A DNA stretch of 64,000 bases. Source: Ruditapes philippinarum. Its lineage: Eukaryota. Location: assembly GCF_026571515.1 (NCBI RefSeq), contig NW_026864466.1:1-64000 (forward strand), written 5' to 3'. Shown here piece after piece: positions 1 to 64,000 of this stretch. The notes beneath the pieces were generated by a model that worked only from the letters and a program-made list of their open reading frames with translations, did no database searches and was not told the origin of the DNA. The translations under genes were made by a program, and so were the position numbers. Each line of letters begins with the position of its first letter. Positions within the stretch are counted from its first letter, which is position 1.

Positions 1-1642
1 TCGGCAATTTTCTTTCTTCTCCGAGCTATTTTTATTTCAATTACAAAGTTAATCCGACTTTTTACGTATGGAATAACTATAGAATATATGAATTAGTAAA
101 ATCATGCATAATTTGGCTTTATTGAATAGGTGTTTTAATGATTGTTGAAAGTCAATATAGTTTGTCAATTACTCAGCTATATTTTTTTGTCATTTTCCAA
201 ATTTCTTTAAACTACTTCTAGAATTAAAAGTTAATTGACTTTAACCGGATAATCAGTCAATTCTAATGACTGAATTTTACTTGTTATTTACTGACCACTT
301 TTCGTTAATAACGCTTCACAACAACATTCTGCTTAATTTAGTATGTAAATGTTACGATATCGATATTTCTAACATTTATTGCAATTAACTTCCTAGTATC
401 AAAAAATAATTTTCTAACATGTCCTTACATTACGATTTACTTACAAAAGTGTGGTCCATTAGAATAGAACATCTTGTGATGTAATTCGACAATTTGTGGT
501 TAAAGTCAAATTATTTATTGTAACCTGCCTGCGATTTGCTGCAAAAAGCAGCGAAAACCGTCGATTCAATGGGAAAATTATTTTAGAAACTAACTGCATT
601 GTTTTCGTAAGACAATGAACTGTGTCATAACTGTCTAGGATAATTTCTCATTAAGATTGTTGCATTTAAAGAAGTATTACCAGTCCTGTGCACGTGATCA
701 GTAGACAATTTCAGTGAAAATGGGGGTAGTCACCTTGGGGACATTTTCGAAAAAATTGGTCGGTCAACCCTACATAACAAGATCAATATGATGTGTCTGG
801 CATGTCATTCGTCTAGGTCATTCTTCTAGAATAATCACATTTTTAGCATGAATACTCAATTTTAAGGTTGGTTAAGTGATCATGTCTTCTAATTCAAGTC
901 TATGGAAAAATTAATGCGTAGTCTTGGAAAGTGAAAAAACAACAAAAAAAAAGAACATAAAACAAAAACAACAACAATACACATGATCTGATAGGTGGTT
1001 CACGAAACCTTTCTTTGTGTTAGAACACTTTACATTTCAGTGGTATGAATGACTATGATAGAACACAGCGATGCAAGACACTCAATTTGGGCTTGCAAAC
1101 GAAAAAGTTGATATATCTATTCAGCGTTTATTTATAAGAGTACTATACAATTATCTATGGAAAATATTAGTAGATTGCTGCCGTGATACGTTCAACACAT
1201 GTACATCACAATAATTCAGTGATCTATAGAACCTTAGGCTGAAGTTTTAAAATTGTATTCTCCTCATCCATATTTCACCCATGAATACGCAGACCGTTTA
1301 ACTATCAAACTGAAATACTGTTTTTCTTTTCATAGCATTTCCATTTCGAGGCAACATTAAATACGTAAAAAGGTACCTATAAAGCACGCCTTGTTACAGG
1401 TATTAATATGAAAAGAACTGTTTCATAAGTGTCAAGAAAAAATTTTCATTTGGGTGTTTGCATTTAAAAAAGTAGTCCTGTGATCAGCAGATTTCTGTCA
1501 AAGGGGGCTAAAGGTTGTGTACTCAATTTTAAGGTTGGTTTAGTGGTCATGTCTTAATTCAAGTCTATCGGGAAAATTAATACGGTAATCTGGACTAATT
1601 AATAGAAAAAAACAACATTCAAAAGAACAACAACAACAAAAC

Positions 1643-1680
<38 letters not shown>

Positions 1681-1689
1681 ATGATCTGA

Positions 1690-1862
1690 TGTATTCCCTT
1701 CCAAAATATTCTCGGCCCGATGTACTTCCGGTAGTCAGAGAATTCAACTAAAGGTTTACTTTTCAATGTAATCGCCCTTTACATCAATGCACTTTGCCCA
1801 CATGCAGTGCCCCAACTTGTTTCACCCTTCAAAATGATCTGTCTATTTTGGTCCTCTAAGAA
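1690..1862 (-). mobile_element. 3'-terminal fragment of a mariner-type DNA transposon
   Basis: Matches 21175-21305. The minus strand encodes the mariner transposase C-terminus (KCIDVKGDYIEK). Confidence 0.7.
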
Positions 1863-1983
1863 GGACTGTAAGGTTACAGCTATTTCTTAATTTATAAGTG
1901 TAATATCTTTTAAGACACATTGATGTTTTTGTGTTATTTCTGACAAAACCTTGATTAAGCTTCTTTTACTTTACAAAAATACG

Positions 1984-2681
1984 ATGAGTGTTGCAGTTTT
2001 AATGATCCCATCAATGGTTATTGAATCAGCCCCAGCCGGTAACTCAAATCAAATGTCATCCATTGTTAATGACATACTTGATCTTAAGCTACAGTTAAAG
2101 ACCGAAAAGGGAAAAAAAGCGAATCAAATTAGAGACGGAGCTTGATATGTATAAACAAATTCAAGGTGCCACTGGGCATGAAGTGCGGATCTTTGATGGA
2201 AAAATGAACAAACTTATCAATGGCTTTTTACGCTAGACTTTCGAAAAGTTATGACAATATTTCTCCGTAAGCGACAGTAGTGTTTGATGAAGTTGAAACA
2301 AATAACGGAAGCTCTTACAACAGTACAAGTGGTGAATTCACGGCACCCATACCAGGTACATACATTTTCTTCTCAAATATACTCTCAGGGATTGATCAAA
2401 GGATAGAAACTTCACTTCGTATCAATGGTGTAGATAAAATGTTTTTAAATTCTGGAGGGAAGTTTCACGGATCGGGAAGCAACATGGCTGTTGTTAACCT
2501 GAGTGCTGGAGACAAAGTGAAAATGGTAAAGCATGGATTGTGGGGAACAGGTCCATCATACATACACCAAACATGGAGTTCGATTTCTGGATTTCTCCTT
2601 CGGGCTGATCCTAGCTTCTTTCTGTCTAGCTATTCAACTCCTGTTGAGGCAAACCTTGCAACAGTTCGTGGAGGATTATAA
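1984..2681 (+). pseudogene. Disrupted secreted C1q-domain-containing (C1qDC) gene: hydrophobic leader, coiled coil, globular C1q domain; apparently intronless
   Basis: MSVAVLMIPSMVIESAP leader, then coiled-coil-like IVNDILDLKLQLKTEK/RIKLETELDMYKQ, then gC1q motifs AFYARL, VVFDEVETNNGSSYNSTSGEFTAPIPGTYIF, SNMAVVNLSAGDKV, SSISGFLL. Lesions: about two frameshifts (near 2115 in an A run, and before 2220) and an in-frame TAA at 2268-2270. Confidence 0.85.
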
Positions 2682-3070
2682 TACCTGTAATGTAGGGATA
2701 AACGGACACAAATTGTGACTTTAACTCAACTTCCATCTTTATGTGACAAACTGGCGAGACACAATTATCATAACATTTAAACAAGACAACAGTGTGGTAT
2801 GCAGTACTGTTCAAAGAGATAATGTTTTGTTTTATCATTTTATGCAGGAACAATATTATTACTGACATGAACATTGGCTTACGTCATGGCGATAATACTG
2901 AAGTATTTCATAAAATAAAGTTTTAGCTTTGTAATGTCTCTTTTTTATTTATTAATGTGAACGATTGACATTAACATAAATTGATCATGAATTAAGTCTT
3001 AATCAAATATATAATAAATATAATACATGATTTTCTTTTAAATGTAAAATTACGGTCATCATTAAGACTA

Positions 3071-3775
3071 AACTAGAAATGTGTCATCATGCCACGGATG
3101 CCCCCGCATGCAGCCAAAATTTCAGATGTTATAATATTTAGTTCCAAATTTGTTTGCACAAATTATTTTTTTCATTTTAAGTTCAAAGCCCTTAAAACTT
3201 TTTAATGTTAACACAAACCATTTTCATACAAGGTTCAAGGCACTGACATTATTCAGTCTTAAGATTTTGAAAATAGCATATTCCCATTCCTTTGACATAT
3301 CCATATGTCAAATTTGAGTTGAATGTGTTGTACCGTTGGGGAGATAATGGACGGAAACTGAAAATTTCATATTATTTTCAAAGTTAAAAAGGGGAATAAC
3401 TCTGCCAAAAATCATCGAACCATGACCAAATTCCAACTTGACATGTATATTCTCATGCCATATTCATATGTCAAGTTTGAAACTGAATGTGTTGTATTGT
3501 TGGGGAGATAATGAACGGAAACTGAAAATTTCATATTATTTTTAAGTAAAAGGGGAATAACTCTGCCAAAAATCCTCATACCATGACCGAATTCAAACTT
3601 GACCTGTATTTTCTCATGCCATATCCATATGAATGTAAGCAACCGTAACTAAGATAATGAACGGAAACTGATGATGACGGAATGACAGAATGACGGAAGG
3701 ATGGAAAAACGGAAGGACGGAATGACGGAACAGGGTAACAATATATGCCCCGGTCATTACATGGCGGGGCATAAA
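3071..3775 (-). mobile_element. Non-autonomous Helentron/HINE (pearl-like) element with internal tandem repeats
   Basis: Bounded by 'actagaaatg...atgcccccg' and the hairpin 'atgccccg...cggggcataa'. Contains a GACGGAAT-type microsatellite (~3675-3730) and ~150-bp internal repeats. Cleanly absent from the paralogous site at ~24580. Confidence 0.75.
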
Positions 3776-5390
3776 TAAGTACGATTTGTATAATCAAATA
3801 AAGGATCGTTCGGAACAGGTCGCTAATCAATTAAAATTGTATTGCTATGGTTTTTCCCTTTAAGCATTGCATACTGATTTAAATTGTTAGATGTCTTTTA
3901 CTACCTGTCAATGACTAAAAAAGACAATTGATGATTATGTAAATGTATATATTTACATATTATGTTAGTATTTAAACATGTTTTATAAATCAAAATGTCA
4001 CTGAATAATCAATCACTGATCTAAAAGTGATTAATATCTATAGTATTTCATTATCAATCTGGTGTAATAACGTTTTGCCACTATGTCGGTCTGTATAGAG
4101 GAAACACATGATTAAATAAATTAAATGGGAATCTATGTGATACAGGGGAAAGATTAATATAAAAAGATTACAATGCGGGATAATATAAGTATACTGTGTC
4201 AACAAAATTGTAAGAGTTATCGAACATTTGCCGTTTCGCTTTATTTAAATTATTACAAGCTTTATCTTTATTGAACACACTTAAGATTTTAAGATAAGCA
4301 CTTTTTATATATGACATTTCGATAATACATGATACATTTGTATATATTTCAACAATAGTAGAATGATTTACATCGGCTTTATAATTGATCAAAGCTGTTC
4401 ATACAAACCATATAAAAGAACAGTATAACATTTCATAAACCTGTGTTCGTAAATCAATAACCCAAAATATGAAATATAGAAGAAGTGTACATTACATTTC
4501 AATAAATATGATACAATTGCATTCCTGGTTTCATCCAGTTTTTACGACCGTGGAAAACTTTATCTTCTAGACGGAGAATTAAAGGGTTTCTTTGGACGAT
4601 ATCAATAGCACAGGGTTCGTCTCATATTGGTGCGACATGAAAAAAATACCAACTTGGATTATCTTTTGTATTAAATGAAGACTTCATTATTATATCGAAG
4701 TAGACAATCTTTATACATAAATAGATAGAGTTTGATTAAGTTGAGTATAAAGTAAGACTATGTGTGCATCTATCATCTTAATCTATTGGCTGATTAGGTC
4801 TTGTCAAACAATGCCTTTACATTGTATTTGGATATGACATATTATTCATAATAGTCATGTAAAGAAGTATAATGATATTGGCCCTAGACAATAACACTTC
4901 TTATTTAAAGTTGATCAAAACATGATTTTAAGAGTGCCGTAATCTATTAAGCTAAAATATTAATTGATACAAGTAAACAAACTGATTGATTATATATTGA
5001 ATTTGAATCAATACTGTTAGCTTAATCATTTCCTATAAATTCAAACTGAAATTAATTTCCGTGTCAGATAGTACAATGTAACATGGATTGTTTTTGAAAT
5101 GGTGGTCAGTGCTATCGTTTTATTTATTAAATCAAACAACCTTTACGACTTTAGTTGAGCGGTGTATCCGGTATGATATTATTAACATGAAATATAATTT
5201 TAAAGGAAAAACGTTCATTTTACTTTCGTTTTCGTTTATTTAAAATGACAACAACATTAAAGGAGTTCAAATAAGAATATAAAGACAAGAGTTACATATC
5301 GTATCTTCATAAATTCATATTCAATTTGGTTATGTCAATAATCGCGCGGCTCCTTCCTAATTATAACTTACATTAAAAGAGATAAATGAA

Positions 5391-8300
5391 ATGGGATCGC
5401 GTTGTTGTCGTGAGAATAAAGATAAATTAGAGGTTGATGAGGGAGTAAGTCATAATAATGCAAAACGGCCGACCTCACCGTCAGAAGTTACAGTGGCTGA
5501 CAAAACACACGAAAGGTAAGGGAAAAAACTTGAAATACCTTTGAATTAGTTGATGATTACAGAAGTCTTAACAATAAATACTGGCTGAGTGGCTATGTAT
5601 GTTCACAAAAATTTTGCAAATGTCAAAAATGGACTTTTTGTGTGCAGAAAATTTTGCGAAAGTATGATTTCTTGAACTTAATACTGTTTTGGAATATCAT
5701 AAATTGGGCAGCTACATGTTAAGAATAGTTTAATACCTTTATTATTTATAACATTGTTTAAAATATATATTGCTTGTTTGATAAAGGACCTCAACGCACA
5801 TTTCTCCATCATACTTTAAAATATGGTTTGTTATATGAATAATATATTGTTTCATGTGATTTGTTAAGACCAAACTTACACAAACAAAGCAAGCGATGAG
5901 AAAAATTAATCCCAGTACTTAAACAATCAAACTTTATGCACTAAAGATGCTGTATGGAAACGTGTTTTCAAGAGATAAAAAAAAACGTTTGCCTTAAAAG
6001 AAATAAAATTTGCGCGATCACATATTTGCAAATAATTTCAATTCGCAACAATCGCAAATATTTCCACGTCGCAAAATAAACTACTAACACAGTAAGTTAA
6101 AATATTTATCTTAAATGGGGATAACAATACTAAATTGATTCGACTAATTTTGTCCCTATATCCTGAATAATACAAGAAATAAGTGAATCTTTGCGGAGTG
6201 CTTGTAATTTTTTCTTTATAAGTACATTACATTTAGGTTGTCAAAAATGTGTAACTTTTTTTTTTTTTGCGCGCGCTCCAACCGTTTTTTCTTTTTTCGG
6301 TTACCACCTTAAGCATTTAGAAATAAATAATGTTGAATTATGTTTGTTTTATTCCATACTAAAGATGTCTTTACAAAGAAAAGATGTACAAAAATGAAGT
6401 GAAAAAGCTAGAAAAACAACTGATGGACCTTGAAAAACTGACTATAGATAAAGATAAAGAGATTATTACACTAACAGAAAACCATAACCAACAGATGGAG
6501 GAGCACATTTTGAAGTAATGATATTTATTATCATTAGTTTATATGTTTAAGAAAATAGAATTATTAATGAAAATGTATGTATTGTAGTGTTATAAGGTTC
6601 TGGTAGAGTAGCATTTTGTCAACAGGATAAATCAGAGGAATGGCATAAATCTTGGTAATTTTTAATGTTGTAAACACAAACATCATAAGTTTATCACGCC
6701 ATTCGAATTAATGATTATTAAGAGTTTCCTCATTTTTGAAAAACAAATCCTTCTAATAGCAAAATTATTGTTCAGAAATATATCCATACTGGTCGGAAAC
6801 CATCAACCGGACACTTTTGGAACATTTTTCCGTACATATTTTATAATTTTTAACCTAGAGACCAAACAATTTGACACAGTTCAGCTAGGTTCTTCTCCTA
6901 ACTAACAAACTAATTTGTTTATTTCTGATTGTATTGACACTTGCATCTGAGGCTCGTAAAGGAGGGTATCAAAATTACCTAAATTGTCTACACTACAGTA
7001 CCATGTGTCCGGACAGATATGTACATGATGTGATTTAATTCAGATAAAAGCTTGGGTGTTATGATTTTTGATTTGTAACATGATATACAATATGTCAACA
7101 ACAAATGCTGAAGTTTTGGATATTCTATTATTCACTATGCAAATGATTATAGCTGGTATATGAGGTTAGGCATTGCTTTCTTGACCCCCGAATTTCAACG
7201 TCAACATTCTTGAAATAGACATTAAAATATTACCATTTACGGAGGTTGAAATAAATTTATTTACTTAATTTTTAAAGAAACATGCACTTATTGTTGATAA
7301 AAAAGTGACTGACAACCACAGAACAAAGTAAATACTAAATTAAGCATTTTCATGGCCGTCCGGGTTTGGTGGTTGTCCGGTTTTGGTGTTCCCAACCAGA
7401 AGTGGTAAATTAAGCTTACATTTTGCATACAGGTGACCTTTAAGACTTATAACTGTCCTATGTTGTCAATTTTACTGTTCTTTATAGTGCCCATTACCTA
7501 TGATCTACTTATAGGTCTACCTTTTCTAATGTTGAATTATGTTTGTTTTATTCCATATTTAAGATGTCTTTACAAAGAAAAGATGTACAAAAATGAAGAG
7601 AAAAGGCTAGAAAAACAACTGATGGACCTTGAGAAACTGACTATAGATAAAGATAAAGAGATTATTACACTAAAAGAAAACCATTATCAACAGATGGAGG
7701 AGCAAATTTTAAAGTAATGCTATCTATTATCATTAGTTTATATGTTTAAAAAAATAGAATAATTATTGAAAATGTATTTATTGTAGTGTTATAAGGTTCT
7801 GGTAGAGCAGCATTTTGTCAACAGGATAAATTAGAGAAATGGCATAAATCTTGGTAATTTTTAATGTTGTAAACACAAACATCATAAGTTTATCACGCCA
7901 TTCGAATTTATGATTATTAAGAGTTTCCTCATTTCTAAATTTTATTTACATTTTGCATACAGGTGACCTTTAAGATTTATAACTGTCCTATGTTGTCAAT
8001 TTTACTGTTCTTTATAGTGCCAATTACCCATGGTCTACTTTAACTGTTTCTTGCTTTTTTCAGACATGAATATGAACGCAATGCACTTGATAGAAACATT
8101 TCAAAGCAAAGAGAACAGAATCGAGAACTGAGGGAGGAAAATGATACGCTCTTGACAAGGTAAAATATTGTCAATGTTGATACACTCTTGAAAATATATA
8201 AATTAAAATATAATTATAATATTATTTTTTTCAATATCATTTGTGGAAAATCTTGCTTGCTTACTCATACTTGTTCAAAGGTTACGATTATATTAGTGTA

Positions 8301-11300
8301 TTAGTCTCACAATTGTGCAGATCACTAAGATCACGACCAATATACGAGATCCATATTTGGAGGTTACCTTAGTGTTAATTGACAAATTTAAGCCTTCTAT
8401 ATTTATGACGACAAATGTTTTAAGACATATATTTTAAGACATACCGCACGCTTAGTGTTCAACCCATTTACAGTTGGACACTACGCTTTCCTCTTTTAAT
8501 TACATCTGACGGACCAAGTGGGAGACTCTATGATGGACAGTTCTTAAAGCCCTTTGGGACTGAATTGCCTTAATGTTTGTCTTCTGTCTTGCTTCGTCGG
8601 GCCCTTGTAGGTGATTTTCTTTGTTGCTCTGTCTTCCTTTAGGACATCGAGTACCTTTGTTATGGTCATTGGGTTAACTTTTATATGTTTTTACATGATC
8701 ATTTTTGTGTTTTACTTATTTAACCTTTTGTAACCATAACAACTGTTAGAATTTCACTTGGGGGGGGGGGGCTGAGAGCGAGGTTTGGTGCACCATTAAC
8801 CGGTTGGTTTAAACTCCCCAGCAGTATTTATGCTGCTGACCGTTCCAAGGCGGCGCCCCTCTGTGTTCCTCAGATGTATGTCTATGTTGTTTCATACTGT
8901 TTTGGTGACACTTGTGTCCCTTGTTGTTTTCTCGTCTACGGTAAGTATCTTCCCCTTTGCCCCTAGTTTTTATTTATTTTATGTATCTCCTCCCTTCTCC
9001 TGATCTCCTGTCCCCTTCCCCTGTGCCCTTTGACTTTATGGGCCTATTTTCAATCATTTATTTGTTTTCTTTTAGTGCCTTATTAGTAACTAATTGTTTA
9101 TGGTTTTAGTGGTTAGCCTGCCCATGCCCTTGTGCCCTGTCCTGTTTTTGTTTTGGGGTCCTCCTGGGCTCCTTGCCACTGGCTCTTATTGCTGGGTCGG
9201 GTGAGGGTTGCTTCATTGAACGCCGCCTTTCCTTGTCGATCTTGTTTATCATATTTTGAACAAGTAACTGTACCAGAAACAAACAGACTTATTTCCTGGA
9301 ATATTTATGATGGTAACAAATGATTGAGTTCCCTAAGCATAACAATTGCAGGCCTCTGCAGAGTTACGATACTAAAATCTCCCAGACTGATACAAAGTCT
9401 AGCCCCAACAGATTGATAGTAATAAAAAATGACAACAAATGAAGTCTCAATTCTCATTAAAACTCAATCATTCAATCAAACCTTAACCAGGTGCCTTGCT
9501 TAAACTACAACAGTACTTATGTTTACCTGTTTATCAACGTGATTGTAATAGTTTACAATTTACTATAAGTAGGTGTTTAGAAAAGGGGAAAGAAAACAAT
9601 GAAAAACCAAAAAGGGCAATGTCTTTATGATATGTTTATATTTCTGCTGTATTTGCAGATTCAGTGATGTTGCCAGTGCTAAGCTTACCGACGGGAACCC
9701 TAATATTGCAGACTTGAGTGATAAAAACCGACCTACAAAATTAGCTGAACAATATTCAGAACTCTATGACAATGAATGGACTGACGCCTTTGGTGTATTA
9801 AAAGGTGGAAACTCGGAAGAAAATGCATGCCGTATTCTTTTACACATGTTTTGTGTAAGAATAAGAATTAATTTCATAACTTATAAAAGACAAAATAATA
9901 AAAAAATAAATAAAAATATTTCGGAAAAAATCTGATTTGCCACATACGTGTTTAATTCGATAAATAAAAATAAGATTGTAGAAATAATGAATGTTAATTT
10001 TACCATGAGTGTACAACAGCAATGAATATAAATATCATGTTTGTATTTTTATTTTCTAATTGTTTTGCAGGACATTTATATAGCTTGTATAAAAAAGGCC
10101 GGACAAGATTGTGATAATGTGACAGATGCCATCAAGACCTTTCTCGATGTATGTTTTTATGTGTACTGTTTATCGTATTTATGTTCTCGTCGCTTTTCTC
10201 TGCATTATTATAAAATCAAAAACATACACCCTAAAAAACTGGGAATCAAAATTGATATTGGTATCGTTTAATACGTAAGTGTTGTCATTCTAATTTAATT
10301 CATTTTTTTCTAATTTTCACTGTTCGTGTCATAATCCTAAAATATTAAAAAGGTAGACATATTTGGAATAGATAAGAATTTAAGTTATTACTTTCATTGC
10401 AATTATGTTATTGAGGATGAATATAATTTTTTCTTTTGAATGTTCACTATATAACGATATCAGAGCTGTCTATTTAAAATATACGTGGTTACATCACCAT
10501 TCCCACGATTTATTTTATACCCTTGTGTAATCAACAATAACAAATGAAGTAATATCTATTGCTAAATATTTATATCATGCAATGAATGTAAGAAAGGAAT
10601 AGCTAAATAAGCATTTCAAAATTCAATTCATTTCATCTAGTTACAAATGTAGTTGCAATTTATCACTCAATCACAGTACCGTTTGATTATATTTTGTAAT
10701 TTGTATTTTGAACCTGAGGTCTTTATTACCAGAAATAAACTGAAACTGAACTGAAACTAAATATATTTTTTAATCTTAAACTGTCCATGTTGACGATCTC
10801 TTTTGTAAATGTCATTTAAAGCAAAGTTTTATGTTATGTTAGAAACAGGTCGGTTATTATGATAAAATATAATGAATTCATGATCTTTATCATTAGGGGC
10901 AGCAACCACCAGTCGAGTTATTGAAACAACTGAAAGACAACAGAAAGAACAATACCGCAGGACAAAAAACTATTATTAAACAGGTATTGATATAAACCAA
11001 TGTCAGCATATTTTGATATATCATTCGGCAATTGGAAACAATGTGAAAATAAACTGGAAAACGTTTTATTTAAATTATTTTTTCGGTTAAGTGGATTGAT
11101 GTTAATGTACTCGTAATGCTAACTTAATACTAAATTATACTAAATTATAGGAAACAGCGCTTGCATTGCTAAAATGAATAGAGACGTATACTCATTTGTA
11201 GTTGTGACTGTATTCATAATATCATTTATTTCAGGAAATTAAAGGAAAAATAAAGTGTATTTTACCCGAAAAAGAACTCCGAAAGGACCAACATGTTAAA

Positions 11301-11597
11301 CGATTTTTTAAACAGTGGTATAGTTTTGTTGCGTTAGCAGTTCAGATTCCCAAACCCTCTTGTTGTGCAAATATGATCGGCTTGATGAACTGCATGATAG
11401 TACTTGTTACAAGCTTATACAAAACGCGTATTTACATAGCATACATAGTATGGCCAGTATTATACTTGCACGAAAATGGAAACATTTTAATGAAAGGCAT
11501 TGCTCAGTGTAAGGCTAAAAACAGCAAACACAGTAGTGTACATTCTCTAACATCAACAAAACCAAAAACAGGAATGAGTTACAACAATTTGATTTGA
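5391..11597 (+). CDS. MIEAP/SPATA18-like domain protein, paralogue A (~414 aa as assembled; last exon corrupted, either pseudogenising or sequence error)
   Basis: Predicted exons: 5391-5515, 6365-6514, 7564-7713, 8064-8159, 9659-9854, 10071-10148, 10897-10983, 11235-11597, all GT-AG and phase-compatible. N-terminus MGSRCCRENK; core DGNPNIADLSDKNRPTKLAEQYSELYDNEWTDAF; IVWPVLYLHENGNILMKGIAQ. The CWRMAVQDPP segment of B is garbled by small indels. Confidence 0.8.
6329..7935 (+). repeat. Local duplication of a ~400-bp segment containing the 150-nt coiled-coil exon of gene A (~6329-6735 and ~7528-7935)
   Basis: Near-identical exon and flanking intron sequence: EKMYKNEVKKLEKQLMDLEKL vs EKMYKNEEKRLEKQLMDLEKL. 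Confidence 0.92.
8431..9255 (+). mobile_element. 3' end of a non-LTR retroelement (possibly Penelope-like) in a gene A intron
   Basis: Degenerate ORF end ILRHTARLVFNPFTVGHYAFLF followed by the common molluscan tail motif 'ggtttaaactcccca...ctgaccgttccaaggcgg'. More GC-rich than its flanks and absent from the equivalent intron of B. The family call is from memory only. Confidence 0.5.
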
Positions 11598-13217
11598 AAG
11601 ATAATAGCAAGGCAAAACAATTTGGAAAACACATCAAACAATTGTCTGCCTCATCAAATGAGTCCCGAAGAAGCAAAGAAAGACTATGATAACAAGGAAA
11701 TATTGAAATCAGCAAATAAACATTAAGAGTGCCCAACGCTATGATCACAGAAGACGATCGTTCAAACGATCGGGAAATACCAAACAAAAATAGTTTGGGA
11801 AAAAATGAAATCAATCGAGCAACTACACCAAGTCACATTCAGGTGCAACTACACAATTAAATAAAAAAGTAAATCGGAGCAGGACATTAAAATTGTGATT
11901 GTGACATTTCTTTAACATTTATATAATGAGCTGCTCCTAATTGACTATCTAAACGAAACTGTAAAACAATGGAACATTATTATAACTGTCATAAGCTGTA
12001 ACTCAAAGTACAATTTACCAGCGATGACACTGCGACAGCATCACACTCAAACTGAAGCACATCTAGGGACATGGGACTGAGAACATGTTTTTTTTAAATG
12101 TTCATAAACGCCATTTTTGAGCTTTCATAATTAATTAGGCAGTGAATGGTGTTATTTTTTTCTTTCGGTTAATATAAATAAATGTAATATTGCTTTCCAT
12201 TTAAGTTATCAAACTAAGATTTTTCTTACTTTTGAAACACAGACTTTTGTTTTCATTACATGTAGAAAATGGTGATTGTTTCAGACGTTCTCGCACATAA
12301 TAACGGACTATTGTGAATTTTTACAAAATTTATAAATTGTTGCTCTGTTTTTACTTAACCATGTACAGTTTTGAATCTGTTTCATGAACATTTTTAAACA
12401 TTTTGTTTAGTTGTATAATTATCTAAAATAATTCAATTGTGACCATTTTTGACATGAAAATATATCATCACCGTATAAAAAGTGATGACGCGAAACTAGT
12501 GATGTTGAATATACAGATTATTGACTCATTTTGAAGGATTAATGCATGTAGCAAATGAAATTCTAAAGCTTATATAATGTCGTCTATGAAATGAATAAAT
12601 AGACAAATGCACTTGACAGCGGTCCTGAAAAGATTCATGGAAATAATATATTTCCGAATCATCTTTGATTTTTCATTGTCTGAAATGTTGGACGAAACCC
12701 GTGTTAAAATGCATAAAAAGCAAGCACTTGAGCTTACCAGTGGTGCAAAGTACTTGATAGCATACTCATGTCGCTTTTACTATATTACATGACTATGTAT
12801 ATTTTTGCTGGGCGTCTTTTGCATTATACAGATATAACTTAAAGTCTTGCCTTTAAAAAATGAAATTATATTTATGTAACTTCAATTATAATAAAACAGA
12901 GGCTTCAATAACATATCATTCGCGTCATATGCTTGCATTGATATTATAATATTTAACTCGTTCAATTAGATCAGTATTGAACCTGCACTCATGAATATCC
13001 AATACAAAAAAAACCCCAAAAATCAACAAAATTGTGTGGATTGATAACACAAAACACGTGTTACATATTCGATTTGTACAATATACGATAATTGTTATTC
13101 AGTCAGTCTCTTTTCAATGTAAAAAACAACATTTTTAAGTAAACACAGAGAAGATTTGTTACAGTTTAAACTTTACACACTACGAGTGAACATTGTAAAA
13201 TTTGCATTTTTTGTTGT

Positions 13218-13237
13218 TTGTGTGTGTGTTGGTGTGC

Positions 13238-13283
<46 letters not shown>
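13218..13283. repeat. (GT)n microsatellite
   Basis: Directly visible TG dinucleotide run with a few GC interruptions. Confidence 0.97.
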
Positions 13284-13285
<2 letters not shown>

Positions 13286-13652
13286 CGTTAAGAAAGGACT
13301 GAATCAAGTAATATGAAATGCAGCTTCAATAACATTGTTTCGACCTGCTCATATTCAATTACAAATATATGTGGCGGGGTGTGGTATATGTACGGAATTT
13401 ATTGCAGTAACCGGCTATTGCAATTGTTTGTCCACGAAACACAATATTCTTACCGATTTAATGTATTGATTACATGTGATGACAGCAACGATGTGTGTTA
13501 GATTACTTTCGGTTCAGAAAATTCATTTGTTTACCATCAAAACTCATATGTTTACCATAGGAACCAGATATAGATAGAAAGCAAATTAAATAAAGGTAAA
13601 GAAAAAAACTGTCCGTTTCTGAACAAAAAATCGAATAAATAAATACAAAGTC

Positions 13653-15316
13653 TTTTTAGCTCACCTGAGCTTGCTCAGGGTGAGCTTTTAGGATCGATGA
13701 ATGTCCGTCGTCCGTCGTCCGTCCGGCCGTCCACAATTGCTTGTGAACACTCTAGCGGTCGCATTTTTTGCCTCAATCATCATCAAAACTTGGTCAGGAT
13801 GCTTATCTAGTTGAAAGCTCGGATGAGTTCGAACATGGGTCATCTCAGATGAAAAAACTAGGTCACAAGAGCTAAAAATAGAAAAACCTTGTGAACACTC
13901 TAGAGGTCACATTTTTGACCCAATCTTCATCAAACTTGGTCAGGATGTTTGTCTAGGTGATAGCTCGGATGAGTTCGAACATGGGTCATCTCGGATGAAA
14001 AAGTAGGTCACAGGAGCTATAAATAGAAAAACCTTGTGAACACTCTAGTGGTCACATTTTTGAACCAATCATCATCAAACTTGGTCAGAATGCTTGTCTA
14101 GTCAATTGCTTGGATGAGTTCGAACATGGGTCATCTCTGATGAAAAACTAGGTCAACAGGAGCTAAAAAAATAGAAAAACCTTGTGACCACTCTAGTGGT
14201 CACATTTTTGACCCAATCATCATCAAACTTTGTCAGGATGCTTGTTTAGATAATAGCTCGGATGAGTTCGAATATGGGTCATCTCGGATGAAAAACTAGG
14301 TCACCGGAGCTATAAATAGAAAAACCTTGTTAACACTCTAGCGGTCACATTTTTTGCATCAATCATCATCAAACTTGGTCAGGATGCTTATCTAGTTGAT
14401 AGCTTGGATGAGTTCGAACATGGGTCATCTCGGATGAAAAAGTAGGTCACCGGAGCCTAAAAATAAAAAACTTGTTAACACTTTAGCGGTCACATTTTTG
14501 CATCAATCATCATCAAACTTGATCAAGATGCTTGTCTAGGTAATAACTCGGATGAGTTCGAACATGGGTCATCTCGGATGAAAAACTAGGTCACAGGAGC
14601 TAAAATATAAAAAACCTTGTTAACACTCTAGTGGTCACAATTTTGACTCAATTGTCATCAAACTTGGTCAGAAGCTTGTCTAGGTCATTGCTGGGAATAA
14701 ATCGAACATGGGACATCTCGGATGAAAAAACTAGGTCACAGAAGCTAAAAATAGAAAAATCTTGTTAAACACTCTAGTGGCTACTGTTGTGATCCAAATA
14801 TTCTGTTAATTGGTCTGAAAGTTTGTTTTGATGATTTCTAAGTCAAGATCGAACATGGGTCATCTTGGATGAAAAACTAGGTCACACCGCCCAAATATGG
14901 AAAAACCTTGTTAAGCATTCTAGTGGTCACATTTTCGACTCCATTATCATCAAACTTGGTCAGAATGCTTGTCTAGGTAATTGCTTGGATGAGTTCGAAA
15001 ATCGCATGTGAAACTAGGTCACCGGAGCTAAAATAGAAAAAATCTTGTTAACACTCTAGTTGCTACTGTTTTGATCCAAGTATCCTGGAAATTGTCTGAA
15101 AGTTTGTTTGATGATTTCTAGGTCAAGTTGAATATGTGTCACCTGGGTAAAAACTAGGTCGCACTGCTCAAATATGGATAATCCTTGTTAACACTGTAGT
15201 GGTCACATTTTTGACTCACCTGTCATGAGACTTGGTCAGAATGCTTGTCTAGGTAATTGTTTGGATGAGTTTGATAATTCAGGTGAGCGATCTAGGGCCA
15301 TCATGGCCCTCTTGTT
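13653..15316 (+). mobile_element. HINE/pearl-type non-autonomous Helentron with ~11 central tandem repeats of ~145 bp
   Basis: 5' TTTTT-AGCTCACCTGAGC with adjacent inverted copy CTCAGGGTGAGCT; (GTCC/GTC)n microsatellite; repeat unit starting 'cttgtgaacactctag' at ~13740, 13888, 14032, 14180, 14325, 14471, 14615, 14761, 14907, 15044, 15184; 3' subTIR TCAGGTGAGCG, palindrome AGGGCCATcATGGCCCT, and CTTGTT end. Confidence 0.9.
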
Positions 15317-16659
15317 AAAAGGTCCCTTCTTTAAGTTCATTTGAAAGGGGAATAATTTGGTGGAATTTTAGACAGGGAAACAGGCAGTTATCTTTCATGG
15401 CTAGGGAATATGGCCGACTGAAATCATGCATGCAAGTTTGTAAGTGAAATGTAGTATAAATTCATAGACATTTCGGAGTTAGTTTAAGGTAAAAATTAGA
15501 AAATCATATAAAAATAGCTTTTAACAGAAACTCAAAAGATGTCTACATAGCTTTATGGCCAAGATTGCCCAAAAAGGGTACAGAAAGACGATTTTTTAAG
15601 AATTCCCCCTTACGATTACGGACCTGACATTGAAATTATTGTTGTAAAAATGTTGAAATATCATATATATTAGCAAATATAGAAGTCAATTTAATTTTGT
15701 TGAAATCGTCCATATAAAAACTATTTTATTAAAACGCTATAATATATATACATTTTATATAAATTTTATAACACTTTAAAATCGAGGTTAATTAGTCATT
15801 CTGAAAACACGTGTAATGTTAGTAATGCATTTTAGTTTTCGGTTTAGCTTAATTTAATCATTTATCCGACTTGACTGAGATGCCAAAAAAGAAAAAAATA
15901 TTAGTCACATATATATTTAAATAAATTTTTAAACTCTTGAGAACTTAAGATGGGGTGCGTGGAATAACACACATTTTGTCCGGTTCCTTGTAACACAAGT
16001 CATGGAAATGCAAGTCACGTACACTATTGTCACTTCACAAAATCAATAAACATTGATGAGATTGCGTGTATAAACGAAAGTTACTTAAATTACGATTTAA
16101 TCATTTCATAAAGAAATTCACTATGTCATGTTACTAAAACCACCCGGTTAGAATGATAAACTAGCTGCAAATTAACACCGGTCACGTGCAACCTGCTTGA
16201 CACTTACCGCCTTGCCAAATCCACTTTCAAAGTAATATCAATAGTGTAATATTATGTAATACATGGGTAATAAAATGTGATCTTTTAACTTCCTGCTGTT
16301 TTAATTTTAAAATATTGATGAAAAAAGTCACCTAATGATACCTTGAACAGAGGACTTTTGGACGTTTGGTCGTTAAATTATAAGTCCCGCTAATTTTGTG
16401 TATCTGTTATAAATATCAATTCACGTTTTAAGTACTTAACGCTTCAATTCATCCCAAAATTTCTTTTTTCTGGGTGCCCTACGCCGAATGCGCATGCGCG
16501 AAATGCAACATACGTTGCTATGAAAAATCGTACTGTAAAAAGGTCTATATGTATAACGATATATTCTTAAATAGCAAGGCGTGTTATCTGAGTTAATTTG
16601 ATCAGTGACTGTAATAGCATGTAAAAAATATTGATTAAAGTAAAAAAGCATTGCGCTAC

Positions 16660-17629
16660 CATAAGAATGTTGAAGTAAATCAGGAAATTGGCTGTCTGCC
16701 ACTTTCGTTAACATTCAAAAGCTTCTGTCCATTCGTGTGTAAAATTCTTGATAGTTCTCCCCAAGTCTTGTTGGACGGTTAATGTCACTTAACTCTTGGA
16801 TGTTTGCGTTTTTCGATGCGATGACTAATGTCACTTAACTCTTGGATGTTTGCGTTTTTCGATGACTGGCTAAGACTGAAAAGTAAAATACAACGTTAGG
16901 TAAAAAACACATTTTGTGTAAATAACAGAATTCAGACTTTTGTTACAGTCAACAATATAGGGACAACCATAAAGAAGCGTTTTGCTGCATTTCTTATGTA
17001 AATTTAATCCCTATTAAATTGAATCGAATAATGAAAAAATTAGGTGAAATATCTTCTGCGCTTTCTGTCCGCTTAATTAGAACTTTTGATGCTTGTGGGA
17101 AAAATGAATTCGGAAAACTTTGAAAAACCTAGATCTAAGTAATAAAGAATTTTAATTTGATAATATAATAAAACAATTCATGTATGAAGAGATCGGTGAA
17201 AATCTATGAGTCTATGGACCTAGCAAAAGCTCATACAATGATGTACAATTGTACAATACCTTGTGTTAGAATCATCTGTTTCTTCCCCGGTTCTTGAGAG
17301 TTGATCCCTTACCGTACTTTCAGCACGTTGTAGAAGTTTGATTTGATCATTCTGTTCTTTTATCGTTTGTTGCATTTGGCGTTTGTCATTTGTCATGTGT
17401 TTTCATCAACATCTCAAAAGTATGACTTGCTTTTTCAAATACATCTTCTCGATAATCCTTTAAGCCTTTTTGGTCTCTTCTGCACTCTGAATAAACTGTG
17501 TCGTGAAGAGCTTTATATCCTTCTGTATTGCTTTTCGGCATCATTTTGTAGTTCAACTACTTTGATTCGAAGACGTTGATTTTTCTTTTCTTAGCTGGCG
17601 ACTTCAGTCGCCTTGTACTTGATATTATC
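16660..17629 (-). pseudogene. Decayed inverted fifth MIEAP-like paralogue (coiled-coil exon + core exon)
   Basis: Minus-strand exon 16875-16660 follows a strong acceptor (tattttacttttcag) and reads LS..SKNANIQELSDINRPTRLGENYQEFY/EWTEAFE...NILM|gt, with a ~46-bp internal tandem duplication and frameshifts. The upstream exon 17629-17313 is coiled-coil-like with stops and ends NVLKVR in phase 2 at a gtaagg donor. Confidence 0.82.
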
Positions 17630-20600
17630 CTAACATGTGATATAGCACATAAATTACACCTTTTTAAAGGACTTGTATACGAATTTAATTATCATGATAA
17701 CCAAGGCCACAGCATAAACTAGTTATTTGCGGACATGAACGCTTATATGCGTCAGATGATTACGTACATTAATAATATCGTCTGATATCTAAATAGCTGA
17801 AAACCGAATACAATGTCAATTGTATGTCAATACAAGACACATTAAGAGAGATAACTAACATTAATTCCCTAATTAACCTGCCGCGGTTGTGTCTTCGAAA
17901 TGTTATTTTAGGGTTGTAATTTATTATAAAAAGAAAACATTATGGTGACGAACAACATTTGTTTACCCTTTTAAGCGGAGAGTGTACATGGAAACAACAA
18001 CAGCTAGTATTTTGCAGTTTTTAAACCCGTTGTTTTCATCTTTATTTTAGATAAAAATCATGATGTCATGTTAAAAAATGTGATAGAACCTTATTTTAAT
18101 TCATGTAATTTTGAATTTTTGTATGACAAGGTATAAATATTGTTCTTTCATATCAGACAGAAATATCTACTCTTTACAACGGTGCGCGAAAAACTTGTCT
18201 TACACCGCCGTGTTAGACAAGTCACGTGCTTTAAATGACTCATTCCCGCGCGCTTTAACGAAAGAATTGCATTCTTAAGATGATGTCATGTTGCCGTTAT
18301 AATTTAAGTAAATTCATGTACAACTATAAAAAAGTGCTGAAAAAAAATGTTAGTTTTCGTTATTCCTCGTTACCGCCGTAAACAGTTACCTTCGCGCTAG
18401 ACATCTAGGTCTGTACCGGCAGCCGGTGTAGTATTATTATACAGAGTGTGCCTTAATAGTTAACTGCAATTCTAAAGATTTAATTGCGTTTAAATATATC
18501 CCTTACTTATAAACATATTCGAAGTAGATTAAAGGATCAAATACAAAATAGGTAGATTTATCTAAATATATCTATTTTTTGAACTAGTAACACACGCCAT
18601 AAAACACACAAAGCCGTCGTTTTAAATACAAAAAACAATAGTTTGTAGATTCTAATATATTTCACAAAAATAAAGAGCTATAGATCATTGAAATATTTAA
18701 TTCTTTATCATTTTCCAAGTTTTCCCGTACACGCTCTGCCAGATCCAGAACATTTGTTGTCAATAATGCAAATCTTATTTCTAGGGGCTCATGTCTTGAG
18801 TCGAGAGTGATATAAATCGCCATGGCTAGAGCACCTTTGCATCTTTCTACAATATAAAAATATAAAATGACATTCTACTTGCTTTTACATGAAAAAAAAA
18901 AAAATAAAAAAAGTAAAATTAAAAATGAAAAAAAAAAAACCATAAAATAAATAAGTAAATTAAAATAAAAAATATAATCTAATTTTAATTTTCTTTTACA
19001 GACGGAACTAATTGCATTGGAATAAACTTAAGTATCATAAGGTAAAAAAAGTTACCATTTCATTTAGACGTATCGTCGTCTTTAGTGCAGTAGCGGGTAA
19101 ACTTCTATTAATGAATATAATAAAATCGATGTAAAGCGAGAGTGAGGCGAGTATTAGTCTTAGATGAATGTAATTAGTGTATATGAAAAAACGACAACAG
19201 ATATAATATTAGTTTTATTAATGTTAAGTCCGATTCCACACAAATTTCAACTTGAAAAGTAAAGTTGCGGCTTTGTATATAATGAATATACGCTTAGTAC
19301 TATATCATTTTCAAGTTGTTTATGTGAACAGCAAGAAACTCTGTCTGACACAATCGGGCAATCTAAACTACTCTTACTCTTCTCCGAGCTATTTTTATAT
19401 TAATTACAATGTAATGCAACTTTTTACGTATGGTATAACAATAGAATATATGAATTAGTAAAATCATGCATAATTTGATTTTATTGAATAGGTGTTTTAA
19501 TGATTGTTGAAAGTCAATATAGTTTGTCAATTACTCAACTATATTTTTTGTCATTTTCCAAATTTCTTTAAACTACTTCTAGAATAACAATAGTAATAAA
19601 AGTTAATTGACTTTAACCGGATAATCATTCAATTCTAATGACTGAATTTTACTTGTTATTTACTGACCAGTTTTCGTAAATAACGCTTCACAACAACACC
19701 TTGCTGAATTTAGTATGAAAATGAGCTGATGTAAATGTTACGATATCGATATTTCTGACATTTATTGCAATTAACTTCCTAGTACAGGTATCAAGAAATA
19801 ATTTTCTAACATTTCCTAACATTACGATTCACTTACAAAAGTGTGGTCCATTAGAACATCTGGTGATGTAATTCGACAATTTGTGGTTAAGGTCAAATTG
19901 TTTATTGTAACCTGCCTGCGATTTGTTGCAAAAAAGCAGTGAAAACCGTCAATTAAATGGGAAAATTATTTTAGAAACTAACTGCATTGTTTTCGTAAGA
20001 AAATGAACTGTTTCATTACTGTCTTGGATAATTTCACAATTTAAAGAAGTGTTACCAGTCCTGTGATCAGCAGACAATTTCAGTGAAAAAGGGGTAGTCA
20101 TCTTGGGGACATTTTTCGAAACAACTGGTCGGTCAACCCTATATAACAAGATCAATATGATGCGTCTGGTATGCCATTTTTCTATGTCATTTTTCTAGAA
20201 TAATCACATTTTTAGCATGAATTCTCAATTTTAAGGTTGGTTAAGTGATCATGTCTTATAATTCAAGTCTATGGAAAAATTAATGCGTAGTCTTGGAAAA
20301 TGAAAAAAATAACAAAAAGAACATAAAAAAAAACCAACAACAATACACATGATCTGATAGGTGGAAGTCAGATTCCTTTTCACGAAACCTTTCTTTGTGT
20401 TAGAACACTTTTACATTTCAGTGGTCATGAATGACTATGATAGAACACAGCGATGCAAGTCACTCAATTTGGGCTTGCAAAACGAAATAGTCGGTATATC
20501 TGTTCAGCGTTTATTTATTAAGAGTACTATTACAACTATGTATGGAAAACATTAGTAGATTGCTGTCCTGATACGTTCAATACATGTACATCACATATCA

Positions 20601-21174
20601 TTAGTGATCTAATAGAACCTTAGCTGAAGATTTAACATGATATATTCTCCTCATCCATATTTCATCCATGAATTAGCAGACCGTTTTTAACTATCAAATT
20701 TCTATTTAAGCATAAAGTTTATCAATCATTTTCATATTATTTTGTTGTTTTAAAAGTGAAATACTCTTTTTCTTTTCATAGCATTTCCATTCCGAGGCAA
20801 CATTAAATACGTAAAGAAGACGGGTACCTATAAATTACGCCTTGCATTACAGGTATTAATATGAAAAGAAACTGTTTCATAAGTGTCTAGGATAATTTTC
20901 ATTTGGGTGTTCATTTAAAAAAGTATTATCAGTCCTGTGATCAGCAGAACGAATTCTGTCAAAGGGGCTAAAGGTTGAGTACTCAATTTTAAGGTTGTTT
21001 TGTGGTCATGTCTTAATTCAAGTCTTATATGGGAAAATTAATACAGTAATCTGGACTAATAATAGAAAAAAAGAACAACAAAAAACAACAACAAAAAGCA
21101 AAAAAAAAAAAAAAAAACAAAAAAAAAAAAACACACACACAAAAAAACCCAAAACAAAACAACATGATCTGATA

Positions 21175-22355
21175 GTAGTCAGAGAATCCAACTTATGATT
21201 TACGTTTCAATATAATCGTCCTTTACATCAATACACTTTGCCCACCTGCAGTGCCCCAACTTGTTTAACCCTTCAAAATAGATATGTCTATTTTGTCCTC
21301 TAAGAACAAGACTACCTCCATGACACCTTCATTGCTTCCAAAACGTCTACCGCTAAGCTTGGTTTTCTGTTTCGGAAAAAGGTAGAAGTCAGAGGGTCCA
21401 AGTCCGGAAAATATGGGGATGGGAAAGAATTTTAAAGCCGCCGTCAATTTGCATCAGCCATGTGTGAGCTGGCGCATTGTCGTGTAGGAGCCTGAACTGA
21501 ACGCATTGAGTCAGTTTGCCTCTCCTTTTGCGCTCGATTGCTTGACCCAGACGTCTTAATTCGTCTGCATAATACGTACCGTTTATGGTACGACCTTACT
21601 CAAGATAGTCAATCATGAGTATCCCCTGACTATCCCAAAAAACTGAAGCCATCATCTTCCCTGCTGATGGCACCCCTTGAAGTTTTTCGGAGGGTGAGCC
21701 AGGGTGCTTACCACTGCATTGCACTGTATTTTTTCTCCTTGGTGATGGACCATGTTTCATCCTGAGTTACGATCCGGTAGATAAAATCAGGTTCATCTTT
21801 TTAGCGAGACAAATGATATCTTGAAATGTCATGTCTGGTCCGGTGTTTGGTTGTCAGTCAATTGTCTTTGGTCCCATCTAGCGGAAACGTTTGATAGCCA
21901 TAGACATCAGTCAGAATTGCATAATCTGAACCAAAGCTTATACCCACTTCCCTGGCAATGCTTCGCAGGTCTCGCCTTCTGTCGCACGTGACCAGAGCGT
22001 GCACAGCTTCGGCAGTTTCATCGTTGTTGTTGGCCTCTTTTGGCCGCCTAGGCCGTTAATCATCTCTAATACTCTTCCTGCCCCTCTTAAATTCATTAGC
22101 CAATTTCTTCACAGTGCTACAGGAAGGGGACACCTTCCAAAGTATATCCATGAAGTCTTTATGATTTCCTTTTTGGACACCTCTTTGTTACAGAGGTACA
22201 CTTAATGACGGATCTGATTTCAACTTACTCCACTTGGTATAAATGACACAACCCTCAACTGATCAAAGTGTGTTTTATGTTAAATAATCTGTGTAAAACT
22301 GTCAGTAATCGGTATTGACGTATCTAGTGTTAATGTCATTATATTGTCATTGACG
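21175..22355 (-). mobile_element. Degenerate near-full-length mariner (Tc1/mariner) transposase gene
   Basis: Minus-strand fragments: SKVEIRSVIKYL, EFKRGRKSIRDD*RPRRP, VSARW, RIVTQDETW, KHPGSP, PSAGKMMASVFWDSQGILMIDYLE*GRTINGTYYADELRR, PSDFYLFPKQKTKLSGRRFGSNEGV, KCIDVKDDYIE. Multiple stops and frameshifts. Confidence 0.92.
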
Positions 22356-22360
22356 CTCTT

Positions 22361-22700
22361 AAAACAGTACAAGTGGTGAATTCACGGCTACCAGATACCT
22401 ACGTGTTCTTCTCAAATATACTCTCAGGGATAGATCAAGGGATAGAGACCTCACTTCGTATTAATGGTGTAAACAAAATGTTTTTACATTCTGGAGGGAA
22501 GTTTCACGGATCAGGAAATACATATCTGTTTTAAACCTGAGTGCTGGAGAAAAAGTGAAAATGGTAAAGAATGGATGTTGGGGAACAGGTCCATCATACA
22601 TACACCAAACATGGAGTTCGTTTTCAGAATTTCTCCTTCGGGCTGTGCTAGCTTCTTTCTGTCTAGCTATTCAACTCCTTGCAACAGTTCTTGGGGGATT
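22361..22700 (+). pseudogene. 5'-truncated, frameshifted C1q-domain pseudogene (paralogue of 1984-2681)
   Basis: Starts abruptly at 'aacagtacaagtggtgaattcacggc' (NSTSGEFTA), matches 2318-2680, and has small deletions. Confidence 0.88.
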
Positions 22701-23298
22701 ATATCTATACCTGTGATGTAGGGATATACGGATACATATCGTGGCTTTAACTATACTTCCATCTTTATGTGACAAACTGGCGAGACACAATTATCATAAC
22801 ATTTACGCAAGACAACAGTGTGGTATGCAGTACTTTAAAAAGAGACATTGTTTTTGTTTATCATTTGTATGCAGGAACAATATTATTACTGACATGAACA
22901 ATGGCTTACATCAAGGAGGTAATACTGAAGTATTTCATAAATAAAGTTTTAGCTTTGTAATGTCTCGGTTATAGTGATAGTCATTTGAACGACGATGTGC
23001 ACGTGTTTTTAAATGTTTATTTAAAGGGAACCACAAGGACGGAAAATACTTTTAACATTTGAAAGATCAAACTATAAATAGTCCAATCACGCAAAAACAA
23101 TGTAAAAACATTAACAATGTAAGCTGTACGAAATAAACAAAATTGCATAGATTTGGATATTTACGAAATACTAGGGTTCCGCCATTTTGAATATTTATCG
23201 TATTGAAAACAGATGCGCGTGACGTAATTACCGCACTTCCGGTTTCCCTTTCACGTACAAAAAATAGTAGCGGTAATTTGATATCGTTCAAGAAAAAA

Positions 23299-23659
23299 AT
23301 GGAGAGAAATAATGTTGGTCTTCTTCCGTACAATTTTGAGCCAAAATATGATTCTTCAGAGCTTCTTGAAATCCAAAATCAAATTAATGAGCAATCATTG
23401 CAACGAAATGAAGTGTACGAACTTGACGATTTTTGTACTTGTGGAAACTGTTGTATGATGATAAATCCTTGGGAAAATGTATGTTGTATTATAATGGCTC
23501 CGACCTAACGATCGGTAATCTTGATAATATGGAATGCGTTACAGAGCACCCTGCATTTGAAAGAGTGGTTCTTGATCGTACTGATCTAGAAGTGGCTTTC
23601 ATCCAAATACTGATGTTCAAACGCAGTAGAGCTGAAGCTCCTGGTGAACTCAGTAACAC
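23299..23659 (+). pseudogene. Frameshifted first exon of a P2X7 C-terminal (ballast/zinc-coordinating)-like Cys-rich protein
   Basis: MERNNVGLLPYNFEP...FCTCGNCCMMINPWENVCC, a frameshift, then ...ECVTEHPAFERVVLDRTDLEVAF...GELSN, followed by a gtaagt donor at 23660. The CxCxxC..E..CC..C.T.H..F..V.L pattern is typical of P2RX7-C-terminus-like proteins. Confidence 0.72.
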
Positions 23660-23785
23660 GTAAGTTGGATAAGTAAGTTTTAAATTCATTGTCAGTCAAA
23701 GTGGATAATTTCAAACTCAGACATACTCTTTCTTCGAATATATTAATAGTGGAGGGAGTAACAAACTAGATATAATGGGAAATCC

Positions 23786-23989
23786 TTAATTTAAGGGGAG
23801 CGGTGGCCTAGTAGTTAAGGTGTCTGCCTCTCAACCCAGAGATCATGGGTTCGAGCCCTACTCGGGTCACGACCATGTTTCTCCATATGACACCAGTACT
23901 GGTTAGTTCCAGGAAGCGGACGCGAAAGTGATTAATATAAGTTGCAAGAACTTGTTTTGCAATCGAGCTTAAATAAATATGTTTAAACC
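23786..23989 (+). mobile_element. tRNA-derived SINE with 12-bp target-site duplication
   Basis: A box TGGCCTAGTAGTT, B box GGTTCGAGCCC, non-tRNA body and AT-rich tail; flanked by AATGGGAAATCC at 23774-23785 and 23990-24001. Confidence 0.9.
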
Positions 23990-26489
23990 AATGGGAAATC
24001 CAGCAGAGTCGATTTGTTTACACAATTAAGCCTGGCACAGCGGCATATTTACTTTCGAAACACAGGTGATCCGGTCACATATCTTGACTTAAATTATAGC
24101 TACACAATAGATACACACTTTCCAAGCTATCAGTTAACAAAATGTTTCGTCAATGATTATTTCACAGTGAAATAAATGGGAAAAAATCCAGCAGAATCGA
24201 TCTGTTGTTGTTATTTTTCATAGTGCGCGATTATACCGGAAGTGGGTGTGTGACATCACATTCTCGATCTCGCGAGAATTAAATCGTTAACATGGCTGCG
24301 CCCGTATGCTCAAAAAAATAAATAAATAAACGTTCGTTTCTCTCATAAACGATTGACTTTAATACCATTTTTATCCTAAAGCTACTATTTTATATATTTT
24401 CAATAAAATAAAAGCGCTTTTATGTCAGGCATTCCTATTCCTTTTTATTAAGTTTAAATTAAATACATTATAAATATAATACATGATTTTTTTTAAATAC
24501 ATCTTGTATTGTCTTTTGTCTCAAGTTTGTATTGATGTGCACGTGTTTTTAAATGTACAACTACGGTCATATTTATGACTAAAAAAATTTACGATTTGTA
24601 TAATCAGGTCGCTTATTAATTCAAATTGTATTGCTATTGTGGCTCCCTTTCAGCATTACGTACTGATTTAAATTGTTAAGAGTTTATTTATTAGCAAATG
24701 AAGTTATTTACTACCTGTCATTGACTAAAATACATAATACATATGTAAATGTATACATTAAAATCTGTTACTATGGAAACATACTTTATAAAAAAATGTA
24801 AGTGAATAATTACTGATCTAAAAGTGAATAATATCTCTAGTATTTCGTTATCAATCTGGTGTAATTACGTTTTTGCCACCATGTTGGTCTGTATAAAGGA
24901 AACAAATAATTAAATTAATTAAATGAGAATCTATGAGATACATGTGATCACCTAATTTGACAGGGGGAAGATTGATATAAAAAAATACACTGCGGGATAA
25001 TATATGTAAACTGTGTCAACAAAATTGTAAGAGTTGTCGAACATTTGCCGTTTTGCTTTATTTAAATTTATTTCAAGCTTTATCTTCATTGAATATTCGA
25101 TCAATTAATAAATTGATATACTTCAACATCTTTATTTGACATTCTTTCCAATATATACATTAAATCTTATTATTTTTTAATATTTTCAAAACAAAATATA
25201 CGTATGCCAAGAAGAGATTTTGTAAAAAAACGAAATTGTTTCGTCATCGATTGACCTCATCTTACACCAAAACATAGTTTTAAAACCTCTTTGAAAATAT
25301 CATGATCAATAAAAAAGAATATATAATGTTAGATATCGTACTTTTAAGACACTATTTAAACAATGTACACACTTAAGGTTTTAAGATACGCACTTTATAT
25401 ATATGACATTTTGATAATACATGATATATATTTCAACAATAGAAGAATGATTTACTCCGGCTTTACAATTGATCAATGCTGTTCATATAAACCATATAAT
25501 AGAGGAGTATAAGATTTCATAAACCTATGAACGTAAATCAATGAATCAAAATATTGAATATAAAGGAAGTGTAAACTACATTTCAATAAATATGATATAA
25601 TTGCATTCCTGCTTTTATCCAGTTTTTTATGACCGTGGTTAGACAGAGAATTAAAGGGTTTCTTTGGACCATATCAATAGCACAGGGTTCGTCTGTGGCC
25701 AAGTTGTTTCTCTCATATTGGTGCGACATGAAAGAAAAATACCAATTTGGACTATCTATTGTATTAAATGAAGACTTTATTATTATATCGAAGTAGATAA
25801 TCTTTATACATGAACACATAAATTTTGATTAAGTCGAGTATTAAGTAAGACTATGTCTGTATCTATCCTCTTAATCTATTGTTGACTAATTAGGTCTTGT
25901 AAAACTAGGCCTTTATATTGTGTTTTGATATAACATATTAATCATGTAAACAAGTAAAGAGAAATAATGTTATTGGACTTAGCCAATAGCACTAGGTTTA
26001 TTTATTGAATGTTGATCAAGTGGTACAAAACATGATTTTAAGAGAGTCGTAAATTATTAAGCTAAAGTATTGATTGAAACAAGTACACACACTGATCATA
26101 GAGATTATATATTGAATTTGAATCAATATTGTTACTTTATTGTTACAATATTTCATAGAATTTTAAACGTTAATCAACTTCCGTGTCAGGTAGGAGGAAT
26201 ATGGATTTGTTATTGAAATGTTTATCACTGCTGTCGTTTAATTATTAAACCAAACAACGTCTACAATCTTTGTTGAGCGTTGTCTTTGGTATGATAACAT
26301 TTAAGATAACTTTAAAAGAAAAACGTTGATTTTACTTTCGTTTTCGCTGAAATGAATGTAACATTAAATTAACGGAGTTCAAATAGATATTTAAAGATAA
26401 GTGTATATCTTCATCAATTTATATTGATTATGTTAATAGTCACCGGCTTCTTTTTTTAATGTTAACATATATTTAAAGAGATAATTGAA

Positions 26490-29400
26490 ATGGGGTCGTG
26501 TTTTAGTCGTGTGAATAAAAACAAATTATTGGCTGATGAGGAAGTAAGTCATGATAATGCAAAACGGCCGACTTCACCGTCACAAGTCACAATGGCTGAC
26601 AAAACACACGAAAGGTAAGGACAAAAATTTGATTACCTTTGAATTAGTTAATAATTACAGAAGTCTAAACAGTAAATGCTGGATGAGTTGATATGTATGT
26701 TCACACAAATTTTGCGAATGTCAAAAATTGATTTTTTTTGCGTGCGGAAATATTTGCGAAAGTATGATATCTTGAACTTAATACTGTTTTAATATCATTA
26801 ATTGGGCAGCTACAGGTTAAGAATAGTTTAATACCTTTATTATTTATAACATTAATTGAAATATACATTCTAAGTATGATAAAGGACTTCTTTATCATAT
26901 TTTGAAACATTTTTTTTGTTATATGAATAAACTTTTATGTCATTAACACATATATTTTTTTCATTAAAACATTTGTGATTTGTTAAGACCAAACTTAAAC
27001 TAACAAGCAATGAGAAAAAATAATCTCAGTACCTGAACAATCAAACTTATTTACGAAAGATGCTGTATACGTATGAAAACGTGTTTTCAAGTGATAGAAA
27101 AAAGTTTGCCTTAAAAGAAATAAATTTTGCGCAATCACATATTTGCGAATAATTTCAATTCACAGCAATCGCAAATATTTCCACGTCGCAAAACCAACCA
27201 CTAACACATTAAGTTACGAAAATATTTATCTTAAATGGGGACAAAAATATTTAATTTATTCGACCCATTTTGTCCCTATATCCTGAATAATACAAGAAAT
27301 AAGTGAATCTTTGAGAAGTGCTTGCATTTTTGTCCCTATATATATATTACATTTAGGTTGTCACTCATGTGTTACTAATTTCTTTTTGCGCGATCTTACC
27401 GTCTTTTCCCTTTTCGGTTACTTTTCTGAAGTAACCATCGTAAGCATTTTGAAACAAATAGTCGTTTCATACATGTATTAATTGCGACAAAGGGCATCGA
27501 GACACATTTGTACAAAGAACAAAGAAACTGGGTCGTCCAATTTGTAGACTTGGCTGAAATATTGTTTATCATTATCGCCCTTTAAGAATACATGCAAAAG
27601 TAAATTTAAACAAAGTTCATTGGTTTTATTAAAGATTTACAATGTGTAAAAGCAAAATTATTTGTGAATTTCACATTTTGCAGGACAATACTATTAACTT
27701 AATGATTTACAAATGCAAATGATAATACATTTTTGTGTAACATGACTGTATCTCAAGATATCAATGACCTTGCTCTGTTGCATATCCGGTGATAGATAAG
27801 CCTACATTTTAAAGGATGGATGTTTTTCGATTTATTCCATAATCAAAATGTGTTTACAGAGAAAAGGCCTACAAAAATGAAGTGAAAAGCCTGGAAAAGC
27901 AACTGAAGGACCTTGGAACACAGAGACAGGAACAAGTTTTAAAGTAATGATATCTTTTTCCATTAGTTTATATGTTTAAGAAAATGAAAGAATTATTAAA
28001 AATGTATTGATTGTAGTGTAATAAGATTCCAAGAGATGCATTTTAGAATAAGGATATATTACAGAAATGGCATTAATCTTGGTTACTATTAATGTTGTTA
28101 ATACATGTATCATATTAAGTTCTTCACGCCATTCCGGTTTTTTTCACGCCAGATTTTACTTTGAATATTACAAAGTTCAAAAACATGCACACAACTGTTA
28201 AAAGTTTAAATTTGAAAGAATACTTTAATTCCTAAACATGCACCCCTTAAACCGAGTACGTGTCACTACCATGCTTTCGAAGGTCGACATTTTTACTTAC
28301 CTATGCCTTTACTTTGCTAGGAGGGGCACTTTCGGTCTTGCTTTAAAATCGCCATATCACTTCAAAAGCATCATTCTGGCTTTCAAGCGAACAACATTAT
28401 TTGTGTTTGGTCTAAATAACAAATTAAAGGCCTACTATTTTTTTTTGTTTATGACTCTCAATTTATGAATAAGGACATATTTGTTTTAATCTCTTTAATA
28501 ACTTGATAACACGATAAATTATTAACCTGAATTTAAAGAACACATGATGATTCATAAATGGAAACACGAGCGCGTGTTTGTTCACAATTGTAATTAGATT
28601 TCAGATCTGTATAATTTTTCGTAAATTTTAAAACAATTTCTTGGGAACGCAATCTAAATGGTAAAACCGTTGTTATCTTTTGTAACTGTATATTTGCAGA
28701 ATTAACTTTTCATACCATGACATATGCATAACCTTATACATCTTGTCTTGTGTTTAAAGAGAGTTTCTGCTGAAAGTGCATGAAGTTTTGCTTCTTAATT
28801 CTGTGGAATAATATGTTTTGTTATTTATTTATTTATTTATTTAAGACATGAAAATGAACGCAAGGCACTTGATAAAACGATTTCAAAGCAAAGAGAACAG
28901 ATTCGTGAACTGAAAGAGGAAAATGAAACGCTCTTGACGAGGTAAAATATATTGTGATCATTCTTTCAATCTAAACTACGGATAAATCTGCTTACTCACT
29001 AGTTCTCACTAGTTCTATCATCAGTAATCCAACGTTAGGGTTATATCATTTTATTGACAACAGAGTCAGGTCACCTATGTAATATCAATCTACGATATAT
29101 ATGTATTGTTCAGTTTGAATATAATTATATTTCATTGTAACAGTTATGTTTTCCGAAACTTTGTAATACTAGAAAGAAACTGGTTGCAAAATAAAAAAAC
29201 AACAATTTAACATTTTTTTCCCAAAAATTTTAGACTAATTACATAATCACCATTCCAATGTATCTCCTTTCTTGTTTATCACATTGACAGATTCGTAGTT
29301 TGCCTTAATATATAAGATCAGCCATTGAAATAATATTCGTTTGCTTTTAGTTTTTGATCGGATAATAATTATATTAGATGAAAAAACTTTTTGTACCAGT

Positions 29401-32072
29401 TTAACAACGTGATTAAAAATATTAAAGTTCATAAAAATGTAAGAATGAAGGGTATTTTATATAAGAGGAAAGGACATAATAAATAAAAAGGGCAATGTCT
29501 TAATGATATATGTTTTTTCCAGACTTAGTGCTATTGCTAGCGCTAAGCTTACAGACGGGAATCCTAATATTGCAGACTTGAGTGATGTTAACAGACCTAC
29601 AAAACTAGCTGAACAATATTCAGAACTTTATGACAATGAATGGACTGACGCCTTTGGTGTAATAAATGGTGGGCAAACGGAAGAAGATGCATGCCGTATT
29701 CTTTTAGACATGTTTTATGTAAGAATAAAAACTTTGTTTAATTCAATAAATACACAAAAACGAGAAAAAACGAAGAAAGTTAATTTTGTGTTCAATATTA
29801 GTGAATATAATTATTATTTTAATGTGTTCATTTTATATTGTTTTGCAGGTCATTTACAGAGCTTGTATCAAAAAAGCCGATGAAGATCGGGATACAGTGA
29901 CAGATGCCATAAAGCATTTTCTCAATGTAAGGAAATACCTGTTTGTGTCTAATAACTAAATATATTGTTGATCGAAATTATGTCGTTGCCACTTTTGTCT
30001 GCATTTATTACAAGATTAATTTAACCTTTTACCCCATGAGCATATTGAGAAAAATGGCCGTTTTCATTGAAAAGCCTCCTGTAACAAGTTCAAACTGCTA
30101 TGAAACTATGAACAATGCTTCAATACTGATGAAACTTGGCACAAATGTTGACTAGACCATGGCTTCTGTAACAGCATGCTCAGTCGTACATTTCCTGTTA
30201 CAATGGCAACCGGGGGACGTCTCAAAATTGCTAAAAATCACTATTTTGCATTGTTTTTGTCCATCAAAACTGATTTCAAAGTGCTGCAACTCTCTCAATG
30301 AATTGTGAAAGAGTAAAAGGCTTACAGTGTCGGTTGCTTATCACCCTAAGATCGACATGAGGCCATTTTCATTCTGTCACATGTCCAAAATTTACTTGGC
30401 GATTAGGGGCACTACCGCCCCCCTTTAAACTCCACAAACAGAAGGGGGCACATCCCCCTTCTGGCAACCCCCTGATGACTCTTTTTTGTTGGGGTGCGCG
30501 GAAAAAGTGGTCAGTTTTTTAACAACATTTCTCAAACGGAAAACAGTGTTTGGGGTCTAATTAGGGAATTTTTTCACTGTTTGAGGCCTCAAAAAAGGGG
30601 GGGAAGCCGTCAAAACACGTCTATATCAGGGAAAAGGTTAAGATACATACCCTACAACTGACATCAAAATTGTTATTCTTCAAGAAAATATGGAAACGTT
30701 TGAATACGTTTCTTTTGTCATTCTTATGTTAGTCATTTAAAGTATTTATTTAATGTAAATATACATAATATCAACTCTCAGTGTTGCCGTTTTTATGTTC
30801 ATGTCATTTAACGCAAACTTCTGTATAGTATTGGAAACAGGACCGTTATTTAAATTAAACATAACGTTTCCATGATCTTTATTTTTAGGGGCAGCAGCCG
30901 CCGGTCGAGTTATTAAAACAACTGAAAGACCAAAGAAAGAAAAATACTGCAGTACACAAATCTATTATTAAACAGGTATTTACATAAAAACCAATGTGAG
31001 CGTATTTTAATATTTAATTTGGCAAAAGGAAACAATGTGATTAAACTTTAAAAGTTTTACTTAAATTGTGTTTTTTGCGGCTAAGAGGATCGGTGATTGA
31101 AAAAAAAAAACTTTTGAAAAATTTGTTTTTACCAGTTATGCTGACTAAATATTTAATTATAGAAAACAGTGCTTGCATTTGCTAAAATGACTAGAGACGT
31201 ATACTTGTACTTGTGACTATATTTATAATATCATTTATTTTCAGGAAATAAAAGAAAAAATAAAACGTACTTTACCCGAAAAAGAACTCCGAAAAGACCA
31301 ACATGTTAAACGATTTTTGAACAAGAGTATAGGTTTGTGTTGGCGTATGGCAGTTCAGGATCCACCTGTCGTTGTTGATGTAAATATTGATCGATCTGAT
31401 GAACTGCATGATAGTACTTTGTACAAGCCTTATACAAAATCGGGTATTTACATAGACTACATAGTATGGCCAGTATTATACTTGCACGAAAATGGAAACA
31501 TTTTATTTAAAGGCATTGCTCAGTGTAAGGGTAAAAGCAGCAAAAACAGTAGAGTTCATTCTCTAATAACAACAAGAAGAAGAAAGGGACACGATAATCA
31601 TTATAACAAAAACAACGAGATGTTCTATCAATCGGAAACTTCAGCTCCTTCTACGACAGAGCCTGATGTAAAATCCGTAATCGAGAAACATGACGAGGAA
31701 TGCATCGACAATGAAGGCAATCAGATTTTGGACGACGAAAAATCAAACAGTATCAAATCAAAAAGGAAATCATTAAGTGGCAAGGTTAAACAAATGTTTA
31801 CTAATTTGGAAAAAACATCAAGCAATGTCAAACCTTATCAAGATAATAGGACAGAAGTCTCTCATTTACCATCGGAGACTAGTAATCTCGTAGAATCAAA
31901 GGAACACACTGACGACGTTGAAACATTGATATCAACAAGAACAATGCAAGATGGCAAAATCACGAATAACAACATACTTACAAAGGACGATCCTACAAGC
32001 GATGAGAAAATAACAAAAGAACAAATGGTGAAAAACGACACAATGAATAACTTAAACCAAGTAGTATGCTAA
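26490..32072 (+). CDS. MIEAP/SPATA18-like domain protein, paralogue B (~497 aa, intact)
   Basis: Exons 26490-26614, 27860-27943, 28846-28941, 29523-29718, 29849-29926, 30889-30975, 31245-32072 join in frame (1494 nt). N-terminus MGSCFSR; core NPNIADLSDVNRPTKLAEQYSELYDNEWTDAF; CWRMAVQDPP...YKPYTKSG..IDYIVWPVLYLHENGNILFKGIAQ. Confidence 0.9.
30025..30637. mobile_element. piggyBac-type MITE in gene B intron 5
   Basis: TTAA on both sides (30021-24, 30638-41); termini CCTTTTACCC...GGGAAAAGG; absent from the same intron of A; a second copy is at 34585-35214. Confidence 0.85.
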
Positions 32073-33333
32073 GTGCATGTGCTAAATTAATATAAAATTG
32101 AACTGAGGGGCTATTTAGGAGCAATGCGGTAAAATTCTGAAGTTGATATTTCAAAAAACGTATATACTGTTTATATACGCTTTGTCACAAAAAAGAAAAC
32201 AATGAATGTAACTGGTATAAGCTGTGACTTATAAACGTTAATTATAAAAAGATATATACTTAATGTCACAAGAAAAGAAAACAACATATTCAAGCAAAAG
32301 CACATGTTAACTGCAATAAATATCTCGTCGTCCATGGTTTTACCAACGCGTCTTCATTTCTTTGCAGTAAATTGTGATACACTGTATATTGGTACACTCA
32401 TATTGGTCAACGGTTTAAACCTTTCTTAAGATAGCAACATAGTATTTTATTTTGTCCCAGAATGGTTTATTATGTTTACGTAAACTATTCATGTTTTTTT
32501 TAATAAAAGAGACATTCGCTGTTAAAACTATTTCGGGAATCGACTTGAAGGTAATTAAAAACACTATAGAATAATCACAACTTATGATGTGTCCGGGGTG
32601 TAACAGACGAATCGTAAAATAAGATTTTTGCGTATTCATTATTTTATTTAATTGCATGAATCATCAATGAATGTTTTAAGACAAGGAATACACGTACATA
32701 AAATATATAAATTCATTTTGTTTCCACCTTTATGTGCTATAATGACTGTGCTATATTTTGTGTATTACGCCAATATTTTCATCCACAAAATATAATTCAT
32801 TCTTTCTGATTTTTGTTTCTGGTCAACATTGAAAAAAAATTGTTCATGTTAAAAATCCTGTAACACAATTTTTAAGGATTCATATCATTAATATGATGCT
32901 CAAATTAAGATTTATCAATATTGTAAGTTCCAAAAAGCATTCTTTATAAAGATATTACCAAATATAATATTTCATGTAAATACAGGGAGGTAGTTAGAAA
33001 TTTATTTTCTATAAAGTCCGGATCAAATTGTTTAATAAGAAATGAATGCATATACATTAATGCTTACATATAATGCACACAAATATTTGCAATACATATT
33101 TTACAAATTCTCCGATGGTTGAAAATTGTTTTATAAGCATAATTATACACTCAAATAATGTTTCACTTAACAACCTCAATCACAACATACAGGATCTTTA
33201 ATTGTTGTTCTTTTATGTCATGTAAAACATGTTGTTGTTTTTTTTTGTTTTTGTTTTTCTTTTGTTGTTTTTTTGTTGTTTTTTTTTTTGTTTTTTTTGT
33301 TTTTTTGTTATTTTTTGGGGGTTTTTTTGTATA

Positions 33334-33456
33334 GAAATGAAGTGTGTAAATGAAGTTACGAATCTAGAAAAACGAATACAGAACATTGAATAACTGTACC
33401 ATGACAAAGATAAAGAGATAAGTTATCTGAACAAAACTATTGAAAACAGAAAATAA
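33334..33456 (+). pseudogene. Orphan relic of the coiled-coil exon of the MIEAP-like family
   Basis: EMKCVNEVTNLEKRIQNIE*LYHDKDKEISYL aligns without gaps to A exon 2 EKMYKNEVKKLEKQLMDLEKLTIDKDKEIITL; in-frame TAA at 33391. Confidence 0.72.
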
Positions 33457-34026
33457 GAAGAGATTATGAATTTGAATATTTCCGTCCAAGTTAAAAACAC
33501 TAAAATACTACGAAATATATATATATACATATGGATTTACAATATCTAAAAATGTTAATGATTCTTGAGTATTTTGTGAGAACAGAGTAGATTTATTAAG
33601 ATACAAATTTCACAATTATATATATATACAATTCAGTCTTTGTATTTATAATTGTGTATATATTTTTTGAATATACCATAGAATATTACCATTCAAATAA
33701 TTAGTTTTTTTTTCTAGAAATATATCAGTGTGATAGACATAATCAGATGACTGTTCATATACATCCGACATCAGATTTAATCATGCTATTTGTACTATTT
33801 ATGTAGCTAAGTTTAAACACAGTGAGTCATTATGCCATGAAACATTCTTTTGCAGAAATCTCAAATGAAATTCTCGCAAATTACCCCATTGAAATTTTCA
33901 ACAGCAACAAAATAAAAATGCCGAATCTTTGTATCCCTTATGTGTACTACTTTTTAAGCTACCATGTCTTAAATCTTATTCAGCAATGTTTCGGATGTAA
34001 AGAAATATTTTTTTTTTATATTTTAA

Positions 34027-34566
34027 TAGGGATGGCAGCAAATACCGAAACTAATACTCGAGTACTCGATTATCTTTCCGATCTCGGATCGATGATTTCC
34101 AATGACCTTCAAAGTTTCCACCGTCTGCATACTACTTTCATTTTCTATTTATATTCATAGAATTCGTAACTATAAATTGGACTGCAAGGGAGGTAAATTA
34201 GAATAACCAATAAACAAACTTATTAAATCAACACTATATCTTACGTTTCAATTAAATTGAATGCACAATTTATATTTACGGTAATTAAATATCATCTCAA
34301 AGAGGTGTTCAATTCCATGCGCGTGTCAAACTGTTGATCGCTTCGATATCATTTTCGCAATGTTTTGATTGCAAATAGGTATTTATCAAGATACATGTAC
34401 ACTCTGAATTTCTGAACTAATTGTGTACACTCTTTCTAAATCGCAAAGAAATAGAAAAAAATACATTTTTTTTTCCGAGTAATTGAATACTAGTATCACT
34501 TTTGTTAACCGATATTCAGACGTTCGATCGAGTACTCGGTTAATCGGTTACTCGTTGCCATCTCTA
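34027..34566. mobile_element. hAT-type MITE
   Basis: TIRs TAGGGATGGCA / TGCCATCTCTA; 8-bp TSD TATTTTAA / TATTCTAA (7 of 8); subterminal GAGTACTCG motifs. Confidence 0.82.
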
Positions 34567-34584
34567 TATTCTAATTGTATTTAA

Positions 34585-35214
34585 CCCTTTCCCCCATAAG
34601 CATATTGTGAAAAAATGGCCATTTTCACTGAAAAGCCTCCACTTACAAGTTCAAACTGCTATGAAACTATGAAAAATGCTTCAATACTAATCAAACTTGG
34701 CACAAATGTTGACTGGACCATTGCCGTTGTAACGACATGCTCAGTCTTAAATTTCCTGCTACCATGGCAACGAGGGGACATCTCAAAATTGCCAAAAATC
34801 ACTATTTTGCCTCGATTTTTTCCATCAAAATTTATTTCAAAGTGCTGCAACTTCTCAAAGGATTGAGATAGAGTCAAAGGCTTTTCAGCGTTGGTTACAC
34901 GTTACCTTATGATCGACCTGGAGTCATTTTTAGCCTCTCACAAGTCCAAAATTTTCTTGGCGATGAGGGGGACCCCGCCCCCCTTCAAACCCCCCTAAAC
35001 AGAAGGGGGCACATCCCCCTTCTGGCAACCCCCTGATGTATCTTTTGGATGGGGGGGGGGGGTGGGCGCCGAAAAAGTGCTCACTTTTTTAGCAACATTT
35101 CTCAAACGAAAACATGTGTTTGGGGCCAAAATAAGACCTTTTTCACTATTTCAGGCCTAAAAAAGGGGGGGGGGGTCGAAAGTGCGTAGTTTCGCGTATA
35201 TATGAGGTAAAGGG
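34585..35214. mobile_element. piggyBac-type MITE, second copy
   Basis: TTAA-CCCTTT...AAAGGG-TTAA; similar along its whole length to 30025-30637. Confidence 0.87.
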
Positions 35215-37489
35215 TTAAAGGGTGAGGAAAAATGTTAAAACTTTCGTCTTAATTTGTCCATAAATTCTGGATAACATACAAGAAAAAAGTGAATGTTCGC
35301 AATGTGCTTGTATTCATATCTCTATAAGTTTATTACATTTAAATTGTCATAGATGCGTAAATCCATAGTTATAGTTATGGGTAAATTGTTGAAAAATTGA
35401 GATAATGTTCGCTGTTTTAAAATTCAAAATGTTTAAAAGCAAAACTCCCTATTTGTGTGTATTTCACATTTTATATGAAATTAACTCAATGCAGTATATT
35501 TACAGTTTTGCCCCAGTTTTTTCTCCAATCAGAGATGCCTAATTCAGTTCAAATTTGAAAAATAATAGCCCATAAAATAATCTGTTTGAAAAAATAAGTG
35601 ACCTTTTTTCTCTGATATGAAGAGCGCGAGACATGTGGTATGTGGGCGAATTATGCAAAATAGGTAGAATAACATATGGCATTATGAACTAAAGACAATA
35701 CGAGCATAATTGTGAAAATGTAACAAACTAATTCAACTTTATTTAAAAAGAAAAATATCAAATAAAATGAACTACATGTACGATCTTTCATTGAATTAGA
35801 TTTCAATAACAATCGGGTTGCGTGTTGCTATTTTCAACCCATTCTCGCCATAGTTACACTAATGGCCCGTAGTGTCCTCAGGTACAGCATTCCGTTGTTT
35901 CCTTTTAATACAGAGGCTTCTCAAATCGACATTTAAAAAGAAATTCAACGTGTGATATTCTACCCAAAAATAAAAATTATTTCATTCAAAACGTTTTCAT
36001 TTCACATTATTACATACTTATTGCTATTTTCGAACTGGTTACGTTGTAAATGGAAATTACCAATTAACGCTTTAAATATAAAATTTAAGAACATAGGCCC
36101 AGTGCCATTTTTTTCATGTTTGTTTGTTCGAGTTCGATGTCTTTTTATTGTTTCCATCGTCATAAGTTATGTCAATAGTTAGAAGTTGCGTCACGGTGAC
36201 TTCATTATTACCCTGTAAATTGCACTCCTCAAAAATGCTGCTTGTATATAAAGTCTTCATCTTCCAATAAATTAAAATCACATGGACTTAGAACAAACAA
36301 TTTTCAATGTTCTATAATGGGCTATATACTATACTTAATCTAATTATAGTATATAGCCCATCTATAGCATTAAGAATAGTTTGTTTCAAGTACGTACCTG
36401 TGATTAAAATGTGCTCCGCTAACCATTGTTTACTTGCATTGAATTTACACTTGTTTTGAACTGTGCATGTAGACAAAAAACTCACGACAACTTGATTGAC
36501 AGGCAATCGACATCCTTTTGGGCGATAGTTGAATACTGTATAATCACAATTAGGATATGCTGATCCGTCTTTTGACGTCTTGTCTGTGATATGCAGGCTT
36601 TATAACCTCAGATCCCCTTACAAAATTCCATTTTATTAGTTCCGCCCATTGTTTTCTCGTTTAGGGCACATGCATTCTTTTACTTTGGGACCATACGCCG
36701 CTTTTCATGGAATGAAACTGCTATGTCACATTGAAGGTTCCATGACAACCGCCGTATGAACACATATGCAGATGTTTCTAAATTCAAAATTTAACCATTT
36801 TTGTATTTAAATGTTGAATTCTGCTTAAGCCGGTTGTAGGAGGCGTGGTCGGTAACTTGCACTTTCCAGTACCGTCCATGAACAGGCTCAATCAAACCCG
36901 AGCCTGCAACATTTTACAATTTTGCCGTGTTGGGCTTTCTTTAAGGATTCTGTTTTTCTCTATTTCAGAGGGTATTGCCGACGTGCGTACGTGACTGTAA
37001 GCAAGTTATTGATCTAGTTTAAATCTAATAGAACTTATTGGTACTTTCGCGTAAAACGTTAATACTTCGTTGTTGTCCACCATTATACGATAATGGTATG
37101 GAGCAACTATACATAAACATCTAAATAATTAATAAAAATATGATTAATAGTCTTGAACTAAGACATTTGTTTCTTTCCTCGTTCCGTTTTTTGATAGGTT
37201 TTAAACCAGACCAACTTTAAACGGTAGAAGATTCTAGGTGCCGACCCGTGCAATGCAATATACCATGCACGAATGGGAACCTTGATAGAAATACAAACCT
37301 GAATATATTAGTTTCTTCCGATATGAAGAAATGTAAATGAATTGTTTATATTTTCATTTCTTTTTTTTTCAAAGAAAAAACGTGCTGTCTCTTGTCTTTT
37401 CAATCGATTTTAAATTTAAGTTAGTTAGTTAAGTCTTTAGGTGATGTATGCTCGATCCATGTGAATAATTGCTCTTGTAACCTATCTAA

Positions 37490-37870
37490 ATCTAATTTTC
37501 AAATTTATAATTTAGCGGAAACAATAAGAATTCACCACAACACACCTTTACACAGATCTACATGCAGTTGTTTTCGCTGTGGTGCTGTTTCCGTTAGACT
37601 CGAAGGTGGAAGATATGAAAACTTTAGTCAAGAAAACCATTCTTGTCCATTTTGTGTAATAATGTTGAATCAGAAACTCATGTTATCTTACAGTTGTCAC
37701 TTGATGATGATTTCAAATGTAACTTTATTCAGAAGGCGACAGCTTTAGAACAAGTCAGATAATGATACACTCGTTTATCTGTTTACACATACCTCCTTAA
37801 TTAGAATGTGTGCCAAAACCTGTGTCGATATTCCTAATAGACGTAAACATAATCTTTGTAAATAATATTA
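37490..37870 (+). mobile_element. 3' fragment of a CR1/L2-type LINE ORF2
   Basis: Degenerate FRCGAVSVRLEGGRYEN...CPFC / NVESETHVIL ... LIRMCAKTC, the C-terminal zinc-knuckle-like region typical of such LINEs. Confidence 0.65.
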
Positions 37871-37978
37871 TATGTTATTTTGGTTTTGGAGTGATATATG
37901 TGGATATATTACCTGCTAAGATTTTATATCACCCGAGCCGTTATCCACATATATCACTCCAAAACCAAAATAATGATT

Positions 37979-38459
37979 TTATTACCCTTCCCCTGCCGAG
38001 TTTAGACGATTTTTTTAAAAAATCATTGTTGTTTCAAATGAAACGTCGAAATAAGATTCCCTTTAGGGTACCCCTTCATCACAACATGACGTCATAAAAA
38101 TACATGACGTATTTTTTCCCGTACCTAACGAATGTAAACAAGAGAAAAGGAGTAGTCTATTGAACGCACTTTTTTGTAATTAATATCAAGCTTTCACAGG
38201 GTCATATTTGTTTTCAATACTGATAAGAATATGTATCATTACTTTTTACTTTGGTAAATATTTATCATTCGACAGTTAAAAGGTGCTTGTAAATCGGAAG
38301 TTACATCGGGTAAAATCGAACCGTACGCGCATCACCTCAGCGCGGGTACCCAACGGGGAAATTTAGTGTGTATATTACCCGTCTGGCTCGGTAATATCAA
38401 TTTCTTTCGGGTGATCAATAACCAATCAAAAAGGCGGAAAAAATCTGGAAGGGTAATAA
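37979..38459. mobile_element. TIR-bounded MITE-like element
   Basis: 13-bp perfect terminal inverted repeat TTATTACCCTTCC / GGAAGGGTAATAA. Confidence 0.65.
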
Positions 38460-40147
38460 TATAATATATGTTTTTTTTTTTTTAAAATAAGGAGTAAATG
38501 CTTATCACTTAACTTATTTTTTAAGTCAGTTCGCTGTTTTTAAATCCAACCTTTTTTAGACATAAGTGCCCCTGTTTTAACTACAAGGTCGTATGCGTAC
38601 TGCTTTATTCTTACCTTTGTTTTCCATACGATTTGCAACTGTTTCTTAGTATTATGTTAATTGTCTGTATTTGTTATAAAATGCTATATATTTGTATGTA
38701 CTTTACACATTTGTGGTCTTTTGTTATTCTGTATATCATGACTATATACATATTCTTATGATATTTTTTATGTTCTATTATAATTTTTGTATCATGTATA
38801 TAGATGAGACTTTGATAATAAATAAATAAATAATATTTGTAAGCAAAAAAACATATATCAATATTTGTCAAAGTAGGGATCTATCAATGATCTTACGATC
38901 TCTTTCGATTCGCACAAGGTGTTGTGACTAAACTACCTCATTTATCAAAATGTGTTAACACTTCCAAGAAATGAAAAGTAATGCTTTCTATTTTCAAAGA
39001 ATAAACTATAACGAGAATTTACGGAAATTCTTTGTAAGTTACTATTTTCGAAATGTAACGTAATGTGGCATTTAGTAGAAAATTGTATATATTAAGTAAC
39101 CTGTTTTTACATAAAAAAGCTTTGTCTTTTATCTTTTGGATTTATGCGATTCTTTCCATAAGTTTATATTGTGTGAAGTCCGCAGAATTAAGTTTGAAGT
39201 TTCTGACAATCAAGTGGCTATATTTAGCAAAATAAAACAGCGCTACACCGAAGGCGCAAGTTTAAATAGAAAAAAAATTAATGGGTAGATAAAGCTATAG
39301 TCTTCATCCAGGTGTATCGGAAAACAGTGCTTTTACATTTGCCAATAGAGCGTTAAACTTTATGAATTAATAACCGGTTTAACATTTTAAGAATTGAACG
39401 CCAATTTACTTCCGCCTTTACGATTCAGGTAAGAAATATGTTTTGAAATATTCTTATACAATATAATCATACATATATTATTTGTGGTAAATAATTTAAA
39501 AAATGATTTGATAGTTGTGTTTATTTATAACTGAGATTTAGTTATTCTTTATTTCCTGTCGTTTTTAAAAAATCAGCCATTTTCCTTTTAGACATCCTAA
39601 TTTAGTTCCTTGTTCAAAGCGAAAATAAACCATTTATATTTAATAAACACTTTTCAAGGAATAATATGGTTTTACATAGAATATAGCAGTATTTCTTTGT
39701 ATGTATTTATTTTTGAATTTAAAATATTTCTAACTTATTATTTATTAATTCGTCATCGGAAATCGAAACGGATTTTTAAACGATTGGAGTGGCGAATTAC
39801 ACATGACTTATAAATATTCCCAAACTTATAACAGTGGGGAAAAACCTAAAACGAACACACGGAGTGTAAATCTATGTTTTCTCTAAAAATATGTTGTAAA
39901 TGACGATGGAAATATTGTTAATTAATTTATCAATTGTGTAAAGCGGCATAATAAAATCGATTGTTCTTTGTTTGTTTATCTGTAATTAAAAGTAAATCTA
40001 AACATGTTTGTTAACACATGTGACGTACATCTTCAATTTAGCTATCATAACTAATTATTTACAGATGATACAAAATTATCAATTGGTATAAGACATGGAC
40101 ATTTAGAAGTAATGTGAGACCGTCAGTAATTACATGCTACGCACAAA

Positions 40148-43100
40148 ATGGGCTCTTGTTGTTCTAAAACAGATAACGGTGATAGTAATGCTAACAATCC
40201 ATCTCCTACCAGCAAACACAACAATCGGGAAAATCATGGAAAGTCGGCAAAGAAATATGAACATGCACCACCCCAGGATGTACGGTAGGAAACAAAATCA
40301 TTCAGTCATTATTCAATTAAAATTTATAGTTTTGCATTTGATACAGAGGTAACTGGGGACTTATTAAATGAAATGTATCTCATTAAATGCTATAAGTAAA
40401 TTTCAAATGTTATAAAAGAAAAATAGAATGTCATAAATTTAAAACTAGAAGTTATTGTTTATGTTTAACTATAAATTGTACATAGAATATAACACCTGAT
40501 ATGTTAATGGTTTCCTTTTAATTGATAACATTATTTACTTATATGAATTTATTTACTTTAATAGGAGGAGTTCATCTATGCAATCATATATTTTTAGAAA
40601 TAACATTTAACTTAATTCATAGCCATTTACAAATACTTTTCTTAAGAAACATTTCATATTTTAAATATTTAACTTTGCAGTTAATTGTTCAATCTGATCA
40701 AAGATTGCCATAATAGTTTTATTTCAGCAAAGAGCTTTGAAAATTACAATCTTTAAAATGTAAGAGTTTAAGAAAACCCCTTAGCTTGAAGAAACCATAC
40801 AAGGAAAAGCTTTCACGCTTACAATAGCAGATCTGTTTAAAATTTGTCAAATCGAAGAACCTTGATAAGTAAGCTAACTTCAAAGACAGTTTTATTCTAA
40901 AAATTTAACATTTTTACTAAGAAAAGACTACAAAAAAACTTTTACTGTGTCTTTTAGTTTTATTTAAACATTTTTGACACAACCTTTCTCTTGTAACTTA
41001 ATATCTTATTTTAAATCGTATGAGCCCGAACGTAAATTAAACATTCAACTGGAAGTATGTGAATTAAATCTTTATTCACCACATGTATTACTATTTTAAT
41101 TTAGAGACCATGGACATGGAAAAAAGGACAACAAACCTTATCACCATCATTCCAGAGATATTCAAAGACATACAGATGAAAAGAACGTCATGGAAAATAA
41201 GTTAGAACTGTCATTTCTAAATACGATTTGTATCTCTTGTCAATCAAGCATAAATCTAGGCAGTCAATTGTACAATCTTATTACAGTTTGTCAGAATAGT
41301 TTTTATTTCATCACAGAACTTTGAAAATTACCATCTTAAAATTGTAAGATTTTAAAAAATGCCTTGAAGAAACCATACAAGGAACCGCTTTCGTGCTTAT
41401 AATAGCAGATAGGTTTAAAGTTTGTCTAATCAATGAAGCTTGATAACCCATGCAAACTTCAAGGACAGCTTTAAAATTGTCCTAAAAAACTCTCACAAAT
41501 ATGACGTTCACTGGGTTTTTAGTTTTATTTGAACATTTTTGACACGACCTTTCTCTTGCGTGATGATCTAATATCTAATTTTAAATACTATGAACCCGAG
41601 CTAGAATTAAAAATAAGAATCAAATCTTTATACAGCACTTGTACATGTATTACTTTTTCAATTCAGAGACCGTAGACATGGAAAAAGAAAAGAAGTAAAA
41701 AATAAACGCAGACAATCTAAGGACCATCTTTCCGGTGAAATTCAAAGGCTTACCAATGTACAGAACGACATGGAAAATCAGTTAGAATTGTTATTTGTTT
41801 TTTATAAAGTTTTAACCCATTGTTTATCAAGCATTAGCTACATTTATAACTGGCTTGGTATATTTTTAAGAATACAACTCTAATTTACTAGTAATTAATT
41901 TTATACACTGTAAAGTTTTTCTGTAAACTGACGCATTATAAGCATTGTTTGATGCCTTACAGATAAGAAGAGGACGCCAAGCCAAAAAACTCCGTCGGAC
42001 GGAACTTTATGTTGCATTGTATTCTACAAGAAATATATAGTCTATGAAATATATATTCATAATTTGATATTTAACGTTTACCATTGGTGTTTCAAATTTT
42101 CCAGTTCTTGCTTTTCAACATATTCGGATCAGAGACTCACTTTCAGTACAACCATCTTTTCGATATAATACATTTTCTCATTTCAACATAAAACATGTAG
42201 TAGAATATATAAGTATACACAATATTTATTACCATATTTACAGTCAGGTATCTAAAATAAGAAATATTTTTCTTTTCTTTCACAGTTACAAAAGGGAGCT
42301 ACAAGACAAAACAAGTGAAACAGCACAACTTCAAGAACGTCTGAAAAATATTCAACAGGATAACTATAGAAGAGAAAAAGAAAGGGAAGAGATGTAAGAC
42401 TTATTAAATTTTGTTTTTTATCTATTGTTGTTATTTAAAAGTACCTAGCTAAATGTAAGCCTTAAGTTTTTTTTGCAGTTACAAGAAGGAGTTACAAAGC
42501 AAATCAAATCAAATATCACAAATAAAAGAACAAATGAAAAATATTGAAAAAGACCAACATGAAAAGGAAAAAGAGCGGAGAAAGAGGTAAGAAAATAATG
42601 TTTTATATTTTCTATCTGATAAATATCTCCGCATCAAAATGTAACAGACATGTATTATGTTTTAGGATAAGATAGATGCTCATACAACAAAGAATAAAGA
42701 TAATGCTCCTTATCAAATTATAAGAATACCTTTAGTATCTATTTAGCATAAAAATAAATTTTACAGTTTTCTACGGTATTCCGTGAGGGTTAGCCCATCG
42801 TTCTGTTGCGATTTATCATCGTACTGTCGCCTTCTTTCAACGTTTTGTTCCAAGTAATTATTTCATAATGTACATGCTTAAGGCCGGATATAGTAAGATA
42901 GTGACAATACGTAAGGACGATGGTCACAACACGAGAGTACGATGGCAGTATGATGGTAACAGTACGACAATGCGAAGGTGACAGTATGATGGGGACTGTA
43001 CGATAGACATTAATTCAGTACAATAGACTATCATCGTTTTATGTCGTGCTTCTCCACCGTACTTTTGAACTGTCGTATTGTCACACTCGTACTATCGTGT

Positions 43101-46100
43101 TTACTCTTTTCGCAACTGTAGTTTCGTGATATCATGATCGTACTGCCTTATTGTCCATATTGTACTGTCGTGTTTCGCGCTATCTGTTCTAAAATATTGA
43201 TAACAATAGTGTGCATAATTAAATGAAAGCCGCTGTAAAATTATCACTATAATATAACTTACTGAAATCCATTTTGTTTTATACAGATATCAAATGACAC
43301 TTGATTCTTTAGAGGTTAAAAACGATTCTCTTCGGAACGAACTGGAAAGGACAAAACAAGAAAAGAACGATCTCCTTACAAGGTAACTAGCCGTTATAAT
43401 AGTAATATTATGTACTTCATCGAGAACATATAATTATTAAGAAGAATAGAAAACAGTGTCATCAGATGATATATCACATTGTGCAGGTGTTTTCTTACTT
43501 TTTTTACATTTATAATCCAAATATATTGTACCATAAGTAGTTTGAATTGGATAACAATCACATTTGTCGTTATAGAATTTGACAGTCACTGTAATGAAAT
43601 GATATATTAGATTAAAACAGCATAAGATATATAACGATGTTTGTTTCACTTACATAACTGCGTATTTAAAGATAATACAATGTTTGTATATACATCTAAG
43701 CTGTTTTCATAAAGACACTATATTTCTTACTGCACAGGTAATGAGAGACGTATAAACAAAGTACTGAATGCCAAATATTAAATCTAAAGTTAATATTCGT
43801 ATGTTTACATCAAGTTCTAAACGTCGGCAAGTCTTTTCGCATTGTAGCTATTATATTAGATTTTCAGATAAAGCAATTTAAGACAAACCAATCAAATCAG
43901 CCGTTACAGAGAATCATCCAACAAATAAAAACAACATCATCATTACAGTAAGACATGTGATTAAGTCAGCATCTAAAACGCTGATTTAAGTGTATAGTCT
44001 CTTCGGAACACTTCGGGACTTTTTTCATATTTTAGCGTTGATTCACGTTTATATAAAAATACAAGAGTGCCACCACTTAACCCATAATACCAAATAACAT
44101 GCAAGTACCTGTCTCCTAAAAGTTATAAACAAAAATTGATAAAATGCCAATATCGCGATAGTTGCCACTGATTGTCCTTTTTGAAAGTCACGAGAAGCCT
44201 ACCCCAACCGTTGTCGGTCAGATCCTTTTATTTAAGCGGTTTTTAAGAGCTGCTTTTAATCAAATTGTGAAAATTTGTAAGTAAATGTCACGGTTGTGTG
44301 AGTCTGTAAGAACAGTTTATACTTTAATTTTGATTTAATGAATTTCTTTAAGATTCAGCGCATTAGCGGCAAACAAATTGACCGACGGAAATGCAAATAT
44401 TGCCGACCTGAGCGATGAAAATCGACCAACCAAACTTTCTGAGAAATATTCAGAACTTTACGATAATCAATGGACAGATGCATTCACTTACCTTAGTTCG
44501 ATTAAGGAAAGGGGAGAGGAGGAACTTTGTTCTATACTAGTGAATGCATTTTGTGTAAGTATTGAATGTGTGGAGGGGTTAGTAGAGGAAGTGCATTTCA
44601 TTCTGACCTGTTTTTTATATATACAGTAGTTATGACTATACGTCATCATAGACGATTTAAAATATACAAGCGTACGAGGTGTAGCACTTTCTTGCCGGAT
44701 GGAGCTCTAGATTGCATTAAATATACTTATTTTTCCGGCAAAATGCCACCTAAAATCAGTTTGACTTCCTGTAAAATTTACAGTGAAGAACTGAATATAA
44801 GAATATATTTCATTGGTCAATTTAAAATTACAAAATGAAATCTGAGAATCTTATTGGCCATTATATATTAAAATGTTAAGACTAGTTCACACATAAAATG
44901 TAAAGGATAGTCATTTTACTTTACAGCTTAATTAGATATGCTAATTTTGTTTATAATAATCATACTTCCAAAAAACATTTTGCACTGCGTTTAGATTTCA
45001 ATATATTTTCCATCCGTTTCTTTGCCGTTGTCGTCCTAAAATGATTAACACTGGCCCGACTGAATATGACCAGGACTCACCTTCAGGGTCAAATGTTTGA
45101 ATTTTGCTTTACATTGAATTGTCTTTATACATGGTGACATTGACCTTGATCGCTTGATTTTCGATATAACTGTTTCGATATAACTAATTTTGTTATGTAG
45201 GAATTGGGTGTATTTAGACTTGAGCACAACTACTTAAAGAAAATTTTACAAGATCAAACTTAATGTGACATTGACAACAACTTATTTTGACATTGAAGTT
45301 CCATTTAGTGTAATATTACAGTTTCTTGCTATATTTGGCTATACATTGGCAATCAATAAATGCGTTGTCTTCATATACACTTGAATGTGCAAAATAATTC
45401 CTGTGACAAAACAGTAAAGAAGATTCAATTGAACTTGACCTTGACATAAACCCTAAAGGTCAAAGTAGTAAATTTCGGCCGTCACCTTGTTATTAAATTG
45501 TATGTATAGATTTAATTTATACTTAGAAAATAGACCACTTATGACATAACTGACATGCAATTCATTAAAAATGACGTTGACCTATACATGACATTGACTG
45601 CCAAGATCAAATTTTGAATTTAGTTAGAACAACCATTATTGATTTTTAACTTGAACAAAATGACCCATATATTGAATAATTTAAATATGACCTTGAGCTA
45701 TATTTGACTAAGGCCGTCAATGTGACATAATTGCAATTTGCTTAATTTGTTATAAGTTTGATGTTTATTTACTAATTTGATTCATAATTTGACCAAACAG
45801 CATAGTTTAGAAATCAAAGATGCTGAATATCCCTGATAATACCTTGACCTATAATTAACATTGGCCGCAGGGGTCAGATATTTGAATTTGTTAAGTTGTC
45901 AAATATTTTGTTATTTATTTAGAGATTTGCTTTATATTTGGACAATAGAACCCATATGACAAAACGAATTAGTTGAATTATTCTGATATGTTTTTAACCT
46001 TTAACTGACATTTGCCGACAAGGTCTTATTACTGGAATGTGCTTAAATTGACTTTTGGTATTTCTTTTTTGGCTTGATTCATTCTTAGACAAAAATATAT

Positions 46101-48291
46101 AATTATAACAAAACTTACATTCTAGGTAATTCAAATGTTTTCGTTACCTTTGAATTGAATACTCTTGATGATTAAGGTCAAATGTGTAAATATAAGATTT
46201 GAATTCCATTATAATTTTTCAAAATTAAATTATTATGTATTCATTAAGTACTCTTTCCTACAATCTCCCTCTAATGTGTTTGACTTTTTGAGAATAAGAA
46301 AAAGTGGAACGTAGCCTCCGCTAGGCAGTATTTTTCTAAACAATTACATAAAATGTATGTCATTATGATAATGAATATCTTCTCGATTTTAATAGTTTAT
46401 GATTTGTTTTCATTTATATTTGCAGGTAATATATTTAACATGTAGAAAGAAAGCTGATGCTGACTTAAAAGCTTTTATCTCTGCTATTGATGAACTATAT
46501 GAGGTAATCTTATTCATTAGTAAAAACTCGTATATAAGTGTAATTTTGTTTTGATTCCACTTTAACTGCTGGAGTAGACCTCAGGTTCCCTTTGCATATT
46601 ATTTATAAGGCACAAACGGGCACCTGAATAGAACCACCTACGTTCCGTTAACTAGTTCGATAGCATTTTCATTTGACAAAAATCGAAAACCCTGGCGACA
46701 TTAACTACTCGGTCACGGATGCCCCATATGCCATGTACTATTTAGTATTTACACGCTATCATTAGTATTTATACATTGAGTTTTCATAGAACATTGTCAG
46801 AAAGAATATAAATTTTATAAATACATTATTATAATATTGTTATTAGTGTTTCATCAAAATATAGATACAGAGGAGTTGTAATGCATATGATAGGGGTGAA
46901 TATAGTTTTAATAACATGTTCTTATTAATCACGTTATATCAATGATTTTGCCTCCAGTCCGCCGACCTTGCAAGAGAAATGATCAAGACTGCAAAAGATA
47001 GAAGGAAAAAAAGACCCAGAATGAAGGTTGGAGAAATCAAACAGGTAAGTCAAATTCTAGAAATCAGATAAATATTCTACATTTATCTTTATATATTTTT
47101 TTTAGAGAATCGTATAATATGATATATAAAAAGAATCATCTTGATTTCAAGTAAGTAAAATATTGTGATATTCAAATGCCTAAAATATCTGTCATATAAA
47201 TAAATTGTCATTGAATTACATAGCTAGCAACGTGATAAAATACAAGTAATGTAACACTTATTCTAAATAATGACGGTATGTGCCTTTAAACACGTTTTTA
47301 AGATACTGATTTGGTGAATTGATGATTGATTGAATTAATGTTTGCATTCCATTTCTAGTTATACACTTCTGAAATGCAACAAGTTATACCTTCCGAAGAA
47401 CAGAAAGGAATCGAATCATTCCTTGATAAAAGCATCGAACTGTGCTGGCTGATGGCAATTCAAGACCCCCCATTATATGTAGACACAAATTTGTCACTAA
47501 GGGGCAAACCTTTCGAAACAAATTTGTTTAAACCGTATACGGTACAGGGCAAATATGTTGACTTTATAGTCTGGCCTGCATTGTATCTTCATGAAGGAGG
47601 GAGCTTATTGAATAAAGGAGTTGCTCAAGGAAAGAAACAGAAACATGAAACGCAAAGCCAGCTCTTTGATTATGTAGAAAATCTTCGAAGCCAAGTGAAC
47701 CGCTTATCTCTTACACCCAAGTCCTCATCAAAACCAGATACAAAATACACCAATTACACTGTAAATGAAAGAGTTGCAACAAAATATTTACAACCAGAAT
47801 CAGATACAAACGGGATACATACAGAAACATCCGCTGGAAATGCTGCATCTATTATTAAACCTGCAAAAGGTGAACCTAAAAATGAAAAATCTGCTTCAGA
47901 TAATACCAACCCTGCATCAGATTCAACCAAAAAATTAACAGAGGCATCCGCTGAATCTGTTTTACAAAGAATGGAAACGAGTACATCTTCTGAAACTCAT
48001 GCGCCCAAATCAAAACAAACAGGAATGTCCGCTAGAAGGGTTTCATCATTCACCAATATCAAATCAAATGCTGTTCAAGAAAAACAAGATTCTGAAAGTT
48101 CAACAATGTCATCACAGAAATTAATGGCAAAAAGTAATTATGAATCTGGTAGAAAATCAAGCTCATTCTCAACAGATGATAAATCGGACAGAATGAAATT
48201 ATCGGAATGGCAATCTCACCAACAATCAGGAAGTAAACAACAACCGGCTGGAAAATATAAATCAGTAACTGTTAATAATTCAAAGATGTAA
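40148..48291 (+). CDS. MIEAP/SPATA18-like domain protein, paralogue C (~652 aa, intact)
   Basis: Exons 40148-40284, 41105-41200, 41667-41780, 42286-42393, 42479-42586, 43287-43382, 44353-44554, 46426-46503, 46958-47044, 47359-48291 join in frame (1959 nt). N-terminus MGSCCSK; core NANIADLSDENRPTKLSEKYSELYDNQWTDAF; CWLMAIQDPP...IVWPALYLHEGGSLLNKGVAQ. A probable 5'UTR intron runs 39429-40064 (cag|gtaaga ... tttacag). Confidence 0.88.
40710..41835 (+). repeat. Tandem duplication (~585-bp unit) containing exons 2 and 3 of gene C
   Basis: Intron sequence 'ctttgaaaattac..ccttgaagaaaccatacaagga' and exon start 'ag|agacc...catggaaaaa' both recur; both exons end MEN.|gttaga. Confidence 0.85.
45000..46335. 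repeat. Degenerate satellite-like/HINE-type intronic repeat (TGACCTT / AAGGTCA motifs)
   Basis: Recurrent 'tgacattgacc', 'tgaccttga' and 'aaggtcaaa' motifs; ends near the small hairpin 'tagcctccgctaggc'. Confidence 0.45.
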
Positions 48292-51075
48292 ATGAAATTG
48301 CTAACACAAATCATTAAATGTATGAATAATACTCATGTTTTTTTCTTCACTTCTGAAATGAAGAAAGCATCTACTTCATAGATACTAAGTATAAGTCATT
48401 CTTCAAGCCGTTGATGAGCATATACATGCATAATTTTAAACAGGATTTTGAGAAAATTTGTTTATTAGCTTATTACATAACAGGGACCAAAATTAAAATG
48501 TCTTATCATGATACATTTGTACATTGGACTTATTCTTTCATATAATCAAGAATGTGTATTGTGTTTTAACTAGCTGATGGATAAAATGTGACATACATAT
48601 ACAATCGATATCCAATGAAGCAGTTCTTACTTTGTGTCAAATAATTATGATGCTTTGTATAATCATTATTACAGTTACTGACCTTGTTAACCATCTCCTT
48701 AGTTTACTATTCATTTTTTTAATACAGTATATCTAATAAAATTTGTAATGTTCCATATATTATATTTTCGTTGTTTTTTGTGGGTTTTTCTTTTCGTTGT
48801 TTTATTCTGTGTTGTTGTTGTTGTTGTTTTGTTTCCTGTTATTCGTTTTCTCTGTATAATACGCATATCGTGCATTATGAATTTAAAGCAGCTGATCTCC
48901 AGAAGATAACAGAAAAACAAACCGTTTTACAAATATTTCAAAATCTCTCTTTAAAAGCATTATTATAATAATCAGAAATCGAAATGACACTTCAAAATGT
49001 TCATATTTTATCATTTATTTTCCTGAAAATAAACAGTTCTCTATTATGTCAATGGGAAATACCTTCATTTATTATACTACGAATTCTTTCATCAAGGTTC
49101 TTTTCTAGTACCTCGTGAGTGTACGGGACAATATCGCGACCTGTGGTCCGGAATGCGCGGAATCCGGGAAGATATAAAACTTAAAGGGAAACAACACTGT
49201 TTTGGTTTGATAGTTTTAGTAATTTGTGGTATAAAACACTATAAATAATTGATTATATTTGATGATCAATTTATCTATTTAAACTTATCCTTGAAATAAC
49301 ATAGCCTACTCAATGACGAAAATTTATATACAATCCCGGCATATCGGATACCGGGATTTTTCCTGATTCACTGTGTGACACGTGACCATGTTTAATGAGT
49401 TATCTTCTCTCTATTCATATTATCTACATCGTTAGTAAAGTGGTAGATTATGCAAAAGAAAGACATGATACATTGACTCTTTTGTGAACATTCTTTTTTG
49501 AATTAAGATGTCAGTCATAGCGAATTTACACATTTACCATTTATTAGTAATCTGATTTTTGTTTTCATTTTACCATCTGGAGGTCAGTGGCTTTAACATA
49601 TTTTTATGTAAAGTTTATCATTTTATTTTGTATCTTAAGAACTGTAAATAAAAAGTGTATCTAGATCAATAGTTCCTTTTTTATTTGCCTATGAATGCAT
49701 GCAGATTTTAACAACAGAATGATGTACTGGTGATATTATGTTTATATTAGTGGTAAATGGTGGTCTTATTTGTGAAGATTCGAGGACATTGCATGCAACG
49801 AAATTTACAATGATGTATTTCTTGTCAACACAGACAACGAGTTAAAATTGCATCTGAATTAAAACAAAAACAAACCCAGGGTAAAATTACAGTGTAGGAA
49901 TGACTGTTATTTATTTGAATTCCCGATATTTTTATATTCATGTAACAATGAATACTACTTACTGTGTTTCTTATTGCGCCGAAAAAGGAAATATCATTTT
50001 GACTTACAGCGTGTGTTACAAACTTTATACTTAAAGCAGGGTCGAAACCCTATCATCTGTTGGGACTAAGACATCCATAGACTCTAATTATTAGAACCCA
50101 TTCAATCGTCTCTTACAATCACGCAGGGCTTAAGACCCTGATCAATAAAAACAGGGTATGATGGGTCTTTTCTTTGAATTTGATAAACAGATCCCAAACA
50201 AATGCTTGCAGCACCATTGTCAATTTGTGGTTTTGTCATAACTTCAGAAGCCTTAACTTGATACCTTTTAAGTCAGATGTAATGAATTAAGTTCTGTACT
50301 TATTAATTCGCAACGCAATAAGGGGAAAGTAATTATTACTTACTATATAATCTCATAATCATAAAGTCTTGATATCATTACTAAACAATAAAAGGTTTAA
50401 AATGTTCATTTTATAAAAGTTTTTTTTATCTGTACATGATAAAATGAACACAATTTAACATCATTATCTGAAGTATAAATTCGATGTACATACAAAATGG
50501 TTGGTCCCAAAGTTATACCAACATTATCCAGTATAACATTATCTAGGATCTATCCCTAAAGGTTTTTCGTACATGTATTGACTTAATGGTAACATAATTA
50601 GTTACTTGTGGATTTTAGAACTTCTAAGATAAAATTAACGAAGTCAGCATTATAAAATTCATATATTGTAAAAGCACCCGCTTAATCTTAATTACAAAGG
50701 AAAGAAAGAAAAATACAAATTAATCAGAAAAATACAATATTATAATGAAACAAATATCAATTTTGAAATCATTCGCATCGATTATTGAGCCGAAGTTATG
50801 AATAACCATGACCTGAATTATAGACGACTTAGAAGGGGGAAAGGTAAGACATACTTATTTAAGATAAAGTTTATAATTAATATGCCCTTGTACTACAACA
50901 TGTACATATTCATTGATATATATGTACCATTAAGATAAATTCAGGTGTGAAGACGATTTAAAATTGCTTCAATTTAAACAAACACAAATAGCATGAATAG
51001 TTATGCTTTTTAAAGGTGTGGTTTCACTAATTGAAAACATATAGATATTATAATAAATGCATTTTGTAAACAATT

Positions 51076-52158
51076 TACTGTAACCCAATTTATATTCGCG
51101 AATACAAATTTTCGCGTTTTGCCGAGGTCGGACATATTCGCGAATATTAATTTCCGCGTTTTCTTGATTTCCGAAAAAAAATATTCGCGGATTGGAAAGT
51201 CCGATGGGGGCGTAAAATCCATTAGCCGACTATTAATCTTCAATAATTGAGGTCATTATTGGTGTCTTAAATGAAATTAACAATACGCTAGCCTTATATT
51301 GTATTGGTACACAATTCAGCAAAACATTTTCTCTATATATGTACATGTACGCATCGTTCGTCTTCATTTCTAAACATGTCGTTAAAAGGGTGGTTGATAA
51401 AAAATAAACCCTCAGAATGCACTCAGTTTGACGGGTAAAAATCGATACTAGTATGAAACCATCTTGTATTTCACTGTTTGTACACCCAATTCCCTTTTGT
51501 GATGCTCGATAGGTTTATACCACCTTTGTCTTAACAATTCACTCAAACAATTATTTTATAGGATCCAAAAAACAATAGCCTTTTGTGATGCTCGATAGGT
51601 TTATACCACATTTGTCTTAACAATTCACTCAAACAATTATTTTATAGGATCCAAAAAACAATAGCCTTTTGTGATGCTCGATAGTTTTCCCACTTTTGTC
51701 AAACGATTTGTATGCATATACTTAGTATAGAAGTGTAAATATGAAGAAACTTAAAACTGACACATGCTCCGTATAGTACCCTATACGGAACGTGATTGAC
51801 AATAGGCCTACTAATACGTATTTCATAAACTGTATTCAAATGTGGATGTTTATTTTGATTGCTATATTGACATAGAGTTCTTTTGATATTGATAAAATAG
51901 TAGCAGTTCACTTAGTTAGTGTTTTTATTGCTTTATGGCAATATTCATAACAATTCATTACTTCCTAACAGGTGCCCGTGAAATTCGAATATATCCGGTC
52001 AAATATCTTTGCATGAACAACGTCTAAAATAAAAATTTCTCTCCAATTTATTCGCGAAATCGTGCGGACTTATTCGCGCAAACAAATATTTGCGCTTCGT
52101 GGCCATCCGCGAATAAAGCGAATATTAATTGGTCGCGAATATTCGTTGGGTTACAGTA
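51076..52158. mobile_element. TA-flanked MITE with TCGCG-rich subterminal repeats, just upstream of gene D
   Basis: TIR TACTGTAACCCAA...TTGGGTTACAGTA with many ATTCGCG / CGCGAAT motifs near both ends; an internal ~2.4 x 86-bp tandem repeat at 51493-51700. Confidence 0.82.
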
Positions 52159-52492
52159 ATTGATTTCATGAAATTGTTTCCCTTTATCAGGTAAATGAAT
52201 ATAATTTGAGTCTTAACCTAAATGTATAATTTAGCGACGGGTTGTTTACGTTAAAAGCCTTGTCGGTCGAATGATTAATTATCTTCCGGGTTGGTTGGGT
52301 ATTTTGTAATTTATGCTTTCATATATCGATATTGGAATATGTCACATGTAAATAGTAGATTGTGTACGGATAAAAACACAGTGGATAGAAAAAATTGCCG
52401 TTCAATTTCGATTTTGATTTGACTAGTGTAGAAACTTATGTTATTCGTTTTATTTCATTTTCGATTTAGACATATAAATTTAAAACGAGGCT

Positions 52493-55400
52493 ATGTCAGA
52501 CTGTTGTTGCTGTTCTGGCACCAGGGAGGAAACTATGCGTTTAGATCCAACGGGCCGACATAATGGAAACCAACCAGTGACAACACAGCCACAGTCCACA
52601 CAGAAGTATACAAATGGGACTCATAATTTGTAAATATATATGTGTTTTTTTCCCTATTATTTTCCTGTATTCCATATATAGTGAAAAGGTTTTGAAGCTG
52701 TTAATGGCTTTTATATACTAACATGCTTTCATATTATTATCGTCATACGTGAACTTCCCTTTAAAAATGTTGTTTTTATTTTGTTTGATTGTGCAAAATT
52801 ACACGCATGCGCATCACGCTTTATCGGCATTGAATTGAGAACCTTTCAATACGCTCACCTTGCTATGTCATTTATGAAAGAAACAGATTTTCTACCGATT
52901 CGGCCGAATTATCAACTTGTATCATTGAGAACACTTGATTTATTTACCAATAAATATTGCTATATATGATTCACTTAATTGTTTAAACTATTTATAGTTG
53001 TATAGTTATATCCTAAAGAGGGCGTATGTCAGTCTGCCTCGCAAGTTTTCAGATCTGCCCTTAATTTGGCTGTTCATAGCAGTCCTCATAAGGGATAAAT
53101 TATTACCCGATCTTAAACTTCAAACATTCAAGTAAAGTAAAAAACAAATAAGAAACAGATATCAAAGATTGGCGTTGCATATTTACAATTTGTTTACTTT
53201 AAAATACTTTGTGGTCTAGCGTTTTCATAAAATTTTCATTGTGCCTATGATACATAAACATTTATTTTTATTTTAGGTGTACCATGCCTGACAATGAAGC
53301 AAATAAAAACGCGCTGATCTCGAAGGAAAGAGAACTAAAAGATCTTCAAGCAAGGCTTCAGAAGTATGTGTATGCTAATTTATTATAATAAATGTGCAGA
53401 ATCGGTATAAAATAACTGCATATTCAACTTGATTACAAGTTTAAAGCATGTACGTAACTATGTTACACAATAGTCACTGTTCAAGCTATTTAATGCAATT
53501 TTGTTAGAATTAAGCTCGGTAAAATACAAAAAAAATGTATTTTATATAATTATGTTAGAAATAAATAATCACAGAGTATTAAATTTGTGGGCACTTTCTG
53601 TTTGTTTTGAAACTACATGTTTCTGATCTTGAACCAAACGCACATAGACTTATGCTGATTATTATTTTAACAATTTAATATTATTAATGGATGCCGATAT
53701 ATTAACTTCATGCTTTAAATGTATGTAGGTTACAAACGCTCAAAGATAAGAGAGGTAACATACCATCAAACTGCTATGGGATATCGTTGTTAAAAGTTAA
53801 GATATCATTTTAACGAATATTTTTGTCATGTTTTATTTCAATACCCAGACGTATAAGGTTATATATAGATACACAACTTTTTTGTTAAATGAAACGTTTG
53901 CACGCAACGCTGAGTGTAAACGATATAACAAGCATATGGGGTTAATATGCAAAATGAGACTAACATTAGTGTATATTTGTTTTTTTATGTTTTAAAAAGC
54001 TTAATTTGTTATTATTAATATGTACATAAAAGAGTAAGTACATAACAAAATAAGTAAATCACTTAAAATGAGTCATTTAATATATTTAATATTTAATATG
54101 CATACTGTAAACCGCACCTTTTAAAAAATCAAAATAGCAACAGCAAAAGCAAAAATCTGCCGAAATAATTTGAGTGGTTTAGTCTTTAACAATCCGATCT
54201 CATATTTCATCTGGAAACAAATGAATTTTAAAATCCACGGAATGATATTTAACTTCATTATACACCAATATATCATTCAATGTCAAACTCCCATAGGCCT
54301 ATTATATGCTCTGATTGAATATCTAGGATATATTCTCCGGAGAATATTTCTTATATCAACCAGGGGCACATAACCCTTACATAACTCTATATTGAGCAGA
54401 AGGGTATAAATCATTCTTGTACTGTTTTTGTAATGTTTATTGGTTTGAGCAAAATTACATTGTAAAAATGATGATGTGTATTGTATTTATTTCTTGACTG
54501 CGTATTTTATAAATGTTTTAGTTGTAGGTCTTTCGGTACAATAAAATAAATAACGCATGGCTGTCGGGGTGATAATTGATATTGCCTCGGGGTAATATAC
54601 CAGTTCTCGGGTCGACTATAACCTCTGTCATTCCGACAGCCAAATGTTATTTCTATAATGTTATCCCTGTGTTATCAATATATTATTTCTTATTGGCTGT
54701 GTGCGAAATATTACCAATATATGAACTCTCCCACTCTCTTTTATCGATAATTTATATATTATCTTTTACTGTAGATACTTATCTCTTTATCATCAATATA
54801 TTACTTTTTACCTGTGTTTAAATACATAATTATGTCTGTGGTATCGATATACTGGTATGATTTGACCTTGTTTCATCGATGTATGAAATATGATATATTT
54901 GCCACGCAGTCTCATTTCAAGACTTATATTGCATGGCCACGTGCTACAAAGCAGTAGACAATATTAATAGAATTATAATATTTGTATTTAATTATGTTAG
55001 TTAATACAAAGGTGTATCTGTTTCAAGAGATCAAGAGGAAATTGACAGGCTCAAACAGAAAGTAAAAGATCTTGAAACGAAAAGTAATGAACTTCTTTCG
55101 AGGTAAGAGGCTTTATTTAATGATGATTCTGTATTAAAATCGAAAAACAATTTATTGAAGAATTATCATACAATAATGATTCGAGATCACCCACCGACAG
55201 CCAAGTGTTATTTCTATAATAGTTTTCCTGTGTTATCAATATATAACTTCTTATTGGCTGTGTGCGAAATGTTACCTATATATGAACTCTCTCACTCTCT
55301 GTTATCGATATACATATATATATATTCTTGTACTGTAGATACTTGTCTCTTGTATATCAATATATTAATTTTTACCTGTGTTTAAATACATGATTTCTGT

Positions 55401-58400
55401 CTCTGGTATCAATATACTTGTATGATTTGACCTTGTTTCATCAATGTATGAACTACAATATATTTGCCTCGCAGTCTCAGTTCAAGACATATATTGGATG
55501 GTCACGTGTTACAAAGCATAATAAGACACTATTTATAGAATTTATAATATCTGTATTTAATTATGTCAGTTAATACAAATGTGTATTTGTTTTAAGAGAT
55601 CAAGAGGAAATTGACAGGTTCCAAGCAGAAAATTATCAGCTGAAACAGAAAGTAAAAGATCTTGAAACGAACAATAATGAACTTCTTTCGAGGTAAGATG
55701 CTTTATTTAATGATGAATCTGTATTAAAATCGAAAAACAATTTATAGATAAATTATCCTACAATAATGATTCGAGATCACCCAGTAAAAATAATCTACCT
55801 AGAAAAAAGATCATTATAGATCTAATAATAAATCTATTAACACATAGACCACAAACGGGGCACATTTGCATTTGTGACAAACGACACATTTGATAACATC
55901 TATAAACGACAATAGACACAGTAACAAGTGTTTAATTGTTTGCTCGAAAAAGCTCTTTTTAATAATACGTCATTTGTCTTTCGGTTTTGACTAAACTCTA
56001 TTTCCTATTGAACATAAAGAAACTATTTGTATGAAATCAGCTTTTACTTTTTTGATACAGACTCAGTGCTGTAGCGAGCGCAAAGCTTACGGACAACAAT
56101 CCGAATATAGCGGATCTGAGTGATGTGAATCGGCCGACAAAGTTAGCGGAACAATTTTCAGAATTATATGACAATGAATGGACTGACGCATTTGATGCTC
56201 TCGCGAAGGAACAAGATGAGAGTAACAATGACAAAGAAGCTTGTACAAAACTGCTGAATGTATTAAATGTAAGTCAATTAATTGCTGCTTCTTTCAATCG
56301 TTGTATTATGCTGTTTCATCAATTCAAAAGTTTTGTATGAGGAGCAAAACAGATATACCTGGAATAAAGCTATAATTCCTTGTCCATATTAAAACACTAT
56401 TATAATAGTGCAATTTCTATTTACAAGAGGTCAAGAAATATTACAATTAATCCAGGCATGACCAACACATGCCAAGTCTACACGTAGTGACAAACAACAT
56501 CGATAAAGATGCCTCCAAACTACTCATATATTTGAATATAATATTTTTGTATTTAGGTATTGTTCTACCGTATCGCTTGTTATCGTAAAAGTTTTTCATA
56601 ATTATCAGAGAACAAAGAAAAGACGTTGACTCATTTGAATCTTTACACATAAAAAATTCTTTAAAATGTTGTGATACTTATTTATCAAAAGAAGGAAAAA
56701 AGGTCGAAAGTCAATAACTTTATTTATAAACGATTACTTGAACTTTATATTGACTTAAGAGAAGTTTGATTAAACGAAAAATCGTCTTATTTTTAGAAAA
56801 TATTTTCCATCTGTCACAAAAAGGCAAGCGGTGACCTGCAAATGATGATGCAAAAGCTCTCAGTAGAGTTGTTTGGGGTAATAATATTATTTCTTGTTAT
56901 TTTATATAACTGGTACCAGTTCTAACATCGTTAAAAACTCAGTTTAGTTTTGCTGAAATAGAGAAATACAGAATCCGTAAAGAAAGCCCAACATGGCAAA
57001 ATTGTAAAATGTTGCAGGCTCGGTTTGATTGAGCCTGTTCATGGACGATACTGGAAAGTGCAAGTTACCGTCCACGCCCCCTAGCACCGGCTGAAGCCAA
57101 TGGTAATGATCTTGAGAGATTGCACTTATTTCTAGCTGGCATGAATTGAATCAATCATAGGTGATCAATAGTGTGCCTACCATTTCAATGACAGGTGTAA
57201 TGGTTTTTGCATGGCAGATCTACAAATGTGCCTCCAAATTCATCTATCTGTATTATGTATTTCTGGTACTTGACGAATACTGTTACCAATTAGTTTTTTT
57301 TAACTCAAATACTACAGCAGCTTTTCAAAAGGCGATGGTGTATTATTATATGATACACTCATCATTACGTATCATGACTCAAACAGATGTCCCATTTCTC
57401 CTAGACTTTTATAATGAAAACATTAACCTTTAATCGTAATCATGAGTAGCAGCTGTACAAAAACTTCGTGTTCTTTCTCACACAGAAGTCTAACCAGATC
57501 ACTGACCAGTAAGGATGTTTCACTGTCAGTTTTACTTTAAGTAAATTAAACCAGTTTTCGTCACAATTCTTTTAATAAATTTATTAATTAACGACTTACG
57601 ATTATAATGATATAAACAACATATTATGATCAAAGACTAACTTGTTTTATCAGATGGGTGCGCCTTCTAAAGAAGTTATGAGAGCCATAAAAGATGACAG
57701 GAAAAAGCATTATGCTGGAATGGTGGAGCAACTTATGAAGGTATCTTGAAAAGACAAAAGAAGAAAAAACTCTGGCAGTATGCGAAATGTTAAAATAAAT
57801 GTTAATATTCATTCTAAACAGATAACAATATAAAACAGTTTTTTTTCCAATCATTCCCTATTATTATGGCCTTTTTTCATTTTAAGGGTTAAATTTGCGC
57901 ATGAATAAAACAAGCAAATTATACAAATGACCATTTCTTTATTTAATTCATTGAAACCTTACAGGTAATTTCATAAAAAAACGATATTTACAAACACAAT
58001 AAACGTCTTTAAACTATATTTGGATCATAGATATATTAAAAGTGTTTAAGGGATGCCATCTATACTAGAGTTCATTTAATTACTTTAAATATATGATAAA
58101 GATCACACACATACAGTTATTATCTTTAAATCCGCAGTTGGCTTATTTGTATAATTTTTATATTTGTTTTAGGATTGTAAATTCTCATTCGACGATGTAA
58201 TTACAGAAGAAGAAGCGTTGTTAATTGCAAAGTTCATAGAAAAATGCGTGTCTGTGTGTTGGCTTATGTCCATACAGGACCCGCCAGTCTATATAGACGT
58301 CAAAATTGATATGCACGGTGAACGTCTTTCTACAGACATTTACAAACCCTACACAAAGTCTGGGAAATTCATAGATTACATTGTTTGGCCAGTGTTGTAT

Positions 58401-58679
58401 TTATTTGAAGGAGGCAATATCCTTAGTAAAGGGATTGCACAGGGAATGAACGAGGTGGCGAGTGATGATATCATTGTTTCAATGGAAGAGGATAAAGCTT
58501 TAGAGAAGATTGATGGCGATCTGGGAAAGAGTAAGGACAATGATATGGTGATGAATGAAAACAGTGGCAATGAAATTAAAGAAGATAGTGACAAGATTCT
58601 TAATAATGATCGTTTTCTAGGAATGAGTGAGAATGGGAATGGAAATGGAGATGATCAAGATAAGATGACGCACTTTTAA
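52493..58679 (+). CDS. MIEAP/SPATA18-like domain protein, paralogue D (~425-433 aa, intact)
   Basis: Exons 52493-52629, 53277-53363, (53729-53754 tentative), 55028/55030-55102, 55597-55692, 56061-56268, 56797-56877, 57654-57740, 58173-58679. N-terminus MSDCCCCSG; core NPNIADLSDVNRPTKLAEQFSELYDNEWTDAF; CWLMSIQDPP...IVWPVLYLFEGGNILSKGIAQ. Confidence 0.87.
54632..55782 (+). repeat. Tandem duplication (~560-590-bp unit) containing the DQEEIDR coiled-coil exon of gene D
   Basis: Unit runs from 'ccgacagcca' to 'tcgagatcaccca' twice; exons of 75 and 96 nt. Confidence 0.93.
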
Positions 58680-61600
58680 TTTGGGATATAACTACCTTTT
58701 ATTACATTATGTTTGTGTTTTGTGACTATCATAACACAACTTAATGGTTGTATACTCTATTTAAAAAGGATACTTTTGAGTATGTTAGTATCATAATATT
58801 ATATCATGGTATAAAATTAATATACACGTATACGGAAAGACACATTCTATAAACATTGCCTTAAGTTATAGCCTTTAGTTACAACATTTGGAGGAATAAT
58901 TGCTCGTAGATTTTATGCAGTGCCATCTATGACATTTGAATAGTGTCACTCTGAATTCCGATGATTTATTGTTGTACGTACACGAGTATATATCTTTATC
59001 AAAATATCATAATTAACATATGACTATAATAAAAACTTAAACTTTTGGTTTTCCAGGTTATATAAATTGACTATTTTTTTTAAGTATTCACCATGACAAA
59101 AACCCTCATTCGATAAGTTCGTCCTTACTTTATCATGACAAAGATAACTGTAACTTGATTAGTTTGTGCGTATTTTACGACAAGTTTGATATTTATTATT
59201 TAGCCTGTTCTTCATTCATCGAAATAATATATCGATTACTTGAAAGGTTAACAACATGACAAGTCTAATGAATTGATTATTTCGCTTTTAATGGTCAACC
59301 GGGAAAGATAAATTTATATAGTTAAAATATAAAGTTTAAATAACCTATTAAGGCTGTGCGAAAAATATCCAAACGACAGCTTAATAAAAAAATATATTTT
59401 CTATATATATTTAATAAAATAAGTCAAACATTTTTATTATTTTGCTCTAAAATTAACCACACAACTGTAACAATTTATATCGCATTTAAGATTTCAACAC
59501 AAGATAAAAGTCTTCACTGTTTAACCTTTGATTATTAACATAATTATATAGACTAATAATTCTATCATTACAGTGTTGAATCTCAGATAGCGAGTAAGGA
59601 ATCTGCTCTCGTTTTAAATTAACAAGACAACAGCAGAAGTCAAAAGTCGTTGATAAAATAGAGCCCTACTTCACTTCTGTGTTGTTTTGTTTTTTCTGGT
59701 CCATCGGGATAATTTAATCCAGCACTTTTTTAAGCAAGTCGTTGCAAAATGACGTGATGGATGTTGCACTGTTTTATTGTCCCTCATGTACAGAATCAAT
59801 CAAATCAAGGCTTCACTTTTTATGTTAATTTGTTGTGATTCATGCTTCCGAGGGATCACACTTTATCCAGATTTTTTTCATTTACATCTAGTCTTCACAA
59901 CGTCTCCAAACTATCCACTCAAGATCTGTTAACATATACTTCACCCCGTTACAACCTCTTTGTGATTCACAAAGCATTCTTGTTATCAATCATATGCTTT
60001 AGTACATATTTTGTTGATCTTAAATTGGAAAATGCCCAACTTTGAATTAAACAAAGGATGTATCAATTATTTAAAACGCCGAATACTAAAGGCTCTTATA
60101 CGTCATAAGGGACTAGAAAGATAGGGGCTCATTATTTTGCATGATTATTGAATTATGAACTCATCTTGATTATAATGAAGATCAAACTCAAACATTTTTG
60201 CTTTAATTTGATAACTAAAATTCAGACATACACATTGGTATAAGGTTTGTTTACAAAAACAACATTTTCAAATTACGTGCACATAGACACAAGATCCGAA
60301 GCAAAAAGATTTTCTTTCCCACTATGTTATACAAAATTTGGCATTTTGAAATAAAATGCTTTTTATTTTCAATAGCTTGTCTCCCACTGTTATTGGTTCG
60401 AACTCCGCTCAGACTGTTTAAAGTTTAAAGTGACTGCGCAGAAATTTTATTGAGCTTCGTAGATGTTTGTCTCATAATGTGTCACTTAAAATTACATGTA
60501 AATTGTGGAGGGGACGAAATAGGCATTTTTTCTTTGCTTATAGTCAAGCTATTGATTAACTTAGAAGGTCTCAAAATAGCCCATCCTTGATCAAACATTG
60601 GTCTTTTATCATGTTTATTTCAAGGGTGGTGGATAAAGGGAAATGATTCACATGTCAGATTAGTAAGATTAACTCCCCATTTATGTAAACTAGGTTAAAC
60701 TTAAAATATCATTATGGCGATTTCCATTATCATAATAAATCGATAACCTACGTTTGCGCATTGATAAACCTGCGAATAAAAAAAGAAAAAGGTTTAACAT
60801 AAAATTTAAAACTGATCTTAAACTTTAAAATCGTTCAATAATTGACCTTTTGCAAAATTATTGGAACATTGCCCGACGTTTAAATTTTTGTACTTCAACT
60901 TTATACCACTGTATTGAGGAAGTAAACTGTCCAATTGTCTTCCACGAGATCAACGCGGTTTAACGATTACCGCGCTATCTTATAAATTGAATGTATACGA
61001 CACGGCTTGTTGTCATGTATCGCGGGATTTCAATCAATATACACATTGTGATATTTGTAATGTCTATAACATTATTTTCTGTTTGCTAATTTATATGGAT
61101 TGATAAAAAGATTTACCTTCAAAACGTTTCGTGAACATGTCTGATCTGTAAGTATGACTTTTATTATATATAATAAACAATTTAGATAGATTAAATCAAC
61201 AGTTATGCATTTGTAAATATGAACTGTTTCCGCCCATGGTTACGCAGTATTAATTTTAAATTTTCAAAAAGCGCGGGCAGCTTTCTGATTACATATATAA
61301 TGTTTCCGTTACAACATTTTTGTTATATATACAGTTATGTCGAGCTGCCGGTTTGCTAGACTGGTTAACAGTTAAATTTAGTCGGTTGATTAAAGTAAAT
61401 ATGCTGTGATACATTTGAAATACTTTTATCCTATTGGACTATTTTCAAATATTACGTTCGAAAACAGCAAACCTACATGTTGACAAATAAATAATCAGAT
61501 GAGGTCAGGAATGATGCCTTTGAATATGAATAAATAACGGTATTTATTTAACCGCACGTATCTTATTGATATATAATTTTGATTTATAGCAAACTGCAAT

Positions 61601-62809
61601 CTTGTGAAAGTAGCGTCAACTTTTATTTCTCAGTCTATGCAGCACTGTTTGAGACAACAATTTCAGGATCAAACAGGACTTCTTTAAAAACTCTAAATTT
61701 TCAGAATCCATCAAGCGGTTAAGTCCTTTTTCTAAAAAATATGTATTGGGTTTGGTCAATATTTAAATAATTTTTGAGATATTTTAATAAAAATACACCT
61801 CCTAGTGAACATAATACCAACATTATGCAATGCGTCTGTTTACAATTTCACATTCGTGTTGCTATGTTATTCAAAGGCATCACGAGCATGTGTCGACAGA
61901 ACACGCTCTCATTATTGGTGTGATTTTCATTGTTGAAAATGTTATGTTTAAACCAGTTTTAATTGTATTGTAAACATTTGAAGTTTGCTGTTAACCTATG
62001 AAAATAAGTTTAATTGTATTTTGTTGTGTAACGTATTTAATATCAGAACAATGATTCGTATTTATAAGTAATTACTATCACAATAAGGCCGAATTTTTGC
62101 CTGTAAAGCAATTGTATATTTTAAATGATAGAAATTTGAATAATGATTTTACTTATTGTTTTAAAAAAACATGGATAATTAAAAATAATGCGATTTCTTA
62201 ATCGCTCTCGTATATCTCATTATGTATTAGTCAAATGTAATGTGTTACAATGATACATTCCAAAGTATGTGTTGAAAACAGTTCTTATATTTTCTTCATT
62301 TCGAATTGTTATAGGTATTGAGAATGGAGCAATAAGAACTGTTTGGACTTTGCACGTTTTCATAGTAACTTCTTAGCTGCAGTAGTTATAACTTATTTTC
62401 ATGTATATATAAACTATTATTTATTTTACTCAGTATTTGCTAAGATGACTCGATGATTCACAATTTTATACGGTGTTTTTTCTTCAATGCCCGTTCTCAT
62501 TCATTGCATCAACTAATGGAAATATTTTACAAAGTTATGAATTCAAAATAGATCTATAAAGATTTGTATCGTCTCTGCCTATAGAATATCATGGGATACA
62601 ATTTTTTATAATTGTTGTCAGACTTAACGACTTACATTCACTAATCCCAGAAATATTTTAAACATTATCACAAGGTTCTAAATATGGATACTCAAGTTAT
62701 GTATTTCGTTCGTAATGTTGTAAACTGCAGACAATGGTCTCTGAATAGGTTATAATTATAGCAAAATTTGTCCTAGGTGAAAATCAAAATCATGCGTATA
62801 GACTGTTCT

Positions 62810-63766
62810 TTTTATATGCCCGAAAGAATTTCGGATATATTATGTTATACACCCTGGCGTCCGTCCGTCTGTCTGTCCGTTCTCACGGGACAGTAATGAT
62901 GTGACTAGAAGAGCAATAGGAAACTGTTCTTTCTCCTTGATGTCATTCATTCCGTGATGCTTTTTGGTGGCTATTTTTTGTGTGGCTAAAAAGAACAATA
63001 GAGTAGCCATATGATGTCCCGTTAGAACGTCAATCCGTGTGTCCGTCCGTCCGGTAGCAATTTGGTTTCCGGAGCATAATATAAGTTCCATTTGGCCCAC
63101 ACTATTCAAACTTCATAGAATGGTTGTCCATATTGGGTAGAAGACCCTTATTGATTTTTGGTCACAAGGTTAAAGGTGAAGGTCACTATTACCTTAAAAT
63201 TGAAAACAGTTTTCGCTCAATGTCCAATACATGACCGTTTTTGATTTTAGCGTCATAAGATCAAAGGTCAGGGTCAAAATGACCTTAACATTGAAAATTG
63301 TGCTTTCTGGATCATAACACAAGTTCCATTTGGCTTACAGTGTTCAAACTTCCTAGGATGATTGTCTATATATTGAATAAAAGATCCATATCTATATTGG
63401 GGTCACAAGGACAAATGTCAATATCAGATGACTTTAATATTGTTAACAGTTTTACAACTGTCAAACTTTATAGGAAGGGCATTTATATTGAGTACATAAA
63501 TTGCCCTAAAAAATTTCTTATATTATGTTATACCCCTGGCGTCTTTCCGCCCATCCGTCTTAGCATTTTTATTTACAAGATAACAACTTGATGGTGGTTC
63601 TTTGGAAAGAGCAACTGTATATATGAAGGTTCTTCAGCTATAAAGAAGTTTTGCTTTTTGAAGGAGGTAATACTTTATTTAAATCACATGTCTTAACAAC
63701 ACTTCATCCTTACAAGAACATGAACACTTTCGAGCATATATTGCTCCGCCTAGCGGTGCTCTTGTT
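62810..63766 (+). mobile_element. HINE/Helentron-type element(s) with GTCC microsatellite and a nested short TIR insertion
   Basis: Left end 'tttttatatgcccgaaagaatttcgg', GTCC repeats, AAGGTCA-type central repeats, right end 'gagcatatattgctccgcctagcggtgctcttgtt'. Related repeats continue to the window end. Confidence 0.65.
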
Positions 63767-64000
63767 TATGTTTCAAGTCATCATATAATTATTTGTTCGA
63801 AACAAAGTTTGTTCTTAATGAATTTCATAAAATTGAAAACAGTTTCCATCTCGATAACTTAAGTATTAATCAACCTCAAGCTGTAAAATTTTATAGGATG
63901 AACAGTCATGTCAAATACATGACCCCTATTGATTCAAGCGTTATAAGGTCAAAGGTCAGGGTCACAATGATCTTACAGTGACAATTGTGGTTTCTTGGTA

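What the first reader, a model, noticed from the sequence alone, without database searches (positions are those of the whole stretch)
5391..58679. Expanding cluster of lipid-anchored, coiled-coil MIEAP-domain proteins: candidate undescribed gene family/system
Seen: four same-strand paralogues (plus two relics) share an exon scaffold of a 96-nt exon ending LL(T/S)R, a ~200-nt core, 78/81 nt, 87 nt and a long last exon. They also share near-invariant motifs NIADLSD.NRPTKL.E.YSELYDN.WTDAF, CW.M..QDPP and IVWP.LYL.E.G..L.KG.AQ. Established: these motifs resemble the C-terminal domain of vertebrate Mieap/SPATA18, a single-copy p53-induced mitochondrial quality-control protein. Inference: here the domain is redeployed in a birth-and-death tandem family with a different architecture (acylation motif, variable coiled-coil stalk, domain, variable tail). 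That turnover pattern is typical of invertebrate immune/stress families, so this may be a membrane-tethered surveillance or organelle/pathogen-clearance system rather than a Mieap orthologue.
Basis: partly seen in the sequence, partly recalled or inferred. Interest (0 to 1): 0.88.

Follow-up and report, generated by a model that had tools for sequence, protein, structure and literature searches.

The report
Clam cluster of Mieap-domain genes
This stretch of the Manila clam genome holds three intact and one decaying copy of a Mieap-domain gene. They belong to a family already published as massively expanded in bivalves, so the cluster is real but largely ordinary, and the function of these proteins is still untested.

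Summary
Four plus-strand multi-exon genes carry the quoted motifs and the quoted exon scaffold (96 / about 200 / 78-81 / 87 nt / long last exon).

- **Domain.** Pfam MIEAP (PF16026) is matched above threshold by copies 2, 3 and 4.
- **Copy 1.** It has five frameshifting indels in the C-terminal half of the domain, falls below threshold and is probably decaying.
- **Species and annotation.** The genome is Ruditapes philippinarum. Copies 1 and 3 are RefSeq genes LOC132725706 and LOC132725704, both named 'uncharacterized'.
- **Not a special cluster.** The genome has at least 149 MIEAP exon matches on about 65 contigs. This scan noted two similar arrays elsewhere in the same genome.
- **Not undescribed.** Regan et al. 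2021 (PMC8382680) reported a Mieap orthogroup averaging 53 genes per bivalve against 0.6 in other taxa.
- **Mostly old.** Synonymous sites between copies 2, 3 and 4 are saturated, and each has a closer paralogue on another contig. Only copies 1 and 2 are a recent duplication.
- **Architecture.** A hydrophilic coiled-coil half, a hydrophobic domain and a disordered tail mirror vertebrate Mieap. The predicted N-terminal myristoyl/palmitoyl signal is the difference.
- **Immune role.** Nothing here supports it.
- **Fold leads.** Weak resemblances to GrpE and to plant GIL1/IRKI are leads only.
- **RNA evidence.** None could be obtained.

The parts
5391..11597 (+). Copy 1 = RefSeq LOC132725706 (XP_060566872.1, 414 aa). 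Coding exons: 5391-5515, 6365-6514, 7564-7713, 8064-8159, 9659-9854, 10071-10148, 10897-10983, 11235-11597. N-terminus MGSRCC. The C-terminal half of the MIEAP domain is scrambled by frameshifts, so this is probably a decaying copy.
   Evidence: P0156 maps at 100% with GT-AG introns. It has five indels relative to copy 2. Pfam gives only 25.5 bits on profile positions 1-81 of 195, and the last exon has no Pfam hit.
6328..7934 (+). Tandem duplication inside copy 1 (6328-6735 against 7527-7934, 95% identical). It doubles a 150-nt coiled-coil exon, and both copies are included in the RefSeq model.
16648..16858 (-). Inverted relic of the core MIEAP exon. A possible stalk-exon remnant lies at 17259-17393 (-).
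   Evidence: tblastn with family members. The family HMM gives E 6e-07 at 16739-16816.
26490..32072 (+). Copy 2, intact (my model, 497 aa). Exons: 26490-26614, 27860-27943, 28846-28941, 29523-29718, 29849-29926, 30889-30975, 31245-32072. N-terminus MGSCFS.
   Evidence: ORF-preserving GT-AG model. Pfam MIEAP on the last exon gives E 7.9e-10. A whole-gene paralogue lies on contig C8435 at 85-87% nucleotide identity.
40148..48291 (+). Copy 3 = RefSeq LOC132725704 (XP_060566867-9, 652 aa). Ten coding exons: 40148-40284, 41105-41200, 41667-41780, 42286-42393, 42479-42586, 43287-43382, 44353-44554, 46426-46503, 46958-47044, 47359-48291. N-terminus MGSCCS. It has the longest stalk (duplicated stalk exons) and a 220-aa Ser/Lys/Thr-rich tail.
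   Evidence: P0032 maps at 100%. Pfam MIEAP covers 1-193 of 195, E 3e-16. Repeats are and composition.
52493..58679 (+). Copy 4, intact (my model, 385-413 aa). Exons: 52493-52593, 53277-53363, (optional 55028-55102), 55597-55692, 56061-56259, 56797-56877, 57654-57740, 58173-58679. N-terminus MSDCCCC (Cys cluster, no Gly2). The 5' exon boundaries are uncertain.
   Evidence: ORF-preserving GT-AG models. Pfam MIEAP on the last exon gives E 9.9e-14. A tandem duplicate of the LLSR exon with its intron spans 54633-55193 and 55194-55783.
15..11559 (+). Segmental duplication block A. It is paralogous to block B (19378-31575) at about 80% nucleotide identity. Each block holds a C1q gene region followed by a MIEAP gene.
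   Evidence: Self-blastn of the window.
19378..31575 (+). Segmental duplication block B, the counterpart of block A.

Best explanation
**What it is (shown).** This is one of many tandem clusters of the bivalve-expanded MIEAP-domain gene family (Pfam PF16026) in the Manila clam, Ruditapes philippinarum. It holds three intact genes (copies 2, 3, 4), one decaying recent duplicate (copy 1), an inverted exon relic, and a fifth, possibly broken copy just beyond the window.

**Protein layout.** Each intact protein has four parts:
1. A short N-terminus with a predicted lipidation signal: MGxxC(C) in copies 1-3 and a CCCC cluster in copy 4.
2. A hydrophilic, charged, helical stalk of variable length, built from duplicable 84-150-nt exons.
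3. A constant MIEAP domain of about 213 aa, a helical bundle followed by a small beta sheet.
4. A variable, polar, low-complexity tail.

**How it works (inferred, about 0.35).** The proteins most likely act as Mieap-like amphiphilic scaffolds. In human Mieap the hydrophobic domain partitions into or binds anionic phospholipid. The stalk and tail would mediate self-association and weak multivalent contacts. The N-terminal acyl anchor would place these paralogues on the cytosolic face of cellular membranes rather than inside mitochondria.

**How the cluster arose.** Ancient duplications were followed by one recent segmental duplication. That duplication copied a C1q gene together with a MIEAP gene, and the two blocks have since decayed reciprocally.
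For: **Family and species**
- Motifs and Pfam matches.
- RefSeq identity and species.
- Exact GT-AG exon maps.
- At least 149 MIEAP exon matches on about 65 contigs of this genome.
- 1,735 clusters at 50% identity match the family at E <= 1e-3 in a library of 1.84 billion proteins.
- Published bivalve expansion: PMC8382680.

**Conservation**
- The domain is constant in length (212-214 aa) and 46-53% identical among copies 2-4. Stalk and tail are below 35% identical and vary 94-219 aa and 29-220 aa.
- Domain nonsynonymous difference is 0.33-0.36 per site against saturated synonymous difference of 0.8-0.9. This indicates long-term purifying selection.

**Structure and composition**
- AlphaFold2 models of family members are confident. 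P0005 has pLDDT 87.7, with one long helix at residues 22-119 followed by a helical bundle and a beta sheet.
- The domain-only protein P0144 has pLDDT 88.3 and pTM 0.81.
- Composition mirrors Mieap. The N-terminal half is 32-43% charged, the domain is 41-45% hydrophobic and the tail is polar.
- Human Mieap is described as hydrophilic coiled-coil/IDR half, hydrophobic structured C-terminal region needed for partitioning with cardiolipin, then a C-terminal IDR (PMC10845071).

**Acylation signal**
- Copies 1-3 fit the N-myristoylation consensus G-{EDRKHPFYW}-x(2)-[STAGCN]-{P} and have Cys at positions 4-6.
- Of the 165 retrieved homologues that start with Met, 22 fit the same consensus and 5 more have N-terminal Cys clusters.
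Against: - No RNA or protein evidence could be obtained for these loci.
- Lipidation rests on a sequence pattern only, and copy 4 lacks Gly2.
- No lipid-binding test exists for any bivalve member. Even for human Mieap, lipid binding by the C-terminal region is a proposal by the authors.
- The homodimer prediction gave no verdict.
- No solved structure resembles the domain significantly, so the fold gives no functional anchor.
Confidence: 0.8

Rival explanations
1. The cluster is a membrane-tethered immune or stress surveillance system, or an organelle/pathogen-clearance system, that diversifies by birth and death like invertebrate immune families.
For: - The family is large, tandemly arrayed and includes decayed copies.
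- Stalk and tail are hypervariable.
- A C1q-domain gene sits in the same duplicated block.
- The MIEAP Pfam annotation is enriched among gill-expressed genes of a mussel (PMC5549309).
- MIEAP-annotated protein spots change with cadmium in Dreissena (PMC11036304).
Against: - There is no infection- or stress-response data for these loci.
- The variable parts are low-complexity or coiled-coil regions, which drift quickly without selection. No recognition-type domain is present.
- Copies 2-4 are ancient, with saturated synonymous sites, so turnover here is not rapid.
- dN/dS of the one recent pair is 0.34 in the domain exons, so there is no sign of positive selection.
- The proteins lack a signal peptide or TM segment and would sit on the cytosolic face.
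Confidence: 0.12
2. The MIEAP domain has a GrpE-like fold and these proteins are membrane-anchored co-chaperones (nucleotide-exchange-like factors) for Hsp70-family ATPases. HSP70 is also hugely expanded in bivalves.
For: - GrpE proteins are the top hits of two different structure aligners for two models.
- Foldseek on P0005 gives E 0.38-1.7 and on the domain-only model E 0.16-0.55.
- The overall layout is similar: long helix, helical bundle, small beta domain.
- HSP70 and Mieap orthogroups are both listed as bivalve expansions in PMC8382680.
Against: - hhalign of the MIEAP profile against E. coli GrpE gives probability 0.25%.
- hhalign against a 19-sequence GrpE alignment gives probability 0.5%.
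- Ten family members show no Pfam GrpE hit even at E <= 10.
- ESM Atlas structural neighbours are plant GIL1_IRKI_C and unnamed fungal and ciliate families, not GrpE.
Confidence: 0.06
3. The genes do the canonical Mieap/SPATA18 job, mitochondrial quality control and cardiolipin metabolism inside mitochondria, simply in many copies.
For: - Same Pfam domain and same overall hydropathy layout as Mieap (PMC10845071).
- This is how the published bivalve papers interpret the family (PMC8382680, PMC5549309).
Against: - The window copies are not the best MIEAP matches in the genome. C6225 (90.9 bits) and C6085 form a separate outgroup.
- A co-translational N-myristoyl/palmitoyl signal directs proteins to the cytosolic leaflets of membranes and is hard to reconcile with import into mitochondria.
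- The domain is only 46-53% identical among the copies.
Confidence: 0.1
4. Most of the cluster is evolutionary debris: neutral duplicates on their way to loss, with no specific function beyond that of a few family members elsewhere.
For: - Copy 1 is frameshifted.
- Copy 5 has an in-frame stop.
- There is a relic exon.
- About 16 of the 149 genome-wide matches contain stops.
Against: - Copies 2, 3 and 4 keep intact ORFs with canonical splice sites and all near-invariant family residues despite saturated synonymous divergence.
- RefSeq models exist for copies 1 and 3.
Confidence: 0.1

Closest known systems
Bivalve-expanded Mieap orthogroup (OG24 of Regan et al. 2021, Genome Biol Evol, PMC8382680); Pfam PF16026 MIEAP
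   Same: Same Pfam domain, a bivalve host, a multi-copy tandem organisation and the same conserved motifs. The window genes are members of this expansion.
   Different: The paper gives counts and an inferred 'mitochondrial quality control' role only. It does not describe exon design, the N-terminal acylation signal, the variable stalk and tail, or any specific locus.
Vertebrate Mieap / SPATA18 (p53-induced; forms cardiolipin-containing condensates; Ikari et al. 2024, PMC10845071)
   Same: The MIEAP domain, and the overall order: a hydrophilic coiled-coil/IDR N-terminal half, a hydrophobic structured domain, then a C-terminal disordered tail.
   Different: Mieap is single-copy, mitochondrial and p53-regulated, with no N-terminal acylation signal. 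The clam copies are paralogues outside the clade of the best-scoring (candidate canonical) locus. Three of the four start with a myristoylation/palmitoylation consensus.
Dually acylated (SH4-type, Met-Gly-x-x-Cys) membrane-anchored proteins such as Src-family kinases and G-alpha subunits
   Same: An N-terminal MG(S)xC(C) pattern that fits the N-myristoylation consensus, with adjacent Cys residues for palmitoylation.
   Different: This is a resemblance of a short motif only. There is no homology beyond it, the modification is untested, and copy 4 lacks Gly2.
GrpE / GrpEL1 nucleotide exchange factors (PF01025)
   Different: There is no sequence or profile similarity (hhalign probability <= 0.5%). 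The structural scores are below significance, and the MIEAP domain is about twice as large as the aligned part of GrpE.
Plant GIL1 / IRK-interacting protein C-terminal domain (PF24994, often with the DUF641 coiled coil)
   Same: It is the nearest named non-MIEAP neighbour in the ESM Atlas, both by structure (TM 0.57/0.51 over 187 residues) and by language-model features (0.77-0.81). Some members of the matching clusters also carry DUF641 (29% in one cluster), which I take, from my own knowledge, to be a coiled-coil region preceding the domain.
   Different: The feature scores are below the tool's 0.9 mark, there is no HMM hit, and I could not retrieve sequences to test the link. It is a lead only.

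Membership tests
Pfam PF16026 MIEAP domain family | HMM match above the gathering threshold (27 bits) covering the domain | tested here: met
   Copy 3 full model: 60.4 bits, profile 1-193 of 195. Last exons alone of copies 2, 3 and 4: 39.5, 41.3 and 52.2 bits. Copy 1 fails, with 25.5 bits on profile 1-81 only.
Pfam PF16026 MIEAP domain family | Near-invariant family residues (DLSD, RP, YDN.WT, W..QDPP, VWP, KG.AQ) | tested here: met
   These columns are at least 90% conserved in alignments of 116-120 homologues. They are present in copies 2-4. Copy 1 lacks the CW..QDPP block.
Bivalve Mieap expansion (Regan et al. 2021) | A bivalve genome with tens of MIEAP genes in many loci | tested here: met
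   The species is Ruditapes philippinarum. The genome has at least 149 exon-level matches on about 65 contigs. Some identical pairs on different contigs may be uncollapsed haplotypes.
Canonical Mieap/SPATA18 orthologue | It should be the locus closest to the Pfam/vertebrate consensus and single-copy | tested here: not met
   The best Pfam scores are at C6225 (90.9 bits) and C6085 (69.8 bits). They form a separate, well-supported outgroup to 31 expansion members, including the window copies.
Canonical Mieap/SPATA18 orthologue | p53-inducible, mitochondrial localisation, cardiolipin condensates | not testable with these tools
   This needs expression and imaging experiments.
N-myristoylated / palmitoylated proteins | Met-Gly start fitting G-{EDRKHPFYW}-x(2)-[STAGCN]-{P}, with nearby Cys | tested here: met
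   Copy 1 starts MGSRCCR, copy 2 MGSCFSR and copy 3 MGSCCSK, and all three fit. Copy 4 starts MSDCCCC and does not fit, having a Cys cluster only. The actual modification is not testable here.
GrpE (PF01025) | Sequence or profile similarity to GrpE | tested here: not met
   hhalign probability is 0.25% against E. coli GrpE and 0.5% against a GrpE alignment. No Pfam hit appears at E <= 10.
GrpE (PF01025) | Shared fold | tested here: inconclusive

The most novel reading that the evidence does not exclude
Two linked ideas remain open.

1. **Lipid-anchored subfamily.** Roughly one in six of the homologues retrieved with an MG-starting family member has an N-terminal acylation signal. These may have moved a Mieap-type lipid-phase or condensate scaffold from mitochondria to other cellular membranes.
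2. **Older superfamily.** The MIEAP domain may belong to an older eukaryote-wide 'coiled coil plus alpha/beta domain' superfamily. Candidates are plant GIL1/IRKI and unnamed families in Mucoromycota and ciliates. A GrpE-like core might link it to Hsp70-family partners, which are co-expanded in bivalves.
Probability: 0.12. Interest if true: 0.7.

Novelty: new member of a known kind. Interest (0 to 1): 0.33.

Why it matters
As found, this is a locus-level description of a gene family whose bivalve expansion is already published and whose members are annotated. It adds several things:
- exon-exact anatomy of four copies;
- evidence that one annotated gene, LOC132725706, is decaying;
- a picture of how the family grows, by segmental duplication of a C1q-plus-MIEAP block followed by reciprocal decay, and by tandem duplication of stalk exons.

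The useful new hooks are the predicted N-terminal lipid anchor and a confident domain model with no significant solved relative. Either could guide the first functional experiment on a family of about 50-150 genes per bivalve genome. Its presumed 'mitochondria-eating' role has never been tested.

Tried and rejected
- **Homodimer prediction.** Complex prediction with two copies of P0005 returned 'no answer' (score 0.07). It counts neither for nor against dimerisation.
- **Solved relatives by sequence.** A profile search of PDB sequences gave only coiled-coil noise in the stalk.
- **Fold search with the full-length model.** The long helix dominated the results. I repeated the search with a domain-only member.
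- **GrpE homology.**
  - A word-index search with E. coli GrpE returned only proteins 88-99% identical to it, among those listed.
  - A genome-contig scan also returned only near-identical enterobacterial sequences.
  - I obtained a more diverse GrpE set through the genome search.
  - hhalign was negative.
- **Canonical orthologue.** An ESM Atlas look-up with the C6225 exon returned only mollusc MIEAP clusters and did not settle orthology.
- **dN/dS among copies 2-4.** This is not computable because synonymous sites are saturated.
- **Second relic.** I found only a weak + strand hit at 18099-18257 (E 0.036) and do not accept it.
- **Literature.** Pairing 'Mieap' with GrpE or myristoyl in the paper library returned only unrelated co-mentions.
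- **Spliced models.**
  - No typed spliced sequence was sent to any search tool.
  - Copies 1 and 3 were searched as the database proteins P0156 and P0032.
  - Copies 2 and 4 were searched exon by exon by reference.
  - Joined coding sequences were built only inside local scripts, for frame checks, identity, composition and dN/dS.

Full report
**1. What is in the sequence**

The window is AT-rich (GC about 32%) and has no N runs.

| Motif | Position (kb) |
|---|---|
| NIADLSD..NRPTKL..(Y/F)SELYDN.WTDAF | 9.70, 29.57, 44.40, 56.10 |
| CW.M..QDPP | 31.34, 47.44, 58.26 |
| IVWP.LYL...KG.AQ | 11.45, 31.46, 47.57, 58.38 |

Exon-by-exon hmmscan, by reference, gives Pfam PF16026 (MIEAP).
- The last exons of copies 2, 3 and 4 score E 7.9e-10, 2.2e-10 and 9.9e-14 on profile positions 114-193. 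All are above the 27-bit gathering score.
- The four core exons give sub-threshold matches to profile positions 1-45.
- The last exon of copy 1 gives nothing.

**2. Species, annotation and exact gene models**

A full-library phmmer search with a transcript-derived homologue (P0005) returned two proteins whose N-termini are identical to copies 3 and 1. An exact look-up identifies them.
- P0032 is XP_060566867-9, LOC132725704.
- P0156 is XP_060566872, LOC132725706.
- Both are 'uncharacterized protein [Ruditapes philippinarum]' on a contig of 91,954 bp, which is this contig.

A script that requires the concatenated exons to translate exactly to these proteins places them on the window with canonical GT-AG introns.
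- Copy 3 has ten coding exons of 137, 96, 114, 108, 108, 96, 202, 78, 87 and 933 nt.
- Copy 1 has eight coding exons of 125, 150, 150, 96, 196, 78, 87 and 363 nt.

By analogy, ORF-preserving GT-AG models exist for the other two copies.
- Copy 2: 125, 84, 96, 196, 78, 87 and 828 nt, giving 497 aa.
- Copy 4: …96, 199, 81, 87 and 507 nt, giving 385-413 aa. Its 5' exons are uncertain.

On the full RefSeq models, copy 3 matches MIEAP over 1-193 of 195 positions (60.4 bits). Copy 1 reaches only 25.5 bits, over positions 1-81.

No typed spliced sequence was sent to any search tool. Copies 2 and 4 were searched exon by exon. Joined coding sequences were used only inside local scripts.

**3. State of the copies**

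- **Copy 1.** Aligned with copy 2, its last exon carries five frameshifting indels (+1, -4, -1, -1, -1). These scramble the CW.M..QDPP half of the domain, and the frame happens to be restored before IVWP. It is annotated as a gene but is most likely decaying.
- **A recent segmental duplication.** Copy 1 and its 5 kb upstream region (15-11559) duplicate 19378-31575 at about 80% nucleotide identity.
  - The upstream part of block A holds an intact C1q-domain ORF at 2271-2678 (E 2e-14).
  - Its counterpart in block B is split over three frames and has no Pfam hit.
  - The two blocks have therefore decayed reciprocally.
- **Relic.** A family HMM built from eleven homologues finds one further relic, an inverted core exon at 16739-16816 (E 6e-07; tblastn 16648-16858). 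I find no convincing second relic.
- **Fifth copy.** A fifth + strand copy lies outside the window at contig positions 71016-74347. It has an in-frame stop immediately before VQDPP.
- **Stalk exons.** These are tandemly duplicated in three copies:
  - copy 1: 6328-6735 against 7527-7934, 95% identical;
  - copy 3: two pairs;
  - copy 4: 54633-55193 against 55194-55783, 86% identical.

**4. Genome and family context**

- Searching the whole 1.41-Gb assembly with PF16026 gives 149 exon-level matches on about 65 contigs.
- Most matches are last exons in tandem arrays. About 16 of them contain stops. A protein query gives the same picture.
- Some pairs on different contigs are identical (C13070 and C12669), so part of the count may be uncollapsed haplotypes.
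- In a maximum-likelihood tree of 33 last-exon domains, each window copy pairs with a closer relative on another contig, all with strong support:
  - copy 2 with C8435 (90% aa);
  - copy 3 with C8251 (75%);
  - copy 4 with C597 (78%).
- The two best Pfam scorers, C6225 (90.9 bits) and C6085, form a long-branch outgroup (98/94). They are the candidate canonical Mieap loci.
- The C8435 gene matches copy 2 over its whole length, introns included, at 85-87% identity.
- Between copies 2, 3 and 4, synonymous sites are saturated (pS 0.8-0.9). Nonsynonymous difference is 0.33-0.36 in the domain and 0.56-0.58 in the tail.
- The recent pair, copies 1 and 2, has dS 0.33, dN 0.11 and omega 0.34 over the 96-nt exon plus the domain exons.

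The cluster is therefore old, the domain is under purifying selection, and only one duplication is recent. Two earlier first-stage notes of this scan describe similar arrays elsewhere in the same genome.

**5. What is already known**

- Regan et al. 2021 (PMC8382680) list a Mieap orthogroup (OG24) of 807 genes. It averages 53.1 per bivalve against 0.6 in 17 other species, with three duplications in the bivalve ancestor. They interpret it as mitochondrial quality control.
- Gerdol et al. 2017 found the MIEAP Pfam annotation enriched in mussel gill (PMC5549309).
- A Dreissena proteomics study found MIEAP-annotated spots that respond to cadmium (PMC11036304).
- The family has 1,735 clusters at 50% identity with E <= 1e-3 in a library of 1.84 billion proteins.

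The family and its expansion are thus described, although no member of the expansion has been studied functionally.

**6. Architecture and likely mechanism**

| Region | Length | Identity among copies 2-4 | Composition |
|---|---|---|---|
| N-terminus and stalk | 94-219 aa | below 35% | 32-43% charged |
| MIEAP domain | 212-214 aa | 46-53% | 41-45% hydrophobic |
| Tail | 29-220 aa | below 35% | polar, low complexity |

This is the layout Ikari et al. 2024 describe for human Mieap (PMC10845071). They report a hydrophilic coiled-coil/IDR N-terminal half, a hydrophobic structured C-terminal region and a terminal IDR. In their work the C-terminal region is needed for partitioning into cardiolipin-containing condensates.

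- Copies 1-3 begin MGSRCC, MGSCFS and MGSCCS. All three fit the N-myristoylation consensus and have adjacent Cys.
- Copy 4 begins MSDCCCC, a Cys cluster without Gly2.
- Of the 165 retrieved homologues that start with Met, 22 fit the consensus and 5 more have N-terminal Cys clusters.
- I found no paper that connects Mieap with acylation.

AlphaFold2 models are confident.
- P0005 has pLDDT 87.7: one long helix at 22-119, then a helical bundle at 132-264 and a beta sheet at 289-324.
- The domain-only member P0144 has pLDDT 88.3 and pTM 0.81.

My best reading, inferred at about 0.35, is a lipid-anchored, self-associating scaffold on the cytosolic face of membranes, presenting a Mieap-type lipid-interacting domain.

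**7. Fold comparison**

- No solved structure matches significantly.
- GrpE proteins nevertheless rank first for both models with Foldseek (E 0.16-0.5).
- Profile tests are negative. hhalign probability is 0.25% against E. coli GrpE and 0.5% against a 19-sequence GrpE alignment. No Pfam GrpE hit appears at E <= 10.
- In the ESM Atlas the nearest non-MIEAP neighbours are plant GIL1_IRKI_C (PF24994; TM 0.57/0.51 over 187 residues; feature score 0.77-0.81). Unnamed Mucoromycota and ciliate clusters follow.
- All of these are leads below the tools' own thresholds.

**8. Verdict**

The cluster is an ordinary member of a published, genome-wide bivalve expansion and is not a newly expanding or undescribed system. 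The immune reading has no support beyond analogy. What may be worth following is the predicted lipid anchor and the unexplained fold of the domain.

**9. Limits**

The homodimer prediction gave no verdict.

Noticed in passing
window 2271-2678 (+) and 22334-22941 (+): An intact C1q-domain ORF (PF00386, E 2e-14) lies upstream of copy 1, inside the duplicated block. Its counterpart upstream of copy 2 is split over three frames and has no Pfam hit. The two duplicated blocks have therefore decayed reciprocally: C1q is kept and MIEAP lost in block A, and the reverse in block B.
   Followed up: partly
window 23203-23505 (+): An ORF with a weak match to the P2X7 receptor intracellular domain (PF20478 P2RX7_C, E 4e-5, 24 bits against a cut-off of 23.5).
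   Followed up: no
window 30021-30645 (intron of copy 2) and 34579-35171: An interspersed repeat of about 620 bp. More than 40 scored copies across the genome are 87-90% identical, out of 4,812 first-look candidates. It is probably a high-copy transposable element.
   Followed up: no
window 13740-15271: A satellite array of 10.6 copies of a 146-bp unit (about 79% matches). It sits between copy 1 and the inverted relic exon.
   Followed up: no
window 36823-36968 (+) and 56953-57097 (-): A 146-bp segment repeated in inverted orientation at 93% identity. One copy is intergenic and the other lies in an intron of copy 4. It is possibly a small mobile element.
   Followed up: no
G000:C12953:71016-74347 (L001/L004), just beyond the window: A fifth + strand MIEAP gene of the same cluster. 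Its core exon is intact and there is an in-frame stop immediately before VQDPP in the last exon.
   Followed up: partly
G000:C8435:12316-18536, C8251:27962-28204, C597:4815-5045: Each of copies 2, 3 and 4 has a closer paralogue on a different contig (90%, 75% and 78% aa). For copy 2 the similarity extends over the whole gene, introns included (85-87% nt). This suggests either an old block duplication of the cluster or very divergent haplotypes.
   Followed up: partly
G000:C6225:104566-104859 (-) and 108108-108284 (-): The best MIEAP Pfam score in the genome (90.9 bits). It is an outgroup to the expansion in the tree and is the candidate canonical Mieap/SPATA18 orthologue.
   Followed up: partly

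What the first reader, a model, noticed from the sequence alone, without database searches (positions are those of the whole stretch)
5391..52629. Every paralogue starts with an SH4-like acylation motif, each a different variant
Seen: first coding exons missed by the ORF track begin MGSRCCR (5391), MGSCFSR (26490), MGSCCSK (40148) and MSDCCCCSG (52493). The rest of exon 1 cannot be aligned between A/B, C and D, yet exon length (125, 125, 137, 137 nt) and phase 2 are kept. Established: MGxxxS is the N-myristoylation consensus, and neighbouring Cys residues are typical S-palmitoylation sites. Inference: membrane anchoring is the selected trait. D has replaced Gly2 with a four-Cys string, and even the young A/B pair differ in Cys number, which suggests tuning of membrane or compartment targeting.
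Basis: partly seen in the sequence, partly recalled or inferred. Interest (0 to 1): 0.8.

Follow-up and report, generated by a model that had tools for sequence, protein, structure and literature searches.

The report
Lipid-anchor start motifs on clam Mieap-like genes
Four neighbouring Manila-clam genes of the hugely expanded "mitochondria-eating protein" family really do begin with short fatty-acid attachment signals (MG..C or a Cys string); this is a conserved trait of a whole bivalve subfamily, so these proteins are probably tethered to membranes, which has not been described for this family.

Summary
The window is Ruditapes philippinarum. It holds four tandem + strand genes, each with a coiled coil and a MIEAP domain (PF16026). 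RefSeq proteins for A (LOC132725706), B (LOC132725705) and C (LOC132725704) map exactly onto the window and start at the reported ATGs: MGSRCCR, MGSCFSR and MGSCCSK. I found no database protein for D (MSDCCCC). Its exon 1 is nevertheless an RNA-covered island at the same depth as its other exons, is in frame with them, and aligns to Mercenaria orthologues that start MSGCCC or MSNNCCESCC.

The motif is a family trait. Of 243 distinct N-termini, 56 start MG, with an NMT-like profile (Asn/Ser3, Ser/Thr/Cys6, Lys/Arg7). Cys is about 7-fold enriched at residues 3-8. All four genes fall in one subfamily that is mostly MG+Cys. Exon 1 encodes a roughly 40-residue disordered tether ahead of the coiled coil.

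D's loss of Gly2 predates the Ruditapes-Mercenaria split. The A/B difference is not evidence of tuning, because A's MIEAP core is scrambled by five indels and exon 1 pN/pS is about 0.8. Acylation itself is inferred, not shown. This is a predicted new lipid-anchored variant of a known expanded family, of moderate interest.

The parts
5391..5515 (+). Gene A (LOC132725706), exon 1: MGSRCCRENK..., 125 nt, phase 2 out
   Evidence: Sequence. RefSeq protein P0156 maps at 100% identity from this ATG.
6365..11597 (+). Gene A, remaining exons: 6365-6514, 7564-7713 (a tandem duplicated 150-nt cassette), 8064-8159, 9659-9854, 10071-10148, 10897-10983, and 11235-11594 plus the stop. The last exon has five indels relative to B, which scramble the MIEAP core.
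   Evidence: Pfam gives 25.5 bits against a cut-off of 27, covering profile positions 1-81 only.
26490..26614 (+). Gene B (LOC132725705), exon 1: MGSCFSRVNK..., 125 nt, phase 2 out
   Evidence: Sequence. RefSeq protein P0178 (497 aa) maps exactly.
27860..32072 (+). Gene B, exons 2-7: 27860-27943, 28846-28941, 29523-29718, 29849-29926, 30889-30975, and 31245-32069 plus the stop. The MIEAP domain is intact.
   Evidence: PF16026 scores 69.2 bits over profile positions 1-193. In the AF2 model residues 1-40 are disordered, 41-112 form a helix and 127-317 are globular.
40148..40284 (+). Gene C (LOC132725704), exon 1: MGSCCSKTDN..., 137 nt, phase 2 out
   Evidence: Sequence. RefSeq protein P0032 (652 aa, XP_060566867-9) maps exactly.
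41105..48291 (+). Gene C, exons 2-10: five phase 2-2 cassette exons (41105-41200, 41667-41780, 42286-42393, 42479-42586, 43287-43382), then 44353-44554, 46426-46503, 46958-47044, and 47359-48288 plus the stop.
   Evidence: PF16026 scores 60.4 bits.
52493..52629 (+). Gene D, exon 1: MSDCCCCSGT..., 137 nt, phase 2 out. No Gly2; four consecutive Cys.
   Evidence: Sequence. An RNA contig covers 52448-52607 at depth 120, against 0-9 in the introns and 100-200 in D's other exons. The peptide aligns to Mercenaria P0168 (z 8.8) and P0183 (z 6.8). The joint from exon 1 to exon 2 was not seen.
53277..58679 (+). Gene D, exons 2-8: 53277-53363 (new here), 55028-55102 and 55597-55692 (a duplicated cassette; a joint that skips the first copy was also seen), 56061-56268, 56797-56877, 57654-57740, and 58173-58679 including the stop.
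   Evidence: GT..AG joints 53363>55028, 53363>55597, 55100>55595, 55690>56059, 56268>56797 and 56876>57653 in runs X1/X2. Frame check. The last exon scores 49.4 bits against PF16026.
16739..16897 (-). Inverted relic of a fifth family member: a single MIEAP-like exon fragment with an internal stop. No acyl-type start was found for it.
   Evidence: tblastn. No minus-strand MG+Cys or CC start in the window.

Best explanation
The window holds four tandem paralogues of a bivalve subfamily of Mieap-like proteins. Their layout is an N-terminal lipidation signal, a roughly 40-residue disordered tether, a coiled-coil stalk built from phase 2-2 cassette exons, a globular MIEAP domain, and a disordered tail.

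In A, B and C the initiator Met would be removed and Gly2 N-myristoylated co-translationally by NMT. The adjacent Cys (positions 4-6) would then be S-palmitoylated by membrane DHHC enzymes, turning weak myristoyl binding into stable anchoring on the cytosolic face of a membrane. This works like the SH4 region of Lck/Fyn or the N-terminus of G-alpha-i. D and its Mercenaria orthologues have lost Gly2 and would rely on a multiply palmitoylated Cys string, as GAP-43 does.

Shown: the start codons and exon structures, transcription of D's exon 1, conservation of the motif while its surroundings diverge, and family-wide NMT-consensus and Cys enrichment. Inferred: that acylation takes place, that it gives membrane binding, and which membrane is the target. 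A is probably a decaying copy, so its variant carries no functional message.
For: The start codons and splice models of A, B and C are identical to RefSeq proteins.

For D, an exon-1 RNA island has the same depth as the other exons, the intron joints for the rest of the gene are seen, and the frame is continuous.

A, B and C fit PROSITE PS00008 (G-{EDRKHPFYW}-x(2)-[STAGCN]-{P}) (sequence).

Across the family there are 56 distinct MG starts among 243 N-termini. Position 3 is Asn in 21 and Ser in 9. Position 6 is Ser/Thr/Cys in 39 of 56. Position 7 is Lys/Arg in 20 of 56. Cys frequency at residues 3-8 is 10.4% against 1.5% elsewhere. MG against non-MG with a Cys at 3-8 gives an odds ratio of 4.8, p = 9e-6.

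On the tree, all four genes lie in one group of 26 rows (SH-aLRT 88) with 15 MG+Cys and 4 Cys-string members; label clustering was matched by 0 of 500 shuffles.

The motif is kept between orthologues whose remaining exon-1 sequence cannot be aligned (C against Mercenaria), and D's Cys string is kept between genera.

AF2 puts residues 1-40 as disordered before a 72-residue helix. There is no signal peptide or hydrophobic segment in exon 1 (sequence). An NMT gene is present in the genome.
Against: There is no experimental acylation or localisation data for any member, and no acylation predictor was available here. 21 of the 56 MG starts do not fit PS00008. Many family members, some of them perhaps truncated gene models, lack the motif. 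D's exon 1 to exon 2 junction was not observed directly, and exon 2 holds an internal ATG in good context (MPDNEANK). Human Mieap is reported to act inside mitochondria as a condensate that binds cardiolipin (PMC10845071), and that topology does not obviously fit an anchor on the cytosolic leaflet.
Confidence: 0.65

Rival explanations
1. The signals are real lipidation sites, but their role is organelle addressing rather than general or plasma-membrane anchoring. The target would be mitochondria or another endomembrane, in keeping with the family's link to mitochondria. Different acyl patterns (myristoyl only, myristoyl plus 1-3 Cys, Cys string) would send paralogues to different membranes.
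For: N-myristoylation is needed for the mitochondrial targeting of human SAMM50, TOMM40, MIC19 and MIC25 (PMC6235283) and of NDUFB7 (PMC10752898). Human Mieap binds cardiolipin through its C-terminal structured half (PMC10845071). A separate, well-supported clade (SH-aLRT 100) carries mostly MG-only starts (6 of 7) such as MGNNKSK and MGNNQSE.
Against: Dual myristoyl and palmitoyl signals classically give plasma-membrane or Golgi localisation, as for Fyn and Lck (PMC2132482, PMC2185081). Nothing here tests localisation. Cys number varies even between orthologues (C has 2, Mercenaria P0040 has 1), which may be neutral.
Confidence: 0.2
2. Gly2 and the Cys cluster are conserved for a reason other than lipidation. 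Examples are metal or redox chemistry of the Cys run, disulfide-linked oligomerisation at the head of the coiled coil, or N-terminal stability rules.
For: Cys runs of 3-4 residues (D; Mercenaria CCESCC; Mya MGSSCCC) could bind metals. No acylation data exist.
Against: The co-occurrence of Gly2 with Asn/Ser3, Ser/Thr/Cys6 and Lys/Arg7 is the specific NMT recognition profile. Metal or redox use would not explain it. Cytosolic proteins rarely hold disulfides. The Cys enrichment is tied to MG starts (odds ratio 4.8).
Confidence: 0.1
3. For D only: exon 1 is a 5' untranslated or alternative exon, and translation starts at the internal ATG of exon 2 (53277-53363, MPDNEANK...). In that case D has no Cys-string N-terminus.
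For: The 52629>53277 joint was not seen among the laid contigs. No database protein for D was found in two searches. Exon 2 has ACCATGC, a good start context.
Against: The exon-1 ATG is the first ATG in the transcribed block (the contig starts at 52448). It opens a frame that runs unbroken through exon 2. The encoded peptide, not just the DNA, is conserved with the start of Mercenaria RefSeq proteins (z 8.8), including the Cys run and the QKY.(T/N)G motif. RNA depth on exon 1 (120) matches the other exons.
Confidence: 0.07

Closest known systems
SH4 region of Src-family kinases (Lck MGCxCS, Fyn MGCxxC) and the G-alpha-i/o N-termini: myristoyl-Gly2 plus palmitoyl-Cys
   Same: Met-Gly start, a small residue at position 3, Cys within residues 3-6, Ser/Cys at 6 and Lys/Arg at 7, followed by a disordered segment. 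The predicted two-signal membrane anchoring is the same (established knowledge; PMC2132482, PMC2185081).
   Different: There is no homology and no kinase or G-protein domains. The cargo here is a coiled coil plus a MIEAP domain. The resemblance is convergent and at motif level only. Acylation has not been tested.
GAP-43 / PSD-95-type N-terminal palmitoylation without myristate
   Same: D and the Mercenaria MSGCCC and MSNNCCESCC proteins have an N-terminal Cys cluster and no Gly2.
   Different: GAP-43 has hydrophobic and basic neighbours that give the first membrane contact. D has Asp3 and a hydrophilic context. The resemblance is recalled from general knowledge, not tested here.
Mieap / SPATA18 (PF16026), the p53-induced mitochondrial quality-control protein
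   Same: The same C-terminal MIEAP domain (B 69 bits, C 60 bits), a preceding coiled coil and flanking disorder. The bivalve expansion of this family is published (OG24, about 53 genes per bivalve genome; PMC8382680).
   Different: These are members of a lineage-specific expansion (at least 143 domain-exon matches in this genome), not orthologues. They carry an N-terminal acylation signal on a dedicated first exon. A full-text search found no paper that links Mieap with myristoylation.

Membership tests
MIEAP domain family (Pfam PF16026) | HMM match above the gathering score (27 bits) over most of the 195-position profile | tested here: met
   B scores 69.2 bits (profile 1-193) and C 60.4 bits (1-193). 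D's last exon alone scores 49.4 bits. A fails with 25.5 bits over profile 1-81 only, and its last exon gives no match.
N-myristoyltransferase substrates | Gly at position 2 after the initiator Met | tested here: met
   A, B and C meet it. D does not: it has Ser2.
N-myristoyltransferase substrates | Sequence context G-{EDRKHPFYW}-x(2)-[STAGCN]-{P} (PROSITE PS00008), with Ser/Thr/Cys at 6 and a basic residue at 7 preferred | tested here: met
   A is GSRCCR, B is GSCFSR and C is GSCCSK, and all three fit. The family profile agrees.
N-myristoyltransferase substrates | Myristate attached in vivo | not testable with these tools
   This needs metabolic labelling or mass spectrometry.
Dual-acylated (SH4-type) membrane anchors | Palmitoylatable Cys within a few residues of the myristoyl-Gly | tested here: met
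   A has Cys5 and Cys6, B has Cys4, and C has Cys4 and Cys5. Cys is about 7-fold enriched at residues 3-8 of MG starts.
SH4 domain in the strict sense (Src-family kinases) | N-terminus of a unique-SH3-SH2-kinase protein | tested here: not met
   The only Pfam domain is MIEAP. 'SH4-like' is therefore an analogy, not membership.
Palmitoyl-only N-terminal Cys-cluster anchors (GAP-43 type) | N-terminal Cys cluster without Gly2 | tested here: met
   D is MSDCCCC. The Mercenaria orthologues are MSGCCC and MSNNCCESCC. The flanking basic or hydrophobic residues typical of GAP-43 are absent.
Mieap/SPATA18 orthologue | One-to-one orthology with vertebrate SPATA18 | not tested
   The genes belong to a bivalve expansion with at least 143 domain-exon matches in this genome (PMC8382680), so orthology is unlikely.

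The most novel reading that the evidence does not exclude
Within the bivalve-specific radiation of more than 100 Mieap-like genes, a whole subfamily has become lipid-anchored. Its N-terminal 'acyl code' (myristoyl only, myristoyl plus one to three palmitoyl-Cys, or a Gly-less Cys string) diversifies under selection, so that otherwise similar coiled-coil/MIEAP paralogues go to different membranes. That would make it a combinatorial lipid address system inside a stress/immune gene expansion.
Probability: 0.2. Interest if true: 0.7.

Novelty: new variant of a known kind. Interest (0 to 1): 0.45.

Why it matters
Mieap-like genes are among the largest bivalve-specific expansions, at about 53 per genome in PMC8382680 and at least 143 domain exons in this genome. 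Their function is unknown beyond analogy with human Mieap, which is a soluble protein that forms condensates inside mitochondria. If a large subfamily is instead lipid-anchored to the cytosolic face of membranes through a dedicated first exon, the working model for these genes changes: they become membrane-tethered coiled-coil scaffolds. It also gives a cheap, direct experimental handle, namely N-terminal peptide-GFP fusions with G2A and Cys-to-Ser mutants and click-chemistry labelling. The finding is a prediction from sequence. Three of the four genes are already annotated (A, B, C); no database protein was found for D.

Tried and rejected
1. Chance ORFs or wrong starts: rejected for A, B and C by exact RefSeq mapping, and made unlikely for D by RNA coverage and orthologue conservation.

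2. A database protein for D: two word-index searches, with A's protein and with the Mercenaria D-orthologue, found none in the 186-724 aa range. This does not prove D is unannotated.

The Logan contig ends at 52607, 22 nt before the donor.

5. Fold of the MIEAP domain. The full B model has mean pLDDT 73, and the domain-only model has pLDDT 92.6. Neither gave a convincing PDB match. Foldseek gave E of 0.1 or more, with GrpE chains on top at probability 0.54 or less. VIA-align gave Z of 6.2 or less, with GrpE at Z 5.5 over 100-109 residues. This leaves only a weak lead.

6. Rfam on D's repeat-rich introns: no match.

7. 'Tuning' between A and B: rejected as unsupported.

8. I searched exon by exon and used natural database proteins (P0005, P0156, P0168) as full-length queries. 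In the tree, D is represented by its last exon only.
Full report
**What is in the window**

The window is AT-rich animal DNA. Pfam scans of the long + strand ORFs show four tandem genes with a MIEAP domain (PF16026), plus a C1q-domain ORF upstream. Exact look-ups identify the species as Ruditapes philippinarum. Proteins P0156 (XP_060566872.1, LOC132725706), P0178 (LOC132725705) and P0032 (XP_060566867-9, LOC132725704) come from one 91,954-nt contig. They map onto the window at 100% identity through canonical AG/GT sites. Gene A has 8 exons, B has 7 and C has 10.

**Checking the observation**

The four reported starts are exactly as described:
- A: 5391-5515, MGSRCCR
- B: 26490-26614, MGSCFSR
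- C: 40148-40284, MGSCCSK
- D: 52493-52629, MSDCCCCSG

The exon lengths are 125, 125, 137 and 137 nt. Each exon has a GT donor and ends in phase 2. Each ATG is the first in-frame ATG after an in-frame stop 12-27 nt upstream, with a purine at -3.

For A, B and C these are the RefSeq start codons. The exons are therefore not unannotated; they are simply too short for an ORF track.

A scan of both strands of the window looked for ATG-Gly starts with a Cys at residues 3-7 and at least 40 open codons. It finds only these three, against 0.68 expected per random window at any position.

**Gene D**

Two protein searches found no database protein for D. I built its model from RNA instead. Twenty Logan runs of the same organism hold about the exonic share of the stretch.

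I laid two of them, plus two raw RNA-seq runs, on 51900-57899. This gave GT..AG joints 53363>55028, 53363>55597, 55100>55595, 55690>56059, 56268>56797 and 56876>57653. The joints reveal an exon I had missed (53277-53363). They also include a joint that skips the first copy of a duplicated cassette exon.

Exon 1 is covered by a contig at 52448-52607 with depth 120. D's other exons have depth 100-200 and its introns 0-9. The transcribed island fits the predicted exon plus a 5' UTR of about 45 nt. The joint 52629>53277 itself was not among the reported joints. The frame opened at 52493 runs unbroken through all eight exons, giving 425 codons.

Independent support comes from Mercenaria mercenaria. 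LOC123559061 (P0168/P0034) starts MSGCCCSD...QKYITGKHE and aligns to D's exon-1 peptide with z 8.8. P0183 and P0181 start MSNNCCESCC, and P0183 aligns with z 6.8. In the tree, D's last exon groups with these Mercenaria proteins (SH-aLRT 89).

**The motif is a subfamily trait**

An HMMER search over 1.8 billion cluster representatives found 1,735 family clusters at E of 0.001 or better. Every named hit I looked up was from a bivalve: Veneridae, Mya, Mactra, Dreissena, Unionida, Solemya, oysters, scallops and mussels.

Among 243 distinct N-termini of the proteins collected, 56 start MG. Their profile is the NMT recognition profile:
- Position 3 is Asn in 21 and Ser in 9.
- Position 6 is Ser/Thr/Cys in 39 of 56.
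- Position 7 is Lys/Arg in 20 of 56.

Cys makes up 10.4% of residues 3-8, against 1.5% in the rest of these proteins. It is linked to MG starts, with odds ratio 4.8 and p = 9e-6.

On a maximum-likelihood tree of 69 members:
- All four window genes fall in one group of 26 rows (SH-aLRT 88). It holds 15 MG+Cys and 4 Cys-string proteins. The few others start inside the domain or coiled coil and look like truncated models.
- A, B and a third Ruditapes copy (P0179, MGSRCC, intact domain) form one clade (SH-aLRT 100).
- C groups with Mercenaria MGNDCTGS proteins (SH-aLRT 97).
- The Cys-string type lies among mostly MG+Cys lineages at a polytomy, so the branching order is unresolved. The simplest reading is an old loss of Gly2 before the Ruditapes-Mercenaria split.
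- A separate clade (SH-aLRT 100) carries mostly myristoylation-only starts (6 of 7 rows) such as MGNNKSK and MGNNQSE.

Between C and its Mercenaria orthologues only the MG..C motif survives in exon 1. This is the signature of selection on the motif alone.

**Architecture**

An AlphaFold2 model of B, built with 129 aligned sequences, shows four parts:
- Residues 1-40 are disordered (pLDDT below 50). These are exactly the residues encoded by exon 1.
- Residues 41-112 form one long helix.
- Residues 127-317 form a confident globular domain (pLDDT above 90).
- The tail is disordered.

The exons between exon 1 and the first domain exon are all phase 2-2 cassettes. B has 2, A has 3 including a tandem duplicate, C has 5, and D has 3 including a duplicate. 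The conserved phase 2 of exon 1 is therefore forced by the exons that follow it.

A domain-only model (pLDDT 92.6) has no convincing PDB counterpart. The only hits that cover both its helical and its beta part are GrpE chains, and they are weak: Foldseek E 0.1 to 0.85, VIA Z 5.5.

**Mechanism**

Established knowledge gives the following steps. NMT myristoylates Gly2 co-translationally once the initiator Met is removed. Myristate alone binds membranes weakly. Palmitoylation of nearby Cys by membrane DHHC enzymes locks the protein onto the membrane, as shown for Fyn and Lck (PMC2132482, PMC2185081).

A, B and C have every sequence feature this requires, and the genome encodes NMT. D would be a palmitoyl-only Cys-string anchor.

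I therefore read these proteins as lipid-tethered coiled-coil stalks that present a MIEAP domain. Which membrane they bind is open. Myristoylation also directs some human proteins to mitochondria (PMC6235283, PMC10752898), and human Mieap binds cardiolipin through its structured C-terminal half (PMC10845071).

None of the acylation steps is shown here.

A is a decaying copy. Relative to B, its last exon has five indels (+1, -4, -1, -1, -1) within about 130 nt. These destroy the CW.M..QDPP and YKPYTKSG motifs. The Pfam match drops to 25.5 bits over profile positions 1-81, and the last exon gives no match. A is also absent from the genome-wide PF16026 hits that include B, C and D.

Between A and B, exon 1 has pN/pS of about 0.8, against 0.31-0.54 in the other exons. 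Its nucleotide identity (87%) equals that of the intron next to it (89%). The A/B difference in Cys number therefore cannot be read as tuning.

The intact paralogue P0179 has MGSRCC, so B's MGSCFS is the derived state. It arose by three adjacent non-synonymous changes that still keep one Cys and create the canonical Ser6. This is suggestive, but it is a single case.

**Novelty**

The bivalve expansion of Mieap genes is published (PMC8382680), and genes A, B and C are annotated as 'uncharacterized protein'. A full-text search found no paper that combines Mieap with myristoylation. The scan's own notes hold nothing on it.

The finding is a well-supported sequence prediction of a lipid-anchored subfamily. 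It is a new variant of a known family that uses a well-known kind of signal.

**Limits**

- Read laying allowed a single call.

Noticed in passing
window 11235-11597 (+): The last exon of gene A (RefSeq LOC132725706, annotated as protein-coding) differs from B by five indels that scramble the conserved MIEAP core, although the frame stays open. It is probably a pseudogene or a truncated-domain copy.
   Followed up: yes
window 52493-58679 (+): Gene D (8 exons, 425 codons) is supported by RNA joints, but two searches found no database protein for it. There is a previously unseen exon at 53277-53363. The duplicated cassette exons 55028-55102 and 55597-55692 are joined in series; a joint that skips the first (53363>55597) was also seen.
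   Followed up: yes
window 56954-57097 and 51900-52158: Two short elements inside or next to gene D have very high RNA depth (up to about 31,000 in X1, and thousands of raw reads in X21). Many different flanks and opposite-strand joints are attached to them. They look like abundant dispersed repeats (SINE- or MITE-like). Rfam gives no match.
   Followed up: partly
window 6365-6514 and 7564-7713; 55028-55102 and 55597-55692; C 41105-43382: All coiled-coil exons are symmetric phase 2-2 cassettes whose number varies (2, 3, 5 and 3). Recent tandem exon duplications are present in A and D, so stalk length evolves by exon duplication.
   Followed up: partly
window 2280-2681 (+): An ORF with a C1q domain (PF00386, E = 2e-13) lies upstream of gene A. 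It belongs to another family that is expanded in bivalves.
   Followed up: no
window 16739-16897 (-): An inverted relic of a fifth MIEAP-like gene. Only one exon-like fragment (NANIQELSDINRPTRLGENYQEFY) is detectable, with a stop upstream of it, and no acyl-type first exon was found.
   Followed up: partly
models m942faaa63f44 and m6cbbd6bf28f0 (proteins P0178, P0097): The MIEAP domain folds confidently (pLDDT 92.6) as four long helices plus a small beta unit, and it has no clear PDB counterpart. The only hits spanning both parts are GrpE nucleotide-exchange factors, and they are weak (Z 5.5; Foldseek probability 0.54 or less).
   Followed up: partly
G000, whole genome: There are at least 143 PF16026 exon matches in the 1.4-Gb assembly, many in tandem arrays on single contigs such as C12669, C10372, C5923 and C756. 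A sister clade of the family carries myristoylation-only starts (MGNxxS).
   Followed up: partly
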